From an uncultured bacterium (GTDB taxonomy: Bacteria; Acidobacteriota; HRBIN11; JAKEFK01): a DNA stretch of 64,000 bases. Within the stretch, counting starts at the first letter, position 1. The number at the start of each line of letters is the position of its first letter. The stretch lies in NCBI GenBank assembly GCA_963777505.1, contig CAVZQN010000003.1:544001-608000 (forward strand), written 5' to 3'. The position numbers and the translations under genes were made by a program. Of this stretch, positions 1 to 64,000 are shown piece by piece. Under the pieces are notes generated by a model. The model was not told where the DNA came from and ran no database searches. It saw only the letters and a program-made list of their open reading frames with translations.

Positions 1-624
1 CCTGAATCAGAAGAAGAACCAGAACCTCCAACCAGTGTACCGGCTGAAGAAGTAGAGCCTGAAGAAGAACCACCGGCTCCGCAGGTTGAGGAAGATATTC
101 CAGTTGAAGAACCGCCTCAGGAACAGGTTGAAGAACCACCTCAGCAGCAGGTTGAAGAACCACAAAGTCAGCGAGCTGTAGTTCCATCTGTCAGACCGCC
201 GGAAAATGAAAGAGGTGAAGAGGTTCCGCCCGATGCAGTAATTTCGTTCTCATCGCCAAATGTGAATCCGCAGGTGGGAACTGATGTCGTTCTCAATGTC
301 CAGGTCGAAGGTGCCGCAAAAGCGGGAAGTATTTCACTTTTCCTGAGCTTTGATCCTGCATCGGTTCAAATTAAAAACGTGATGCAAGGTCCATTTGTAA
401 CTCCGGGTGCATTTACCAAGAGTTTCGACAATGCGCGTGGAATTATTCAAATTAATGCAAGCCGAAGTCCAGGTACGCAGCCTACCGGAGTCGCTGCAAC
501 AATAGTTTTAAGTGGATTAAAGCCGGGCCAAACAACATTGAACCTAAATTCAGCAGTAGTTCGGGATTCAACTGCAAATGTGATTCCCGTGACATTTTTG
601 CCATATACGATTGAATTTCAATGA
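1..624 (+). CDS. C-terminal part of a probable type II secretion secretin (GspD-like) with Pro/Glu-rich linker and cohesin-like domain; 5'-truncated
   Basis: Frame 1 is open from base 1 (PESEEEPEPP...) to TGA at 624. The C-terminal ~120 aa (LSFDPASVQIKNV..G..TL.L.SAVVRD) resembles a cohesin beta-sandwich. It lies directly upstream of pseudopilins with an ATGA overlap. The secretin domain itself is outside the window. Confidence 0.65.
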   Translation, partial: PESEEEPEPPTSVPAEEVEPEEEPPAPQVEEDIPVEEPPQEQVEEPPQQQVEEPQSQRAVVPSVRPPENERGEEVPPDAVISFSSPNVNPQVGTDVVLNVQVEGAAKAGSISLFLSFDPASVQIKNVMQGPFVTPGAFTKSFDNARGIIQINASRSPGTQPTGVAATIVLSGLKPGQTTLNLNSAVVRDSTANVIPVTFLPYTIEFQ

Positions 625-1193
625 GAAAACATCTGCAAACGATGGTAGGGGCGGCCCTTGTGGCCGCCCGGGAAAAATTGCTTACGAGAATGCGGGCGAC
701 CACAAGGGTCGCCCCTACCAATCAGAAAGGGGTCACGTTTGTTGAACTTCTTGTAGTGTTGTCGGTTCTTGTCATTCTTTCTGCGCTTGCACTTCCTGTC
801 GCGAAATTTTCTGTTCGTAGACATAAGGAAATCGAGCTGAAGCAGAATCTCCGCATGATACGGAATGCGATTGATGCATATCACGAAGCTGGTGTTCCAT
901 CGACGCCTGGCGCAACTCCGAAAATTCAGGTGAAATTTGGAACAGATGGTTGGCCTCAGACTCTTGAGGCTCTTGTAGAAGGTGAAACACTCATCGGTGA
1001 TGCTACAGGAAAAAAGATCCGATTTTTGCGTCGTATCCCGCTTGATCCAATTACGAACAGTTATGAATGGGGATTACGCGCGAGCCAGGATGATAAAGAT
1101 TCAAAAAATTGGGGCGGTGAAAACGTTTGGGATGTATATTGCAACTCAGACGCAGTTAGTTTAGATGGAGTGTCAAAGTACAGCGAATGGTAG
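621..1193 (+). CDS. Type II secretion pseudopilin (GspG-like) with N-methylation motif
   Basis: Prepilin cleavage motif KG|VTFVELLVV followed by a hydrophobic helix; FLRRIPLDPIT motif. Confidence 0.85.
   Translation: MRKHLQTMVGAALVAAREKLLTRMRATTRVAPTNQKGVTFVELLVVLSVLVILSALALPVAKFSVRRHKEIELKQNLRMIRNAIDAYHEAGVPSTPGATPKIQVKFGTDGWPQTLEALVEGETLIGDATGKKIRFLRRIPLDPITNSYEWGLRASQDDKDSKNWGGENVWDVYCNSDAVSLDGVSKYSEW
643..720. repeat. GTAG-type REP doublet (inverted pair of palindromic units)
   Basis: TGGTAGGGGCGGCCCTTGTGGCCGCCCG (643-670) and CGGGCGACCACAAGGGTCGCCCCTACCA (693-720) are reverse complements with 2 mismatches. Each has a GTAG foot and an internal hairpin. Confidence 0.85.
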
Positions 1194-1200
1194 CAAAATT

Positions 1201-1611
1201 ATGAATCAAAAACTAAAACGAAATTCGGAGAGTGGTTATACACTCATCGAACTCTTAGTCGTTCTTGCAATTGTATCTTTGCTCGTCTCCATAGTACTGC
1301 CTCAGTATCGCTATGCACAGGATAAAGCGCGTGAAGCAGTTTTGCGAGAAAACTTGCAGCGCATGCGTGAAGTACTCGATCAATATTATCAAGACAAAGG
1401 AAAGTATCCCGAGTCTTTAGAGATTCTTGTCACTGAAGGATACTTCAGAAAAATGCCGATTGATCCGATTACACGAAGCGATGCAACGTGGCAGGTTATC
1501 TATGAAGATCCTGGAAACAATCCTGATCCCAACCAGACTCTAGGGGTTCAGGATGTTAAAAGCGGAGCTCAAGGTATTACCCTTGATGGTACGCCTTATA
1601 ACGAGTTATGA
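1201..1611 (+). CDS. Type II secretion pseudopilin (GspG-like)
   Basis: SG|YTLIELLVV prepilin motif; YPESLEILV..GY.RKMPIDPIT. ATG at 1201 is the likely start. Confidence 0.88.
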   Translation: MNQKLKRNSESGYTLIELLVVLAIVSLLVSIVLPQYRYAQDKAREAVLRENLQRMREVLDQYYQDKGKYPESLEILVTEGYFRKMPIDPITRSDATWQVIYEDPGNNPDPNQTLGVQDVKSGAQGITLDGTPYNEL

Positions 1612-2375
1612 CAATTTGTAAGATGACATTTCGGCGGTTTAATGAGCGCGGATTTACGTTGGCGGGAGCGCTTGCGATTATCGCGATTTTAGCCATATTT
1701 TGGGCATTGACTCTGCCGCTTTGGTCGCGGGTTAAACAACGAGATAACGAAGAAGAACTCATCTTCCGCGGCAGTGAGTATGTAGAAGCAATTGCAAGAT
1801 ACCATCAGAAGTTCGGAACATATCCGCCCGATCTTGAAACACTGGAAAAATTGAAATATATCAGGAAACTCTATCCGGATCCGATGACCGAAAGCGGTAA
1901 ATGGAAAGTCTTACATCCAGATGCACTGGCTCAAACCGGCGCAGCAGGTCAAATTAATTTGCCTGGCGGAAATACTAATAACAATAGCGGGAAACCCAAT
2001 CAGCAAAACGCCGATGATGATGAAGATGATGAAGATGAAGAAGATGATGATAATAACGGGAACCAACTTCCCGGTTTAGACAATGAAGAAGATGAGGATG
2101 AGGAAGAAGAAAAAGAAGTTGAAAGTGTTGGTCCGGTTGTTGGTGTAGTAAGCCGTAGCAAGAAAGAGAGTGTTAAAATCTATAACGGCCAGGCCAAATA
2201 TAATCAGTGGAAATTTGTCTACGCATTACAACAGCAACAACCACAACAACCGCCAGGTCAACAACCTCCAGCTCCACCGGGTGGCAAACCCCAAACAGGG
2301 GGACCTCGTGATAATCAGCCCCCGCCGAATCCTAATCCTCCTCCCGTTGACGATGATGACGATGATGAACGTTGA
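1608..2375 (+). CDS. Minor pseudopilin-like type II secretion protein with acidic and Pro/Gln-rich low-complexity segments
   Basis: RG|FTLAGALAII prepilin-like N-terminus lacking Glu5; YIRKLYPDPMT motif; Asp/Glu tracts. Confidence 0.75.
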   Translation: MTICKMTFRRFNERGFTLAGALAIIAILAIFWALTLPLWSRVKQRDNEEELIFRGSEYVEAIARYHQKFGTYPPDLETLEKLKYIRKLYPDPMTESGKWKVLHPDALAQTGAAGQINLPGGNTNNNSGKPNQQNADDDEDDEDEEDDDNNGNQLPGLDNEEDEDEEEEKEVESVGPVVGVVSRSKKESVKIYNGQAKYNQWKFVYALQQQQPQQPPGQQPPAPPGGKPQTGGPRDNQPPPNPNPPPVDDDDDDER

Positions 2376-2407
2376 GTTTAAAGGCTTCGTGACAAAATTC
2401 CGCTGCA

Positions 2408-3628
2408 ATGCTTAACCACTTGAAAGTAATCCTATCAATTGCGTTTTTCATATTTATCCAAATCGCTGATGCTGCGGATATTTACTATCCAGGAGCTGGA
2501 AATAATTGGCAGCGATACGCGCCAGAAAAAGCTGGATTTGATCCAGTGTTGCTAAAACAAGCCATCGATTTTGCAATTGCAAATGAATCTAAAGCTTCGC
2601 GCGACCTTGCAATCGCACACTACAGTCAAAGGCATGAGCCTCTAGGAGAGCCCGTTGGTCCTTTTAAAGAACGGGGTGACCTTACAGGAATTATTTTGCG
2701 GCATGGATACATTGTGGCTGAATGGGGTGACCCACATCGCGTTGATATGACATTCAGCGTAACGAAGAGTTTCGTTTCAACAACAGTTGGACTTGCCTTC
2801 GATCGTGGATTGATTCCGGATCTAAATCAACCTGTACGAGAACTGTTGGGGCCTATTTACCAACTGAACTCAGCGGCTTCAACTCAACCTGGCGACAAAA
2901 TTGGGAAATCAGAATTCATAAATCTTTTTGACACAGAACACAATAAAAAAATTACATGGGATCATTTGCTGCGGCAAACCAGCGATTGGGAAGGTACGTT
3001 GTGGGGAAAACCAGATTGGGCGGATCGCCCTTCAGAACAACCTGAGGAATGGTTAACAAGAAAGAGAAATGAGCCAGGCACCACATACAAATACAATGAT
3101 GTTCGCGTAAATGTTCTTGCTCTTGCGGCGTTAAACATTTGGAAGCGTCCACTGCCCGAAGTCTTGAAAGAGTATGTGATGGACCCTATTGAAGCTTCAC
3201 CCACCTGGCAATGGCATGGATATGAAAACTCCTGGGTGTTAATCTCCGGAAAAGCTGTTCAATCTGTAAGTGGCGGAGGACATTGGGGCGGAGGAATGCT
3301 GATTAATGCACGCGATATGGCTCGCTTTGGTTATTTAACACTTCGGCGAGGCAAATGGAAAAACCAACAGCTTCTTTCGGAAGCATGGGTCAAAATGGCA
3401 TTAACACCTACAACGCCAGAGCCAACTTATGGATTTATGAATTGGTTTCTTAATACTAATCAAAAGTTATATCCTTCAGCTCCTGCAACTTCGTTTGCTC
3501 ATCTTGGAAATGGAACCAATATGATCTATGTCGATCCGCAAAATGATCTTGTTGTCGTATGTAGATGGATCGCAAGAGATGCTGAGGATCCCTTCATAAA
3601 AAGAGTGCTGGCTGCAATTCGGAAGTGA
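2408..3628 (+). CDS. Secreted serine hydrolase, beta-lactamase class C/AmpC-like family
   Basis: Signal peptide; FSVTKS (SxxK); YKYND; ARDMARFGYL; HLGNG. Confidence 0.85.
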   Translation: MLNHLKVILSIAFFIFIQIADAADIYYPGAGNNWQRYAPEKAGFDPVLLKQAIDFAIANESKASRDLAIAHYSQRHEPLGEPVGPFKERGDLTGIILRHGYIVAEWGDPHRVDMTFSVTKSFVSTTVGLAFDRGLIPDLNQPVRELLGPIYQLNSAASTQPGDKIGKSEFINLFDTEHNKKITWDHLLRQTSDWEGTLWGKPDWADRPSEQPEEWLTRKRNEPGTTYKYNDVRVNVLALAALNIWKRPLPEVLKEYVMDPIEASPTWQWHGYENSWVLISGKAVQSVSGGGHWGGGMLINARDMARFGYLTLRRGKWKNQQLLSEAWVKMALTPTTPEPTYGFMNWFLNTNQKLYPSAPATSFAHLGNGTNMIYVDPQNDLVVVCRWIARDAEDPFIKRVLAAIRK

Positions 3629-3723
3629 TGCCGGATAAGTTTAAGAGGAATAAGGGCTTAAAGATACAATGTCTGCACTCGATTGTGTGTTCCTCTTTTG
3701 TTGAATTGCCCTATATTTAGTTC

Positions 3724-6700
3724 ATGAGGATGATCAAACGAATTGGGATGGTTTTGGGCATCCTCCTGGTTTTGGGCATCCTCCTCGTCTCGATTATTCA
3801 CATACCGGCTGTTCAGATGGTAGTGTGGTCAAAAATTCAAGACCATCTGCGGTCCGAATACAACGTTATCGTTGAGGCAGACAGTCTGAAGTTCAGTTTA
3901 TTTTCTGGACTTCAAGCAGAAATAAGAAAGCTAAAGATCTTAGGTGGTCCTCAAAATCAACAACAATTTGCAATTGCTGATATTGTGCGGGTTTACTCGC
4001 CTCTTTCTATCCTTTGGTCATCAGACAAAATTATAGAAAAAATCCAAATTGAGAATCCCGATGTAAATGCGGACTATCCTCCAAATCTAAGAGAGCAAGG
4101 AAAACAAGAAGATTCCGGAACGTTTGAAATCAAAGCAATTGAAATCTTAGGCGGGAAGGCCCGTTTTGCACAGTATCAAATTGATGAACTGCAATTGAAT
4201 TCTTCCCTGGAAGGGAATGCGCTTGTAATAAAAAATCTCATCGCAAAAGCATATGGCGCAACACTTCAAGCCAATGGGAGAATCAATGACATTGCAAATC
4301 TTCGTTATGATCTAAGTTTTAATCTAAATGGTGATGCTTCTGTTGTTAAGGCATTGGCGCCTGAAGCACCATCAGTAACAGGACCTATTGCAGCTTCCGG
4401 AAAAATCGGCGGTTCAAAAAGTGACATTGTCATTGAAGGGACTGCGCAATCATCCAACCTTCGTATGGAACAAAGTTCACCTTTTCAAGCGCAAGGACAA
4501 TATCGAATTAATATGGCTGAAAAGCTCCGGCCTTTTGATATTGAACTTCGCTGGTCTGATTTGCCGATCTCAGCATTTCAGAAATTTGTTCCTCAATTGC
4601 CATCAGTTGCCAGTTTTTCCAATGGCACGCTTCATTACAAGGGAGGCTCTGATCCTTTAGCTGCGGAAGGGACTATCACAACACAATTGAAGCCTGGTGG
4701 AACAGGTGTTTTACCCGTTGCAGGAAATATTCAGGGAAATCTAACAAATGGGTCATTGGTCTTGCGCGATAGCAATCTAGCATTCCATTCTTCCTCTGCG
4801 ACATTTTCAGGAACGGTTTATCAAAATTCTTTGAACATGGACGTTCAAGCGAAGATAGGGCGCATGTCTGATCTGGCAGTTTTTTCACCAGATCTGAGAA
4901 AGATTCCCGGATCGTATCGAGTAAACGCTGCAGTGAAAGGACCATTTAAAGATTTGTTCCTACAAGGTGTTGTGAATGGAGCCGGGTCAGGAATGAATCT
5001 CACGGCAAATGGATCGTTCCAAACCGGATCTGAATTAATCGATGCGACGGTTCGTGGAAACTTCGATGGGTCAGCGTTGCGAATAGTTTGATGTAGGCAA
5101 TGTGGCTGGCAATTTTGAATTGGATACTACGATTCGCGGTTCCGTTTCGAGCCCAAAGTTAGACGGAACATTGAATGGCAACAATGTGAACCTGAATGAT
5201 ATTGCTGTCGGCAGTGTCAATGCGGAATTTAATAGTGATGGCCGAACGCTCTATGCGAAAGCAGATATTCCTGAGTTCGCTTCAGTCGTGAATGGCTCAT
5301 ACGTTTGGAAGACCTCTGAGTTTCAACTAGATGCAACAGCTTCCGATCTGAACACAGAACAGATTAGGCCGTTGTTACCTGCGACGGCCAGCGAAGTTAC
5401 AGGAACAGTGAATGCCACACTTCATGCAGTTGGAAACGCGAAACGTTGGAGAAATGCGGATGCCGAACTAAAGATTGAATCTGCAAAACTGACTTGGAAT
5501 GATTTTCCAATCGAATTGGAATCCGGTTCCAGTGCACGAATGGAGCAAGGTGTTGTCACAGCAAATCTAAGTTCAAAAATTGGCAGCGGTAACGCAACGT
5601 TAAACGGAACGTATCGACTCTCTGACAATCAATACAAAGTCTCCGGCAATCTCGACAATATCAGGATCGATGAAATTCGCCCACTGGCGCCGCAAATTCC
5701 CCCAGATCTGAATGGGAATATTACAGCTTCCATAAACGCAACGGGAAATGCAAAAAATTGGAAAGATTCAGAAGCCGAAGTTCAATTTCAAGAAGCTTTC
5801 TTTACAAAAGAAAATCTGGAAATTCGTGTTCGCGAAAACAGCACGATGATATTGCGTGATCGTATGTTAAACGCCGATCTGAATGTAATTCTTCCAGAAG
5901 GGCAGTTCGTGGTGCAAGGGAAGCTTCCAATTGAAGGAACGAGCGGTGCTGATTTGAGGATCACAGGTCAGGCCGATCTAAAGATTGCGTCCATGTTTAC
6001 TCAGGAATTTGTTCTTTCTGGAAAATCAGATATTGATTTGCGGGTTCAGGGCAATCTGACAAAACCGCAAATTTCCGGTGACATTAAAGCAGAAAATTTT
6101 GTTGCACAGATGCCTTCACGTCAACTTGTGCTGCGTGGTGATTCATTGAACGCTCGTTTTTCGGGTGAAGAGATCCAACTCTCCCTCAACGGTGCATTGA
6201 ATGATTCGGGTTTGAAGGTTGAAGGCGTTGTTCCGTTAACTGAAGCCCGAGAAGGAAACATCAATATCAATCTGGATTCTTTTAACTTGCGAACACTGGC
6301 TCCTCAGTCTGATTTGAGCGGAACTATTTCAATTGCTGTACAAGCTCACGGGACTGGAATCAAACCCGAATTGTGGACAGCTGATGCAGAAATCAAACTT
6401 CAGGAAGTTCAACTTGATGAAACGCCGGTACAATCCAACGATAGTCTCAAAATACACCTCACTCAACAGCGCATTACGATTGAACCGTTTCAGTTGAAAG
6501 CAGGAGAATCTTTGAATCTCTCGATCGATGGAACTGCAGACTTTAAGAGTGAGTCTCTCCAGGCGAATATCAAGAGCGAAGTGGATCTACTTTTTCTCCG
6601 AAATCTCATTCAAGATTTCAATGGAAGCGGAAAACTTGTCGCAGAAGTTAAAGCAAGCGGTTCTATCAAGGATCCTCAAATGTCTGGCCTCATCACGCTC

Positions 6701-9700
6701 GATAACGGGATCATTCGAGTTCCGGGATATCCGTTCATACTCGAAACAATTCAACTCCGTGCTCCATTTGATTTGAATCGCGTCCGTATTGAAAAGCTTA
6801 CCGCACACATGGGAGGCGGTACGATTGAAGGTTCAGGTGGTTTTGATCTAAAGAATTTTCAGCCAGTTAATGCAAATATCACACTTACTGGAAGAAATGT
6901 TGGGATGAGATATCCAGACGACCTCCGTTCTCAATTGAATGCAGATATAAAGATCACTTCACAAGAACAGAATTTTTTGATATCCGGAAATGTTGATATT
7001 GTTCGTTCGACGTATCGCGAGGATATTGATTATCGAGACCGTCTTGTTAATTCACTCCTTTCGCAACGGAAACAACTTGCAACCGTAGCGAGCGCTCCTT
7101 CGCGCTTTAACCTTGATCTAGATGTGAAGACAGTATCGGACTTTAGTATGAATAATAATTTGGCCCGCGTCCGGGCGCTGGCTAATCTTGAAGTGCAAGG
7201 AAATGCTTCTCAGCCCCGAATACTTGGAAGACTTCAAATTAGAGATGGCAGTATTCTATTTTTCCGGGGAAATGAATTTATCGTTGAACGAGGAAATATC
7301 GATTTTTATGGCACGCGAAAGTTAAATCCTGTTTTTGACATTGTTCTTGTCGCTGTTATAGATAACCGGACTCCAGCCGAAACTTTCACAACTGTCGATC
7401 AATATGAAGTAGAAATCAGGGTTAATGGACCTCTGGATAATTTAGAAGATACTACGGTAAATTCATATCCCAGACTTGAAGAGCAGCAGATCTATTCATT
7501 GATCCTGACCGGTGGAACGAATTCGACACTTTCTCAAGCCGGCTCTAAACTATTTCAGCAAGAACTTGCATCGTATTTTGCGGGACAAATCTTCTTTGGC
7601 GCGCCTGAAAAACTAGCAGATGCTTTGGGTCTAACACGAGTAGAAATTCAGCCTGATTTTGTCTCTCCTGAAGAAGATCCATCTGCACGACTCGTTATTG
7701 GAAAAGATGTCACCAGTCAAATAGGGCTGGTTTATTCGATTTCACTATCAGACACTGAAGATCAAACATGGCTCATCAATTACAGGCTCGCGCGTAACTT
7801 CTCACTGCGATTCGTGGATCAAAGTAATGACCCGAATACTCTCGGGTTGCGTCATTCTCTCCGTTTTGGGCCTGGCGTTTCAGCGATAAGAACGCGCCGC
7901 CAAGGCGCTCGCCGGGAACCCAAAGAAATTGAAAAAGTGATCCTTGAAAATAATGTGCCTCTCCCTGATGCAGATGTCTTTAAAAAAATCGATGAGCTTG
8001 AAGGTATGAATTACTACTACTGGAGAGTGTTCGATGAAACGTTGGATCTAAAAGCATTTTTACAAGACAACGGTTATCTCTTTCCGGAAGTTATCGTTCA
8101 AGAAATTAGCTCCGGTGAGGAAAAAATTAATCTTAAGATACAAGTAAACGGCCGTGGAAAACGCACGATGGTCTTTAATGGTTACACACCATCAGGCGGA
8201 CGCCTTAAGAAATATCACGAATGGTGGAGAGAAGGTTTCTCCGAACAGGCTGTTCTAGAACAAATCCTTGACGATTTATATTTGGAGCTTTGGAAAGAAA
8301 ATTATCTACGTGCACAGATCGAACTTAAAACAGAAGGTTCCGCGGAAGACGCTATTCGACATGTCTTCTCAATCACTACTGGAACTCTGTATCAGAATGC
8401 GACCGTGCGATTTAACGGAGCAAATCTGTATGGTGCTGAGTTACTTCAGAAGGACCTCGAAGCACTGTATGGTTCGAAGTCACAAATGGTTATCGATGCT
8501 TTTCATAAATTTCGAATTTTCAAAGATAGCGTTGAGGCTTTATATGTTCAAAAAGGATTTATGGATATTAAAGCGGAAGAAGGTGGAGTTCTATTTCGGG
8601 AAGATGGTACAGCAGAACGCGAAGTCATCATACGTGAGAATCAACTTGCAAGAATCGAGGATCTGGAAGTTTCCAATGGACATGGTTTTCCTCCGGAATT
8701 ACTTGCCAGACTAAAATCCGTACCTGGAAATCCGTATTCGCCTCAAGCTATTAGCGAAGATTTATTAACTGTAACCGAGTTTTATGAGGCAAACGGTTAC
8801 CCTAATGTGGATGTAACCTCGGAATTAGTTCGTAAAGCCGGAGATCCCCGCCTGCTATTACGTTATGATCTTAAAACAGGGCGTCAGGTTCGTATCGGCG
8901 AAATTCGGATAACTGGAAACCACACAACACGACGCGGAGTAATTGAAAGACGTTTAACTTTTAGTGAAGGCGACCTTCTTGTTAAATCCAAGTTATTCGA
9001 ATCTCAACGTCTACTTTATAGAACGCATATTTTTCAACAAGTGCGAGTTGAAGGTGAGGAAAGCGATCAACCGGACGTATACAACGTCACTGTCGATGTG
9101 ACTGAGTCCAGGAAATACAGATTTACCTATGGTGTCAGATATGACTCAGAAAGTGATGTCGGCGGCGATTTTATTCTTGAAGATACACGGCTTTTTGGGA
9201 CCGCTCAAAGTGTCTCCTATTTCACTCGCGCAGATTCATTGTTTCAAGTAGCTGGTCTTACGTATTCAATTCCTTCAATTTGGTTTCCAAGACAGGGCGC
9301 ATATCCAGCAGGCTGGGATGTTCTTCTGTCTTTGCGTTATGAAAGAGAAGACGATGCCGAGGACATCTTCCGAACTCAACGCGCCATTTTCAGCCTTCAA
9401 AAACAGTTTGATTTAGTGGGTCCATTCATAGTTTTGGGCGAATATGGATATAAACGCATTTCAACGAAAGAGTTAAATCCGGATCCGGATAACCCATTTC
9501 CATTTGATCAAACTGATAAAATTTCCGAATTAACCGCCACAATTCTTGCGGATACGCGCGATGATCCGCTCAACGCGAAACGAGGATATTTCGTCTCACT
9601 CGAAAATGCTTTTGCTCCATCATTCTTGAAAGGAAACGTTATCTTTAGCCGCTTCTTCTACCAATTTTTCTATTTCAAATCGTTTGGAAATTTCGTTTGG

Positions 9701-10105
9701 GCAAATGGAATCAGGGTAGGTGTAGGGTTTCCGGAACTTGAACGGCTTATACGTGATGAACGATTTAGGGCAGGAGGAGCGACTACAGTACGAGGTTTCA
9801 AATTAGAGCAGCTAGGCCCAAGTCTTTTTGGGGAGCAATTGTTTGGAGATGCTGTACTGATTCTAAATCAGGAAATCCGCTTCCCTATTTACAAGTGGTT
9901 TGGTGGAGCGGCGTTTTATGATGGCGGGAACGTCTATGCAAAGGCAGAGGATTTAAGCTTCAGCGATATCCGGCATTCAGTTGGACTTGGATTGCGAATC
10001 AACACTCCTTTTGGTGTTGGACGTTTTGATCTGGGTTTCAACCTGGATCCACAATTTGATGAACCACGACAAGTGTTTCACTTTGGCATCGGCCAGGCGT
10101 TTTAA
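3724..10105 (+). CDS. Giant AsmA/TamB-like protein fused to POTRA domains and an Omp85 (BamA/TamA) barrel; split by one +1 frameshift near 5085
   Basis: ORFs 3724-5091 and 5102-10105 join if one base is removed near 5084 (...LRKFDVGNVAGNF). N-terminal anchor, TamB-like C-domain (RLVIGKDVTSQI...YRL), POTRA repeats (IRITGNHTTR), RAGGATTVRGF motif and C-terminal FHFGIGQAF. Confidence 0.8.
3749..3785 (+). repeat. Exact 18-bp tandem duplication in the membrane-anchor coding region
   Basis: TGGTTTTGGGCATCCTCC twice, encoding VLGILL-VLGILL. Confidence 0.85.
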
Positions 10106-10131
10106 CTCACCATAAGTATAAAGAAAAAAAT

Positions 10132-11184
10132 ATGGATTGGACGACTCTCGTACTGTGGATATTAATCGGAATTCTCGGTTTTCAAATTGTATATGCTCTC
10201 GTCAAAGTATTCTGGCGGATGCGATCTGAGTATCAACGGAGAAGTAAGAATGAACGGCCTAAAGTTCGAGTGGACCGGAATGGAATTTGGCGTGATCCTG
10301 GGGATGTTTCAAAACTAAATTTTTCCGATGGTCCCGGTGGGAGCAATGGTGCCCCAGCCGCGCCTTTCCGAATTTTAGAAGAACATGGAACAGGATCAAG
10401 CCCTAATGTTTCTGTTCAAGATGCGAAAGGCAGTCGATGGCGGGTGAAGTGGGGAGAAGAAGTTCGATCAGAAACCTTCGCTACCAGGGTTGTATGGGCG
10501 GCAGGATATTTCGTTGAAACAGCCTATTTTGTTCATGAAGGCAAAATTGAAGGCGCCTCTAATCTACAACGCGCCCAACAATATATTGATGAGAATGGCA
10601 ATTTTACGGATGCACGATTCGAATTAGACGAACAAGGCATTGTCAAACATTTTGATGAACATAGCTGGGCATGGAATGACAATCCGTTTCTTGGTACAAA
10701 AGAGCTCAATGGATTAAAAATTCTGATCATGTTTTTATCCAATTGGGACAACAAAGATGTTAGAGATGTTGCAAGGGGATCGAATACTGGAACCTTTCAT
10801 TACAAACTACCAGATGGAGCAGTCGAAGCACGATACTTGATTATTGATTGGGGAGCATCGATGGGAAAATGGGGTGACATTATGTTAAGAGGTAAATGGG
10901 ACCCGCAGGGTTACCTGAATGAAACTCCAAACTTCATCAAGGGAGTAGAAAATGAAATCGTGATCTGGGGTTATACCGGACAACGTACGAATGATGCTGT
11001 GCTAAACATCACCGTTGAGAATGTGAGATGGCTATATAGCTATCTGCGTCAAATAAAGGATTCCCAGTTTGAAGACGGATTACGGGCAAGTGGTGCTAAG
11101 GAAGAGGAGATTCCCATATTTGTGAAAGCGCTGCGGGCGCGGATCAATCAAATGGACAAAATAGTAAGGCAAGAGCCTAAGTAA
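10132..11184 (+). CDS. Membrane-anchored hypothetical protein, putative atypical kinase fold
   Basis: N-terminal TM helix; GTGSSP loop; WRVKW (Lys); NWDNKD...SN; IIDWG (DFG-like). Confidence 0.55.
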   Translation: MDWTTLVLWILIGILGFQIVYALVKVFWRMRSEYQRRSKNERPKVRVDRNGIWRDPGDVSKLNFSDGPGGSNGAPAAPFRILEEHGTGSSPNVSVQDAKGSRWRVKWGEEVRSETFATRVVWAAGYFVETAYFVHEGKIEGASNLQRAQQYIDENGNFTDARFELDEQGIVKHFDEHSWAWNDNPFLGTKELNGLKILIMFLSNWDNKDVRDVARGSNTGTFHYKLPDGAVEARYLIIDWGASMGKWGDIMLRGKWDPQGYLNETPNFIKGVENEIVIWGYTGQRTNDAVLNITVENVRWLYSYLRQIKDSQFEDGLRASGAKEEEIPIFVKALRARINQMDKIVRQEPK

Positions 11185-11189
11185 TTAAC

Positions 11190-12572
11190 ATGAATGTACA
11201 ACTGATCAATGCAGGCCCTTGGACAGGCGGTGTTACTGATCAAACTGCGATTGTAAAAGCTTCAGTATTGCCAGCCGTAAAGAGTGCCAGCCTTATCCTC
11301 TCAACCGATCTGGCTTTTTCGCGCGTTCGTTCGTTCAATTTAAATTCCATGTGGGAAGATCCCGGTCATAAATACCGTCATAAAATTTTGAATTTTCTTC
11401 TTTCCGGCTTACAACCCTTCCAGCAATATTATTATTACCTCCTTTTAAATGATGTAAGCCAACGCGAATGTGTTGCAGCTTTTAAAACCCTTCCTGCGGC
11501 TGGAAGTCGTCAGGATTTTAAAATTGCCTTTGGGTCCTGTTCGGGGAACAAAAAGTTTACAAACATTCGATATCCAATGCCCGAAAGTTTCATGGCCATT
11601 GAAAATGAACCCGAGTTACTTCTCTTTTTGCATCTTGGCGATCTTCATTATGGGAACATCAGGAAGCCTGAAATTGCAATCCGTCTTGAAAAATATGACT
11701 GGATGTTACGACGCAAAGAACCTGGAGATCTGTTTCGAGCGCATGCGATGGCCTACGTCTGGGACGATCATGATTTTCTTGGAGATGACACCGATGGCGG
11801 TGATATAAAAAACAAAGCCGCTGCAGTTGTTGCGCGTGAGGCATATGACTTGTACGTACCACACTATCCTCTTGCTGAAGATGGGACAGATGGAATTTAT
11901 CAATCCTTTGTTGTGGGAAAAGTGTTGTTCATTTTGACTGACAATCGTTTCCATAAATTGCATCACGGTTCGGATACCAGTCCGAGATCAATGTTGGGTG
12001 TGAAACAAAGAGACTGGTTCAAGGCGCAGCTGTTAATGGGAAAAAATTATGACCTCATCGTTTGGTGCAATTCACTGCCTTGGGTTGGAAAATCGCATCC
12101 GCGTGAAGTTTTTTGGGCAGGATATAGTGATGAGCGAACAAGCATTTCCAATTTCATCATCGAAAATCAAGTTCGAAATCTTTGTATGCTTTCCGGAGAC
12201 GCACATATGCTTGCGATTGATGATGGTAGTAATAGTGGTTTTAGCGCAGATGGTGCGGGTGGATTCCCCTTGTTCCATGCAGCAGCTCTCGAAAGTCGTC
12301 CGACGCGAAAAGGCGGAATTTACAGCAAAGGGACAAAAGATGGAGGACCTGGCCGGGGTATTGCCGGAACAGGGCAATATGGCGTAATGGAAGTGAAGTA
12401 TAAACGAGATGAAAAAGGGGAATCGTTACCCGGTCCGCGTGTTCATTGGATCGGCAAACGAGTTTGTAGAATGAAAGCAAATGAAGATGATTTGGATTGT
12501 CAAATTCTGTTAACTCATGACTTCGACGCAGATAAGGCAACAATTCTAAAAAAAGTTCCACGTTCTAAATAA
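11190..12572 (+). CDS. Alkaline phosphatase D (PhoD) family protein
   Basis: AFGSC, LHLGDLHYG, VWDDHDF, DNR, MLGVKQRDW and LSGDAH motifs. Confidence 0.88.
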   Translation: MNVQLINAGPWTGGVTDQTAIVKASVLPAVKSASLILSTDLAFSRVRSFNLNSMWEDPGHKYRHKILNFLLSGLQPFQQYYYYLLLNDVSQRECVAAFKTLPAAGSRQDFKIAFGSCSGNKKFTNIRYPMPESFMAIENEPELLLFLHLGDLHYGNIRKPEIAIRLEKYDWMLRRKEPGDLFRAHAMAYVWDDHDFLGDDTDGGDIKNKAAAVVAREAYDLYVPHYPLAEDGTDGIYQSFVVGKVLFILTDNRFHKLHHGSDTSPRSMLGVKQRDWFKAQLLMGKNYDLIVWCNSLPWVGKSHPREVFWAGYSDERTSISNFIIENQVRNLCMLSGDAHMLAIDDGSNSGFSADGAGGFPLFHAAALESRPTRKGGIYSKGTKDGGPGRGIAGTGQYGVMEVKYKRDEKGESLPGPRVHWIGKRVCRMKANEDDLDCQILLTHDFDADKATILKKVPRSK

Positions 12573-12675
12573 CTGTGTCCACTAAATAATACACTTCAAG
12601 GAAGTATCTCGTCGAAAAAGAGCCTTGCACGTTTCTTGCTTTCGCATAATCATTGAAGTAACGGGAGACTGAACT

Positions 12676-13347
12676 ATGAAAACAAAGATTGCCTATGTAA
12701 TGTTATTTTTGCTTCCATTTGCGCTAATCGCTCAACCCGCGCCTGCGCCGAATTTTTATCAGAAAGGTATGCAACATTTTAATGCTGGTGAATATGACGC
12801 CGCTATTCAATCGTTCATGAAAGTCGTGAATCACAAGCCTGGTCCGAATCAAAAGAATGCGCCTGCAAATCACCCTAAAAAGGCTGATGCCTTTTACTAC
12901 ATCGCAATGAGCCATATTAAGAAAGCTCCCGATGGCGCGAATACTCCTGATGTAGCTCTGGAGAATTTGAACAAAGCGCTTGAAATTAAACCTGCTTTTC
13001 CTCCGGCAAGATTGGCACGCGGAAAAGCATTCATTCAACGGAAGCAATACGAACAAGCGCTTTCAGATCTGACTGTTGCGGTTGAAGCAATGCCGGACAA
13101 TGAAGAAGCGCAGTTTCAAGTGTCTTTAGCCTACAGCTGGTTAACGAATTATCCGAAAGCAATTGAGCACTTTAAGCGCGTTGTAGCCATTAATCCCAAC
13201 AATCCGTATGGCCAGTATTATCTTGGACAAGCATATGCAAAGAGTGGGGAGAGAAGCCTTGCTGAAGATCATTGGAGAATATTTCTAAAGCTTTGTCCGA
13301 CTTGTCCTGAAGCTCCGGTAGTGAACAACTTTTTATCCGGTCGATAA
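12676..13347 (+). CDS. Secreted tetratricopeptide repeat protein
   Basis: Signal peptide followed by about 5 TPR repeats; RBS GGGAGA. Confidence 0.85.
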   Translation: MKTKIAYVMLFLLPFALIAQPAPAPNFYQKGMQHFNAGEYDAAIQSFMKVVNHKPGPNQKNAPANHPKKADAFYYIAMSHIKKAPDGANTPDVALENLNKALEIKPAFPPARLARGKAFIQRKQYEQALSDLTVAVEAMPDNEEAQFQVSLAYSWLTNYPKAIEHFKRVVAINPNNPYGQYYLGQAYAKSGERSLAEDHWRIFLKLCPTCPEAPVVNNFLSGR

Positions 13348-13385
13348 CAGAGTGAAGGGAGATGCTTGTGCTACACTGATTCAGC

Positions 13386-14219
13386 ATGAAGCAATCTCGT
13401 AGAAAAGTTGAAATTGAGGGCATCTCCGTATTCCTAGCGCATCCAGATGAATTGCCGATGCGTTGGATCGGACAACCAGATCTGGTCTTGCAACTTCATG
13501 CTTGTTGGAGCGTGATTGATGAAAGAGATGTACCTCTTTCACCGCGATTGATCGGTAAACCAGGAGTCGGAAAGACCACCCTTGCATACGGCGCTGCAAA
13601 ACAACTCGGTCGTGATGTCTATATTTTTCAAGCTACGATGGACACTCGTCCCGAAGATTTATTGATCACTCCAGTAATTGCAGATGATCGTAAGATTCAA
13701 TATGTTGCAAGCCCTGTAGTCACTGCAATGATTACAGGAGGCGTCGCCGTCCTGGATGAAGGGAACCGCATGTCCGAAAAATCATGGGCATCTCTTGCTC
13801 CATTATTGGATACACGCCGATACATTGAATCAATCGTGGCGGGAGTCAAGGTGAAAGCGCATCCTGATTTTCGCATCGTAGCTACCATGAATGATGACGC
13901 GAGTACTTTCGAAATTCCTGAATATATTCACACACGACTTCAACCGCAAATCTATTTGGATTTTCCTGAACGCGAGGAAGAATTAGCAATTCTCCAGGAA
14001 AATTTGCCGTTTGTTGATGAAAAAATCCTTACATACGTTGTTAATTTTCTCGAACGATGCCATCAAGCCGATGAGCCATATACAGTTCGCGATGGGATTA
14101 ATGTTGCGCGATATGTTGCAAAACGTTTGAGTCTTGGAAAGGTGGATTTGAAAGAACTTTTGCACGACGCGATCTTAAAAGTCATTGGCGAAAGCGGATT
14201 GCGGTATACAGGTGATTAA
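13386..14219 (+). CDS. MoxR/CbbQ-like AAA+ ATPase
   Basis: Walker A GKPGVGKT; Walker B VLDEGNR; HPDFRIVATMN. Confidence 0.88.
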   Translation: MKQSRRKVEIEGISVFLAHPDELPMRWIGQPDLVLQLHACWSVIDERDVPLSPRLIGKPGVGKTTLAYGAAKQLGRDVYIFQATMDTRPEDLLITPVIADDRKIQYVASPVVTAMITGGVAVLDEGNRMSEKSWASLAPLLDTRRYIESIVAGVKVKAHPDFRIVATMNDDASTFEIPEYIHTRLQPQIYLDFPEREEELAILQENLPFVDEKILTYVVNFLERCHQADEPYTVRDGINVARYVAKRLSLGKVDLKELLHDAILKVIGESGLRYTGD

Positions 14220-14222
14220 ACC

Positions 14223-16154
14223 TTGTCTGCTTTGTATCAGGAACGGATCGGACGATTCGTTCTGTTTCCAGTAATTCATCACTCTTTCGAATTTGCAAAG
14301 GCTGCCCGCAGTGCATTCAACACAATCCAACCCATCGCAGTTGCTGTAGAGTACCCTTCAATACTTGAAGATTTGATTCTCCAGGGAATCCAGAGACTTC
14401 CTAAAATTTCAATTCTTCTTTACGGACAGCAGATCAGACATTACATCCGTATTGAACCAGTTGATGCATTTGTAGAGTTATCGCGCTTAGCAATCGAAGC
14501 AAATATTCCAGTTAAATGTATTGATCTTTATTTACCGGACTATCCGGATTTTACCGATCCTGTTCCAGATACGTTCGCAATTCATTCACTCGGACATGAA
14601 AAATATTGCAAAGAATTTTTGAATAGAATCCAACCTCAAAAGACCGAGCAGGACAAACAGCGTGAACAAGCGATGGCTTTTCACCTTCAGGAGCTGGATC
14701 GAATCCTTCCTAAAACGGGCGATATCCTTGTAGCTTGTGGGCTTTTTCACATAAACGGATTGATTGATGCACTTAAAACTCCAATGCCTCGTCCTTTTGA
14801 GCAAAAGCCTTCCGCAAAAATCTATCACCTAAGCTCTTCTTCGCTGGGTGAAATTATGGGGACTTTTCCGTTTCTGACCTCAGTTTATGAGCTTCAGCGA
14901 AGCGGAACGATCGAAGTGACTGAAGACATAGAAAGCCCCAAGCCTGTGGTTACCAAAGATAAACCGCTACTACTGTACAAAGGCGATAAACCTGCATCAC
15001 TTGATGAATTCGCAAAAAAGGCACATTACAGGGTTGCAGCAAAATCCGCTGATCGTGATCGAAATGAAATTCTTGCGCGTTTTATTCAGGAATGTCGAGC
15101 GTACTACGAACAGGAAATTGGAGATCAGTTAAGCCCGCAACAAATGATGTTGATCAATCAATTTCTGCGGAAATATGCCGCAATCAAGGAAATGCTCTTG
15201 CCCGATTTTTATGAACTTCTCATTGGAGGACGTGGTTGTGTCAACTCACATTTCTGTTATCGCATGTGGGAAATTGGAACGTGTTATCCGGTACAGCAAG
15301 GTGCAAGCGAAATCGAAATTATTGAGTTGCGCGCAGAGGATCTATTCAGCCTGGTCAGCAAAGTAAGGATGAATCCCCATCCACCGTTGAAGCCCAGAGC
15401 TGCACTCCCTCGATTTTTGCGTCGACAAGAAAAGCAAAAACGGAATACTCGCGAAGGATTGGAATTCGATCCTTTTACAATTTGCTCCCATCAGCCAGAA
15501 GATCTCGTGATTGAAAATTATGGGAATTACCTTCGAACAAAAGGTAAAAGCATGTTGAGTGATGAAAAAAAGCGAGTAAGGCCTTTCGAGACTTCCTTGC
15601 TGGATGGAATTGATCTTCGTGAAACGATCCGCAATTGGCATACAGGTCAAATTTATGTGCAGGAATGTATGACTATTAAAGGCGAAATTAGCTCGCTTGT
15701 GGTGATTTTTGATGAAGATCAGGAAAAATATCCTCACACTATGACGTGGCTTGGCGAGCATTATCAAGAATCGGATATGGCATTTTATGCAACAGATCCA
15801 GAAGAACGTCAGGTGGGACCAGGAATTCGCAAATCGATTTATGGCGGTTATTTAATGACAATGCCTCCAGGTCGTCTCTTTGATATTTTTGGTGACCCTG
15901 CATACTCCGGAACTCTCAATCATGCTGAACGATTGTTGATGGCTGGAATCGATTATAGTCTCGAAAAGTTTGTCGTATATGCTGCGCCTAAACCTCCACG
16001 TCCGGTATTTCAGGTGCTCGCAGGCCGTTATGGCAAGCGTATCCTTTATGTTCCGCTATCTCAGCTCTCTCCTGTCATGGTTCAGCGTATCCGTACCTTC
16101 CACATTTTGTCCAATAAGTCGGTGAGGGATTATGCATCGGACTACATTTGGTGA
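14223..16154 (+). CDS. Hypothetical protein (643 aa) co-transcribed with the AAA ATPase
   Basis: Long ORF starting 3 bp after the ATPase stop; no motif confidently recognised. Confidence 0.75.
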   Translation: MSALYQERIGRFVLFPVIHHSFEFAKAARSAFNTIQPIAVAVEYPSILEDLILQGIQRLPKISILLYGQQIRHYIRIEPVDAFVELSRLAIEANIPVKCIDLYLPDYPDFTDPVPDTFAIHSLGHEKYCKEFLNRIQPQKTEQDKQREQAMAFHLQELDRILPKTGDILVACGLFHINGLIDALKTPMPRPFEQKPSAKIYHLSSSSLGEIMGTFPFLTSVYELQRSGTIEVTEDIESPKPVVTKDKPLLLYKGDKPASLDEFAKKAHYRVAAKSADRDRNEILARFIQECRAYYEQEIGDQLSPQQMMLINQFLRKYAAIKEMLLPDFYELLIGGRGCVNSHFCYRMWEIGTCYPVQQGASEIEIIELRAEDLFSLVSKVRMNPHPPLKPRAALPRFLRRQEKQKRNTREGLEFDPFTICSHQPEDLVIENYGNYLRTKGKSMLSDEKKRVRPFETSLLDGIDLRETIRNWHTGQIYVQECMTIKGEISSLVVIFDEDQEKYPHTMTWLGEHYQESDMAFYATDPEERQVGPGIRKSIYGGYLMTMPPGRLFDIFGDPAYSGTLNHAERLLMAGIDYSLEKFVVYAAPKPPRPVFQVLAGRYGKRILYVPLSQLSPVMVQRIRTFHILSNKSVRDYASDYIW

Positions 16155-16169
16155 AGTTGGTGGAGTAAG

Positions 16170-16680
16170 ATAGACGCAGGGGAGCAGGGGAGAAAGGGAG
16201 CAGGGGTGAAGAGCGCGTGGGAGCGGTGGAGAAGGAGATCAAATGAAAAGAGGAATTCAGAGCCACCGCGAACTAGACGTTTATAAAATGGCCTTTGAGG
16301 CCGCTATGAAATTATTTGAAGTGACCAAAACTTTTCCTCCTGACGAAAAGTATTCTTTAACTGGTCAAATCCGTCGTGCTTCTAGATCAGTTTGTGCAAA
16401 TCTGGCAGAAGCTTGGAGAAAGCGGCGCTATAGAGCCGCTTTTGTAAGTAAACTTTGTGATTGTGAAGGCGAGGCTGCAGAGGTCCAAACTTGGATTGAG
16501 TTCGCAGTAAAGTGTAATTACGTAGAGAAAGCATCGGCTAAAACTTTGTATTTTGAGTATGACCAAATTATCGGAAAACTAGTAAGAATGATTAATTATC
16601 CAGAACCATGGGTTCTTCACGGCACCAAACCTTCCTAATCACCCCAGCTCCCCTGCTCCTCTGCTCCCCTGCAGGTCTAT
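16170..16680. repeat. Inverted repeat pair bracketing the four-helix-bundle gene
   Basis: Left arm 16170-16209 ATAGAC-GCAGGGGA-GCAGGGGA-GAAAGGGA-GCAGGGGT-GA. Right arm 16639-16680 is its reverse complement with 4 mismatches and a 2-nt bulge. Confidence 0.9.
16243..16638 (+). CDS. Four helix bundle protein (23S rRNA intervening-sequence protein family)
   Basis: HRELDVYK...FPPDEKYSLTGQIRRASRSVCANLAEAWRKR...EAAEVQTW signature. Confidence 0.92.
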   Translation: MKRGIQSHRELDVYKMAFEAAMKLFEVTKTFPPDEKYSLTGQIRRASRSVCANLAEAWRKRRYRAAFVSKLCDCEGEAAEVQTWIEFAVKCNYVEKASAKTLYFEYDQIIGKLVRMINYPEPWVLHGTKPS

Positions 16681-16712
16681 ACTACAAAAATAGTACTACA
16701 CGCACAATTGGT

Positions 16713-16741
16713 TTGACACTCTACGACCTTTTTATTACACT
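16713..16741 (+). promoter_or_regulatory. Probable sigma70 promoter of the kds operon
   Basis: TTGACA-N17-TACACT, 30 bp upstream of the kdsB start. Confidence 0.6.
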
Positions 16742-16770
16742 TAGGTGCGGTTTGAAGACGATGCTTTAGA

Positions 16771-17568
16771 ATGCTTCTTTCTGCAGTGGGCGTTATTCCG
16801 GCCCGATACGGATCAAGCCGCCTGCCAGGAAAACCTTTGGCAGATCTGCAGGGTAGGCCTCTCCTTTACCATGTCTATCACAGGGCTTGTAAAGCCAATT
16901 CATTGCGTGAAGTGTGGATAGCCACAGACGATGATCGTGTATTCGAAGTGGCTCAAGGTTTTGGAGCCCGGGTGGTAATGACTTCCGCGGGACACCGTTC
17001 GGGGACGGATAGAATTGCAGAGGCAATTGGAGAGATAGAGGCTGATATCGTCGTAAATATTCAGGGTGACGAACCATTAATTGACTTTGCAGCCATAGAT
17101 CATGCTGTAAATCTCTTGATTCGAGATAAAGACGCTGAAATGGCAACATTGAAAGCGCCAATCGATGATCCGGCAGATCTATGGAATCCAAATGTTGTTA
17201 AGGTCGTTGCTGATCAGCGCGGTTATGCTGTGTATTTTTCTCGAATGCCTGTTCCCTATCTTCGCAGAAAAGATCAACCTGGAGCGAGTCTACAGGAGAT
17301 TATTAAGAATGAGCCTTCTTTGCTCAAGTATTTTCACAGACATATCGGGTTATATGCATATAGACGCGAACTGTTGTTAAAATTTACAAAGTGGGCACCA
17401 TCTCCACTGGAACTGTTGGAGGATCTTGAGCAGTTGCGCGCGATTGAGCATGGAACGAAAATCAAAGTGGATGTATCATCGGCTGCAATATTTGGGGTTG
17501 ATACTCCTGAAGATCTGGAACGAATTCGACGACTGGTGCAGAAAAATCCAAAGCTTTTAGAAGCATAA
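16771..17568 (+). CDS. kdsB: 3-deoxy-manno-octulosonate cytidylyltransferase
   Basis: IPARYGSSRLPGKPL, SGTDRI, NIQGDEP, LEQLRA, VDTPEDL. Confidence 0.96.
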   Translation: MLLSAVGVIPARYGSSRLPGKPLADLQGRPLLYHVYHRACKANSLREVWIATDDDRVFEVAQGFGARVVMTSAGHRSGTDRIAEAIGEIEADIVVNIQGDEPLIDFAAIDHAVNLLIRDKDAEMATLKAPIDDPADLWNPNVVKVVADQRGYAVYFSRMPVPYLRRKDQPGASLQEIIKNEPSLLKYFHRHIGLYAYRRELLLKFTKWAPSPLELLEDLEQLRAIEHGTKIKVDVSSAAIFGVDTPEDLERIRRLVQKNPKLLEA

Positions 17569-17598
17569 AAAATGACTAATAAAAAAGGCGTGAGGTAA

Positions 17599-20056
<2,458 letters not shown>

Positions 20057-20060
<4 letters not shown>

Positions 20061-21013
20061 TGGATCGAATTGCCCGCGAAGTTTTGCAAAGTGAAGCGAA
20101 TGCGATTCTTGCATTGATCGACAGGATCGGTGCGAATTTCGAAAAGGCTATTGAATTACTTTCCGAGTGCAAGGGAAGAGTCGTCTTAACTGGAATGGGT
20201 AAGTCTGGAATCATTTGCAAAAAAATCGCAGCAACTTTTTCCAGCACAGGCCAACCTTCATTATTCCTGCATCCTGCCGAGGCGATCCATGGCGACCTGG
20301 GAATGGTTGCCACCGGAGATGTGGTGATTTCAGTTTCAAATAGCGGTGAGACCCCCGAAATTTTGAGATTACTCGAAATATTAAAAAGACTCGGGATTCC
20401 TTTGATTGCTCTTACAGGCGGAAACAAATCAACGCTTGCAAAGCATAGCGATGTCGTGCTCGATGTCAGTGTGACTCAAGAAGCTTGTCCGCTAAACCTT
20501 GTTCCAACGGCGTCTACAACTGCTGCACTTGCAATGGGCGATGCTCTTGCAATGTGCTTAATGGTAAAACATGGATTCAAGGAAGAAGATTTTGCGCGAC
20601 TTCATCCCGGTGGAAAATTAGGAAAGAAGTTAATGAAAGTGTCTGCTCTTATGAGAACTGGAGACGATATTCCGATTGTATCCGCAGATACTGTCATGAA
20701 AGATGTCATTTATGAGATGTCGCGAAAAAGAATTGGCATTACTGCAGTAATCGATAAAGAGAATAAAGTGGTTGGAGTGATTTCCGATGGCGATTTACGG
20801 CGACATCTTGAAAGCGATAATCAATTATTGTCACGCAAAGCTGAAGATGTGATGACTCGCACTCCCAAAACAATTCCAGGAGACGAATTGGCAACCACTG
20901 CGCTGAATTTAATGGAAGAAAAAAGAATTACTGCGTTGCTGATTTTGGATAACGACCACAGAATTCAAGGAATTATTCACGTTCATGATCTGTGGCGAAC
21001 CGAATTGTTTTAG
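20057..21013 (+). CDS. kdsD: Arabinose 5-phosphate isomerase (KpsF/GutQ, SIS plus CBS domains)
   Basis: GMGKSG, HPAEAIHGDLG, HPGGKLG and a CBS pair. Confidence 0.94.
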
Positions 21014-21042
21014 ATTTTTTTACCGCAAAGACGCAAAGTTAA

Positions 21043-21573
21043 ATGAATGAGACACTGCTTTCCAAACTCCGAAACATTCGAATGGTATTGCTCGATGTTG
21101 ATGGAGTCATGACTAACGGACAGGTGATGCTGCTTCCGGATGGTGAAGAAGTAAAATTCTTTTCCATTCATGATGGATTCGGCATCGTGTGTGCGATGAA
21201 ATCCGGCATTCGTATCGGAATCATCAGCGGCCGTTCTTCACAAGCGCTCAAGCTCCGCTGTCAAGAACTAAAGATCGAAGATGTCTATATGGATACGATG
21301 GAAAAGCTTCCAGTCCTTGAACGGATTGTTTCTGAAAGGAACATTCCGTACGATCAAATCGCATTCGTTGGCGATGATATTCCTGACCTGCCTGTGTTGG
21401 AGCGCGTGGGGTTGTCTGTTGCGCCACAAAATGCTCATAAAGCCGTAAAAGCACGAGTGGATCTTATTCTGAATAAGTGTGGAGGCGATGGAGCCGTACG
21501 CGAATTTTTGGATCAACTTTTAGAAGCACAGGGGAAATTAGATTCGATTTTGAAGAAATACAGTTCGCATTAA
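21043..21573 (+). CDS. kdsC: KDO 8-phosphate phosphatase (HAD family)
   Basis: DVDGVMTNG, GDDIPD, GGDGAVRE; kds operon context. Confidence 0.93.
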   Translation: MNETLLSKLRNIRMVLLDVDGVMTNGQVMLLPDGEEVKFFSIHDGFGIVCAMKSGIRIGIISGRSSQALKLRCQELKIEDVYMDTMEKLPVLERIVSERNIPYDQIAFVGDDIPDLPVLERVGLSVAPQNAHKAVKARVDLILNKCGGDGAVREFLDQLLEAQGKLDSILKKYSSH

Positions 21574-21592
21574 CCGCAGAGACGCTGAGATC

Positions 21593-22423
21593 TTATTCTT
21601 GAATGCCGCCGGAGGAGTGCTCAAGCCATTGTTCGAGAGGGGCATGAGTATCCTCAGGAAGACGTAATTTCAAACCCATTCGGGAAGCGGAGCTTCTTTC
21701 ATCACGGATCCATCGTACTTCTGCCTGACATTCCAGCGGTCCTTTCTTTACTGGAACAAAGAGCCGGACAAACAATTCTTTGTCGTCGATTTTTCTGATG
21801 CCTTTCACAAGACAGAGCCCACTTCTACTCATGTTTGTTGTGCTGGTTGAAATCCATTGACCATCGTTCGTACGAAAAACGATCGGTACAGACATCCTGT
21901 AACGAGGCTCCCGCCGAGTCGAAGCTGCTTCCAGGTCCAATTGAAGCGGATAGTCCGTAACATTTACTTCAACGTGCAACGGAAGTGTGCGAACTTTTAG
22001 ATCTGGCGAAATAATTCGTACTAAATAGTTTCCCGGGGCAAGGCGATATGCAATTCCTCGATCTCCGCGTACAACGCGAAAATTGTTATCGACTCTTTCT
22101 ACTTTGATTTCACAACGTGGGACTGTGCGATTTAAAGAATTGACAGGGCGAAGATAAATTTCATCTATGATCGAATTCAAATTCAATTCATGCAAATTGT
22201 GTTGATTCGCTTCGATATTTAAGGTTAGTGAACGTTGAACTTCTGCGCCATTTACGCGAAATAAGGTTAACGTCCCCGGGTATCGGCCTGCAGGCAGGCG
22301 ATCCATTCGAAGGAATTTTCCCATCCGTTCATCAATTCCTAGTAGTGGAATAGTCAGACGGGCTGAATGAACATAGTGCGGGCTGAATTCGACTTTAAGG
22401 ACAAGTGCCCCTGCGTTTCGCAT
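21593..22423 (-). CDS. PilZ domain-containing protein
   Basis: C-terminal RREPR (RxxxR) and NMSRSG (D/NxSxxG) c-di-GMP-binding motifs. Confidence 0.8.
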   Translation of the reverse strand: MRNAGALVLKVEFSPHYVHSARLTIPLLGIDERMGKFLRMDRLPAGRYPGTLTLFRVNGAEVQRSLTLNIEANQHNLHELNLNSIIDEIYLRPVNSLNRTVPRCEIKVERVDNNFRVVRGDRGIAYRLAPGNYLVRIISPDLKVRTLPLHVEVNVTDYPLQLDLEAASTRREPRYRMSVPIVFRTNDGQWISTSTTNMSRSGLCLVKGIRKIDDKELFVRLFVPVKKGPLECQAEVRWIRDERSSASRMGLKLRLPEDTHAPLEQWLEHSSGGIQE

Positions 22424-22492
22424 TCGGTTTTCTAGATTCTATGCTGGATATTAATGAGGGTCAAATGGTGTCTTTGCGTCTTTGTGGTTTGA

Positions 22493-23248
22493 TTATCTTG
22501 CGCAGGTTAAAGCCCGGCCACCGTCGATACTTGCGGTCAATCCCGTAATCCAGGAGGCTTTTGAGGAAGCCAGGAAAAGGATTAAATCGGCGATTTCTTC
22601 GGGGCTGCCGACACGTCCCATCGGATGCGTTGTTGTCGACCGTTCGAGAAATGCTTTGTATTGATCTTCGCCCATCCCACCCGATCGATGTAACTGGGTT
22701 ACTACAACACCCGGATTCACTGCATTCACACGAACGCCCTTCGAAGCAAGTTCAAGTGCAGTACAACGTGTAAACTGATCCAATGCAGCCTTACTAACAC
22801 TGTAAGATAAAATTCCTGGAAAGGAACGAAGCCCTGCAACGCTTGAAACACAAACAATGTTTCCTTTTCTCTGGATCAGTTCAGAAAGACAAAGCTGTGT
22901 AAGATGAAAAATAGAACGTAGATTAATGTTCATCATTTCATCCCAATCTTTCAGCGTGACTGTTTCAATGGAACCTGATCCTATGATCCCGGCTGCATGG
23001 ACAACAACATCGATTCCATGCAGTTTTTTTACAATTGAATTGACACACTCAGCTGTTTCATCAGGATTTCTAAGATCCGCTGCAAATGGATAAATGTTTT
23101 GATTGTTTTGCTGTAGATCTTGCAGTTTTTCAATTCGTCTTGCTACGGCAGCAACAGTCGCACCTTCCTGTGAAAAACGGATTGCTGTTGCTTCACCAAT
23201 ACCGCTGCTTGCACCTGTTACTAAAACAATTTTGTTTTGAAATTCCAT
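22493..23248 (-). CDS. Short-chain dehydrogenase/reductase
   Basis: TGASSGIG, YSVSK, GVRVNAVNPG. Confidence 0.93.
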   Translation of the reverse strand: MEFQNKIVLVTGASSGIGEATAIRFSQEGATVAAVARRIEKLQDLQQNNQNIYPFAADLRNPDETAECVNSIVKKLHGIDVVVHAAGIIGSGSIETVTLKDWDEMMNINLRSIFHLTQLCLSELIQRKGNIVCVSSVAGLRSFPGILSYSVSKAALDQFTRCTALELASKGVRVNAVNPGVVVTQLHRSGGMGEDQYKAFLERSTTTHPMGRVGSPEEIADLILFLASSKASWITGLTASIDGGRALTCAR

Positions 23249-23288
23249 AACGATATTTTTTTACCGCAAATCCGACGTTACAAATTAT

Positions 23289-23913
23289 TTACAAATCGAC
23301 TCCGAATCCAATTAAACCATGAACTGCAAGATTTGGAACTGTGGCTTCACCATCAGCAATTGAAACTGTAGCTTTCGCTGCTGTAAATTTTCCTTCAATT
23401 GAAAAGAAAAAGCGACTGCTAACGTAAAGACGTTTTTCTATTCCAGCTTGAACACAAAATCCAGAAAGCTCATTATCAGAATTAAATGGAATCCCACGAA
23501 TTACAGATTCAGAATGGCTGATAACCGCTCCTGCACCGGCTCGAAGATGCACTCCTTTAAACGTCCAGGCATGATTTGCAAAGAGCATATTATACCCGTG
23601 GCTTACTTCGAAATGATTCACTTCCGGCGGATTATTTTTGAGATAGATCTTATGATGTAAAAATTCTATTTCCCATGAATGCTTTAGATTTCGACGCGAA
23701 ATGCGCCAACCATAGTAAGGTGCATCTTCAAACGGACGCGTTTCGTATTCCGCATCAAATGACAATTCGGGAAAAGGTGGTTGTTCAATCTTTAGATTCG
23801 TATCGAAATTCAGAGCACTTCCTGTTCGAATCTCCAGATGACCACCAGTTGTCATTTGCTGCAACAGGAAATGCGATACACATCAAAAGTGTGGAGAAAA
23901 ATACAGTCCTCAT
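23289..23913 (-). CDS. Small exported beta-strand-rich protein, possible outer-membrane barrel; apparent +1 frameshift near 23840
   Basis: ATG at 23913 gives signal peptide MRTVFFSTLLMCIAFPVAA, one base out of frame with ORF 23289-23864, which ends in alternating strands (HGLIGFGVDL). Confidence 0.55.
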
Positions 23914-23948
23914 ACTCTGTGTTCTTTGGGAGTCTTTGAGTACAAATA

Positions 23949-23979
23949 AAAAAGGGTGGTCAATTTGACCACCCTTTTT
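23949..23979 (-). terminator. Rho-independent terminator after the TonB receptor (potentially bidirectional)
   Basis: AAAAAGGGTGGTCAA-T-TTGACCACCCTTTTT perfect palindrome with A/T tails. Confidence 0.85.
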
Positions 23980-23993
23980 AGAAAACCAAAAAC

Positions 23994-26863
23994 TTAGAAT
24001 ACGATGCGGAAACCGAGCTGAGCAAGGCGCTGTTCACCTTGTCCTGGATCACCCGCAAAGGTGTTCGGGAGTACCGAAACCAGGATCATTCAGATCGCCG
24101 TTGATTTCATTTCCGCCCTGACGATTCGCTGCAGGATTGTCACTGTTGAAGACGTTGAACAATTCGAAGATTCCTTCGACTCGGAACGTATCTCCAAACT
24201 GGAAGAACTTGCTAACGCGAAGATCAAGTTGGTTAAATGAATCACCACGTTCAGCATTCACATTTGCTTCGGGCGTATCATAATTCAATCCATCGCCATT
24301 CAGATCTGTTGTAACAAAAGTATTAAATGGCTTGGCTGAATTTGCACGGAAGAATCCGGAAACCGTGAAACCCCATGGTAGATCATCCGCTATACCCGCG
24401 ATCACGAAACGATGACGAGCATCAGGCGTAAGAGGTCCAACCATTCTTGGATCATCTTGTGGCCCGATTCTGAAATCGAGTGAGCAATGTGTGCAAACTA
24501 CCAGGTGAACCCAGTCTGAATTCATCGGAACCGGGCAGGATGTTTCCTTCAACTTTTGAAAGAGTGTAGGAACCCTGGAATTGGAAGCCACGTGTTAAAC
24601 GCTGACGATAGCTTACGTTTAGGCCATCATAGTCACTAAAACCACCCGGCATATAGATGCGAGGACCTGACCCGAAATTCGGAAGCATTCTAGGACCACC
24701 GATATCTGGTGCTACCGTTGAATTTGAAACGGATATATTGATCGTTGACTGCAACGTGAACGTAATCTACGTCCAGTGCTGCATCGTTTCCAATTTGTCT
24801 GCTTACACCAGCTGAAAATTGATTCGTATACGGGATTTTCCAATTAGGTGATAACACATCGTTTGGTGCTGCAAGGGCGCCGCCTTGATTCGGAGGAAGC
24901 GGATCTCCAGGTTGGAAGAAACTGCCATCCGGATTTCGGATGCCTGCAGGATCGTTTACGTTAGTGTAGATAGAACCGAATCCACCTAGAGGCCGCTTGC
25001 GGGAAGAGAAGGTTCGCATTCGTATAGGGGAAATCGTAATAGAGACCCCATCCACCACGAATTACTGTTTCTCCATCGCCAGCTACATCATAAGCTGCAC
25101 CTAGACGAGGCTGAAAATTGTCGTTGTCCATTTCAATGCTGCCATCAGCACTATCTTGAAATGGTTGCAGCCATGAGAAGTCAAATTGAGAGTTATGAAG
25201 GTCCTGGAACAAAGTGCTGGGCGATTGATTGATTTCCAGGCCTGATACATAGTCATAACGCAGACCTAAATTAAATGTGAGTCTGTCATTTATGTTCCAA
25301 TCATCCTGGAAATACAATCCATACTGATCATTGGGAGTCGAATCTCCGAAAAATCCGCCATTGATGTTGATGTTGACGATCGGAGAATCGCGTTCCGGAC
25401 CCAGGTGATCAAAACGGGGAACTGTACCTGTTGTAAATGAACCTCCGAGAGTCGGTTCATGCACATAGTTGATGCCCACTTTGAAATGATGCCCACCCAT
25501 ACTTAATGAGAAGTCATCTTTAAATTGATACTTTTCCTGTGTTGTCGTTTGGGGAGTATTTGGGTTTTGACCTAAATACACGCCATTAGGAAAGACTTCT
25601 GTTGGATCTGAAGATGTTGGCAAAATCGCATTTTTAAAGTCGGCATATTGGAAAGTAAATTCATTCAACTTGTTATCGCTGATCAACGAAGTTGTGACTT
25701 GCCAGAATTGAATGAAAATCATTTCCTAGAATACCGCGCGCGTTTGCTGCGTATGTTGGAGCGGCACCATAGACGGTTTCGGTTTTTTGCTGACCATAGC
25801 GAACAGTCAGATACTGCTGCGGAGTCAGATTCGAAGTGCCTTTAACCGTATACAAAGTGTCCTTTGTTGGAAGAGGCACGGTCCCATCTAATTCGGGAGC
25901 AGTTCCTAAAGTATTAACAACCGATTCCTGGTCCGTTTGTGATCGTTCAATTGCGATGAAGAAGTGTGCTCTATCACGAACGATTGGTCCACCGAAAGAA
26001 CCACCAAATTGTTCGCGACTGTAAGCTGCTGGATCATCCAGACCTGTTTCTTCTTCAGTCGTTGTAAGCGAATTTAATGCGTCATCGCGGAACAACGAGA
26101 AAAAGGATCCATGAAGATCATTGGTTCCAGATTTGGTAACAACGTTCAATACACCGCCGCTTGAACGTCCATATTCAGCTTTGTAACGGTTTGTTAACAA
26201 ATTGAATTCAGCGATGGATTCCAACGAATAGAATTGATTAATTCCACCAACGGTATCGTCATTGTTATCGCCGCCATCAACTGTTACGTTCATGTTGCGG
26301 CCGCTGCCGCCGATCAAACTAACCGCTAAATTGCTCGGTCTTGTTGGATCGGGATGCACTGTAAGAGTTGTGCCGGGAGCCAATGCGCCTAAGTTTGCAA
26401 ATTGGCGTCCATTCAACGGTAGATTTTCCACCTGTTCCGGTGTTACTACAGTTGCGATGTGTGATTCTGTTGTTTCAATTAAAGGTGTTTCACCCGTAAT
26501 TTCCATTGTTTCGGCTGTGGCAGAAAGTTTCATTCCGAAATCAATGCTAACAGTACGTCCGACATCTAAGCGGATACCTTTTTGAATTGTAGTTGCGAAT
26601 CCTTGAAGTTGGGCCGTGATGTCATATGTTCCAAATGGAAGAGATGGCATCCGGTAAACTCCGGATTCATCCGTGACATCGTTTCGTTCAAGCCCTGTAT
26701 CAAGATTCTTTGCTGACACGGAGACGCCGGGTAATGGATTCCCCTGGTCATCATTGACCGCGCCGGTCAAATTTGAAGAAGCCACCTGTGCAAATGCGTT
26801 AAACGAAGTTAGTACGCATAAGATCAGAATGGCCGTGGATAATAATAGCCACGGTCTTTTCAT
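23994..26863 (-). pseudogene. Oar-type TonB-dependent receptor with carboxypeptidase-regulatory-like N-domain, broken by five +1 frameshifts (probably assembly errors)
   Basis: GGAGG RBS then MKRPWLL signal peptide; LPLNGRQFANL, YKAEYGRSSGG, TKSGTNDLHGS, QDDWNINDRLTFNLGLRYD, FQPRLG; ends RLAQLGFRIVF. Six segments, each shifted by +1; 2870-5 is divisible by 3. Confidence 0.85.
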
Positions 26864-26993
26864 AGAATTTCCTCCTGAAGGAATAAGAAAGAACAGTTGC
26901 ATGTTTCTAATTGGATTAACGTTATCATAGCACGGGACTTCCCAACCCTGCTTCAATTGATTCCGAGGGATAACGTCATACACCCTATGGACA

Positions 26994-27008
26994 GCAAGTC
27001 TTGTACCA
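26994..27008 (-). promoter_or_regulatory. Putative sigma54 (-24/-12) promoter of the TonB receptor
   Basis: Minus strand TGGTAC-AAGAC-TTGC, about 130 bp upstream of the ATG. Confidence 0.55.
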
Positions 27009-27126
27009 CGCATTACACGAGGGCCAACTGTCGAAAATCACCTCTGTACCACCGTTTTTGTGGTACGAAATGTTTGGATAATCCTAAAACCAATCCAATA
27101 AATTGGATGGACTCCATATCTTCGTA

Positions 27127-29208
27127 TCAGGATGGATTTCGAGAGGAGATTTGATTTAGTAGGAGTTGGGCATTTTCTCGGTCACGTTTCATCCAGGCAG
27201 GCGCAATTTTCAGGAAGGCGCTGTATAGAGTGCGAGCCTTATTGATTTCCCCCAGGGTGTGATACGCGATACCAAGATTTAGATAAACTTCGACGAAAGT
27301 TTTATCCAGATCAATGGCTTTTTCTAAATAAGGCAAAGCATCACGAGTTTTACCTTCCCGGATTAAAACAGTAGCCAGTCCGTTGAGTGGGTACGCATAT
27401 TTCGGAGATAAACGAATCGATTCCTTATAAGCTTTCTTAGCGTCTTCGAAACGTCCAATTTCACGCAACGCATTGCCATAGTTATTCCATGCAACTGCAT
27501 TATTGGGGTCTAACTGTAGAACTTTGATGAATTGCTTTTCTGCTTCTTCAAATTGACCCGTATCAACCAGCAGCATCCCTAATACACCTTGAGCATCCGA
27601 GCGATTCGGATTGATCGCGATGGATGCTTGCTGCGCTTTCATTGCTTCTTGATAATTTCCCAATTCTTTATAAGTCAGCGCGAGGTTTTGATATGCATTT
27701 TCATCTGCAGGATCAACCTGGATTGCTTTTTGTAAATGTTCAAGCGCAGGAATCAATTTCTTTTCTTGAAGATACTTGGAAGCAAGCGCAATCCGGAAAA
27801 AGTTATTTTCAGGTTCAGCAGCAGTCAGTTCTTCCAATATTTTGAAGCCTTCATCTTTTTTATCGTTCGGAAGAAAAGAAACACGCTCATATTTTTGCCA
27901 AACACCGATTTTGTCTTTTGGGTCAGCATTACTTCTTTTGGTGGATGCGTTCGTTGCTCCGATGTATCCAAGACTCTTTAGCTTTTCAAGTGTTTCTGCA
28001 TCAGGACCTTTAGCGTTTGATGGATTCGTATCGGTGTAAGACTTTGAAAGTTCATCTTTTAGTTTTGTGGTGATACTTTGCTCTTGTGAAAATTTGTTTT
28101 GATTTTCATTGGGATCAGATCGCCAATCGTATAGTTCAGAGCGTGTTGTTGAAATCAGTTTCCAATTATTTCTGATTAATCCCTGTAGGCCATTCCAACC
28201 CAGCAATTCCGGATATCTTGATTCAAAATAAATATCCTTGGTGCGTTCTGTGGAGTCCAGCAAAGTTAGGAGATTTTCGCCATGGCGTGCAGTTGAATCA
28301 GCGATTCCAGACAGAGCGAACAGCGTTGGAACAACATCAACGGTAGCTGTCGCAAGTTTAACTCGCTTATTTTTTGGCGCGCCGGGGAATGTTATGAGGA
28401 ATGGAATTTTCAATGTGCTGTTGTATGTGAAAAACCCGTGAGTGGCTTCTTTATGCTCGCCCAGACTCTCTCCGTGATCGCCAATGATTGTAGTAATCAG
28501 GTTCTGGTCTTTATTGTTGTTTCTTAGCCAATTTAGAATTTCACCGATTTGACTATCAACAAATTGAACCTCGCCTGCGTAATTTTTGTAAGGTTCAGGC
28601 GGAGCATACGGTGTATGCGGATCATAATAATGAAGCCAGAGGAACCATGGCTTTTCATTGAAATTCTGAAGGATTTGAATACCGCTGGCAGTCACCTCAT
28701 TCCCAGGACGTTCGACTTCGAAGTTTGAAGAGACTCCTGGTTGCCGTTCCATCTGATCATCATAAATATCAAAATCGGAATTCAATCCAAATTTTCGGTC
28801 CAGCACAAATGAAGAAACGACAGCTCCTGTTTGATATCCATGTTTTTTCAATTCATGGGTAATTAATGATTCAGGCTGCGCAAAAATTTCCAATCCGTTG
28901 TTATGAATGCCATGTTTTGATGGGAACATGCCGGAGAGGATCGATGTATGAGATGGGAAGGTCAATGGAACTTGACTGAAAGCATTCTCAAACAAGATCC
29001 CGTTTTTTGCGATTTCGTCAAGGTTGGGGGTTTTATTTTTTCCGCCATAACAGGAAAGATGATCCGGTCGGATCGTATCGATAGTGATAAGAAGAATATT
29101 GGGATTTTGCAGCGGACTAAATCGTCCGGCTTTGTCACGAAAAAATAAGAAATAGCCTGCAAGTGTCAAAACAGCCAGTACAAGAATCAACAGAATCTTT
29201 TTTGTCAT
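27127..29208 (-). CDS. Sulfatase-like hydrolase with C-terminal TPR repeats
   Basis: N-terminal anchor MTKKILL; PNILLITIDTIRPD, LTFPSH, HYYDPH, GDHGE, LKSLGYI; about 6 TPRs. Confidence 0.88.
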   Translation of the reverse strand: MTKKILLILVLAVLTLAGYFLFFRDKAGRFSPLQNPNILLITIDTIRPDHLSCYGGKNKTPNLDEIAKNGILFENAFSQVPLTFPSHTSILSGMFPSKHGIHNNGLEIFAQPESLITHELKKHGYQTGAVVSSFVLDRKFGLNSDFDIYDDQMERQPGVSSNFEVERPGNEVTASGIQILQNFNEKPWFLWLHYYDPHTPYAPPEPYKNYAGEVQFVDSQIGEILNWLRNNNKDQNLITTIIGDHGESLGEHKEATHGFFTYNSTLKIPFLITFPGAPKNKRVKLATATVDVVPTLFALSGIADSTARHGENLLTLLDSTERTKDIYFESRYPELLGWNGLQGLIRNNWKLISTTRSELYDWRSDPNENQNKFSQEQSITTKLKDELSKSYTDTNPSNAKGPDAETLEKLKSLGYIGATNASTKRSNADPKDKIGVWQKYERVSFLPNDKKDEGFKILEELTAAEPENNFFRIALASKYLQEKKLIPALEHLQKAIQVDPADENAYQNLALTYKELGNYQEAMKAQQASIAINPNRSDAQGVLGMLLVDTGQFEEAEKQFIKVLQLDPNNAVAWNNYGNALREIGRFEDAKKAYKESIRLSPKYAYPLNGLATVLIREGKTRDALPYLEKAIDLDKTFVEVYLNLGIAYHTLGEINKARTLYSAFLKIAPAWMKRDRENAQLLLNQISSRNPS

Positions 29209-29237
29209 GTTTCTTTGTAAGCGTAAACTATGAATAA

Positions 29238-29540
29238 ATGAACTTCCAACTTCGAGCCGAATTCTTAGGCAAAACTGAAGCTGAAATCCGCGAAGAGATG
29301 GCTTCAGCTCTCGGTAGAATCGGCAAAAGACTTGAAACACTCATATCTGAATTACATCATCATCAAAAACACCTGGCTTCTTGTCACGAAAAAGAAAAAG
29401 AACGTCAAATCAAAAAATACCAGAATACCCACCGTGAAGCTCGTCTTTATTACTGGTATTTGATGATCCAACGTGAATCGATCGGATTGAGAAATCATGA
29501 TCTATTGTCGGAGTTATATCCTATTCCACCAATACTGTAA
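29238..29540 (+). CDS. Small helical hypothetical protein
   Basis: 100-aa ORF filling the gap between genes; coiled-coil-like, with WYLMIQRESIGL. Confidence 0.6.
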   Translation: MNFQLRAEFLGKTEAEIREEMASALGRIGKRLETLISELHHHQKHLASCHEKEKERQIKKYQNTHREARLYYWYLMIQRESIGLRNHDLLSELYPIPPIL

Positions 29541-29585
29541 TAGGGGCTTCGCAATCATTTAGTAAAACGATTATTATAGACGTCT

Positions 29586-30164
29586 ATGGAAGCTGCGGAA
29601 TTTATCGAGAACGCTCAAGGTTGTTTAAAGCAGGTTGATGAGCTGCGTCAGGAAAAGCAGGCAATCGGCAGCCCCAAAGTGAAGGCATGGAAGACGGAAG
29701 TCGAACAGATTTTGCGTTCCGGCGGCAAGAATACTACAAAGTTGCTGCACAGTTTTATGAATCTGAAATTTGGTGCGAGTCCGATGGGTACCGAAGCTAT
29801 AGCGGGTGATCCAGTTAAGTTTCAAGCCTATCAAGCCGAATTAGATACAGCTGAAAAGCTTTTGAAGAGTGCTATTCAAACAATACAGATTTTTGGGATT
29901 ACTGAAGCACCAAAACTTCCTGACTGGGTAAAACAAGAACTCAAGGCTAGTGGTGTAATTCGTCTAGGTGCAAAAGAAGTTGATATCAAAAATGTTACAG
30001 TCCATGAATTCCTGACCGCCATGGTTGAATTATCGGAAGCAGATGGAAGTCTTGATGAAACGTTAAAAAAGGAAATGTCGCAGCGATTGGAATCGTTAAA
30101 GAAACACCCCCTCCTTTCCCCATTTCTTAATCAAACCATCGACAAAGTCTTCTCCAAACTCTAA
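29586..30164 (+). CDS. Hypothetical protein
   Basis: 192-aa helical ORF with normal amino-acid composition. Confidence 0.65.
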   Translation: MEAAEFIENAQGCLKQVDELRQEKQAIGSPKVKAWKTEVEQILRSGGKNTTKLLHSFMNLKFGASPMGTEAIAGDPVKFQAYQAELDTAEKLLKSAIQTIQIFGITEAPKLPDWVKQELKASGVIRLGAKEVDIKNVTVHEFLTAMVELSEADGSLDETLKKEMSQRLESLKKHPLLSPFLNQTIDKVFSKL

Positions 30165-30175
30165 CCACTGTTTTT

Positions 30176-30615
30176 CACCACGGAGTCACGGAGAGCACGG
30201 AGATAAAAATTCATAGGACTAATCGTCGTAATCCTTGTTTTAGAAAACGACATTTGAAGTTCAAGATTAAGCCGATATGGATGCCTGACATCTTAAGATA
30301 AGTAAGTAATTGCGCTTCATGAATTGGCAAGATTGTGTCCACATTCTTTATCTCAAGAATGACCTTATTACTGACCACAATGTCTATCCGGTAGCCATAA
30401 CTAAATTCCAAGCCCTTGTATTTCACTGGAAGCCGTCTCTGACGTTCAACTGTAAGACCGCAATTTCTTAGTTCATAGCAAAGACATTCCTCATAAATCG
30501 ATTCTAAGAGCCCAGGTCCTAGTGATCGATGAACTTCGATTGCCGCAGCAATTATTTTCTTAGTTAATTCTTCTTCATAAATCATTTTCTCCGTGCTCTC
30601 CGTGACTCCGTGGTG
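30176..30615. repeat. Perfect 28-bp inverted repeat pair bracketing GxxExxY gene 1
   Basis: CACCACGGAGTCACGGAGAGCACGGAGA (30176-30203) and its exact reverse complement (30588-30615). Confidence 0.95.
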
Positions 30616-30621
30616 GTTCAA
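30211..30621 (-). CDS. GxxExxY protein (PD-(D/E)XK nuclease-like)
   Basis: VHRSLGPGLLESIYEECL, YRIDIVV, LEIK, AQLLTYLK, GLILNF. Start is either TTG 30621 (coupled to the comM stop) or ATG 30585. Confidence 0.93.
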   Translation of the reverse strand: MNHHGVTESTEKMIYEEELTKKIIAAAIEVHRSLGPGLLESIYEECLCYELRNCGLTVERQRRLPVKYKGLEFSYGYRIDIVVSNKVILEIKNVDTILPIHEAQLLTYLKMSGIHIGLILNFKCRFLKQGLRRLVL

Positions 30622-32147
30622 TACTGGTCGATGGATCGATACTGGATAGCTTCGGATAAATACTGTGTTTTGATGTCGTTCGAACTATCTAAGTCGGCAA
30701 TCGTACGGGACACTTTCAGGATCCGATGATATGCCCGAGCACTGAGATGAAATTTTCGGATGGCTTTTTCCATGAGTTGCAAACAAGAATCATCCAGTTT
30801 GCAATATTGTTTGATTAATTTTGCCGGGATTTGTGAATTGCTGAACAATCGATGCTTGCGATACCTTTCGAGTTGAGTATTCCGAGCGTTACAAATGCGG
30901 GTGCGAATGAGTTGAGACGACTCAGACTCAAAATTTTCCGAAAGAAGTTCTTGCGACTTTACAGCCGGAATATCAAGATGAATGTCGAAACGATCCAATA
31001 ATGGTCCCGATATTCGCGCGAGATATCGCTGGAGTTGTTGGTTTGTGCACTTACAGCTACGATCCGGCACACCATAATATCCACACGGACAAGGATTCAT
31101 GGCACCCATCAGCATGAAACGGGATGGATATTCTACAGAACCTGAGGCGCGTGAAATTCGGATGGTTCCATTCTCAAGTGGTTGTCTTAGAATTTCCAAA
31201 ATGCTTTTGCCGAATTCTGGAAGTTCATCCAAAAACAACACACCATTATGCGCCAATGAAATCTCACCAGGCCGCGGATTACTTCCACCACCGGCTAATC
31301 CTGCATAACTGATTGTGTGATGTGGTGCGCGAAATGGTCTGCTGCGCATCAAGCCATCAGTGCCGAGTAATCCCGCAACGGAATACACTTTTGAAGTTTC
31401 AACAGCTTCTTCAAATGTGAGAGATGGCAGAATGCTTGGCACCCGTTGAGCAAGTAGAGTTTTACCGGCGCCGGGAGGTCCGATCATCAGGACATTGTGT
31501 CCGCCTGCCGCAGCGACTTCCAATGCACGTTTTGCATGATATTGTCCTTTCACTTCCGAAAAATCAACGGGATAATTCATGTTTGTGTTCTGATCAGTGA
31601 ATGGCTTTACCTGTAATTTTTCGATGCCTTCGCGTTTGCTTAAAAACTCAGCTGCTTCGATTAACGAATTGACTGGAAAAACACTGGCACCATCAATCAT
31701 GGCTGCCTCTGAAGCATTCTCACGCGGAATTAGAAGGTTAGGAATTCTCAGTTTTCTCGCGAGAATCACAAACGCAAGAATGCCACATACCGGCCGCACC
31801 CTTCCTTCAAGTGAAAGTTCGCCAAGAATTAAGAATTGATCGAAAGCAGGAGGTTTAATCTGATCTGAGGCAGCCAGTATTCCAAGTGCAATCGGTAAAT
31901 CGAAGTAAGGTCCTTCTTTTCGCAAATTCCCTGGCCCAAGATTGACCGTGATCGTACGGCTCGGGATGTAATATCCGCAGTTGCCGATTGCAACCCGGAC
32001 GCGCTGCTGACTTTCCTTTACAGCAGTATCCGGCAAACCAACCGTGAACCACTTTGAATCGACTCCGGTATAGCGTAATGCTACTTCCACATCCACACGA
32101 TGCGCATCCAGGCCATCCACACAACCACTAATCAACTTCGCTACCAT
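30618..32147 (-). CDS. comM: YifB/ComM Mg-chelatase-like AAA+ ATPase
   Basis: VGLPDTAVKES, GPPGAGKT, PFRAPHHTIS, PGEISLAHNGVLFLDE, AMNPCPCG, SGPLLDRFD. Confidence 0.95.
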   Translation of the reverse strand: MVAKLISGCVDGLDAHRVDVEVALRYTGVDSKWFTVGLPDTAVKESQQRVRVAIGNCGYYIPSRTITVNLGPGNLRKEGPYFDLPIALGILAASDQIKPPAFDQFLILGELSLEGRVRPVCGILAFVILARKLRIPNLLIPRENASEAAMIDGASVFPVNSLIEAAEFLSKREGIEKLQVKPFTDQNTNMNYPVDFSEVKGQYHAKRALEVAAAGGHNVLMIGPPGAGKTLLAQRVPSILPSLTFEEAVETSKVYSVAGLLGTDGLMRSRPFRAPHHTISYAGLAGGGSNPRPGEISLAHNGVLFLDELPEFGKSILEILRQPLENGTIRISRASGSVEYPSRFMLMGAMNPCPCGYYGVPDRSCKCTNQQLQRYLARISGPLLDRFDIHLDIPAVKSQELLSENFESESSQLIRTRICNARNTQLERYRKHRLFSNSQIPAKLIKQYCKLDDSCLQLMEKAIRKFHLSARAYHRILKVSRTIADLDSSNDIKTQYLSEAIQYRSIDQY

Positions 32148-32158
32148 AAATCCTCCTT

Positions 32159-32593
32159 TTAAGGGGCTTTTTTAACGCCGAGTACGCCGAGTAATTTTTT
32201 ATCCGGAAAGCCATTAACGATTCGGCTAATTCCCTGACGAAGTGACACAACATTGAAATTAATGAGCAGACCAACCTTACAATTCGAAAGTCTTAAATAA
32301 GAAAGAAGCTGTGCCTTATGAACAGGTAGGATTGACTCAATTGCTTTAACTTCAACAATGATTCTTTTTTGCACAAGCAAATCGATTCTGTATCCACAAT
32401 CAAGTCTTAGTTGATCAAATACAACAGGCAGTTGTTTTTGTTTCTCGACACACAATCCTTTTTTGATAAGCACATGAGCAAGACAGGCTTCATAAGCTGA
32501 TTCGAGTAACCCTGGACCAAGCTTGGTATGCACGTAAATCGCTCCCCCTATTATTTTTTCCGTGAGCTGATCTAGCTCTTCACTTTCATTCAT
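32159..32593 (-). CDS. GxxExxY protein (PD-(D/E)XK nuclease-like)
   Basis: VHTKLGPGLLESAYEACL, YRIDLLV, VEVK, AQLLSYLR, GLLINF. Confidence 0.93.
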   Translation of the reverse strand: MNESEELDQLTEKIIGGAIYVHTKLGPGLLESAYEACLAHVLIKKGLCVEKQKQLPVVFDQLRLDCGYRIDLLVQKRIIVEVKAIESILPVHKAQLLSYLRLSNCKVGLLINFNVVSLRQGISRIVNGFPDKKLLGVLGVKKAP

Positions 32594-32624
32594 CTAATAC
32601 CTCGGCGTACTCGGCGTTAAAAAA
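32168..32624. repeat. Perfect 24-bp inverted repeat pair bracketing GxxExxY gene 2
   Basis: TTTTTTAACGCCGAGTACGCCGAG (32168-32191) and CTCGGCGTACTCGGCGTTAAAAAA (32601-32624). Confidence 0.95.
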
Positions 32625-32652
32625 TAAGAAGAACCGCAAAGACGCAGAAAAT

Positions 32653-32694
32653 AAAAAAGGCGGGTGGGCCGGATAAACCGGCCACAACCCGCCT
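32653..32694 (-). terminator. Rho-independent terminator after the lytic transglycosylase
   Basis: GC-rich hairpin AGGCGGGT..GGCCGG/CCGGCC..ACCCGCCT followed by a T6 tract on the minus strand. Confidence 0.75.
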
Positions 32695-32716
32695 AAAAAT
32701 TTTTAGTGCGACTTAC

Positions 32717-34549
32717 TTATTTCGTGTAGATCGTCAGACTATCACCAGGATGGATAGAATTCTTTGCAAGACCATTCCAGCGCTTAATGCTGCCTACATC
32801 GGTCTTAAAATTGTTGGCAATTCCAAATAATGTATCTCCTCGTTTAACCTGATAAACAATCTTTTTGTTTCCTGATTTGGACGAGGAGGTGGAGGCGATT
32901 TTTTTGGTGGAAGATGACTTTGATGATGTTTTGGACGAACTTGTACGTACTGCGAGACGTTCGCCGACTTTTAATGTGTGACGGCTTGAGAATCCGTTTA
33001 ATTCACAGATCCGCTCAACAGAGGTTCCAGTTTTAGCTGCAATGCGGAATAATGTGTCGCCGTGCCGGACCCTGTAATATTGGCTAACCGTTCCTGAACT
33101 GCTTTCAGATGGTGGATAAGAAACCGAGGAACGTCCAATAGGAATAACAACCTTTTGACCCGGAGTAATGATTCCGCCATCGAATGAATTAGCGGCAGAG
33201 ATTGATGTTTCCGAAGTGCGATAAATAGCGGCAATAGAACTCAGGGTTTCTCCTGGTTTTACTTCGTGCTTTCTCCATGTAATCCGCTTTTCTTCTGGAA
33301 TGCTGGCTATCTCAGCAAGGAACACATCTTTCTTGCCTTCGGGAACGCGGATCTCATAACTTGATACGCGCGGCGGAGTTGTCATTCGGACTAGTTCTGG
33401 ATTTAAGAGCTTAATCTCTTCGACAGAAGTACCTGCGCATTCCGCAATGAGTCGCAAGTCAATTGTATAATCGACTGGAATTGCATCATATTTTAACGGA
33501 GATTCAAGCGTTTCTGTAAATCCATACTTCTCAGGATCTTTTGCAATGATCATCCCTGCTAGAATTGCAGGGACATAATTTTTGGTTTCCAGGCGAATAT
33601 ATCGAGTACGAGCCAGATCCCAGAAGTTGGTTACTCCGGTATTTCTCAATCCATATGCGATCTTGTTTTCGCCAGCGTTATAGCCAGCCATAGCAAGATA
33701 CCAATCACCAAACATTCCGTACAGGAACTTCAGATAACGGGCTGCTGCGCGGGTGGATCTTTCAAAGTCAGAACGTTCATCAACCCACCAATCCATTTTC
33801 AGGTCATAATTTTTCGCAGTTGAGGAAATGAACTGCCAAAAGCCCTTGGCTCTTGCTCGAGAATACGCATTAGATTTGAAGGAACTTTCAATAAGCGCCA
33901 TGTATACAAGATCTTCAGGCATCCCTTCTTCTTTGAAAATTTCTTTCATTCGATCGATGTAGCGACCTGAACGAACTAATCCTCCCAAAAACTCTTTCCG
34001 GCGAGAGTTTTGCCAGACCCGGATAAACGATAAAACTGCATCGTTTACCTCAATCGGTAAATCATAGGTAACCGTCTTTAGTTCTTGTTCTACTTCCTTT
34101 TTCGTTTCTTGATCCGGAGGTGGGAAGGTATTAATTTCTTTGAGCTCATCGATTAAGGCAGGTTCAAGCGGCCTTTCTGTAAAACCATCACCTTCTTTGA
34201 GAGCCGCCATTTCGTGTTGGAAAATTTTGTTTTCCAATTCGTCTATGACAGCTTCAATTTTTGGATCAGGATCATGTTGTGATTGATAACTCATTAGAAT
34301 GTCCAATGACTTATCAAATTCATCTTTCGCTTTTTCAAGATGTCCAAGATTCAGCTCACGCTCTCCTATAAAGAAGTGTTCTCGAGCTTGAGCGATCACG
34401 TCATCTGTTGGAGATGTTTTGGCTGGTACGGTAGACTGAGCCGGTGACTTTTCCGGGGTTACTATTGCTGTAATTTTACGTACGCTGCCGCAAGCCCAAA
34501 GACCTCCAAAAAGCAAGCATATGACCACGATAGCGATTGATCGGTTCAT
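32717..34549 (-). CDS. mltD: Membrane-bound lytic murein transglycosylase D-like lipoprotein (SLT domain plus 3 LysM)
   Basis: Lipobox LWAC; ALIESSF, AKGFWQF, AGYNAGE, ETKNYVP; three LysM repeats. Confidence 0.88.
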   Translation of the reverse strand: MNRSIAIVVICLLFGGLWACGSVRKITAIVTPEKSPAQSTVPAKTSPTDDVIAQAREHFFIGERELNLGHLEKAKDEFDKSLDILMSYQSQHDPDPKIEAVIDELENKIFQHEMAALKEGDGFTERPLEPALIDELKEINTFPPPDQETKKEVEQELKTVTYDLPIEVNDAVLSFIRVWQNSRRKEFLGGLVRSGRYIDRMKEIFKEEGMPEDLVYMALIESSFKSNAYSRARAKGFWQFISSTAKNYDLKMDWWVDERSDFERSTRAAARYLKFLYGMFGDWYLAMAGYNAGENKIAYGLRNTGVTNFWDLARTRYIRLETKNYVPAILAGMIIAKDPEKYGFTETLESPLKYDAIPVDYTIDLRLIAECAGTSVEEIKLLNPELVRMTTPPRVSSYEIRVPEGKKDVFLAEIASIPEEKRITWRKHEVKPGETLSSIAAIYRTSETSISAANSFDGGIITPGQKVVIPIGRSSVSYPPSESSSGTVSQYYRVRHGDTLFRIAAKTGTSVERICELNGFSSRHTLKVGERLAVRTSSSKTSSKSSSTKKIASTSSSKSGNKKIVYQVKRGDTLFGIANNFKTDVGSIKRWNGLAKNSIHPGDSLTIYTK

Positions 34550-34761
34550 TGTCTTGTTAAATCCTCCAGTACATAAAAAAAGCCCAATACCTCCGGACTC
34601 CCATTTTCCTATTGTATTTCTAAATACTCGCACATCATACTACGTGCCTGTAGTCCTTTTCAATCCCCTAGCCTGTTTTTAGGGCACCAGGGGCTATAGC
34701 GAACTCAATTCCGTTTCTTTTGCGTTCATTCTCTCGTTTTTACTACCGCATTTGCTGGCGC

Positions 34762-36588
34762 TCAATCAACCTTCTTGAAAACGTTGTTCGTACCAGCTAA
34801 ATCGCGCGCTGAAGGCGTAATGATTGTCTTTGAATGGATCCCGATGATTTTGTTTTTTTCGAGGGCTTTTCGGACATCATCTTCACAGACGAAATCAAAG
34901 GTGCCTATCAAGTTGTTTGTCGGCCCAGGATTATGAGTTTGCGGCACAAATGGTACTGCCGGATTCGGAATGACTGTCGTTTTTGGCTCGTGAGGATGGA
35001 TCGGAAAGATTTTGTGTTGTCCTACTGAAACGGCAGGACCCTCAACAGGAAGTTGTGGAGTTTGTTGAACTGACGCTACCGTAGGTGTTGATCGTTTTGG
35101 CATTCTTTCCTCAAGAAAGAGGGCAATACGATCTTCAATTCCTTCCCGGGTTTTTACGGGGGATTTGATCGAATGTAATGACGGCGATGACGTTGCGTTT
35201 TCCGATTTAGAAACCAGGGCCTGTGCAGCCTTGTCGGCTTCACGGATTTCAAAAGCGACCCTTTTAATATTGATCAAGTGCATCGGTCCTATATTGTCTG
35301 AAGTTATGTTCCCACCGACAGCTCCGCAACCCAGGGTCATTGCCGGGTCTAAACCTGTCGTTAAACCAACCGACCCATGAGTCGAAGGGGAATTGATGAT
35401 CATCCGGAAAACAGGGATTCTAATTCCAGTTTCCACAATGAGATCCCGGCTGGTGGAATGGAACGACATCGTATGTCCCATCCCGCCAAAACGGATCAAT
35501 TTCTGGCAAATTTCAATGCCCGCATTGTAATCAGGCACCTCATACAAGGCTAAAACAGGGGACAGCTTTTCGATAGAAAGCGGATATTCCTTTCCAACTC
35601 CTTTAAGCGGTGCGATTAGAACCGGCGTATCCTGCGGCACTTGAATTCCGGCTTGAGCTGCAATGTAAGCCGCAGTTTTTCCAACAATGCGAGGATTGAT
35701 GTTAAAAGTCGGCGTAACCATGATCTTACCGAGCGCATCTATTTCCTGTTCGCTGAGGAAGTAACATTTGCGTTTCTTTAACTCGCTCAGGATCTGGTCA
35801 CGGATCGCAATTTCATAAACGATTGATTGTTCTGAAGAACAAAGGACTCCGTTGTCAAAAGTTTTACCGGTTAACGTGTCCACAACTGCCTTAGGAATGT
35901 TGGCGCTTCGTTCTATAAATGAAGGAACATTGCCTGGCCCTACTCCGAATGCAGGTTTACCGCAGCTATAAGCGAGTCGAACAATACCCATTCCGCCTGT
36001 CGCAAGAATCACGTTCACATTACGGTCCAACATTAACTCATGCGTTCCTTCCTGGCTGACATCGGTCATACAACATATGGATCCGTCAGGTGCGCCTGCA
36101 GACTTGGCAGCCTCCGACATAACTTCAGCAACGCGGCAAATACATCGTTTAGCAGACGGATGCGGACTTAAAACAACCGCATTTCGGCCTTTCAATGAAA
36201 TCAGGATCTTATATATAGCGGTAGAAGTCGGATTGGTTGAAGGAAGGATCGCGGCGACGACTCCAACAGGTTCGGCGATCATCAAAATTTTTCGGTCATT
36301 GTCTTCGCCGATCACTCCAACGGTTTTGATCGGGCGGATGAACTTGTAGACCATCCGGCTCGAAAAGCGATTCTTGATGATTTTGTCTTCTACTTTTCCG
36401 TAGGTAGTTTCTTCAACGGCGAGTCTTGCAAAGTTTTCTGCTTCACGATCTGCAGCTTGAGCAATTGCATCAATAACTTTATCGATTTGCTCCTGAGTGA
36501 ATCGCGCAAGCGCATTGGATGCATCTTTCGCTTTTTGTGCGAGCTGGCGGGCCTGTTGACGGGAAAGTAAATCTTTGTCCGAGATCAT
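34762..36588 (-). CDS. CoA-acylating aldehyde dehydrogenase (EutE/AdhE-ALDH-like), microcompartment-associated
   Basis: PSTNPTST, ILATGG, GVGPGNVP, KTFDNGVLCSSEQ, EKLSPVL, TLGCG; Pro-rich C-terminal extension. Confidence 0.9.
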   Translation of the reverse strand: MISDKDLLSRQQARQLAQKAKDASNALARFTQEQIDKVIDAIAQAADREAENFARLAVEETTYGKVEDKIIKNRFSSRMVYKFIRPIKTVGVIGEDNDRKILMIAEPVGVVAAILPSTNPTSTAIYKILISLKGRNAVVLSPHPSAKRCICRVAEVMSEAAKSAGAPDGSICCMTDVSQEGTHELMLDRNVNVILATGGMGIVRLAYSCGKPAFGVGPGNVPSFIERSANIPKAVVDTLTGKTFDNGVLCSSEQSIVYEIAIRDQILSELKKRKCYFLSEQEIDALGKIMVTPTFNINPRIVGKTAAYIAAQAGIQVPQDTPVLIAPLKGVGKEYPLSIEKLSPVLALYEVPDYNAGIEICQKLIRFGGMGHTMSFHSTSRDLIVETGIRIPVFRMIINSPSTHGSVGLTTGLDPAMTLGCGAVGGNITSDNIGPMHLINIKRVAFEIREADKAAQALVSKSENATSSPSLHSIKSPVKTREGIEDRIALFLEERMPKRSTPTVASVQQTPQLPVEGPAVSVGQHKIFPIHPHEPKTTVIPNPAVPFVPQTHNPGPTNNLIGTFDFVCEDDVRKALEKNKIIGIHSKTIITPSARDLAGTNNVFKKVD

Positions 36589-36646
36589 GCTTCGCAATTG
36601 ATCCGGCTCTAAGGCCAGATTGCGGGATTAACCCGGGCAGACAATT

Positions 36647-36964
36647 TTAGCCCAGATCCTTTTTGGCGTTTTTGTTTGCTTCCTTTAATTGTGGAAGAAT
36701 TTTTTCAACTTCACTATGCGGACGAGGTATAACATGAACCGATATTAATTCTCCAACTCTTCTCGCTGCCGCAGCCCCCGCATCAGTAGCTGCTTTGACA
36801 GCGCCTACATCACCACGGACAAAAATGGTGACATACCCGGAACCAATATATTCGCGGCCGACCATTACAACTTTTGCAGTTTTAACCATCGCATCGGCGG
36901 CTTCTACAGCTCCAACGAGACCTTTGGTCTCCACCATTCCGAGAGCGTCCATCGATTCCTCCAT
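36647..36964 (-). CDS. Bacterial microcompartment hexameric shell protein (BMC-H, EutM/PduA-like)
   Basis: [39 protein letters not shown]. Confidence 0.95.
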
Positions 36965-37046
36965 AAGCGATGTAAATTAACACAGAAATCGAGAATTGAA
37001 AAGCGTATCAAAACAAACTTAACCGCAAAGGCACAAAGAGTAGCTC

Positions 37047-37469
37047 TTAAGCCAGTTTCGCGTTCATCGTGATTTTGGCGTTCAAAACCCGCGAAATTGG
37101 ACAGTTTGCTTTTGCAGTATTCGCTGCTTCTTGAAATGCTTTTTCATCCCCACCAGGAATTTTTGCAGTTACATCCAGATTCGATTCTGTAATTGTCCAT
37201 CCGCTTTCAAGCTTATCGAAAGTAACAGTCGCCGTTGTATCAATCGATTCCGGCGTAATTCCTGCCTTTCCTAATTCAGCGGACAATGCCATTGAAAAAC
37301 AACCTGCATGCGCTGCAGCAATCAATTCTTCCGGATTAGTACCTACACCATTTTCAAATCTGGTGCCGAATGAATATTGAGTTTTGTTCAAAACAGTACT
37401 ATCCGTGGAAATATTTCCTTTGCCGTCTTTTAGACCGCCTTGCCAATTTGCCGATGCTTTACGTTTCAT
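37047..37469 (-). CDS. osmC: OsmC peroxiredoxin
   Basis: GTNPEELIAAAHAGCFSMALS; CPIS. Confidence 0.95.
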   Translation of the reverse strand: MKRKASANWQGGLKDGKGNISTDSTVLNKTQYSFGTRFENGVGTNPEELIAAAHAGCFSMALSAELGKAGITPESIDTTATVTFDKLESGWTITESNLDVTAKIPGGDEKAFQEAANTAKANCPISRVLNAKITMNAKLA

Positions 37470-37509
37470 GATTTCTCCTTTATCACCATTAATATATACA
37501 TAAGCTGCC

Positions 37510-38694
37510 TTACTTCATCTTTGCTTCAAAGTATGAAGGAGCTACCTGTCGCATTAAGAATTTTGGAATGAGCCCCTGTCTGTAGAAATTAATTCCGGTA
37601 CGAACAAATTTCCCTTTCCATCCAGATTCTTCCGCCTCTTCTTTGATTTTTGAAAAACGATTTAACGCTTCGCGTTCAGCCATATCAAGAATCGGGGAGC
37701 CTTGATCCCATGTTTGTTGCAGTAATCGGGTCAGCCGTGGAGTTAGCATTTTTTCGATTAGACTTCGGATTTCGATCGGCTTCATACCGGCATAAAACAT
37801 AGTTCCACCTAAAACTCCTCCGCAGTTGCTGATGAAATCAGGAACACTCAAAATGCCTGCACGTTGAAGAGCCGTCTCCGATTCCGGCATAATCGGACAG
37901 TTTGCTCCAGATGAAATTATGGCAGCCTTGATGGCTCCAACATTTTCATTATTAATGCTTTCGCCGGCTCCGCACGGACATAGCAATTCCACAGGCAAGG
38001 TTAACAATTCTTCAATCGGGATTTTTTCGGCTCCCTGAAAGTCCTTAACAAAAGCGCTACCGTGTTTTTCGCTGAGGGCAATTAAGTCCGGAACATTAAA
38101 CCCTTTGTCACAAAAGATTGCTCCTTGAGATGTTGAAACGGCAACGATTTTCGCTCCCAGTTCAGAAAGAAATAATGCGACTGCAGAGCCTACTTTTCCA
38201 AATCCTTCGATCGCTGTAGTTATACCCTGGATTTTTTTTCCAATGTGATTTGCAGCAACGAGTGCGCAGACTACAACTGAGCTGGCTGTAAAAAAGCCGG
38301 ACTGTTCGCGCGTTGGCTCTTGGACGTTGTATTCCGATGTTCTAAATGTTTGATCAATTTCCGCGCGCGTTGTGCCCATATCTGAATGAGGATAAAATCT
38401 GCCATCTTTCACAACAGGTTCAATTGCCGCACAAAACTTTCGAAGCAGGGCCAACTTTTCTTGTGGCGAACCTTCCGGATTTCCTATGACTCCGGCTTTT
38501 GCACCGCCATTTGCAATTCCAACAAAACCAAACTTCAGCGTCATTTTGTACGCAAGCGTTTGGAGTTCAGAAAGCGTAACATGCGGGCTAATCCGCAGAC
38601 CGCCGTGTGAATGATTGTTAATCATCGAATCGATGACTACCCAGCCGAAAGGTTTTCGGTCATCATCCAACGCTTCATAACAAACCTTATCCAT
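37510..38694 (-). CDS. Glu/Leu/Phe/Val dehydrogenase family protein
   Basis: GGLR, MTLK, GGAKAG, DMGT, EGFGKVG, GAN, PDFISNCGG. Likely start MDKVC. Confidence 0.85.
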   Translation of the reverse strand: MDKVCYEALDDDRKPFGWVVIDSMINNHSHGGLRISPHVTLSELQTLAYKMTLKFGFVGIANGGAKAGVIGNPEGSPQEKLALLRKFCAAIEPVVKDGRFYPHSDMGTTRAEIDQTFRTSEYNVQEPTREQSGFFTASSVVVCALVAANHIGKKIQGITTAIEGFGKVGSAVALFLSELGAKIVAVSTSQGAIFCDKGFNVPDLIALSEKHGSAFVKDFQGAEKIPIEELLTLPVELLCPCGAGESINNENVGAIKAAIISSGANCPIMPESETALQRAGILSVPDFISNCGGVLGGTMFYAGMKPIEIRSLIEKMLTPRLTRLLQQTWDQGSPILDMAEREALNRFSKIKEEAEESGWKGKFVRTGINFYRQGLIPKFLMRQVAPSYFEAKMK

Positions 38695-38803
38695 TAACAA
38701 TCCAATGTTTGTAGTTAGGCACGCAGCCGAGCGAACGCGAGGCAGTGCCGTAAAATGCAGAGAACGTGCCTTACTACAATCTGATGACGTCCGCGCTCCC
38801 TTT

Positions 38804-39604
38804 TCACTTCGGTTTAACAACGCGGAAAGCAATGTAGTATCCGGTCAAATATTTTGTAGGCCATCGTTGCAGTACTTCAAAGCGACTCATTATTTTCCCG
38901 GTAAATCGATTCAAAAAATCCCACTTCAAACTTTCGCCAATCCAAGTCAACAAAATTGCAGGAGCGCGAGGTGCATGCGCAACAGCTGTCACATCAGTTA
39001 CTTCCAAACCAAATTGTTCAAGTTGTCGTTTTCCATCTTTTACGCCGCATGTTGAACCAACAAAATATGGAACAAGGCCCAGACGATTTAACCAGTGAAA
39101 TGGCAAATGATTCCGCAGCCAGACAACAGGATTCGATGGATTATCAAGCGTTAACACCATAACACCACCTGGAGCTAGAACGCGTGCCAGCTCCGAAAAT
39201 GCTTTGGAAAGTTCACCTTTTTTTTCGAAGTGATCCAGCGATGAACCGGAAAGAATTCTGCCGATGCAATCGTTCCGTAACGCGACATTCCGCAAATCAC
39301 ATACAAGCATTCCCGAATTATGACCGTTCTGATTAAATCGATTCCTTGCAGCCTGAACCACGGACAGCGATCGATCTATTCCAATTGTTCTACCGCCTAA
39401 ATCCTTCAGCGGCCCTTGCGTGCTGACCGCTTCTTCAAACAAATCCGTTTTCAACGTAAATGAATTTCGTTCCGGAAGCCATGCAACAATTAATTTCCCG
39501 TACACATAACGCATGTAAGAACGCCAGACATCTATCGGAGCGCCCTGCCGAGTCTTTTCAGCAACTTTATCCCAGTACTTAGGATCCATTAATTCGGGGC
39601 TCAT
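38804..39604 (-). CDS. Class I SAM-dependent methyltransferase-like protein
   Basis: LKTDLFEEA, GIDRS, SSLDHF, RVLAPGG. Confidence 0.75.
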   Translation of the reverse strand: MSPELMDPKYWDKVAEKTRQGAPIDVWRSYMRYVYGKLIVAWLPERNSFTLKTDLFEEAVSTQGPLKDLGGRTIGIDRSLSVVQAARNRFNQNGHNSGMLVCDLRNVALRNDCIGRILSGSSLDHFEKKGELSKAFSELARVLAPGGVMVLTLDNPSNPVVWLRNHLPFHWLNRLGLVPYFVGSTCGVKDGKRQLEQFGLEVTDVTAVAHAPRAPAILLTWIGESLKWDFLNRFTGKIMSRFEVLQRWPTKYLTGYYIAFRVVKPK

Positions 39605-41043
39605 TATGAAAGAGCCTTTTTTTTACGAAGTTTTGGTTTGTGTCTGGTATCCGGATGCAGAATCAAAGAATGAAGTGAAGGATATTGACCGGATCCAATC
39701 GAACGATACCAGAAGGTTAACGGATTCGATGCTGAAACATCACTTTGATAACCTGCTATTGCAGCCTGAATAAACTTAATCGGTGTTACGCTGCGCGGAT
39801 CTCCAAGAACTTTTCTGCTAATTTGTGACGGAAAAATAATGTAATAAACATTAAAGAGTAAGAAGGTCCAGAGTACCAGCGCCGTGCTAACTGCGAAAGC
39901 GGGCTTGCGCCAATACAGAATGATTTCGTAAAGCCCTATCACCCAGAATATATATAGATGGGTCAGGAATCGATTTCCGAAACTTGCGCCTGGCCATATC
40001 ACGCGAAAAAAACAAATACTGCCAACAACGCTCAAAATACAAAGCGCTGCCAGAATGGCATAAGGCTTTCGTTTAATGATTCCAACGATCAGACCGCAAA
40101 TCGACAGAATTGTCACTGGTGACCATACAAAAATTCCAATTGAAGGGTGAAATCCGATGCTTCTCAGCACCTTAAACATCCGAAAATAGTCATGAACATC
40201 ATCTGTATTCGGAACTGCATAACCAGTCGTAACAAGCCCGCCATATTGCGTTGTATTGAAACATAACTGAAGTATCAGTAGAGGAATACCCCCTGCAACA
40301 ATTTCGGAAAGTGTAATCAACATGCGTTTTTTGCCGTGTTGTCGTTCGAAATAAAGAAGCCACAAAACGATCGGCGGAATTAGAAAGACATTGATGTTTC
40401 TTAGAAGAACCGATAGTCCCAAAACAAATCCAAGCAAAACATTTCGTAGATGAGATTTTTCGACCTGAGCAGGATCTTTGCGAACGGTAATGTAAAAAAT
40501 CATAGAAACGATAAAAGTATCCGAAGCGTGAATGAATGATGGCGTTGTAAAAGTATAAAAAATGAGTGGAGTGCCACAAAAAATTGCGAAACTAATTAGA
40601 TATGCTGTGGTCTTTTCTGTGCCTACATTCAGTAGCGTTTTGTACGCAACGAAAATTGACAGAAATCCAAACAACAGCGTACCGATGAAAATAGCAAGCG
40701 TATCAGTAAAGGGAAATGTCGCGTTTTGTGCGTAGGGTCTAACTGAATTGAGCGAAGGAAAGAGGGTGCTTAACGCCAGTAGCGGAGCATAGAGGAGGGA
40801 ATAGCCGCAAGAATATTGAGATGCAATGCGATTTGTTATTGGAGATTGGAATGTTCGAAGGTCGCGATACAAATGAGATTCATTTGTAAGATCAAAATTA
40901 CCATCATGAATTAAGCTCTTTGTAAGAGCGTAATAGGTAATTCCATCATTCTGGATTACTGCTCTTCCGTAAAAAAGAGCCATCCCAAAAAAGACAAAGA
41001 GAAACACTGCCGTTGCAGGCACACGACGACTCAACGCACTCAC
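39604..41043 (-). CDS. Polytopic membrane protein, GT-C glycosyltransferase-like
   Basis: NDGITYY first-loop motif, about 11 TM helices, GASFGNRF; adjacent to the flippase. Confidence 0.6.
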   Translation of the reverse strand: MSALSRRVPATAVFLFVFFGMALFYGRAVIQNDGITYYALTKSLIHDGNFDLTNESHLYRDLRTFQSPITNRIASQYSCGYSLLYAPLLALSTLFPSLNSVRPYAQNATFPFTDTLAIFIGTLLFGFLSIFVAYKTLLNVGTEKTTAYLISFAIFCGTPLIFYTFTTPSFIHASDTFIVSMIFYITVRKDPAQVEKSHLRNVLLGFVLGLSVLLRNINVFLIPPIVLWLLYFERQHGKKRMLITLSEIVAGGIPLLILQLCFNTTQYGGLVTTGYAVPNTDDVHDYFRMFKVLRSIGFHPSIGIFVWSPVTILSICGLIVGIIKRKPYAILAALCILSVVGSICFFRVIWPGASFGNRFLTHLYIFWVIGLYEIILYWRKPAFAVSTALVLWTFLLFNVYYIIFPSQISRKVLGDPRSVTPIKFIQAAIAGYQSDVSASNPLTFWYRSIGSGQYPSLHSLILHPDTRHKPKLRKKKALS

Positions 41044-42506
41044 ACTCCGGGTTCTATTCTGCGTCTATTTAAAACGAAAGAGCGCACGATTTCAATTTCT
41101 TTAGTTGTAAATTCGCCCAGTAATAGATACGCAATGATAACCACGAGTCCAAGACTGCAGAGTTTAAGAATCAAAAGTAGGCCTTCGGCATGCCAGTATG
41201 AACACGCGAAGTACATCGGTATACCGATCGCGAAGGTTCGAAGGAACGTTCCTATTGCAGGCAATGTTTTCCACATATGGTAAACAACAATCATCGAAAT
41301 AATCGCCAACAAAATTGAAAGGCATGTTGTCACGATTGCTGCTCCAAGTGCGCCAAATTTTGGAATAAATAAAAAGTGGCCAACAATTGCGAAAGGAACA
41401 CATGGACCTACAATACGAAATGTCCAATGTGGTTTTTCTGAAGCTGTAATGATTGCACTCGTTGCAGAAGAAATTGAAACGCAGAGAGCGGAAAAGATTA
41501 ACAGTGAAAGCAAAGGCGCTGTTGATGCAAAGCGATGTCCGAAGAAAAACTGAACAATTTCCAATGATGATCCCGCGACGATAGCTCCAAATGGGAGTAA
41601 AAGGACTGTAATGCGGATTGAATCCTTAATGAGTGCTTTGGCTGATGAGTGATCGCCAATTCTTAACAACCGGCTGAGGGTTGCCAGCAGTACTGGTGAA
41701 AATGATAATGCAAATATTCCTGGAAGAATCGATAGATTTTGTGCAGCTCCATAAAAACCAGCAATCGCTGTGCTGCCTCCAAGAAGTTTCAACATCAAGA
41801 TATCGAGCTTATCGAATGTTCTCATACTTAAACCAGATAAAGAAAGTGATGCAGCAATATTCCAGAAGCGGCGTGAATCAAAATCAGATTTAGCGAAAAG
41901 TGGAACTTGAATGAAGTAGCGGCCAACAATTACTTCAATACAGGATGCGGCAATACATCCCAGAATCGCGCCGTAAATCGACAGCCCCAATTGGACCAGG
42001 ATGACGATGAGAATGAATCTTCCTATCCAGCGAGCGACACTCAGATAAGCTCTTTGAGTGAAAGCGCCGATTCCAATAAGAAGCTGACGATGAGCTTGAG
42101 CTAAGCCAAAAATAGGAATGTCCAAACTGAACAGACGCAGGTAACCTGCCAGGGCTGGTTCATTCATTGCGTGTGCGATTGGGCCTGCAAGCAGAAGTAG
42201 CAAAACCATGATGAATAGGCTGAAGATCAGATAGAAGCGAGTCGTGACTCCCGCCACCGGTTTCCAGTCTTTCGTTTCGCCAACGAGCTTGATCGTAGCG
42301 CGTCCGAAAATTGTGCTAAGACTCCATTCGATCCATGCAACGATCGTGCTTGTAAGAATGAAAAGTCCAAACTCATGGGGACCAAGCCGTCGCGTAAGAA
42401 ATGAAACAATCAAAATTCCGGTAGGTAAAATCAAGAGTTCACTTGAAAGAACTCGAACGGTTCCTTTGAAGGTATGATGCCCGGTTGGCTGATCAGTCTT
42501 TTCCAT
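41040..42506 (-). CDS. Wzx-type polysaccharide flippase
   Basis: TRRLGPHEFG, DKLDILML..G.....GFYGAA, LFIPKFGALGAAI; 12-14 TM helices. Confidence 0.85.
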   Translation of the reverse strand: MEKTDQPTGHHTFKGTVRVLSSELLILPTGILIVSFLTRRLGPHEFGLFILTSTIVAWIEWSLSTIFGRATIKLVGETKDWKPVAGVTTRFYLIFSLFIMVLLLLLAGPIAHAMNEPALAGYLRLFSLDIPIFGLAQAHRQLLIGIGAFTQRAYLSVARWIGRFILIVILVQLGLSIYGAILGCIAASCIEVIVGRYFIQVPLFAKSDFDSRRFWNIAASLSLSGLSMRTFDKLDILMLKLLGGSTAIAGFYGAAQNLSILPGIFALSFSPVLLATLSRLLRIGDHSSAKALIKDSIRITVLLLPFGAIVAGSSLEIVQFFFGHRFASTAPLLSLLIFSALCVSISSATSAIITASEKPHWTFRIVGPCVPFAIVGHFLFIPKFGALGAAIVTTCLSILLAIISMIVVYHMWKTLPAIGTFLRTFAIGIPMYFACSYWHAEGLLLILKLCSLGLVVIIAYLLLGEFTTKEIEIVRSFVLNRRRIEPGV

Positions 42507-42551
42507 CGAAAATAAATTATACTGGCGCTTTGTGCCGATTCGGAGTCAGCA

Positions 42552-43049
42552 ATGTTAAAGGGTTACGCCAGGGTATTTGGGGATAATATCGATACAGATG
42601 CAATCATTCCTGCTCGCTATTGTACGTCTTTCAATGAAGATCTGGGGCTCCATTTGTTTGAGGGAGAAGATCCAACTTTTTTGAAGCGATTGAAAAAAGG
42701 GGACATGATCGTTGCTGGTTCAAACTTTGGATGTGGCAGCGCAAGAGAGCACGCACCTGTTGCAATAAAGTCCGCAGGCATTTCGGCAGTCATTGCGAAA
42801 TCATTCAGCCGCACTTTTTTCCGGAATGCAATCAACATCGCGCTTCCAGTATTGGAATTGAGTGATGCGAATGAAATTCGCGAAAATGATCTGATTGAAA
42901 TTGATACCGATCAAAATGTGATTCGTAACCTGACGAATTCAAAGGAATACATTGCGGCGCCTTTTCCTGAATACATAAAGCAGGTCATTGATGCAGGCGG
43001 CATCATCGAATTTGCCCGAAGACGGTTGGCGGAAAAAAAGAGTTCATAG
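42552..43049 (+). CDS. leuD: Isopropylmalate/homoaconitate dehydratase small subunit
   Basis: DNIDTDAIIPARY, NFGCGSAREHA, SFSRTFFRNAIN. Confidence 0.88.
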   Translation: MLKGYARVFGDNIDTDAIIPARYCTSFNEDLGLHLFEGEDPTFLKRLKKGDMIVAGSNFGCGSAREHAPVAIKSAGISAVIAKSFSRTFFRNAINIALPVLELSDANEIRENDLIEIDTDQNVIRNLTNSKEYIAAPFPEYIKQVIDAGGIIEFARRRLAEKKSS

Positions 43050-43056
43050 GAAGTTA

Positions 43057-44397
43057 ATGGCTGCTAATCTCTTCAAAAAGTTGTACGGCAGTTCAGTCAT
43101 AGCAAGAAATCTTCCGCATCAAACAAACGTTCCATTCCTGCCGCGTGAAGAATTACATCGACTGCGCGACAAGCGTCTTCGGGAAATGATTGACTATGCC
43201 GCAAATACGGTTCCATATTACAGAACCTTTTTCAAAGAACACAAAATTGATCCATCCGAAATCAAGACCGTTGATGATCTGATCCGGCTCCCACTCATTG
43301 ATAAACAAACAGTTCGTAACGCGCCTCGCACTTTTGTCTCTGAATCAAAGGAAGGCAAGGAATCGATTCAATTTGTTACAAGTGGTACGACAGGTAAGCC
43401 GCTTGAAATTTATCATGATGTGAAATCACTACTTGCGAATATTGCTTTTGGAGAAAGAGAGAAAGATGTTGTCAAAAAGCTTCTTACAGGTTTCAGCTAC
43501 AAGGAGCTTTATTTTGGCTACACATCATCCACAATACAAAAGGTAAGAGACATTTATAATGAATGGACTTTTTCCGCCTCTCAAGAACAAAAACTATTTC
43601 TTTCCGTTCTTCAGCCTTTGGACGAGATTCTGGATGGGATCAATCGTTTTAAGCCTACTTTAATTGTGGGCTATGGCTCGTTTTTGGAAATATTATTCCG
43701 CACAATCCATCAAAGAGAAATTCAAATTCATTTGCCGAAACTATTGATCTATGTAGCAGAAGCAATGACACCTGAAGGAAGAAGGTTGATTGAGGACTCT
43801 TTTACGATTCCGGTGCTTTCAAGATACAACGCCGTAGAAATTTTCAAAATTGGATATTTTTGCGAAGCGCGTAAAGGGTTCCACGTTCATGAAGATCTTT
43901 GTCACCTAAGGATTGTTGATTCGGCGAAAAAGACGGCAAAAACAGGTGAGAAGGGAGAAGTTGTTATTTCGAATTTCGTAAATAAAGGTACGGTTTTGCT
44001 GAATTATCGTTTAGGAGATATTGCTGCAATAATGGATGAAGAATGTCCTTGTGGTAGAACCTTCCGGATTCTATCTGAATTAGAAGGGCGAACAGAAGAT
44101 ATTGTTTTTCTTCCTGATGGAAGTTTTGTCCATCCACGCGCAATTTGGAGTGTATTTAAAGACAGTCACGGAGTCCTTCAGTATCAGCTTATTCAATATG
44201 AACCACAGCGTTTTGAATTGAAACTCGTCACCGTTGATAAGAAATCATATGACGCTGTGATTGAAAAGATTTTAAGAGAGTTGAAAGCTCTATTCGGAAT
44301 TTCTTGCTCTATAGAAAGTGACTTTTATACCGAAATTAATAGAGAAGGAAAATTCCGGCCGGTTATCTCTCATTGCAGGCCTAGCGAATACAAATAA
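43057..44397 (+). CDS. Phenylacetate-CoA ligase/F390 synthetase-like adenylate-forming enzyme
   Basis: VPYYR, LPLIDK, TSGTTGKP, LLNYRLGD, CPCGR, EGRTED. Confidence 0.85.
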   Translation: MAANLFKKLYGSSVIARNLPHQTNVPFLPREELHRLRDKRLREMIDYAANTVPYYRTFFKEHKIDPSEIKTVDDLIRLPLIDKQTVRNAPRTFVSESKEGKESIQFVTSGTTGKPLEIYHDVKSLLANIAFGEREKDVVKKLLTGFSYKELYFGYTSSTIQKVRDIYNEWTFSASQEQKLFLSVLQPLDEILDGINRFKPTLIVGYGSFLEILFRTIHQREIQIHLPKLLIYVAEAMTPEGRRLIEDSFTIPVLSRYNAVEIFKIGYFCEARKGFHVHEDLCHLRIVDSAKKTAKTGEKGEVVISNFVNKGTVLLNYRLGDIAAIMDEECPCGRTFRILSELEGRTEDIVFLPDGSFVHPRAIWSVFKDSHGVLQYQLIQYEPQRFELKLVTVDKKSYDAVIEKILRELKALFGISCSIESDFYTEINREGKFRPVISHCRPSEYK

Positions 44398-44431
44398 GAG
44401 TTCATAAGTTCCTTCCTCAGGGTTCAGCTAG

Positions 44432-45139
44432 TTACATACGTTTTGCGACAACAAAAAAATTTCGTCCAGCAAACTGTACGCCTGGAAGGTTGCTGAAACG
44501 CTCTAGGGATTTTGAAATACGAAGAGAAGGGATTGGATTTCTACCGGGATTCAGAAAAAAATTGTAGAAGCCATAGTCTACGATTTCAAAGCCGTTGCTT
44601 CTTAAATCTTTTTTTAGTTCTGCAAGAGTGTAAAGATGAAATGACTCTTTCGATCTTGGTTTTAGTCTCGCGTTCATTTTAAGCAGGAGACTCGACTTGT
44701 TTGTGCACGTAAAAACTAAAAATCCATCGGGTTTTAATATGCGGAAAGCTTCTTTATAAAATTTTTCTGGTGATTCGAAACATCCCATGACTGATACTGC
44801 GATGACTCCGTGAAAGCCTTTCGCATGAAAAGGAAATTGTTCAGCGGTGCCCTGTAACAAGTTCAAATGTTCGAAGCGTTTCTTTGCTGACGCGATCATG
44901 CTTCGATCATGATCGAGGCAAATTAACTTGAGTCCTTGAGCGGATAGATCGTTAGCGAGATGTCCGGTTCCACAGCCAACATCAAGCCAATATTGTCCTT
45001 TACTGCTACGGGACAAACTTATTTCTTGAGCGATTTTTGTGCCGCGATGAAAAATCCATTGTGCGGGATCAAGTTTGGCTGAATCATAGATTTGAGCCCA
45101 CTCTTCTGGATCGAATTTATCGCTAAATTTTCCGTGCAT
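44432..45139 (-). CDS. Class I SAM-dependent methyltransferase
   Basis: LDVGCGTG; RILKPDG. Confidence 0.88.
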   Translation of the reverse strand: MHGKFSDKFDPEEWAQIYDSAKLDPAQWIFHRGTKIAQEISLSRSSKGQYWLDVGCGTGHLANDLSAQGLKLICLDHDRSMIASAKKRFEHLNLLQGTAEQFPFHAKGFHGVIAVSVMGCFESPEKFYKEAFRILKPDGFLVFTCTNKSSLLLKMNARLKPRSKESFHLYTLAELKKDLRSNGFEIVDYGFYNFFLNPGRNPIPSLRISKSLERFSNLPGVQFAGRNFFVVAKRM

Positions 45140-45170
45140 CCATCCATCAATCCGTTAATCCACTCATTTA

Positions 45171-45248
45171 GCAGGCAAGGATGCCTGCGGCCCGAAATGC
45201 GGACAAGATGTCCGCGCTCCGTAATGCGGACGAGACGCTTGCGCTCCG
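45171..45248. repeat. Cluster of three tandem REP-like palindromic units (~27 bp period)
   Basis: GCAGGCAAGGATGCCTGCGGCCCG / TGCGGACAAGATGTCCGCGCTCCG / TGCGGACGAGACGCTTGCGCTCCG. Confidence 0.75.
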
Positions 45249-45259
45249 AAAGCGGTCTC

Positions 45260-46823
45260 TTATTGCTTAATCAGAGTTTGCATTTTAAAGCCGCTTGATA
45301 CTTGTGGCTTTTCGCGAATGATTTGTAGCGTATCCGCTTGCTTCCAAAAATGGGACGCGATGTTCGCTCCAGGACCTTTGCTGCGTAAGTTATTCAAAAT
45401 TGCATTAGCAAAATATTTTTCATCCCGGGATCTTCACATGCGGACTGATTTTAATCATTAATTTTACCAATCCGTCTTCATTTTGACTTTCTATATACTG
45501 ATAATCATCCGGCGCCCCACCGACACTTTGTATCAATTCTGCTATAACTTCATCCAGCACTGACCCAGGCAGAGTCATTCCTTCATATGTGAACTTATCA
45601 AAACTTCGAACTTGTGAAACAAGCAAGTTCATTCCTGTATTTCCAAACAAACAAGCGCAAGTTCTTTCACGAAGTGTTCCATGATCCCCAAGTTCTGTAT
45701 TGAGTAAAACCTTGGGAGTATTTTCGGATAGCGTTGTAAACAATAAGGCCTTCACATACTTATTGTCGGAAGCGGCATGCCGTTCGCGCTGAATCAACGC
45801 CATACGATCCGTGTAAACGTGCATCGAGTCGGCTTCGTCAGCATGATTGCATCCTCCTGCGATCAATCCAGATTCTGTTGCAACAAAACGTGCAAATGCT
45901 TTTACACCAGCCGATTGAAGATATTTGAATCTTCGATCCGTTAATGCCTCACCGCCTGTGAACATGGTACAACCACTGATGTCTATTCCTTTTTCAATTG
46001 CCGCTTGTACAATTCGAATCGCGGAGCTTGCAAAAGTTTTTACAATACAAAGTCCTTTTTCCTTGAGTTGTTTTTCGATCCAAATTGCAATTCGATCTGC
46101 CGAAGACATTTCAATGAATTCAGGTGGTGAAACTGGTGTCCCAAGAATTTGGCTGCATCGAATAACGTATTGCATCTTTGCGCGGCTTTTGAAATCAGGC
46201 TGTAGTTGAGAAAACCATTTGTCGGGAGGCTTTCGAAATCGCAAATGCATCAACAGATTGTGGATTCCTGAAATGCTTGGAAGAGAAGGAAGCCAGAAAG
46301 CTGAGGGGGCATTGGATAATCCATGAGTCTCATAAAGCAACATTTCATTTGCAGATTCTTCGGATATAAAGGCCCAATCGTAAAGCATTCTGGTTGGTGT
46401 AGAGGTTGTGCCGCTTGTCGAAGCACGAATGCCTTCCGGTAAGAGACGAGGATTATCGAAATCTGATTCTCTAGTCTCAATAGTCAGTCCATTCCTGCAA
46501 ATTGGAATCTGTGATTTGAATTCTTCCCGCGTTAGATAAACACCATCATCCCTCAATGTTTCAAGGCTAGCTTGTAACCCAATGGAACGAATGCTTTTTT
46601 CTAAATCACTGTAGTGACAATCAACACTGGACAAAAGTTTGCTGTATGGACTCTGAGGGTTGTCATAGATTAATTTTTTACAAGCTTCCAGGAATCTTTT
46701 TTCTTTGTTTTCAATTCGAAGCTTAATTTCCTGAATCGCTTGATCACGGAGAAGGGGCCTGCGTAAATAGGGTAAGAATCCTAAAGCAACTTTCAATTCG
46801 CGATGGATCTGGCTGATGCGCAT
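45260..46823 (-). CDS. Divergent PaaK/F390-synthetase-like adenylate-forming protein; apparent +1 frameshift near 45424
   Basis: STSGTT, TGGEAL, LLNTELGDHG, C.C motifs. Removing one base in ATCCCGGGATGA extends the frame (PDEKYFANAILNNL...TLIKQ) to TAA at 45260. Confidence 0.7.
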
Positions 46824-46825
46824 TG

Positions 46826-47683
46826 TTACGATTCAGCCATCACTTTATCCAGAAAATTCAAATCAACATAATCCGTTGGTATTTTCTTTATGTACCCTAA
46901 CTCTTTCATTAAAAACAGTACTTTCTCTCTCGCTTGTGTATTTCGCACTGCTCCAACATCAGGCTGGTTCCGTAAGAGCGCTTGGTGGATGAAGCGTGGA
47001 TTAATTCCAATATGACGGTATGAAATTTCGGCAGTTTCTTCAGGGTTTTGTTTAACAAACTTCCATCCGTGAACGAAACCTCGAACGACCCGTTCAACAA
47101 TCTCAGGATTATTGTTTTTAAAGGGAACCGTTGTTGAAAGTGAGCATCCTGGTGCTCCCGGCCAGACATCACCGGTCCGTTTTACAATCCTTCCAATTCC
47201 AAGTAGCTCAAGCATGGTTGCATACGGTTCAACCATTGAAGCCGCATCCACACCTTCTCCGAAAAACGAGATGATTGCGCCATCTCCCGAAGGTTGACGG
47301 ATTAGATCAACATTTTTCCATCCGAGGCTTTCCATCAAACCCATTGCTGTGAGATCTTTCATTCCGCCGCGAAGCGGAACCGCAACTTTCTTAACTTCAG
47401 TAATATCCAGATTCTTACGTACAACAATCGCAGCTTCTTCAAATCCCGAACCAGCGACTACGACAAGTGGAATGTCATTTACTTCAGCCGCAGCAACACG
47501 TGTCCATGGAATTACTGCAAATTGGCTCTCGCCACTCATTAACTTAACAGGAACCATCCACGCAGTTGGCTCAATATTGATTTCTGAATCGATGTCTTCT
47601 TCTTGAAAATATCCTTTTGCATGAGCTACATAAGCCGGTGTTTGACATACACCACGTAATAATGAGAAACGAACTTTCGTCAT
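46826..47683 (-). CDS. SsuA/NMT1/THI5-like periplasmic-binding-protein-fold protein lacking a signal peptide
   Basis: PAYVAHAKGYFQEEDI, G.VDAASMVEP, NNPEIVERVVRGF; no hydrophobic N-terminus. Confidence 0.75.
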   Translation of the reverse strand: MTKVRFSLLRGVCQTPAYVAHAKGYFQEEDIDSEINIEPTAWMVPVKLMSGESQFAVIPWTRVAAAEVNDIPLVVVAGSGFEEAAIVVRKNLDITEVKKVAVPLRGGMKDLTAMGLMESLGWKNVDLIRQPSGDGAIISFFGEGVDAASMVEPYATMLELLGIGRIVKRTGDVWPGAPGCSLSTTVPFKNNNPEIVERVVRGFVHGWKFVKQNPEETAEISYRHIGINPRFIHQALLRNQPDVGAVRNTQAREKVLFLMKELGYIKKIPTDYVDLNFLDKVMAES

Positions 47684-47710
47684 TTGCGTTTTCTCCCCAG
47701 GTGATTCGGG

Positions 47711-49168
47711 TTAATTGCTTTTTAAAGTCTCAGCAATTCCATCTTGTGTTAATTTAAGCAAGCCGGGAGCTATATCAAGCAATGAAATGTTTTGCCTTTC
47801 AAATTTTTGCACGATGCTAGGCCCGGCACAAGCAAAAAATCCAGTTTCTGTATGATTATTCGTTCGGTAAAGTTTCGGTTTTTGCTGTGTCAATTCCGTT
47901 TCAGGATGTTGAACTCGCTCCAAAAAGTACGAAGTTGGCCTCCACTTTATGAATATGTCAGGCAGGTCATTAGGAGGTCCTGTATGGAAAATATCTGCAG
48001 TTCGAATTACTTTTTCCACCGCAGGGAGATTCGATACCGGATCTATCAGTTGTTTAAGATTGGTTTCTAATTCATTCAACAACTGCGTGTATTCATTTCC
48101 TTGTTTCACAATTCCTTGAGGTTCGCGTCCTTCCAGGTTGACGCGAAGCAGTCCGGTGTAGTTTGAAGGAAGAGCAAAGGCTCTTGTCTTTCCCCAGTTC
48201 GTGTTCCTGCCAAACAAATCCGAAAGAAAGCGTTGTCGAAGTTTCGGTGGCAAAACGGAACCAGCAGCGCTGCGCAATGTTTCTGGAATGACCTTTTGCG
48301 CAAACGCGCCTGGTTTGAATGAAGGCACATGATTTTTATGTTTGATCTGGTATCCCAGTTTCAAACAGAACGCTTGTGTCAGCCCACCTGTTGGATTCTG
48401 ATCTGATATTCCCATCGGGCTAACGATAAAAATGTTTGCATTCTGAGGCAATTGTTGAAGCATGTGATTGAACTGAAGATCAATCTCTTGATAAACATTG
48501 CGGAGTGGATTTGGGATACTTCCGCTATTATTGCGATATTTCCAAAATTGATGTCCTGCAATATGGGATTCTGAAAACACAATCACGATCAAATCGAATT
48601 GCTCTTGCTGCAAAAACTGGCAGGCGAATGCTCCTTTCTTTTGTATCCTTTTTATTAGCAGTTGATAAATCCGGTTATCGTCTTCCTCTGAGGCGCTGAA
48701 CTTTTCTCCTGCGTTTATCTGCGGCCCGGCAGTCTTGAGGAATTCGGAAGGGTTGCTGGATGGAGAATCCATCGCATTGTGTATCGCCCAATTTGACAAT
48801 TGATATCCCGTTAGTCCTTTGATGGGATAAACCTCAGGCGCATCAATGATCAATATCTTCGATTGCAAGGATTGCCAAAACGGATAAGCTTTCGAATTAG
48901 CGAGGTTGACAGGCCTGACATCATAGGTTCCTGGGACGAGTTGGCGGAAGTAGTAGTAGCCATGATCTGATCGTGACATTCCGCTGAAAAGAGAAAGCCA
49001 TAAACCATGCGCAGAAATCATTTCATGATCAGAAATTTCGCCGCAGTTCCCATTCCGGATAATTGAAGCTACATTCGGAAGATAGCCTTCATTGCTCCAA
49101 CGTTTTAAGAATTCGGGAACACCAGCATCGATGCCAAAAACCACAAGAGGAATGTTTTTGATTTTCAA
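47711..49168 (-). CDS. Alkaline phosphatase superfamily protein (nucleotide pyrophosphatase/phosphodiesterase-like)
   Basis: VFGIDAG, W.S.FSG..DHG.Y, SHIAGHQFW, LRVNLEGREPQG, DIAP. Confidence 0.8.
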   Translation of the reverse strand: MKIKNIPLVVFGIDAGVPEFLKRWSNEGYLPNVASIIRNGNCGEISDHEMISAHGLWLSLFSGMSRSDHGYYYFRQLVPGTYDVRPVNLANSKAYPFWQSLQSKILIIDAPEVYPIKGLTGYQLSNWAIHNAMDSPSSNPSEFLKTAGPQINAGEKFSASEEDDNRIYQLLIKRIQKKGAFACQFLQQEQFDLIVIVFSESHIAGHQFWKYRNNSGSIPNPLRNVYQEIDLQFNHMLQQLPQNANIFIVSPMGISDQNPTGGLTQAFCLKLGYQIKHKNHVPSFKPGAFAQKVIPETLRSAAGSVLPPKLRQRFLSDLFGRNTNWGKTRAFALPSNYTGLLRVNLEGREPQGIVKQGNEYTQLLNELETNLKQLIDPVSNLPAVEKVIRTADIFHTGPPNDLPDIFIKWRPTSYFLERVQHPETELTQQKPKLYRTNNHTETGFFACAGPSIVQKFERQNISLLDIAPGLLKLTQDGIAETLKSN

Positions 49169-50640
49169 TCCTGACGCGCAAAAAGGCCAAGCGCTTTTAC
49201 AAGCCTTGATTCAACGGGAAATCTTACATCCATATTTCTGACGCGATACCGCGCCAACGGTGAATAAAGCTTTGCAAGTCCAACCACAATTGGATTGGTT
49301 TTTCTATAAGGATTGACAAAGTTCTCACCGAGAAACATTAACGGGAAATCAAGATTCTCAATCAGGTTTTTTGTACTGGGCGTAATCCATGTTGATTCTT
49401 TTGGAATATTGCGGAAATTAAACTTTGCCCATTCTTCAAGGCGATCCGGTTCTTTCAATCCGCATTGAAGCGCGACGGAATACAATTCAGTGCCGGGATA
49501 GGGTGTATATATATTGAAAGTTTTCGCAGACTTCGGATTTTCTCTGACTAGTTGGTCAGCTAGTTGAATGCTTTGTTGAAATTCATCGGGTGTTTCTGTC
49601 GGCATTCCCATCATGAATAAATAAAGCGGGATGATGGGATAAGGCGCGATCTTACGGTTGGCTTCAACTACTTCTTCGACACTGACATCTTTCTTAATTA
49701 GGTCCAGCACCCGTTGGCTTCCCGATTCAATTCCAACCGTTAATCTCTTCACTCCGGCTTTGACCAAAAGATCCAAGAACTCTTTATCCATCTTGCAGAT
49801 CGTATCGGCACGGATTTGCAGCTTACTGATTGTGATATTTAGATTCGCCTGAACGATTCCCTCCAGAATTCCATACGCTCTTTTCATATCAATGAAGAAA
49901 TGATCGTCCGTAAATAAGAATCCGTGAATGTTGTAATCTCGAATGATTTGTTTCAATTGATCCAAAACAGTTTCAGGCTGCATGGCGCGCCATTTCCTTT
50001 GGTGCATTACCGGATCCCAGCAAAAACTGCAACGAAACGTGCATCCGCGGCTTGAATTAAATGTGATGTGATCAACACCAAACAAAGTCCGCCTGTATTT
50101 ATCCATGTCCACAAGATGATAAGAAAGAGATGGTTCTGAATTAATATTTACAAACGGACGGCTTCCTGTGAATTGAATTTTGCCATCCTGTTTATATCCA
50201 ATCCCATTCACTGTGCTCAGTGGTGTTCCTGATTGAAATGCTTTCACCAGTTCTTCAAAAGTTTCTTCACCTTCACCGACAACAACAACATCTATATACG
50301 GATTTTTTAAGGTCTGTTCCGGAAGTAAACTTGCATGAATTCCACCCCAAACAACTGGTGTGTCAGGGTATTTTTCTTTAAATGTTTTCGATGCTTCAAG
50401 AGCGCGCAATATTTGTGGACCAGTCATCGAGGTAACGCCAAGACAGATCGGTTTAGTAGACATCGCCTGCCGAAATTCCACTTCCCAATTGGGATCCGCA
50501 AATTGATCAACGATTTTGATTTTGTATCCCTGTCGATCAAGACGAGTTGCAGGACAAAGCACACTTAACGGCAATTCAACGCGTCGATGTGCTTGAAAGC
50601 CGGCACGCGGAGCGGGATTAAACAGGACAACATCAATCAC
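49165..50640 (-). CDS. B12-binding domain radical SAM protein
   Basis: VWGGIHAS, VGEGEET, SRGCTFRCSFC (CxxxCxxC), GIESGS, TPYPGT. Confidence 0.92.
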   Translation of the reverse strand: MIDVVLFNPAPRAGFQAHRRVELPLSVLCPATRLDRQGYKIKIVDQFADPNWEVEFRQAMSTKPICLGVTSMTGPQILRALEASKTFKEKYPDTPVVWGGIHASLLPEQTLKNPYIDVVVVGEGEETFEELVKAFQSGTPLSTVNGIGYKQDGKIQFTGSRPFVNINSEPSLSYHLVDMDKYRRTLFGVDHITFNSSRGCTFRCSFCWDPVMHQRKWRAMQPETVLDQLKQIIRDYNIHGFLFTDDHFFIDMKRAYGILEGIVQANLNITISKLQIRADTICKMDKEFLDLLVKAGVKRLTVGIESGSQRVLDLIKKDVSVEEVVEANRKIAPYPIIPLYLFMMGMPTETPDEFQQSIQLADQLVRENPKSAKTFNIYTPYPGTELYSVALQCGLKEPDRLEEWAKFNFRNIPKESTWITPSTKNLIENLDFPLMFLGENFVNPYRKTNPIVVGLAKLYSPLARYRVRNMDVRFPVESRLVKALGLFARQD

Positions 50641-51239
50641 TAAACACCTCTTCTTGGCAGATTGAAAATTTTTCCTATATGCCCATACTGTTCGTCTGCT
50701 AAACGGGCAAGCGGACGTAACAAATTCTCTTGAATCTCTCCATCCATATATAGAGCATCATCAATATGGAATAACAATACTTTTGCAATAACTAAAGAAT
50801 GATTCGATTCACCGAGGGTTAATATGTATTCCATTCGGCACTCCATTTGAATTGGAGATTCAGAAATTCGCGGTGCCTTTACAATTTCAGCAGGGATCGC
50901 AGTGATGCCAGCTTTTTCAAATTCGCTGACCGTGGGCGGATAGTCAGACGATGTTGTATTTACAGCCAGAGCGTGACTTTCCGTGACAATGTTGACAACA
51001 AACTCACCGCAGAATTCAATATTTTTTAACGTATCTTTCTTTTCGCCATCACGCCTTGCAATCGAAACTGCGATCATCGGAGGTTTTGTTGCAACAAACG
51101 TGAAACAACTGAATGGCGCAACATTGTTGATCCCGTTTTCTCCAACAGTTGAAATCCAGGCAATAGGACGCGGGACTACACATCCTTTCAAGAGGCGGTG
51201 AGCGTTATCGTCATCTAATCGACTGGGATCAATCCGCAT
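50640..51239 (-). CDS. Flavin reductase-like protein
   Basis: VVPRPIAWIST, NVAPFS, KDTLKNI..GEFVVN, APRISESP, PLARL. Confidence 0.9.
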   Translation of the reverse strand: MRIDPSRLDDDNAHRLLKGCVVPRPIAWISTVGENGINNVAPFSCFTFVATKPPMIAVSIARRDGEKKDTLKNIEFCGEFVVNIVTESHALAVNTTSSDYPPTVSEFEKAGITAIPAEIVKAPRISESPIQMECRMEYILTLGESNHSLVIAKVLLFHIDDALYMDGEIQENLLRPLARLADEQYGHIGKIFNLPRRGV

Positions 51240-52420
51240 TTTTCTTCAACATATTTACGAAGCTCTGTTGTTAATGAACATTCTGCCGGAATCACAAATT
51301 CAGGTACCGCGGCACTTTCGGGTAAGGGACCTGCTCCGCCAGTTAAACAGCAAAGGACAGACTCACCGCGGCAGATCAAACCGTCGTTGATCGCTTTCAA
51401 TATTCCAGTACCCGCAAGAAGCCCGGCCTTTTCAATGTAATCTGCTTTGCCATTCACGCGGATGACGGTCGGTTGTATGCCTGCCTTTGTAAGAAGTTCG
51501 AGATAATCATCAAGATATTTTTCAAAATCTGCGACACGAACCGCCATCATATGTCCGCCTACAACTTGCAATATCTCATTGAGTAGGGGATAGGTTTGTG
51601 CCGGATTTGCGTTATAAAGCGCGGGTTCTATGAAAGGCTCACCAGTGCCATCAAAATTTGTGGATGCTAAATTATCCCGTTTGTTATTCCATGCTTCAAC
51701 AATTGGTGAAACTCTTGCTTGTTGTATTCCCAAAAATTTTGGAATCCATTGCGGATCAATTTCTCCTGATTGCGAAAGTTCTCGCAAGGTTGTAAAAACT
51801 CCAATCGGACCGAACCCTGCACATACTGCCTGACCGAGCCAATGAAATCCGTGCTTCATTTGTCTCATCGATTCAGCAATGAACAAACTACGGAAACGGG
51901 CTGAAAGGAGCCTCCATTCCATTTTTGGGATTACAGGTATATTGCAGAATGAAGCAAAAAGAGTTGCTGCTTCTTTTACCCTTTGATCCTGTCCTTGAAT
52001 CGCAATGAGATGTGCGCCAGGACGTTCAAAGAGTCTTCCATCCAGTTTGAATAGAGTATTTGTTGGGCAGAAAAAGAAAGTTTCCAGGCCAATTTTGCCG
52101 GCGTAATCTGTTAATGCGACACCAGTATTTGCACCGGATGAAAATGCAACTTGTTTGTATCCTGAATTTTTGCAAATCGCTGTTGTAAGACAACCATCAA
52201 GCGACTTATATGTTCCCGTTTTCATTCCACTCGATTCATCCAGTAAGAAAAGCTGAACGCCATGATATTCACCAAGTTCCAGGATCCGTGAACCCTCTTG
52301 CTGTGTAGTGAGTTGAATCGCATCAATCAATCCATCGGAAAGCAAAGCAGAGGCATAGCGCAAAATTAGTCTGCTGCCTGAACTATATGAAGGATCAATC
52401 TCAAATCGAAGCTGATTCAT
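51215..52420 (-). CDS. PLP-dependent fold-type II enzyme, threonine/cysteate synthase-like
   Basis: DES..MKTGTYKSLDG (PLP Lys), SSGANTG, QAVCAGFGP, CCLTGG. Likely start MNQLRFE at 52420. Confidence 0.7.
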   Translation of the reverse strand: MNQLRFEIDPSYSSGSRLILRYASALLSDGLIDAIQLTTQQEGSRILELGEYHGVQLFLLDESSGMKTGTYKSLDGCLTTAICKNSGYKQVAFSSGANTGVALTDYAGKIGLETFFFCPTNTLFKLDGRLFERPGAHLIAIQGQDQRVKEAATLFASFCNIPVIPKMEWRLLSARFRSLFIAESMRQMKHGFHWLGQAVCAGFGPIGVFTTLRELSQSGEIDPQWIPKFLGIQQARVSPIVEAWNNKRDNLASTNFDGTGEPFIEPALYNANPAQTYPLLNEILQVVGGHMMAVRVADFEKYLDDYLELLTKAGIQPTVIRVNGKADYIEKAGLLAGTGILKAINDGLICRGESVLCCLTGGAGPLPESAAVPEFVIPAECSLTTELRKYVEEKCGLIPVD

Positions 52421-53543
52421 GTTCTTGCACAGTTCTAATAATGTCGATGATTTCTTCTTCCGTACATCCTTCTCGTTCTTTAAGAATCGCCAGAAGTTTC
52501 GGAATTTCTTCGGGTGTGACATCTTTACCGCTCTTTTGCAAAAAGGGCTGAAGTGCGGCAGTGTAATCGACCGGCAAATTGAAATGGTACGTGCGATGCG
52601 TACCAATCTGTTCCGGTGGAAATGGTTCAAAGGCACTCGGATTACCGCCCGCAATACAACGGATGTGCATCACAGGGAGATGAGCAAAGCAGTAATCACC
52701 TACGATTGGTTTAGTAGGCGAATTTTTCAAACCTGTAATTCGTTCGGTAAGCTCTGCTAATTCGCGAAGCCGATGCGTATCAAGGCCTGTTGAGTATTCA
52801 AATAAATTTTCAAGAGCAAGTGCTACTTCTTCAAGCGCAGCATTTCCAGCTCTTCCACCGATTCCATTAACAGCAACATCCACCGCTGTTGCGCCGCCTT
52901 CAATGGAAGCCAGTGAGTTCGCTGTAGCCATGCCGTAATCATTATGACAGTGCACAAGAATGGGCAATTGCGAAGTGTTCAGAATGTCAGAAACAAGAGA
53001 CCGCATCTTGGAAGGAATCATGATTCCGACAGAATCGTAAACGACTAAACGCGTTACGCCGAGATCTTTCAGCGGCTTTACGATTTTAAGCAAGCGTTCA
53101 ATTGGTGCGCGTGTAGAATCAATAAGTCCTACTCCAATTTGCAAGGATGTTTTCCGCGCGTATTCAAGCACAGTTTCCAAACGGTCTTGAATTTCTTCAA
53201 CGCGCATTCCGTACAAAGCTGGATCGGACAACAAATAATCAGACGTTGGACCAAGAACATCGATCCGGTGGATGTCATGTTCCGCTGCAAGGTCGATATG
53301 TTTCTTCCAGCGCTGCGTATAAAAAGGAATCAGAGCAGTCGCACGGATAGCAAAGCCATTCTCTTTTATGAGATCGGCAACTTCTAGGCATGCGGCAACC
53401 CCGTCAGGCAGGCCGATTTCAATTTCTGGAACACCAATATCATTCAGAAGTCTAATAAATTCGCGCTTCTGTTCTAATGTGATATTGGAACCAGGCATTT
53501 GAATGCCTTCACGCAGAGTCGTGTCACGGAGTAGAACTCTCAC
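52401..53543 (-). CDS. Homocitrate synthase/LeuA-family (DRE-TIM) acetyl-CoA condensing enzyme without a regulatory domain
   Basis: RDTTLREG.Q, HCHNDYGMATANS, NGIGGRAGNAALEE; GTG start with RBS. Confidence 0.85.
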   Translation of the reverse strand: MRVLLRDTTLREGIQMPGSNITLEQKREFIRLLNDIGVPEIEIGLPDGVAACLEVADLIKENGFAIRATALIPFYTQRWKKHIDLAAEHDIHRIDVLGPTSDYLLSDPALYGMRVEEIQDRLETVLEYARKTSLQIGVGLIDSTRAPIERLLKIVKPLKDLGVTRLVVYDSVGIMIPSKMRSLVSDILNTSQLPILVHCHNDYGMATANSLASIEGGATAVDVAVNGIGGRAGNAALEEVALALENLFEYSTGLDTHRLRELAELTERITGLKNSPTKPIVGDYCFAHLPVMHIRCIAGGNPSAFEPFPPEQIGTHRTYHFNLPVDYTAALQPFLQKSGKDVTPEEIPKLLAILKEREGCTEEEIIDIIRTVQEHESASI

Positions 53544-53633
53544 AGTCTTCCCCTGAGCCGCTATTATATTCGTTTTTGAGCTAATGAGCCCCACACCAGT
53601 CTAGAGCCGTGGACAACTCAAAGCAGATCCGCC

Positions 53634-55025
53634 TTATTTTTTTTGAATTCCGAGGCGACTCATCATTTTGCGCAGACCAAATGGTGTTATTTTCAAATGA
53701 GCGGCCGCCTTTTTAACGTTTCCCTGATAAAGTTTTAAAGCCTGAAAAATCAATTCGGTCCTGACGCTATTTAACGTTTCGTTAATATCATGGGGAGTCT
53801 CGCCAAACGCTTTTGGTGCTAGTAAGACAGAATCTGATCGCCGTTCTGTTGCCGACATCTTTTCTGGTAATAGATGAACATCCAGAATCTCACCGGGATG
53901 CGCGAGAGCTACCATTGATCGAAGGATGTTAATCAGCTCCCTGGTATTTCCCGGGTAAGGATACTGTTTGAGTGAGTTCATTAATTTATTGCTGATGCCG
54001 GAAAGCCGCTTATTTTCCTTCTTTGATATTTGATACAGCAGAGCAGGGATCAAGACTTCAACATCCTCACTTCTTTCGCGTAACGGTGGTAAATCAATCT
54101 CCACAGTTGCGAGCCGGTGGTATAAATCTTCACGAAGTTTTTGATCGCGGATCAATTCGGATGGTTCCTGATTCGTTGCCGAGATTAACCGAAAATCAAC
54201 TGGGATCGATCGATTCTCACCAACCGGTGTGATGCACTTATCTTGAACTGCTCTGAGTACTTTTGCCTGCAATGGATAGGGAAAGGCGCTTAATTCATCA
54301 AGAAAAAGTGTGCCTTGATCCGCTAACATCATTTTTCCTTTTCTTTGATTTACATTGGTGGCAACTTTTTCACCGATTCCAAAAAGCTCAGTTTCAGCCA
54401 AATCCTGAGGGATCGCTGCACAATTAATTGCAACAAAAGGCTTGTTGGCTCTGTTGCTTGAATGATGAATCATTGTAGCCATCATTTCTTTTCCTGTGCC
54501 GGTTTCACCTACAAGCATAACGTTCGTATCGCTTTTGCAGATTGAGTGAATTTTTTGATAAATCTCCAACATTGATGATGACTTGCATGGAATTAAGCCT
54601 TCAGGGAACACTAAATTCGAAAAAGAATAAATTGGCTCTGCGTCTCTTACCGGAATTACAGTGACTCGATCTGTTGATTGAGATTGATCCGGGATTGTCA
54701 TTTCGATGATTGGCTGAATTGATTGAATCTCATCATCCGATGATTCAACCTTGATTCTTAGGGTTCCTGCTTGTATGAAGTCACCGTGGCGAATTGGAGA
54801 CTCAATGATGGTTTTGCCATTTAGTGCCGTGCCATTTGTGCTTCCTAAATCGCGAACCCACCACGAATCATTTTTCTTGAACAATGAAAAATGCTGCCGG
54901 GAAATTCCCTTAAACGGCAAATAAATCGCATTTTCGGGTAAAGATCCGGCGGTCATTTCGTTGGAAGTGTCCATCAAGGGCAGCGCAATTGGTCTTGAAC
55001 TGCAGTCTACTACCAGAGTAATCAT
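53634..55025 (-). CDS. FHA-domain sigma54-dependent transcriptional activator
   Basis: ISRQH...DLGSTNGT (FHA), GETGTGKE, INCAA, LFLDE, REDLYHRL, PGNTREL, Fis-type HTH. Confidence 0.92.
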   Translation of the reverse strand: MITLVVDCSSRPIALPLMDTSNEMTAGSLPENAIYLPFKGISRQHFSLFKKNDSWWVRDLGSTNGTALNGKTIIESPIRHGDFIQAGTLRIKVESSDDEIQSIQPIIEMTIPDQSQSTDRVTVIPVRDAEPIYSFSNLVFPEGLIPCKSSSMLEIYQKIHSICKSDTNVMLVGETGTGKEMMATMIHHSSNRANKPFVAINCAAIPQDLAETELFGIGEKVATNVNQRKGKMMLADQGTLFLDELSAFPYPLQAKVLRAVQDKCITPVGENRSIPVDFRLISATNQEPSELIRDQKLREDLYHRLATVEIDLPPLRERSEDVEVLIPALLYQISKKENKRLSGISNKLMNSLKQYPYPGNTRELINILRSMVALAHPGEILDVHLLPEKMSATERRSDSVLLAPKAFGETPHDINETLNSVRTELIFQALKLYQGNVKKAAAHLKITPFGLRKMMSRLGIQKK

Positions 55026-55080
55026 TTCGTTCTCCTTCCTACCGTTTCCCAAGTTAATTCCTGTTTCAATTCTTCCCAGA

Positions 55081-55095
55081 GCAACCGTTGTGCCA
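55081..55095 (-). promoter_or_regulatory. Sigma54 -24/-12 promoter
   Basis: Minus strand TGGCAC-AACGG-TTGC, a perfect consensus 56 bp upstream of the activator ATG. Confidence 0.75.
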
Positions 55096-55198
55096 ATTGT
55101 TCTAAAAGAAAGTTATTGACGTGGAAGATGGAGTTGTTGAGTTACGCAAGAGACAAAGATTGCCTGGTCAAGCAACATTTGTCCCAGCGTTGTTATTT

Positions 55199-57499
55199 CT
55201 ATTGAGTGGGCTTTTTCGACTTGAATTCCTGAATTCTTTTTGCGGCCAATTGAGTTTCGGGATTACTTTCCCCGTTTAAAGCCAGCAATTCAGCGTGACC
55301 TTCATTCAGCATTTTCTCTGCTTCTTGAAAACGATTCATACTCATCAAACATTCACCGAGATTGCTTTTGACACTGGCGCGATAGGAAGGATCAAAATCG
55401 GACTTTATTAAAATTGCTAACGATTCACGGAAGAAAGTTTCCGCTTTCACAGGCTCACTTTTTTGTTGTAGAGTTTGCGCAAGATTATTCATAGTGAGTG
55501 CTAAATGAGGATGATTCGCAGGCAAAATTTTTTGCCTGATGGAAAGACTGGTTCGAAAAGTGCTTTCTGCCTCTTCCAAATTTCCCTTTGCAAGTAGAAC
55601 TCTGCCAAGATTATTCAAGCTATTCGCTGTAAGTGGATGTTCCTTGCCAAGGAGTCTTTCGTTCATCGCTAGAGTTTTTCGAATCAAGGATTCCGCTTCA
55701 TCAAGCTGGCCGCCGCGTTGAAGCACAATTGCGAGATTATTCAGGCTTAACGCCACATTGGGATGATCTTCTCCATATCTTTTTTGATCCAGACGTAGTA
55801 CTTCACGGAAGATAGATTCCGCCCCCGCATAATCATTCTTACTAACAAGAATTCCCCCGAGATTATTTAAGCTTGTTGCAACTTCTTCGTGTTCCGGACC
55901 AAATATTCTTTTGCGCATTTCCAAGGCTTCGCGATGCAGCCGCTCAGCTTCATCAATTTGTCCTTTGTCACGAAGCAACACAGCAAGATTATTCAAACTC
56001 TGCGCGACTTGGGCATTATCTTTTTTGAATAAATTTTTCCGTAATGCTAATGATTGACGAAACGCTTTTTCAGAATCGTTCATCATTCCTTTTTCCTGAT
56101 AAAGCGTTCCCAGGTGGTCAAGCGTTGACGCATAATACTGATTATTGGTCGCCTTTAACCGCGTCCAAATTTCAAGTGCTTTCTTGAGTTGCTGCTCAGC
56201 TTCATCATGGCGGCCGAGATCAAGAAAGGTGACACCAATTGTGTTGCGAACTTCGGCTTCAATTTCCGGCTGGTTTTTTAGCTTTTCCTCAATACGTTTG
56301 GATGCAGCCTGTACAGCTTCAACAAGTGTGATATCGCGTCCCTGATCTCCAAAAGGATCAGCCGAAGTTAATGTCGTTTGCAAAAATTCTTTAACTGCAT
56401 TGGCGCGAGCGGCTTCATGTTCGGCAACACGTCTTGCTTCTTCAGCCCGGTTGCGCTGATTCATCACTTCTACAACAAAAATGATTGTAGAGAGAACAAT
56501 CGCTGCCAGGGCTGTTGCGACAACGGCTACGATGACTTTATGCTTCTTTGCTTTACGTCCTAATTTGTAAAGCAAATCAGGCGGACGAGCCAGGATCGGA
56601 TCGCCATCCAAATATCGTTTTATTTCTTCCGCGACAGCACGCGCGGAATCGTAACGCCGATCCGGCTCTCTCTCAAGGCATTTCATAACAATCGTTTCAA
56701 CATCGGGTGGAACTTGTGGCGTAATTTTTCGGAGAGGCATCGGATCTTTGTTCGCTAAATCAAAAACAACTTCAATCGTCTTTCCATCAAAAGGTGGACG
56801 GCCTGCGAAAATTCGGTACATTGTCGCTCCCAGGCTGTACACATCCGATCTTCGATCTAATGATTCCGAATTTCCCCACGCTTGCTCAGGAGACATATAC
56901 GATGGGGTTCCTACGACCAATCCATTCATCGTTGTACCTGGAAGTGCAATTTGCCGGGCTAATCCAAAATCCAAAACATACGGACGCCAACCGGATTCTG
57001 ATCGTTCTACCATAATGTTTCCCGGCTTGAGATCGCGGTGGATAATGCCAAGACGGTGCGCCGCATGAACTGCTTCACTCACTTGTTGAATCATCCGGCA
57101 TCTTTCTTCAACAGTCATTTTTGTCGCAGCCTTCTCCAAACTTTCACCATCGATAAACTGCATCGCAATATACTGTTTGCCGGAAAAAGTTCCTATTTCA
57201 TAGATCTTACAAATGTGATCATGCTCAATTTGTGCTTGTGCACGCGCTTCCTGCAGGAGACGCTTCTCTTCAACAGCATCGTCGCCTAGAAGAAACTTCA
57301 GCGCGACGTGCCGATTCAAGACAGCATCAAAGGCTTTGTAAACGACTGCTGTCCCTCCAGACCCAAGAGTGTCCAGAACTTTGTAGCGGTCCCATTGATC
57401 AAAGGACAGATTGGCGAATTCATATTTGACAGGAGCCCTGTCGACATCAGGGCCTAGAACGACGGTAGTTCGGTCAGAAGGATGACCTTTCTTGTCCAT
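55199..57499 (-). CDS. Membrane Ser/Thr protein kinase with C-terminal TPR repeats
   Basis: LGSGG, VALK, HRDLKPGN, DFGLA, GTPSYMSPEQ, one TM helix, kinesin-light-chain-like TPRs (SLNNLA). Confidence 0.93.
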   Translation of the reverse strand: MDKKGHPSDRTTVVLGPDVDRAPVKYEFANLSFDQWDRYKVLDTLGSGGTAVVYKAFDAVLNRHVALKFLLGDDAVEEKRLLQEARAQAQIEHDHICKIYEIGTFSGKQYIAMQFIDGESLEKAATKMTVEERCRMIQQVSEAVHAAHRLGIIHRDLKPGNIMVERSESGWRPYVLDFGLARQIALPGTTMNGLVVGTPSYMSPEQAWGNSESLDRRSDVYSLGATMYRIFAGRPPFDGKTIEVVFDLANKDPMPLRKITPQVPPDVETIVMKCLEREPDRRYDSARAVAEEIKRYLDGDPILARPPDLLYKLGRKAKKHKVIVAVVATALAAIVLSTIIFVVEVMNQRNRAEEARRVAEHEAARANAVKEFLQTTLTSADPFGDQGRDITLVEAVQAASKRIEEKLKNQPEIEAEVRNTIGVTFLDLGRHDEAEQQLKKALEIWTRLKATNNQYYASTLDHLGTLYQEKGMMNDSEKAFRQSLALRKNLFKKDNAQVAQSLNNLAVLLRDKGQIDEAERLHREALEMRKRIFGPEHEEVATSLNNLGGILVSKNDYAGAESIFREVLRLDQKRYGEDHPNVALSLNNLAIVLQRGGQLDEAESLIRKTLAMNERLLGKEHPLTANSLNNLGRVLLAKGNLEEAESTFRTSLSIRQKILPANHPHLALTMNNLAQTLQQKSEPVKAETFFRESLAILIKSDFDPSYRASVKSNLGECLMSMNRFQEAEKMLNEGHAELLALNGESNPETQLAAKRIQEFKSKKPTQ

Positions 57500-57551
57500 A
57501 TCCCGCTTAGACTGTTTACTTTTTATCACAAAAAAGTGGTAAAAACATTGT

Positions 57552-58937
57552 GTGATCAAACTGGTAACAGGCTCTACCGAAAGACCGATCGCATTTCCAT
57601 TACCTGAAACTTCAAACGAACTTATCGCGGGATCTCTTCCTGAGAATGCTATTTATCTTCCATATAAAGGAATTTCCAGACAGCATTTTTCTCTTAAACG
57701 GAAAAAAGGTGAGTGGTATGTCCGTGATTTGGAGAGTACGAATGGAACGCTTTTAAATGGACAGAAAATCACAGAATCAATCATTCGTCCGAAAGACACG
57801 ATTCAAGCTGGAAACGTAGTGATTCACGTTGAAGCTTCTGAACAAGAGTTCCGGCCTATTGAGACAACTTCATCAGGTCAATCTGCTGAAGACCGAAGGA
57901 AAACAGAAAAGGTAGGAATGGTTCCTTTAGAAGGTTACCAGCCAGTTTACTCTTTTACCCGATTAGTAATACCTGACGGAATGGTAATGTGCAAGTCGTC
58001 TGAAATGGTTGATATCTATAGAAAAATAGATTCGATTTGTGAAAGTGACGCAAACGTACTGCTGGTTGGCGAAACAGGAACGGGAAAAGAAATGCTGGCG
58101 AAAATGCTGCATCTATCAAGCAAAAGAGCTACGGAACCATTTGTGGCTATTAATTGCGCAGCGATTCCAGCAGATCTAGCAGAATCTGAACTTTTCGGAA
58201 TCGGCGAAAAAGTTGCAACCAATGTTAATCAGAGAAAAGGAAAGATGGCGCTGGCTGACAAAGGAACTCTATTTCTGGATGAGTTAAGTTCATTTCCTTA
58301 TGACCTTCAGGCAAAAATCTTGAGAGTGGTTGAAGAGAAATCAGTAACTCCATTAGGTGAAAACCGCCCCCTAAATGTTAACTTCCGGATCATCTCGGCC
58401 ACAAATCTATCTCCGGAAGAACTAATTCGAACGCATCAATTGCGTGAAGATTTATATCACCGGCTGGGAACTGTTGAGATTTACATACCACCTTTGCGAG
58501 AACGGAGGGAAGATTTAGAAGTGATCATCCCCACTCTGCTTCACCAAATTGCCAGTAATGAAAACAAGCGATTTCCAGGAATCAGTTCGCGATTGATGTC
58601 TCTGCTGTTTCATTATTCTTTTCCAGGCAATACCCGGGAACTTATTAATATTCTGAGATCGATGGTCGTTTTGGCTCATCCTGGAGAGTTATTGGACATC
58701 CATTTAATTCCTGAAAAAATTCTTCAATCTAAAGAACCATCAGATGTCGATTCATTCGATAACGCGTTCGGTAACAACCCATTTGATTTAAGAGAGACGC
58801 TTCACAACATCACCAGGAAAATGATTTCACATACACTGACGCTCCATGATGGAAATATTAAGAAGGCTGCAGCTCATTTAAAGCTCACCACTTTTGGTTT
58901 GAGAAAGATGATGAAACGCCTTGAGATCAAAAAGTAA
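57552..58937 (+). CDS. FHA-domain sigma54-dependent transcriptional activator (paralogue)
   Basis: Same architecture as, and high similarity to, 53634-55025. Confidence 0.92.
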   Translation: MIKLVTGSTERPIAFPLPETSNELIAGSLPENAIYLPYKGISRQHFSLKRKKGEWYVRDLESTNGTLLNGQKITESIIRPKDTIQAGNVVIHVEASEQEFRPIETTSSGQSAEDRRKTEKVGMVPLEGYQPVYSFTRLVIPDGMVMCKSSEMVDIYRKIDSICESDANVLLVGETGTGKEMLAKMLHLSSKRATEPFVAINCAAIPADLAESELFGIGEKVATNVNQRKGKMALADKGTLFLDELSSFPYDLQAKILRVVEEKSVTPLGENRPLNVNFRIISATNLSPEELIRTHQLREDLYHRLGTVEIYIPPLRERREDLEVIIPTLLHQIASNENKRFPGISSRLMSLLFHYSFPGNTRELINILRSMVVLAHPGELLDIHLIPEKILQSKEPSDVDSFDNAFGNNPFDLRETLHNITRKMISHTLTLHDGNIKKAAAHLKLTTFGLRKMMKRLEIKK

Positions 58938-58961
58938 CCGCAGAGACACTGAGTCCGTTTA

Positions 58962-58981
58962 CCCCCGGCTTACGCCGGGGG
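58962..58981. repeat. GC-rich REP-like hairpin between convergent genes
   Basis: CCCCCGGC-TTAC-GCCGGGGG. Confidence 0.6.
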
Positions 58982-59068
58982 CTAGCGATTTTCAAAGCAG
59001 GACACGAACAACACGAAAAAAAACTTCGTGTTTCATCGTGATTTTCGTGGTCTCATTTTCAGATCGTT

Positions 59069-60268
59069 TCACGCTGACTTCTTTAAACTGCCATGCGGAT
59101 CAATAACAAATTTCTTGGCTGCTCCTTTGTCAAAATCTTGATACCCTTTCGGAGCATCGTCCAGTGGTACAACCGTAACATTGACAGCTTTAGCGATCTG
59201 AATCTTGTCATAGAGAATAGCTTGCATCAGTTGCCTGTTGTACTTCATTACGGGAGTTTGTCCTGTGATGAAGTAATGCGATTTGGCCCAACCCAAACCG
59301 AGACGTAAACTGAGATTTCCAGTCTGAGCATTTTTATCAACACCACCAGGATCTTCGGTTACATACAGACCAGGTATCCCGACGCCTCCTCCTGCCCGTG
59401 TAATGCTCATGAGAGAATTTAATACTGTTGCAGGCGCTTCTTTGATGGCTTCTGCGCCATGACCACGTGCTTCAAAACCGACACAATCAACAGCACAATC
59501 CACTTCGGGTTGTCCGACGATGGCTTCGATTTGTTCTGGTATGGTCGCGCTTTTGGAAACATCAATTGTTTCGCAGCCGAAGCTTTTCGCCTGAGCGAGA
59601 CGTTCCGAATTTAGATCACCCACAATCACACACGCGGCTCCCAACAGATGGCAGGACGCTGCGCAAGCAAGACCAACTGGACCAGCTCCCGCGATATACA
59701 CGATCGAGCCGGTGCCAACACCTGCACTAACGGCGCCATGATAACCTGTAGGCAGAATGTCTGATAAACAAGTTAAATCACGAATCTTCTCCATCGCCTG
59801 ATCTTTGTTGGGAAATTTCAGCAGATTGAAATCTGCATACGGTACCATCACGTACTCTGCTTGACCTCCAATCCATCCGCCCATATCTACATAGCCATAG
59901 GCGCCGCCTGGACGCGACGGATTTATGCTCAAACAAATTCCGGTGGCCCGCTCCTTACAGTTGCGGCACCGTCCGCAGGCGATATTAAACGGAACCGAGA
60001 CCAGGTCTCCTTTCTTAATGAATTCCACATCGTTCCCTGTCTCAATCACTTCGCCTGTGATCTCGTGTCCTAAAATCAATCCTTTGGGAGCAGTCGTGCG
60101 ACCTCTTACCATATGCTGATCGCTTCCACAAATATTTGTCGCAACAATCTTAAGCAGAACTCCATGTTCTGCCTTCTTACCATTCGGGCTGACTAATTTT
60201 GGATAGTCGATGTTTTGAACCTCGACCTCCCCCGTGCCCATGTATGCAACACCACGATTACTTGGCAT
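59069..60268 (-). CDS. fdhA: Glutathione-independent formaldehyde dehydrogenase
   Basis: TNICGSDQHMVRGRT, GHEITGE, FNIACGRCRNC, GIPGLYVTEDPG, GWAKSH, KKFVIDPH. Confidence 0.93.
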   Translation of the reverse strand: MPSNRGVAYMGTGEVEVQNIDYPKLVSPNGKKAEHGVLLKIVATNICGSDQHMVRGRTTAPKGLILGHEITGEVIETGNDVEFIKKGDLVSVPFNIACGRCRNCKERATGICLSINPSRPGGAYGYVDMGGWIGGQAEYVMVPYADFNLLKFPNKDQAMEKIRDLTCLSDILPTGYHGAVSAGVGTGSIVYIAGAGPVGLACAASCHLLGAACVIVGDLNSERLAQAKSFGCETIDVSKSATIPEQIEAIVGQPEVDCAVDCVGFEARGHGAEAIKEAPATVLNSLMSITRAGGGVGIPGLYVTEDPGGVDKNAQTGNLSLRLGLGWAKSHYFITGQTPVMKYNRQLMQAILYDKIQIAKAVNVTVVPLDDAPKGYQDFDKGAAKKFVIDPHGSLKKSA

Positions 60269-60294
60269 ACTTTCATTCCTCCTGTTCTAAAAAT

Positions 60295-60690
60295 CTAAAA
60301 GGCTGCTGCTCCCGCTTCCGCGACCGCATGGTCTTGTGCACCGGAACCACCACTGACGCCAATCGCGCCAATCACCTTACCTTCTCGTTTGAGCGGAATC
60401 CCGCCTGCGAAGATCATGATTCGGCCATTGTTAGACGCATGAATTCCAAAAAATTGACCACCGGATTGAGAATGTTCCGCCAGATCTTTAGTGGCAATAT
60501 CGAAGGCACGGGAAGTGAATGCTTTCTTCATCGAAATATCAATACTGCCAATCCAGGCTCCATCCATGCGAACGTGAGCAACTAAATTTCCTCCTGCATC
60601 GGCAACAGCTATGTTCATGGGCTGACCGATTTCGGCAGCCTTCTTTTCGGCGGCAGCAATAACTCTCCTTGCATCGTTGAGTGTAACCAT
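60295..60690 (-). CDS. GlcG/HbpS-family heme-binding protein
   Basis: NIAVADAGGNL..RMDGA, KKAFTS, GGIPL...GAIGVSGG...DH..A. Confidence 0.9.
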   Translation of the reverse strand: MVTLNDARRVIAAAEKKAAEIGQPMNIAVADAGGNLVAHVRMDGAWIGSIDISMKKAFTSRAFDIATKDLAEHSQSGGQFFGIHASNNGRIMIFAGGIPLKREGKVIGAIGVSGGSGAQDHAVAEAGAAAF

Positions 60691-60915
60691 GGAACCTCCA
60701 TAGAGATGAAAGTTGGCAGCAAAGCTGACTTTCTTGGTAACGGCCGGCCGACGAACCTCCGAAACTTTCCATCACAGTTCCTGGAGTCAGCCCGGCCTCA
60801 GTTTAGTTGATTCCGTCCGGCTAAATCGATTGATGTATACCAAAATAGTGAACGGGGATAAAAAAGAAGCCTACAAACTGAATATATATCAAAAAGCTGT
60901 TAACAATTCTCTATG

Positions 60916-62184
60916 CTAAGTGATTTCGCGAGGGTCAGCAACTCGTCCCAGAATTGCAGTAGCGGCTGCTACAGCAGGATTTGCAAGATAAGATCTGCTT
61001 GTTTGTGCGCCCATACGGCCTGCAAAGTTTCGGCTAGTCGTTGCAAGAGATACTTCATCATTCCCCAACACTCCCATGTGACCGCCAAGACACGGCCCGC
61101 AGGTTGAAGTACTCACTACGGCGCCTGCTGTGACAAAGTCATCTAGAATTCCTTCACGCAAAGCCTGCAAATACACAATTTGTGTGGCAGGAATCACAAT
61201 CAATCGAACATCCGGATGAACAGTATGTCCTTTCAAAATCTGATGAGCCATTCGCATGTCATCGATTGAGCCGTTTGTGCATGATCCGATCATTACCTGG
61301 TTGATTCGAATATTTTCTTTTGCGAGATCCTGCGCAGTTTTTACGTTTGATGGCAGATAAGGACACGCAACAAGTGGACTCATCTTGGAAACATCGTACT
61401 CAATGACTCTTTTATAAGTCGCATCAGAATCCGCTTTCACAATTTTGTATTCTCTCTTTGCGCGACTGGCAACGTATTCCTCAGTAATCTCATCAGCAGG
61501 GACGATACCGCTTTTGCATCCGGCTTCCACTGCCATATTGCAGAGTGTCATTCGATCTGACATTTTCAAATATGGCATTGCAGTTCCACCAAATTCCAGA
61601 GCTGTGTAGTTTCCTCCATCGACGCCGAGATCTTGAATCAACTTCAGAATTAGATCTTTTCCTACAATCCAATCCGGAGGCCTGCCGTTATACAAAACTT
61701 TGATTGACTCCGGAACTCTTAGCCATGTTTCGCCAAGAGCCCAAACGACTCCAATACTGGTTGCACCCATACCTGTTGCGAATGCTCCGACAGCACCAGC
61801 GGTACATGTATGTGAATCAGCTCCAAGCAAAAGATCACCAGGAAGAACGAGCCCTAATTCTGGCAACAATGAATGCGAAATTCCGGATCTTCCCACTTCA
61901 AAATAATTCGAAATTCCAAACTGCTTCGCAAACTCACGCATTGTTTTGGAAAGTCCTGCTGATTGAATATCTTTTGCGGGAACAAAATGGTCATTAACAA
62001 GGATGAGCCGTTCGCGGTTGAAAACATCTTCAGCCCCAATCTTTTTGAAGGCATCAATGCACATGGCAGCCGAGACGTCTGTTGCAAGCGCGAGATCAAC
62101 GGTGGCAACAATCCAATCACCGGCTGAAACATCTTGAGCAGGCGAATGCATTCCAAGAAGCTTCTCCGTTAGTGTCTTCCCCAT
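60916..62184 (-). CDS. leuC: Isopropylmalate/homoaconitate dehydratase large subunit
   Basis: DHFVP, GADSHTCTAGA, CNMAVEAG, IGSCTNG, CGPCLGGH, RNFAGRMG. Confidence 0.9.
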   Translation of the reverse strand: MGKTLTEKLLGMHSPAQDVSAGDWIVATVDLALATDVSAAMCIDAFKKIGAEDVFNRERLILVNDHFVPAKDIQSAGLSKTMREFAKQFGISNYFEVGRSGISHSLLPELGLVLPGDLLLGADSHTCTAGAVGAFATGMGATSIGVVWALGETWLRVPESIKVLYNGRPPDWIVGKDLILKLIQDLGVDGGNYTALEFGGTAMPYLKMSDRMTLCNMAVEAGCKSGIVPADEITEEYVASRAKREYKIVKADSDATYKRVIEYDVSKMSPLVACPYLPSNVKTAQDLAKENIRINQVMIGSCTNGSIDDMRMAHQILKGHTVHPDVRLIVIPATQIVYLQALREGILDDFVTAGAVVSTSTCGPCLGGHMGVLGNDEVSLATTSRNFAGRMGAQTSRSYLANPAVAAATAILGRVADPREIT

Positions 62185-62294
62185 AGGTATCATTTCATCA
62201 TAAGTAAGTGACAGGGACAAACTTAGTCTTTCCGTAACGTTTGCTGCCGCAGAAACCTTTGAGTTCTAGATACTTTTATGGTGAGATTAAGCGC

Positions 62295-64000
62295 ATGTCA
62301 TTGGCAAAAGGGACGAAGTTAGGAGCATACGAAATTTTAAGTGCTCTCGGATCGGGAGGAATGGGGGAGGTGTATCTCGCACGCGATACAAAACTGCATC
62401 GCGACGTTGCAATCAAAGTGCTTTCAGACGTCTTTTCCAGCGATAAAGAAAGGCTGTCGCGATTTCAACGTGAAGCACGAATCCTTGCTTCCCTGAATCA
62501 TCCAAACATCGCCGCAATTTATAGTTTGGAAGATTCCGATGACGGGCAGAGTTATCTGGTTCTTGAACTTGTTCCGGGTCAGACTTTAGCCGAGATTGTA
62601 ACAGCCGGTCCTGTTTCCGTAAAAGAGGTGCTATCGATCGGATATCAGATTGCTGCAGCTCTTGAAGCAGCTCATGCAAAAGGAATCATTCACAGAGATC
62701 TAAAACCTGCAAACATAAAAATCACACCGGAAGGTAAAGTAAAGGTTCTCGATTTTGGCCTTGCGAAAATGGTTGCTTCGGATTCTTCAGATCATTCTAG
62801 CATTGCAACATTCGCGGCTGATGAAACGCGCCAGGGGATAATTATGGGAACTGTCGCGTATATGAGCCCCGAACAAGCTCGCGGAAAGAGTCTCGACAAA
62901 GAAACTGATATCTGGTCTTTCGGTTGTGTTTTGTTTGAGCTCCTCTCCGGACAAAAGCCGTTTCGGGGTGAAACCGTATCGGATGTGATCGCAACAATTC
63001 TGCAGGGCGAACCCGATTGGTCTAAGCTTCCTGATTCAACCCCGCTCAAAATTCGGGAGCTTCTAGTGCGATGTCTTCAAAAGGATTTGCATCACAGATT
63101 GAGAGACGCTGGTGATGCGAGGATCGAAATTGAAGAAGTTCGGCATCCATCCACCGTAATTATTAAAGAGCCTGCACCAAAGAAAAAAATGGGTATGTTC
63201 GCGATCCTGGCACTCATTGCGGTTGCTGCAGGTTTGTTCTTTGTAATGCGAAATAAAGGTTCGAAAATTTCTGAACAAAAATCTCCGGCGTTGGAAATTC
63301 CGAAAGTGAATCGTCCTGTTTTAGCACAGGTTACAAGTGCAACAGGATTGGAAGAGTTTCCGGCATGGTCTCCTGATGGAAAGCGATTGGCATTTAGCGG
63401 TGAGGCGCATGGTTTCAAGAAACTTTTTGTGAAAGATCTTGAAAGTGGAACTGAGACTCAATTGACAAGTGTTTCTGCTGATGACATTCAATCAGCCTGG
63501 TCTACAGATGGAGATTCAATTCTTTTTGTCCGGTCCAATCAGCCCAATGGCAAACTCGAACTCGGCGATGTTTTTGGAGAATATTCAGACGGTAACATCT
63601 GGCGATACGATTTCAAAACAAAAAAAGAACAATTGGTTTTAGAAAACGCATTTAATCCATCTTTCTCTCCTGATGGAAAATGGATTGCAATTGACGCATC
63701 CTGGGCAGGCCCGCGACGAATCTGGATCGTAAACAGCCTGGGTTTAAATCCACAGCAAATCACTTCAGATGTGTCGGAAGCTGTTAGTCATGTCATCCCG
63801 CGATGGTCGACTGATGGCAAAAAGATTGTCTTCCAATCAATCGAACGAACAACGTTTGATCTCAAGACCGTCGATATAAGTACCAAAACCGTAGAAATAA
63901 TTACCGATGATCTTTTTACTGATATTAATCCGGTTTGGTCCGGCAATTTCATTTACTTTACTTCGGACCGAAGCGGTGGATGGAATGTCTGGCGTATGGC
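62295..64000 (+). CDS. Ser/Thr protein kinase with TolB-like PD40 beta-propeller repeats; 3'-truncated and absent from the ORF track
   Basis: Hand translation: MSLAKGTKLGAYEILSALGSGGMGEVYLARD...HRDLKPAN...DFGLAK...GTVAYMSPEQ, a TM helix, then PAWSPDGK repeats. Confidence 0.92.
   Translation, partial: MSLAKGTKLGAYEILSALGSGGMGEVYLARDTKLHRDVAIKVLSDVFSSDKERLSRFQREARILASLNHPNIAAIYSLEDSDDGQSYLVLELVPGQTLAEIVTAGPVSVKEVLSIGYQIAAALEAAHAKGIIHRDLKPANIKITPEGKVKVLDFGLAKMVASDSSDHSSIATFAADETRQGIIMGTVAYMSPEQARGKSLDKETDIWSFGCVLFELLSGQKPFRGETVSDVIATILQGEPDWSKLPDSTPLKIRELLVRCLQKDLHHRLRDAGDARIEIEEVRHPSTVIIKEPAPKKKMGMFAILALIAVAAGLFFVMRNKGSKISEQKSPALEIPKVNRPVLAQVTSATGLEEFPAWSPDGKRLAFSGEAHGFKKLFVKDLESGTETQLTSVSADDIQSAWSTDGDSILFVRSNQPNGKLELGDVFGEYSDGNIWRYDFKTKKEQLVLENAFNPSFSPDGKWIAIDASWAGPRRIWIVNSLGLNPQQITSDVSEAVSHVIPRWSTDGKKIVFQSIERTTFDLKTVDISTKTVEIITDDLFTDINPVWSGNFIYFTSDRSGGWNVWRM

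Follow-up and report, generated by a model that had tools for sequence, protein, structure and literature searches.

In pathways of the phosphinothricin and FR-900098 type, an enzyme resembling homocitrate synthase is combined with an isomerase of the aconitase kind and with a P-methyltransferase that belongs to the B12-radical SAM enzymes. The gene cluster described here, which lies in a 64 kb window (the whole stretch of DNA that was analysed), resembles them in its enzyme types. A phosphonate or phosphinate pathway would also be consistent with the matching of PhpK-family models at ~96 bits and with the likeness of an alkaline phosphatase (AlkP)-like protein to phosphonoacetate hydrolase. 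However, the PhpK scores are far under the cut-off of 600, no PEP mutase is present among the families recurring in 74 loci of other species, and the absence of PEP mutase from the genome (best match to TIGR02320 39.6 bits, cut-off 319.55) contradicts such a pathway, which we regard as hardly credible.

A literature search found no description of such a gene cluster; the gene-cluster family and its product seem to be previously undescribed. We propose, with about even confidence, that positions 37510-55096 and the LeuC gene at 60916-62220 form a single accessory biosynthetic system, one member of a patchy, widespread gene-cluster family. The product of this sigma-54-controlled block of ~17 genes is probably a methylated acid or amino acid of an unusual kind that becomes attached to the cell envelope.

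Gene content and the conserved core

Every gene that the preliminary description had named was found where it had been placed, by open reading frame, Pfam, NCBIfam, profile or fold (Table 1), weak identifications being re-examined via profile or fold. The many start/stop overlaps it had claimed are also seen; adjoining ORFs overlap or abut at 39604/39604, 41040/41043, 49165/49168, 50640/50640 and 51215/51239.

Table 1. Features of the cluster and its regulatory region, with the evidence for each
Feature	Position	Strand	Evidence
Glu/Leu/Phe/Val-type amino-acid dehydrogenase (GDH-like), altered specificity pocket	37510..38832	-	ELFV_dehydrog 136 bits
SAM methyltransferase MT1, extended conserved core	38804..39604	-	Pfam Methyltransf_11, 41.8 bits
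Predicted GT-C-fold membrane glycosyltransferase, rare unnamed family	39604..41043	-	predicted-fold match
MOP-family (Wzx-like) flippase	41040..42506	-	Pfam Polysacc_synt_3 62 bits, Polysacc_synt 52 bits
LeuD-type small subunit, isopropylmalate/homoaconitate isomerase	42552..43049	+	NCBIfam TIGR02087, TIGR02084
PaaK/F390-synthetase-like ligase PaaK1, downstream of LeuD	42988..44397	+	NCBIfam matches
Class I SAM methyltransferase MT2	44432..45139	-	Pfam Methyltransf_11, 72 bits
Divergent PaaK-like adenylate-forming ligase	45420..46823	-	profile search
NMT1/THI5/SsuA-family protein	46826..47683	-	Pfam NMT1; SsuA_fam 69 bits, under cut-off
Cytoplasmic alkaline-phosphatase-superfamily enzyme, NPP/phosphonoacetate-hydrolase-like	47711..49168	-	profile and predicted fold
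B12-binding radical SAM enzyme, unnamed highly conserved family	49165..50640	-	Pfam B12-binding, Radical_SAM
Flavin reductase, Flavin_Reduct family	50640..51239	-	Pfam 91.2 bits
Fold-type II PLP enzyme, threonine-synthase/cysteate-synthase-like	51215..52420, ORF open to 52654	-	PALP 38.5 bits
LeuA/homocitrate-synthase-like DRE-TIM enzyme	52401..53594	-	HMGL-like 194.7 bits, HCS_D2
FHA-domain sigma-54 enhancer-binding protein	53634..55052	-	Pfam FHA, Sigma54_activat, AAA_lid_14, HTH_8
Sigma-54-type promoter, -24 GG / -12 GC element, TTGGCACAACGGTTGCT	55080..55096	-	exact match
Ser/Thr protein kinase with TPR repeats	55199..57559	-	Pfam Pkinase, TPR_12, TPR_10
LeuC-type large subunit	60916..62220	-	NF001614 576 bits, TIGR01343 544 bits, both above cut-offs

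Three genes make up the near-invariant core of the family; they encode a flavoprotein, a PLP enzyme similar to threonine synthase, and a divergent metal enzyme of the LeuA/homocitrate-synthase-like kind. The 74 loci were picked via the PLP gene and many of their contigs are incomplete, so all frequencies among them are conditional and lower bounds; the LeuA-like gene adjoins the PLP gene in 69 (68 with a coverage filter). A flavoprotein gene lies beside the PLP gene in 68 of the 74, being of the nitroreductase type in 62 and of the window's Flavin_Reduct type in 6, and the two types never occur together (0/74). The 18 metagenome loci, one of which (L127) lies on the L021 contig, include the LeuA-like gene in 16 cases and Flavin_Reduct in 7. 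Because the gene set recurs in other species, the grouping is not a chance juxtaposition.

The LeuA-like enzyme has no LeuA_dimer regulatory domain by Pfam, and its closest solved relative is the homocitrate synthase 6ktq (E 9e-52). It retains the metal ligands R28/E29 and H215/H217 and carries GVGLID against the (R/E)F(S/T)(A/C)ED motif of the solved enzymes, the canonical acidic ED being lost; since the Glu of that motif is missing, Claisen condensation by this enzyme is not assured. The PLP enzyme has an invariant lysine (K72, alignment A1) and reaches the cut-off of no curated family, its NCBIfam scores of 52 bits for threonine synthase and 39 bits for cysteate synthase both falling far under the cut-offs. 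One of its 187 homologues (P0009) is naturally fused to a flavin reductase, which argues that the PLP enzyme and the flavoprotein are coupled.

Frequent additions to this core are the B12-radical SAM enzyme (30-31/74 loci), the GDH-like dehydrogenase (27/74) and the methyltransferase MT1 (26/74). The B12-radical SAM enzyme is 57-75% identical to homologues from other phyla, has at least 1646 homologues at E<=1e-50, and reaches no NCBIfam model (best BchE, 175.6 bits, cut-off 481). In the GDH-like enzyme the lysine that specifies glutamate is missing: this residue of the PAKGG motif is replaced by His here and by Cys, Arg or Ser in relatives, with Cys in most members of the family, whereas the genome's three other ELFV-type paralogues retain the lysine (two PAKGG, one PVKGG). 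Less frequent are the divergent PaaK-like ligase (13/74), PaaK (7-8/74) and the AlkP-like protein (7-8/74). PaaK1 matches the FlxY, DVU_1553 and PaaK models of NCBIfam at E 5e-39 to 1e-28, all under their cut-offs. The divergent ligase and the AlkP-like protein have no Pfam match; a 13-homologue profile of the former matches solved PaaK structures (E 7.9e-8), and the latter falls in the NPP/phosphonoacetate-hydrolase branch by profile (E 9.8e-8) and by its AlphaFold model (pLDDT 79.8; Foldseek E 1.5e-12, probability 1.00). The SsuA-family protein, which shows no obvious signal peptide on reading the sequence by eye, is repeatedly grouped with a methyltransferase and the divergent ligase, the three occurring together in L020, L031 and L051; the loci sharing most with the window are L031, which has 10 of its genes, and L020.

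A possibly sulfonated unit, as had been suggested, has in its favour a weak likeness of the PLP enzyme to cysteate synthase and the presence of an SsuA-family protein. In such a route the PLP enzyme would act as a cysteate synthase on phosphoserine and sulfite, the dehydrogenase would give sulfopyruvate, the LeuA-like enzyme and LeuCD would extend it, and the SsuA- and AlkP-like proteins would handle sulfonates or sulfate esters. The cysteate synthase model TIGR03844 is indeed matched (E 3.7e-10), a feature-based Atlas search leads to a 'cysteate synthase' cluster (0.91), L023, L024 and L035 have SsuA-family proteins together with permease and ABC partners, and the His or Arg in the pocket of part of the GDH-like family could bind an anion. 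However, the cysteate synthase score compares with a cut-off of 324.9 and is exceeded by the threonine synthase models, the commonest pocket residue is Cys, the AlkP-like protein is not closest to sulfatases, and a Pfam search of the cluster showed no gene for the formation of sulfite, so that we consider this route unlikely.

The family occurs in at least 12 bacterial phyla, and its distribution is patchy, as a search of 40 sampled relatives did not find the cluster; at E<=1e-20 the PLP gene was found in one of 41 genomes, the present one (G000). The region is thus supported as a specialised accessory cluster.

The leucine-type genes

LeuD scores above the cut-off for TIGR02087 (178 bits, cut-off 109) and below it for TIGR02084 (199 bits, cut-off 246), and LeuC is slightly below that for TIGR02083 (589 bits, cut-off 610.65). 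The LeuC gene is displaced from the operon by ~7 kb; that it belongs with the cluster, as first proposed, is borne out by two metagenome loci of the window's subtype in which LeuC and LeuD immediately precede the LeuA-like gene. In L130 the LeuA-like gene is 71% identical and is preceded, at a distance of 130 bp, by a LeuC fragment with 86% identity, and in L125 the order is LeuC-LeuD-LeuA-like-PLP-FlavRed-B12rSAM with overlapping ends. LeuD (0/74 genome loci) and LeuC (1/74) are outside the general core. Neither window nor cluster holds a LeuB, in agreement with the earlier observation; the leuB model has three genome matches, on contigs C4, C11 and C1, of which C4:818337-819455 passes NF002898.

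An ordinary leucine (or lysine) pathway lying among glycan genes by chance would fit several features of this genome: no LeuA with the LeuA_dimer domain was found at 95.9% completeness, no isomerase subunits in it score higher than the window's LeuC and LeuD, and the LeuD-LeuC fusion that the bacterial family conserves is split here into two overlapping frames. Against this, the LeuA-like and PLP genes adjoin each other across many phyla, L125 and L130 again have LeuC and LeuD next to the core, the LeuB on C4 and a LeuA paralogue that is conserved in the bacterial family and keeps the canonical ED motif (C6:88628-89851) lie elsewhere in the genome, and nothing in the sampled relatives closely matches the window's LeuA-like, LeuC and LeuD proteins (best 26-43% identity). 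What the relatives of the same family carry is the other, fused form, whose 650-712 aa frames give LeuC/LeuD matches of 33-37% identity. We therefore judge a housekeeping role highly improbable. The check for separate housekeeping leu genes thus gave a divided answer, with no regulatory-domain LeuA and top-scoring window subunits on one side, and on the other no close counterpart of LeuC and LeuD in relatives (best 33-43%).

The preliminary description had made keto-acid chain elongation part of the cluster. As a conserved logic of the family this does not hold, given the rarity of LeuC and LeuD, the lost ED motif and the lack of a clustered LeuB; the accessory biosynthetic cluster, the membership of LeuC and the envelope link remain of its overall interpretation.

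Proposed assembly and attachment of the product

In the proposed pathway the LeuA-like enzyme would condense a 2-oxo acid with a two-carbon or pyruvate-derived unit, and in the window's subtype LeuC and LeuD would isomerise or dehydrate the product. The GDH-like enzyme may interconvert oxo acid and amino acid, the PLP enzyme and its flavin partner may catalyze a beta- or gamma-replacement or an elimination, and methyl groups would come from the B12-radical SAM enzyme and the two methyltransferases. The two PaaK-like ligases would adenylate the finished acid and couple it to an acceptor with an amine or hydroxyl group, the likeliest candidate being a sugar borne on a polyprenyl phosphate carrier; the Wzx-type flippase would then take this carrier across the inner membrane, and the GT-C enzyme would carry out the transfer onto an envelope acceptor.

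The membrane protein assigned to this last step has weak sequence matches only, and its 30 homologues are all annotated hypothetical. Its model (pLDDT 87.4, pTM 0.89) is predicted to fold as a GT-C transferase: nearly all of the 44 fold matches listed are such transferases (AglB, ArnT, ALG9, STT3, AftB, PimE, Emb, PglB; best E 6.7e-6, probability 1.00), the other four being low-probability transporters or channels, which agrees with the GT-C likeness first noticed. D33 and D47 are invariant near its N-terminus (residues 33-50).

The link to envelope glycan machinery is supported by its recurrence, as previously suggested: Wzx (8/74 loci) and a second Polysacc_synt family (7/74), GT2 (13/74), a PRK07208-type FAD oxidoreductase (12/74) and a small membrane protein occur beside the core, and in L125 a PMT_2 GT-C, a GT2 and this FAD oxidoreductase adjoin it. 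MurF-like ligases, found in 4 loci, likewise fit an envelope link. Envelope attachment of the product is accordingly plausible. By Pfam search the cluster in the window has neither a sugar-nucleotide gene nor a GT2.

Alternatively, the enzymes could make a small molecule that is exported in free form, for instance a metallophore of the polycarboxylate type or an acid or peptide resembling an antibiotic, with the MOP protein as exporter and the GT-C protein as an unrelated envelope neighbour. An NRPS-like A-T-TE enzyme directly follows the trio in 21 of the 74 loci (19 by clustering), pointing to a released product there. The Asp of the NRPS A4 motif binds the alpha-amino group; this Asp is missing from the A-T-TE enzymes (TGQA against SFDI in a canonical NRPS of the same loci), so they probably load a keto or hydroxy acid. 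MurF-like ligases (4 loci) and PaaK-like ligases could form amide bonds without a glycan, the window's GT-C family is missing from all 92 other loci, and flippase families are present in just 15/74. This alternative, possible but doubtful, has to be set against the recurring glycan genes, another GT-C among them, and against the Wzx, GT-C, MT1 and GDH-like genes of the window, which form a single compact unit with overlaps of 1-4 nt.

Regulation of the operon

To judge from its sequence, the operon in this genome begins at a putative sigma-54 promoter and carries its own FHA-domain activator. The exact match to TGGCACNNNNNTTGCW at the promoter is the only one in the window, and rpoN is found in the genome. 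The activator gene opens the operon, with 40 bp between it and the LeuA-like gene downstream; its probable start is the ATG at 55025, preceded by the ribosome-binding site GGAAGGAG. The ORF's first start codon follows the promoter at ~28 nt, and this likely ATG follows it at ~55 nt. From its position, the Ser/Thr kinase is a candidate input to the FHA activator.

Gene organization and regulation of the cluster

Every gene that the preliminary description had named between 37510 and 53594, together with the displaced LeuC, was recovered in our ORF list and by Pfam and NCBIfam scans. Also confirmed were the overlapping start and stop codons (overlaps of 1-25 nt link many neighbouring genes) and the absence of LeuB within the window, matches to the leuB model lying elsewhere in the genome. 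The cluster consists of three putative transcription units.

Positions and recurrence of the features discussed. Positions are window positions unless a contig or locus is named. Unit, transcription unit: i, 55052 down to 44432; ii, 42552-44397; iii, 42506-37510. Recurrence, number of the 74 loci with a tblastn match (with coverage filter, where given, in brackets).
Feature	Position	Strand	Unit	Recurrence
TamB-POTRA-Omp85 protein	5102-10105	+		
Kdo block	16771-21573	+		
Later barrel part	24961-25722	-		
CarboxypepD_reg and barrel start	25673-27013	-		
ATPase and two nuclease-family genes	30211-32593	-		
BMC shell protein and 611-aa protein	34762-36964	-		
OsmC-like protein	37047-37469			
GDH-like enzyme	37510-38832	-	iii	27
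Methyltransferase MT1	38804-39604	-	iii	26
GT-C protein	39604-41043	-	iii	0
Wzx flippase	41040-42506	-	iii	8
LeuD	42552-43049	+	ii	0
PaaK-like ligase	42988-44397	+	ii	8 (7)
Methyltransferase MT2	44432-45139	-	i	6
Divergent ligase	45420-46823	-	i	13
NMT1/SsuA-like protein	46826-47683	-	i	3
AlkP-like protein	47711-49168	-	i	8 (7)
B12-radical SAM protein (57-75% identity)	49165-50640	-	i	31 (30)
Flavin reductase (Flavin_Reduct)	50640-51239	-	i	6
PLP enzyme	51215-52420	-	i	
LeuA-like enzyme	52401-53594	-	i	69 (68)
FHA-sigma-54 activator	53634-55052	-	i	
Exact sigma-54 match	55080-55096	-		
Second FHA-sigma-54 activator	57552-58937	+		
LeuC	60916-62220			1
Second Ser/Thr kinase	62241-63998	+		
Second LeuA-type gene, same genome	C6:88628-89851			
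LeuB, same genome	C4:818337-819455			
Second aconitase-family pair, same genome	C4:1672582-1674560 (locus L096, 2683-4660)	-		
Three paralogous B12-radical SAM genes	L019 (Verrucomicrobiota contig), 2303-8554			

The sole exact match in the 64-kb window to the sigma-54 consensus TGGCACNNNNNTTGCW falls in the 146-bp gap upstream of the FHA activator gene; by our own arithmetic about 0.06 such matches are expected by chance on both strands of 64 kb. A relaxed pattern (at most two mismatches) gives 34 matches where 33.3 are expected, no overall enrichment, so the weight lies on the single exact match and its position only. An rpoN gene was found in the same genome. Because FHA domains read phosphothreonine and a TPR Ser/Thr kinase gene lies just upstream of the activator gene, we infer an input to the cluster that runs from the kinase through the FHA activator to sigma-54. 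A second FHA-sigma-54 activator gene diverges from this kinase gene, and beside LeuC lies the gene of another Ser/Thr kinase, one with PD40 beta-propeller repeats, so that the cluster is surrounded by several genes for FHA/kinase signalling. In the 6-Mb genome G001 the TPR kinase finds 108 matches at E<=1e-20; the kinase family is thus very large in this lineage. G001 is assigned to the same genus, and its proteins are only about 35-55% identical to those of the window. Synteny with this genome does not delimit the island: at E<=1e-20 nothing there matches the left-flank protein, the dehydrogenase of the right flank reaches only 35% identity, and the kinase meets its many paralogues.

Recurrence of the cluster in other genomes

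That this is a specialised biosynthetic cluster, as first described, is borne out by its recurrence: 74 loci from other species share parts of it (tblastn). They were collected by an alignment-based scan with the PLP enzyme, one genome per species, and span at least 12 phyla according to record titles, which name Planctomycetota, Verrucomicrobiota, Acidobacteriota, Gemmatimonadota, Binatia, Thermodesulfobacteriota, Dadabacteria, Rokubacteria, Latescibacteria, Krumholzibacteriia, Riflebacteria, Nitrospirota, Actinomycetota and Myxococcota. In metagenomes the single PLP protein retrieved no loci and the alignment-based query 18, of which L127 is the same contig as L021. The tabulated counts, from tblastn of the window proteins, refer to loci selected through the PLP gene, many of them on contigs that end early.

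Further families were found by clustering all ORFs of the 74 loci and scanning the representatives. In 62 loci the gene immediately upstream of that for the PLP enzyme encodes a nitroreductase-family flavoprotein, never alongside Flavin_Reduct. An NRPS-like A-T-TE protein follows the trio of LeuA-like enzyme, PLP enzyme and flavoprotein in 21 loci (19 by clustering). Other recurrent products are a radical SAM/SPASM protein (14 loci), GT2 (13), a PRK07208-type FAD oxidoreductase with a small membrane protein (12), a second Polysacc_synt family (7) and MurF-like ligases (4); SsuA-type ABC transporter parts occur as well. From these recurring families two cluster forms emerge, a short form with the trio and A-T-TE, and a long form in which the trio is joined by the B12-radical SAM protein, MT1, the GDH-like enzyme and envelope or ligase genes. 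The cluster of the window has the long form and uses Flavin_Reduct; closest to it are a Verrucomicrobiota locus (L020) and 'Bacterium HR37' (L031), the latter with 10 genes in common with the window. In the short form, the A4 motif of the A-T-TE protein is TGQA, against SFDI in a canonical NRPS of the same loci. The A4 Asp missing from TGQA presumably binds the alpha-amino group in NRPSs, so its absence suggests that the trio product in the short form may be a keto or hydroxy acid.

This is a real, conserved, horizontally patchy and apparently undescribed biosynthetic cluster; within the portion of the literature accessible to full-text search, we found no paper on this gene combination and no mention of DUF6002.

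Assignment of the cluster proteins

The LeuA-like enzyme has an HMGL-like TIM-barrel domain (Pfam PF00682, 194.7 bits against a cut-off of 29) and matches homocitrate synthase 6ktq (E 9e-52). The ligands of the metal and the 2-oxo acid, an Arg-Glu pair following strand 1 and a His-x-His, are present as R28/E29 and H215/H217 (R12/E13 and H195/H197 in chain 2ztj) and are kept across the family alignment. The canonical acidic (A/C)-E-D motif is absent: solved homocitrate and isopropylmalate synthases have RF(S/T)AED or EF(S/F)CED at this position and the genome's own paralogue has YVTED, whereas the window enzyme has GVGLID and most of its family, including the nitroreductase-type relatives, GVGFPH. 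The GVGLID positions correspond to R133, S135 and E137 of chain 2ztj; 2-oxoglutarate is presumably bound through its distal carboxylate by R133, and the proposed base for acetyl-CoA is presumably the Glu of the acidic motif. The enzyme scores below every curated NCBIfam cut-off (best NF002085, 267.6 bits against 517; nifV, 236.7 against 462.9), and no C-terminal LeuA_dimer regulatory domain was found in it or in the whole genome. With GVGLID in place of (R/E)F(S/T)(A/C)ED, it is predicted not to be a homocitrate or isopropylmalate synthase of the standard kind, and perhaps represents a variant with aldolase-like activity.

LeuC and LeuD pass their family cut-offs (LeuC: NF001614, 576.2 against 385, and TIGR01343, 544.5 against 385.7; LeuD: TIGR02087, 178.3 against 108.95) and narrowly miss the leucine-specific equivalogs (TIGR02083, 589 against 610.65; TIGR02084, 199.4 against 245.85). 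The displaced LeuC, first put forward as the match for the cluster, does belong with it, as two metagenome loci indicate. In L125, genes for LeuC, LeuD, the LeuA-like enzyme, the PLP enzyme, the flavin reductase and the B12-radical SAM protein follow in one direction with overlapping ends, and a PRK07208-like oxidoreductase, a PMT_2 GT-C and a GT2 are encoded upstream of the block; in L130, the C-terminal 93 residues of a LeuC, 86% identical to that of the window, are encoded 130 bp upstream of the LeuA-like gene (LeuA-like enzyme 71% and PLP enzyme 54% identical). The isomerase recurs in the Flavin_Reduct subtype and lies outside the core of the wider family.

That the Leu-type genes are plain leucine or lysine genes seems very improbable to us. 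Separate housekeeping leu genes are partly accounted for: the genome, 95.9% complete, has another LeuA-type gene, in which the canonical motif is kept, a LeuB passing NF002898 and a second, weaker aconitase-family pair. On the other side stand the missing LeuA_dimer domain and the state of that pair, two frames of 157 and 517 aa overlapping by about 50 nt. This aconitase-family form occurs in all six same-family genomes, in five as one fused small-plus-large-subunit frame of 650-712 aa, the frame of G005 ending at 400 aa; its splitting here makes a housekeeping role of the window's LeuC and LeuD conceivable. No close counterpart of either was found in the six genomes (best identity 33-37%), and a search at E<=1e-20 detected the PLP gene in no genome among 40 relatives (the relatives' tallies for this gene and for AlkP-like orthologues include the unpublished genome G035, which enters no other claim). 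Since the relatives carry the fused form and lack close LeuC and LeuD as well as the PLP gene, the cluster's Leu-type genes can be regarded as additions specific to the window's genome.

The PLP enzyme has the PALP fold (38.5 bits against a cut-off of 35), and K72, within an invariant TGTYKSLDG-type motif of the alignment, is predicted to be the Schiff-base PLP lysine. Among its 187 homologues, P0001, encoded on a 44-kb contig, is 96% identical, and P0009 is fused to a flavin reductase; a complex prediction for the two window proteins scored very low and counts neither for nor against an association. ESM Atlas look-ups gave generic names only. The B12-radical SAM protein combines an N-terminal B12-binding domain (PF02310, 60.1 bits) with a radical SAM core (PF04055, 88.6 bits) and stays under the cut-offs of the named subfamilies, HpnR included, as with BchE (175.6 against 481), HpnJ (141.6 against 577.6) and PhpK (96.4 against 600). 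It belongs to a very large unnamed family, wider than that of the PLP enzyme, with at least 1646 proteins at E<=1e-50 and 64-82% identity among the 120 listed. Three paralogous copies (45%, 56% and 59% identical to the window's) are clustered together in the L019 locus, and L128 has two. The GDH-like enzyme keeps both catalytic-region lysines and scores at best 162 against 750 with NCBIfam equivalogs. Its PAKGG lysine, which we take to be the binder of the side-chain carboxylate in glutamate dehydrogenase, is replaced by His in the window and by Cys, Arg or Ser in 24 relatives. The genome's other three ELFV-type paralogues all retain it, two as PAKGG and one as PVKGG. NCBIfam offered no model for the PLP enzyme, the B12-radical SAM protein, MT1, the AlkP-like protein or the GT-C protein.

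Two cluster ORFs without Pfam match were both identified. The divergent ligase is a distant PaaK-like adenylate-forming enzyme, its 13-homologue profile matching solved phenylacetate-CoA ligases (E 7.9e-8). The AlkP-like protein belongs to the NPP/phosphonoacetate-hydrolase branch of the alkaline-phosphatase superfamily (profile E 9.8e-8; Foldseek E 1.5e-12 with a fairly confident model, pLDDT 79.8). Its gene was rejected as a cluster marker, because the orthologues in the same-family genomes G002-G005 (about 40% identity) adjoin no other cluster gene. Wzx exceeds the gathering scores of PF13440 (62.3 against 23) and PF01943 (52.5 against 28.2). The GT-C protein has weak sequence matches and 30 homologues, all labelled hypothetical, a rare family without a Pfam model. 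Its AlphaFold model is confident (pLDDT 87.4, pTM 0.89), and the top 36 of the 44 listed matches are all GT-C enzymes (E down to 6.7e-6, TM 0.45-0.51), with AglB, ArnT, ALG9, STT3, AftB, PimE, Emb and PglB matched at the highest probability; transporter or channel proteins take four rows of the list, all of low probability. GT-C enzymes carry acidic residues in their first extracytoplasmic loop; candidates for these are D33 and D47, which are invariant, and D49, which is nearly so, in 26 family sequences. A BLASTP E of 0.39 against the PMT_2 GT-C of L125 places the two in different GT-C families.

Related systems and the proposed pathway

The cluster appears to resemble several known systems part by part and to fail the defining features of each. 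Specialised elongation of 2-oxo acids by LeuA/LeuCD/LeuB paralogues is known from coenzyme B (AksA/AksD/AksE/AksF), homophenylalanine (Hph genes) and glucosinolates (MAM pathway). The cluster would share with these a LeuA/homocitrate-synthase paralogue without regulatory domain and, in the window, L125 and L130, clustered or nearby LeuC and LeuD. It lacks, however, a LeuB/AksF-type dehydrogenase, the ED motif of the condensing enzyme is lost, LeuD and LeuC hardly occur in the other family members (0 and 1 of 74 loci), and the obligate partners, PLP enzyme and flavoprotein, are absent from those modules. On these grounds the initial view of a cluster centred on keto-acid chain elongation has to be corrected.

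Phosphinothricin, FR-900098 and Pseudomonas fosfomycin biosynthesis employs homocitrate-synthase-like enzymes (Pms/FrbC/Psf2), an aconitase-like isomerase and the B12-radical SAM protein PhpK. A LeuA/homocitrate-synthase-like enzyme, an aconitase-family isomerase, oxo-acid amination and a B12-radical SAM protein would be common to both, but the window's B12-radical SAM protein comes from another, unnamed family and the genome has no PEP mutase (best match to TIGR02320, 39.6 bits against 319.55), which leaves a phosphonate pathway with almost negligible probability. Among named enzymes of the fold-type II family, the PLP enzyme comes nearest to threonine synthase and to cysteate synthase (archaeal coenzyme M route; CapA of capnine sulfonolipids). 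It differs from them in always having a flavoprotein partner, once fused. A sulfonate unit made by cysteate-synthase-like chemistry, compatible with either an envelope-bound or a free product, is nonetheless unlikely: the enzyme reaches about one sixth or less of the curated cut-offs (cysteate synthase TIGR03844, 39.2 bits against 324.9; threonine synthase NF006050, 52.4 against 303). In staphyloferrin B biosynthesis, the fold-type II PLP enzyme SbnA and the NAD dehydrogenase SbnB form 2,3-diaminopropionate, and SbnG is a dedicated citrate synthase. The cluster may follow a similar logic of PLP beta-replacement enzyme, redox partner and dedicated hydroxy-acid synthase, with the latter two drawn from other protein families and no NIS synthetases.

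The analysis establishes gene content, conservation, the promoter motif, the protein folds and the altered motifs; the steps of the pathway itself are inferred. The LeuA-like enzyme would extend a 2-oxo acid by a unit of two or three carbons, and in the window's subtype LeuCD would isomerise or dehydrate the product. The GDH-like enzyme would interconvert oxo and amino forms, the PLP enzyme and its flavin partner would catalyse a replacement or elimination, and the B12-radical SAM protein and the two SAM methyltransferases would methylate. The PaaK-like ligases would then activate the carboxylate for coupling to what is probably a carrier-bound sugar; Wzx would flip the carrier and the GT-C protein transfer the cargo to an envelope acceptor. 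The scheme assigns neither the NPP-like (AlkP-like) enzyme nor the SsuA-like protein to a step. For this reading as a whole, a specialised acid or amino acid that is made, methylated, coupled to a carrier and moved to the envelope, we put the chances at about even.

Its weakest element is the attachment to a glycan, given that the window contains neither a GT2 nor a sugar-nucleotide gene and that roughly one locus in four encodes the NRPS-like enzyme instead. The envelope link first suggested remains plausible from the GT-C fold, the flippase and the GT2, flippase and GT-C genes of related loci. Periplasmic three-part glycosylation systems such as Arn (ArnC/ArnEF/ArnT) and Gtr (GtrA/GtrB/GtrC) offer a parallel: a flippase and GT-C-fold transferase would correspond in the window, and GT2, small membrane protein, flippase and GT-C in related loci. 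They differ in that the window lacks GT2 and sugar-nucleotide-modifying genes and its GT-C belongs to the rare family, and the cargo pathway would differ from that of Ara4N or glucose. The A-T-TE protein after the trio favours a free exported metabolite instead of an envelope unit, an alternative that we find rather doubtful.

Tentatively, and as a single possibility whose parts stand together, the trio may be a new three-enzyme route to a novel carbon-branched acid or amino acid, in which a LeuA/homocitrate-synthase descendant without the canonical acid-base motif works with the PLP enzyme and a flavoprotein that can be either a nitroreductase or a flavin reductase. The product might be used in two ways across at least 12 phyla, by loading onto A-T-TE, or by B12-radical SAM methylation and polyprenyl-phosphate/flippase/GT-C fixation in the envelope. 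If so, many mostly uncultured soil, sediment and freshwater bacteria (by record title Acidobacteriota, Binatia, Gemmatimonadota, Thermodesulfobacteriota, Planctomycetota and Verrucomicrobiota) would share an unrecognised building block and its enzymes, and the LeuA-like enzyme with its rebuilt active site, the PLP-flavin pair and the B12-radical SAM family would be new reaction types to characterise. As a complete regulated example, with sigma-54 promoter, FHA activator and kinase in a nearly complete genome, the window makes knock-out, heterologous expression and product isolation plannable.

Some other genes of the window deserve mention. The Kdo block comprises a KdsB-like cytidylyltransferase, DAHP_synth_1 (KdsA-like), a SIS+CBS isomerase (KdsD-like) and a HAD phosphatase (KdsC-like), with the CTP synthase PyrG embedded among them, and indicates a lipopolysaccharide-bearing envelope. 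A single 1667-aa ORF joins TamB, POTRA and Omp85 domains, placing the inner-membrane TamB-like and outer-membrane barrel parts, usually two proteins, in one frame. A TonB-dependent-receptor-like outer-membrane barrel appears to be split over two overlapping ORFs, which may be a frameshift or sequencing error. A Mg-chelatase/ComM-like ATPase gene lies between two PD-(D/E)XK_3 nuclease-family genes. Directly beside the cluster, a 105-aa BMC-domain shell protein adjoins a protein of 611 aa with an aldehyde dehydrogenase as its N-terminal half; the pair resembles part of a microcompartment locus and is followed by the OsmC-like gene.
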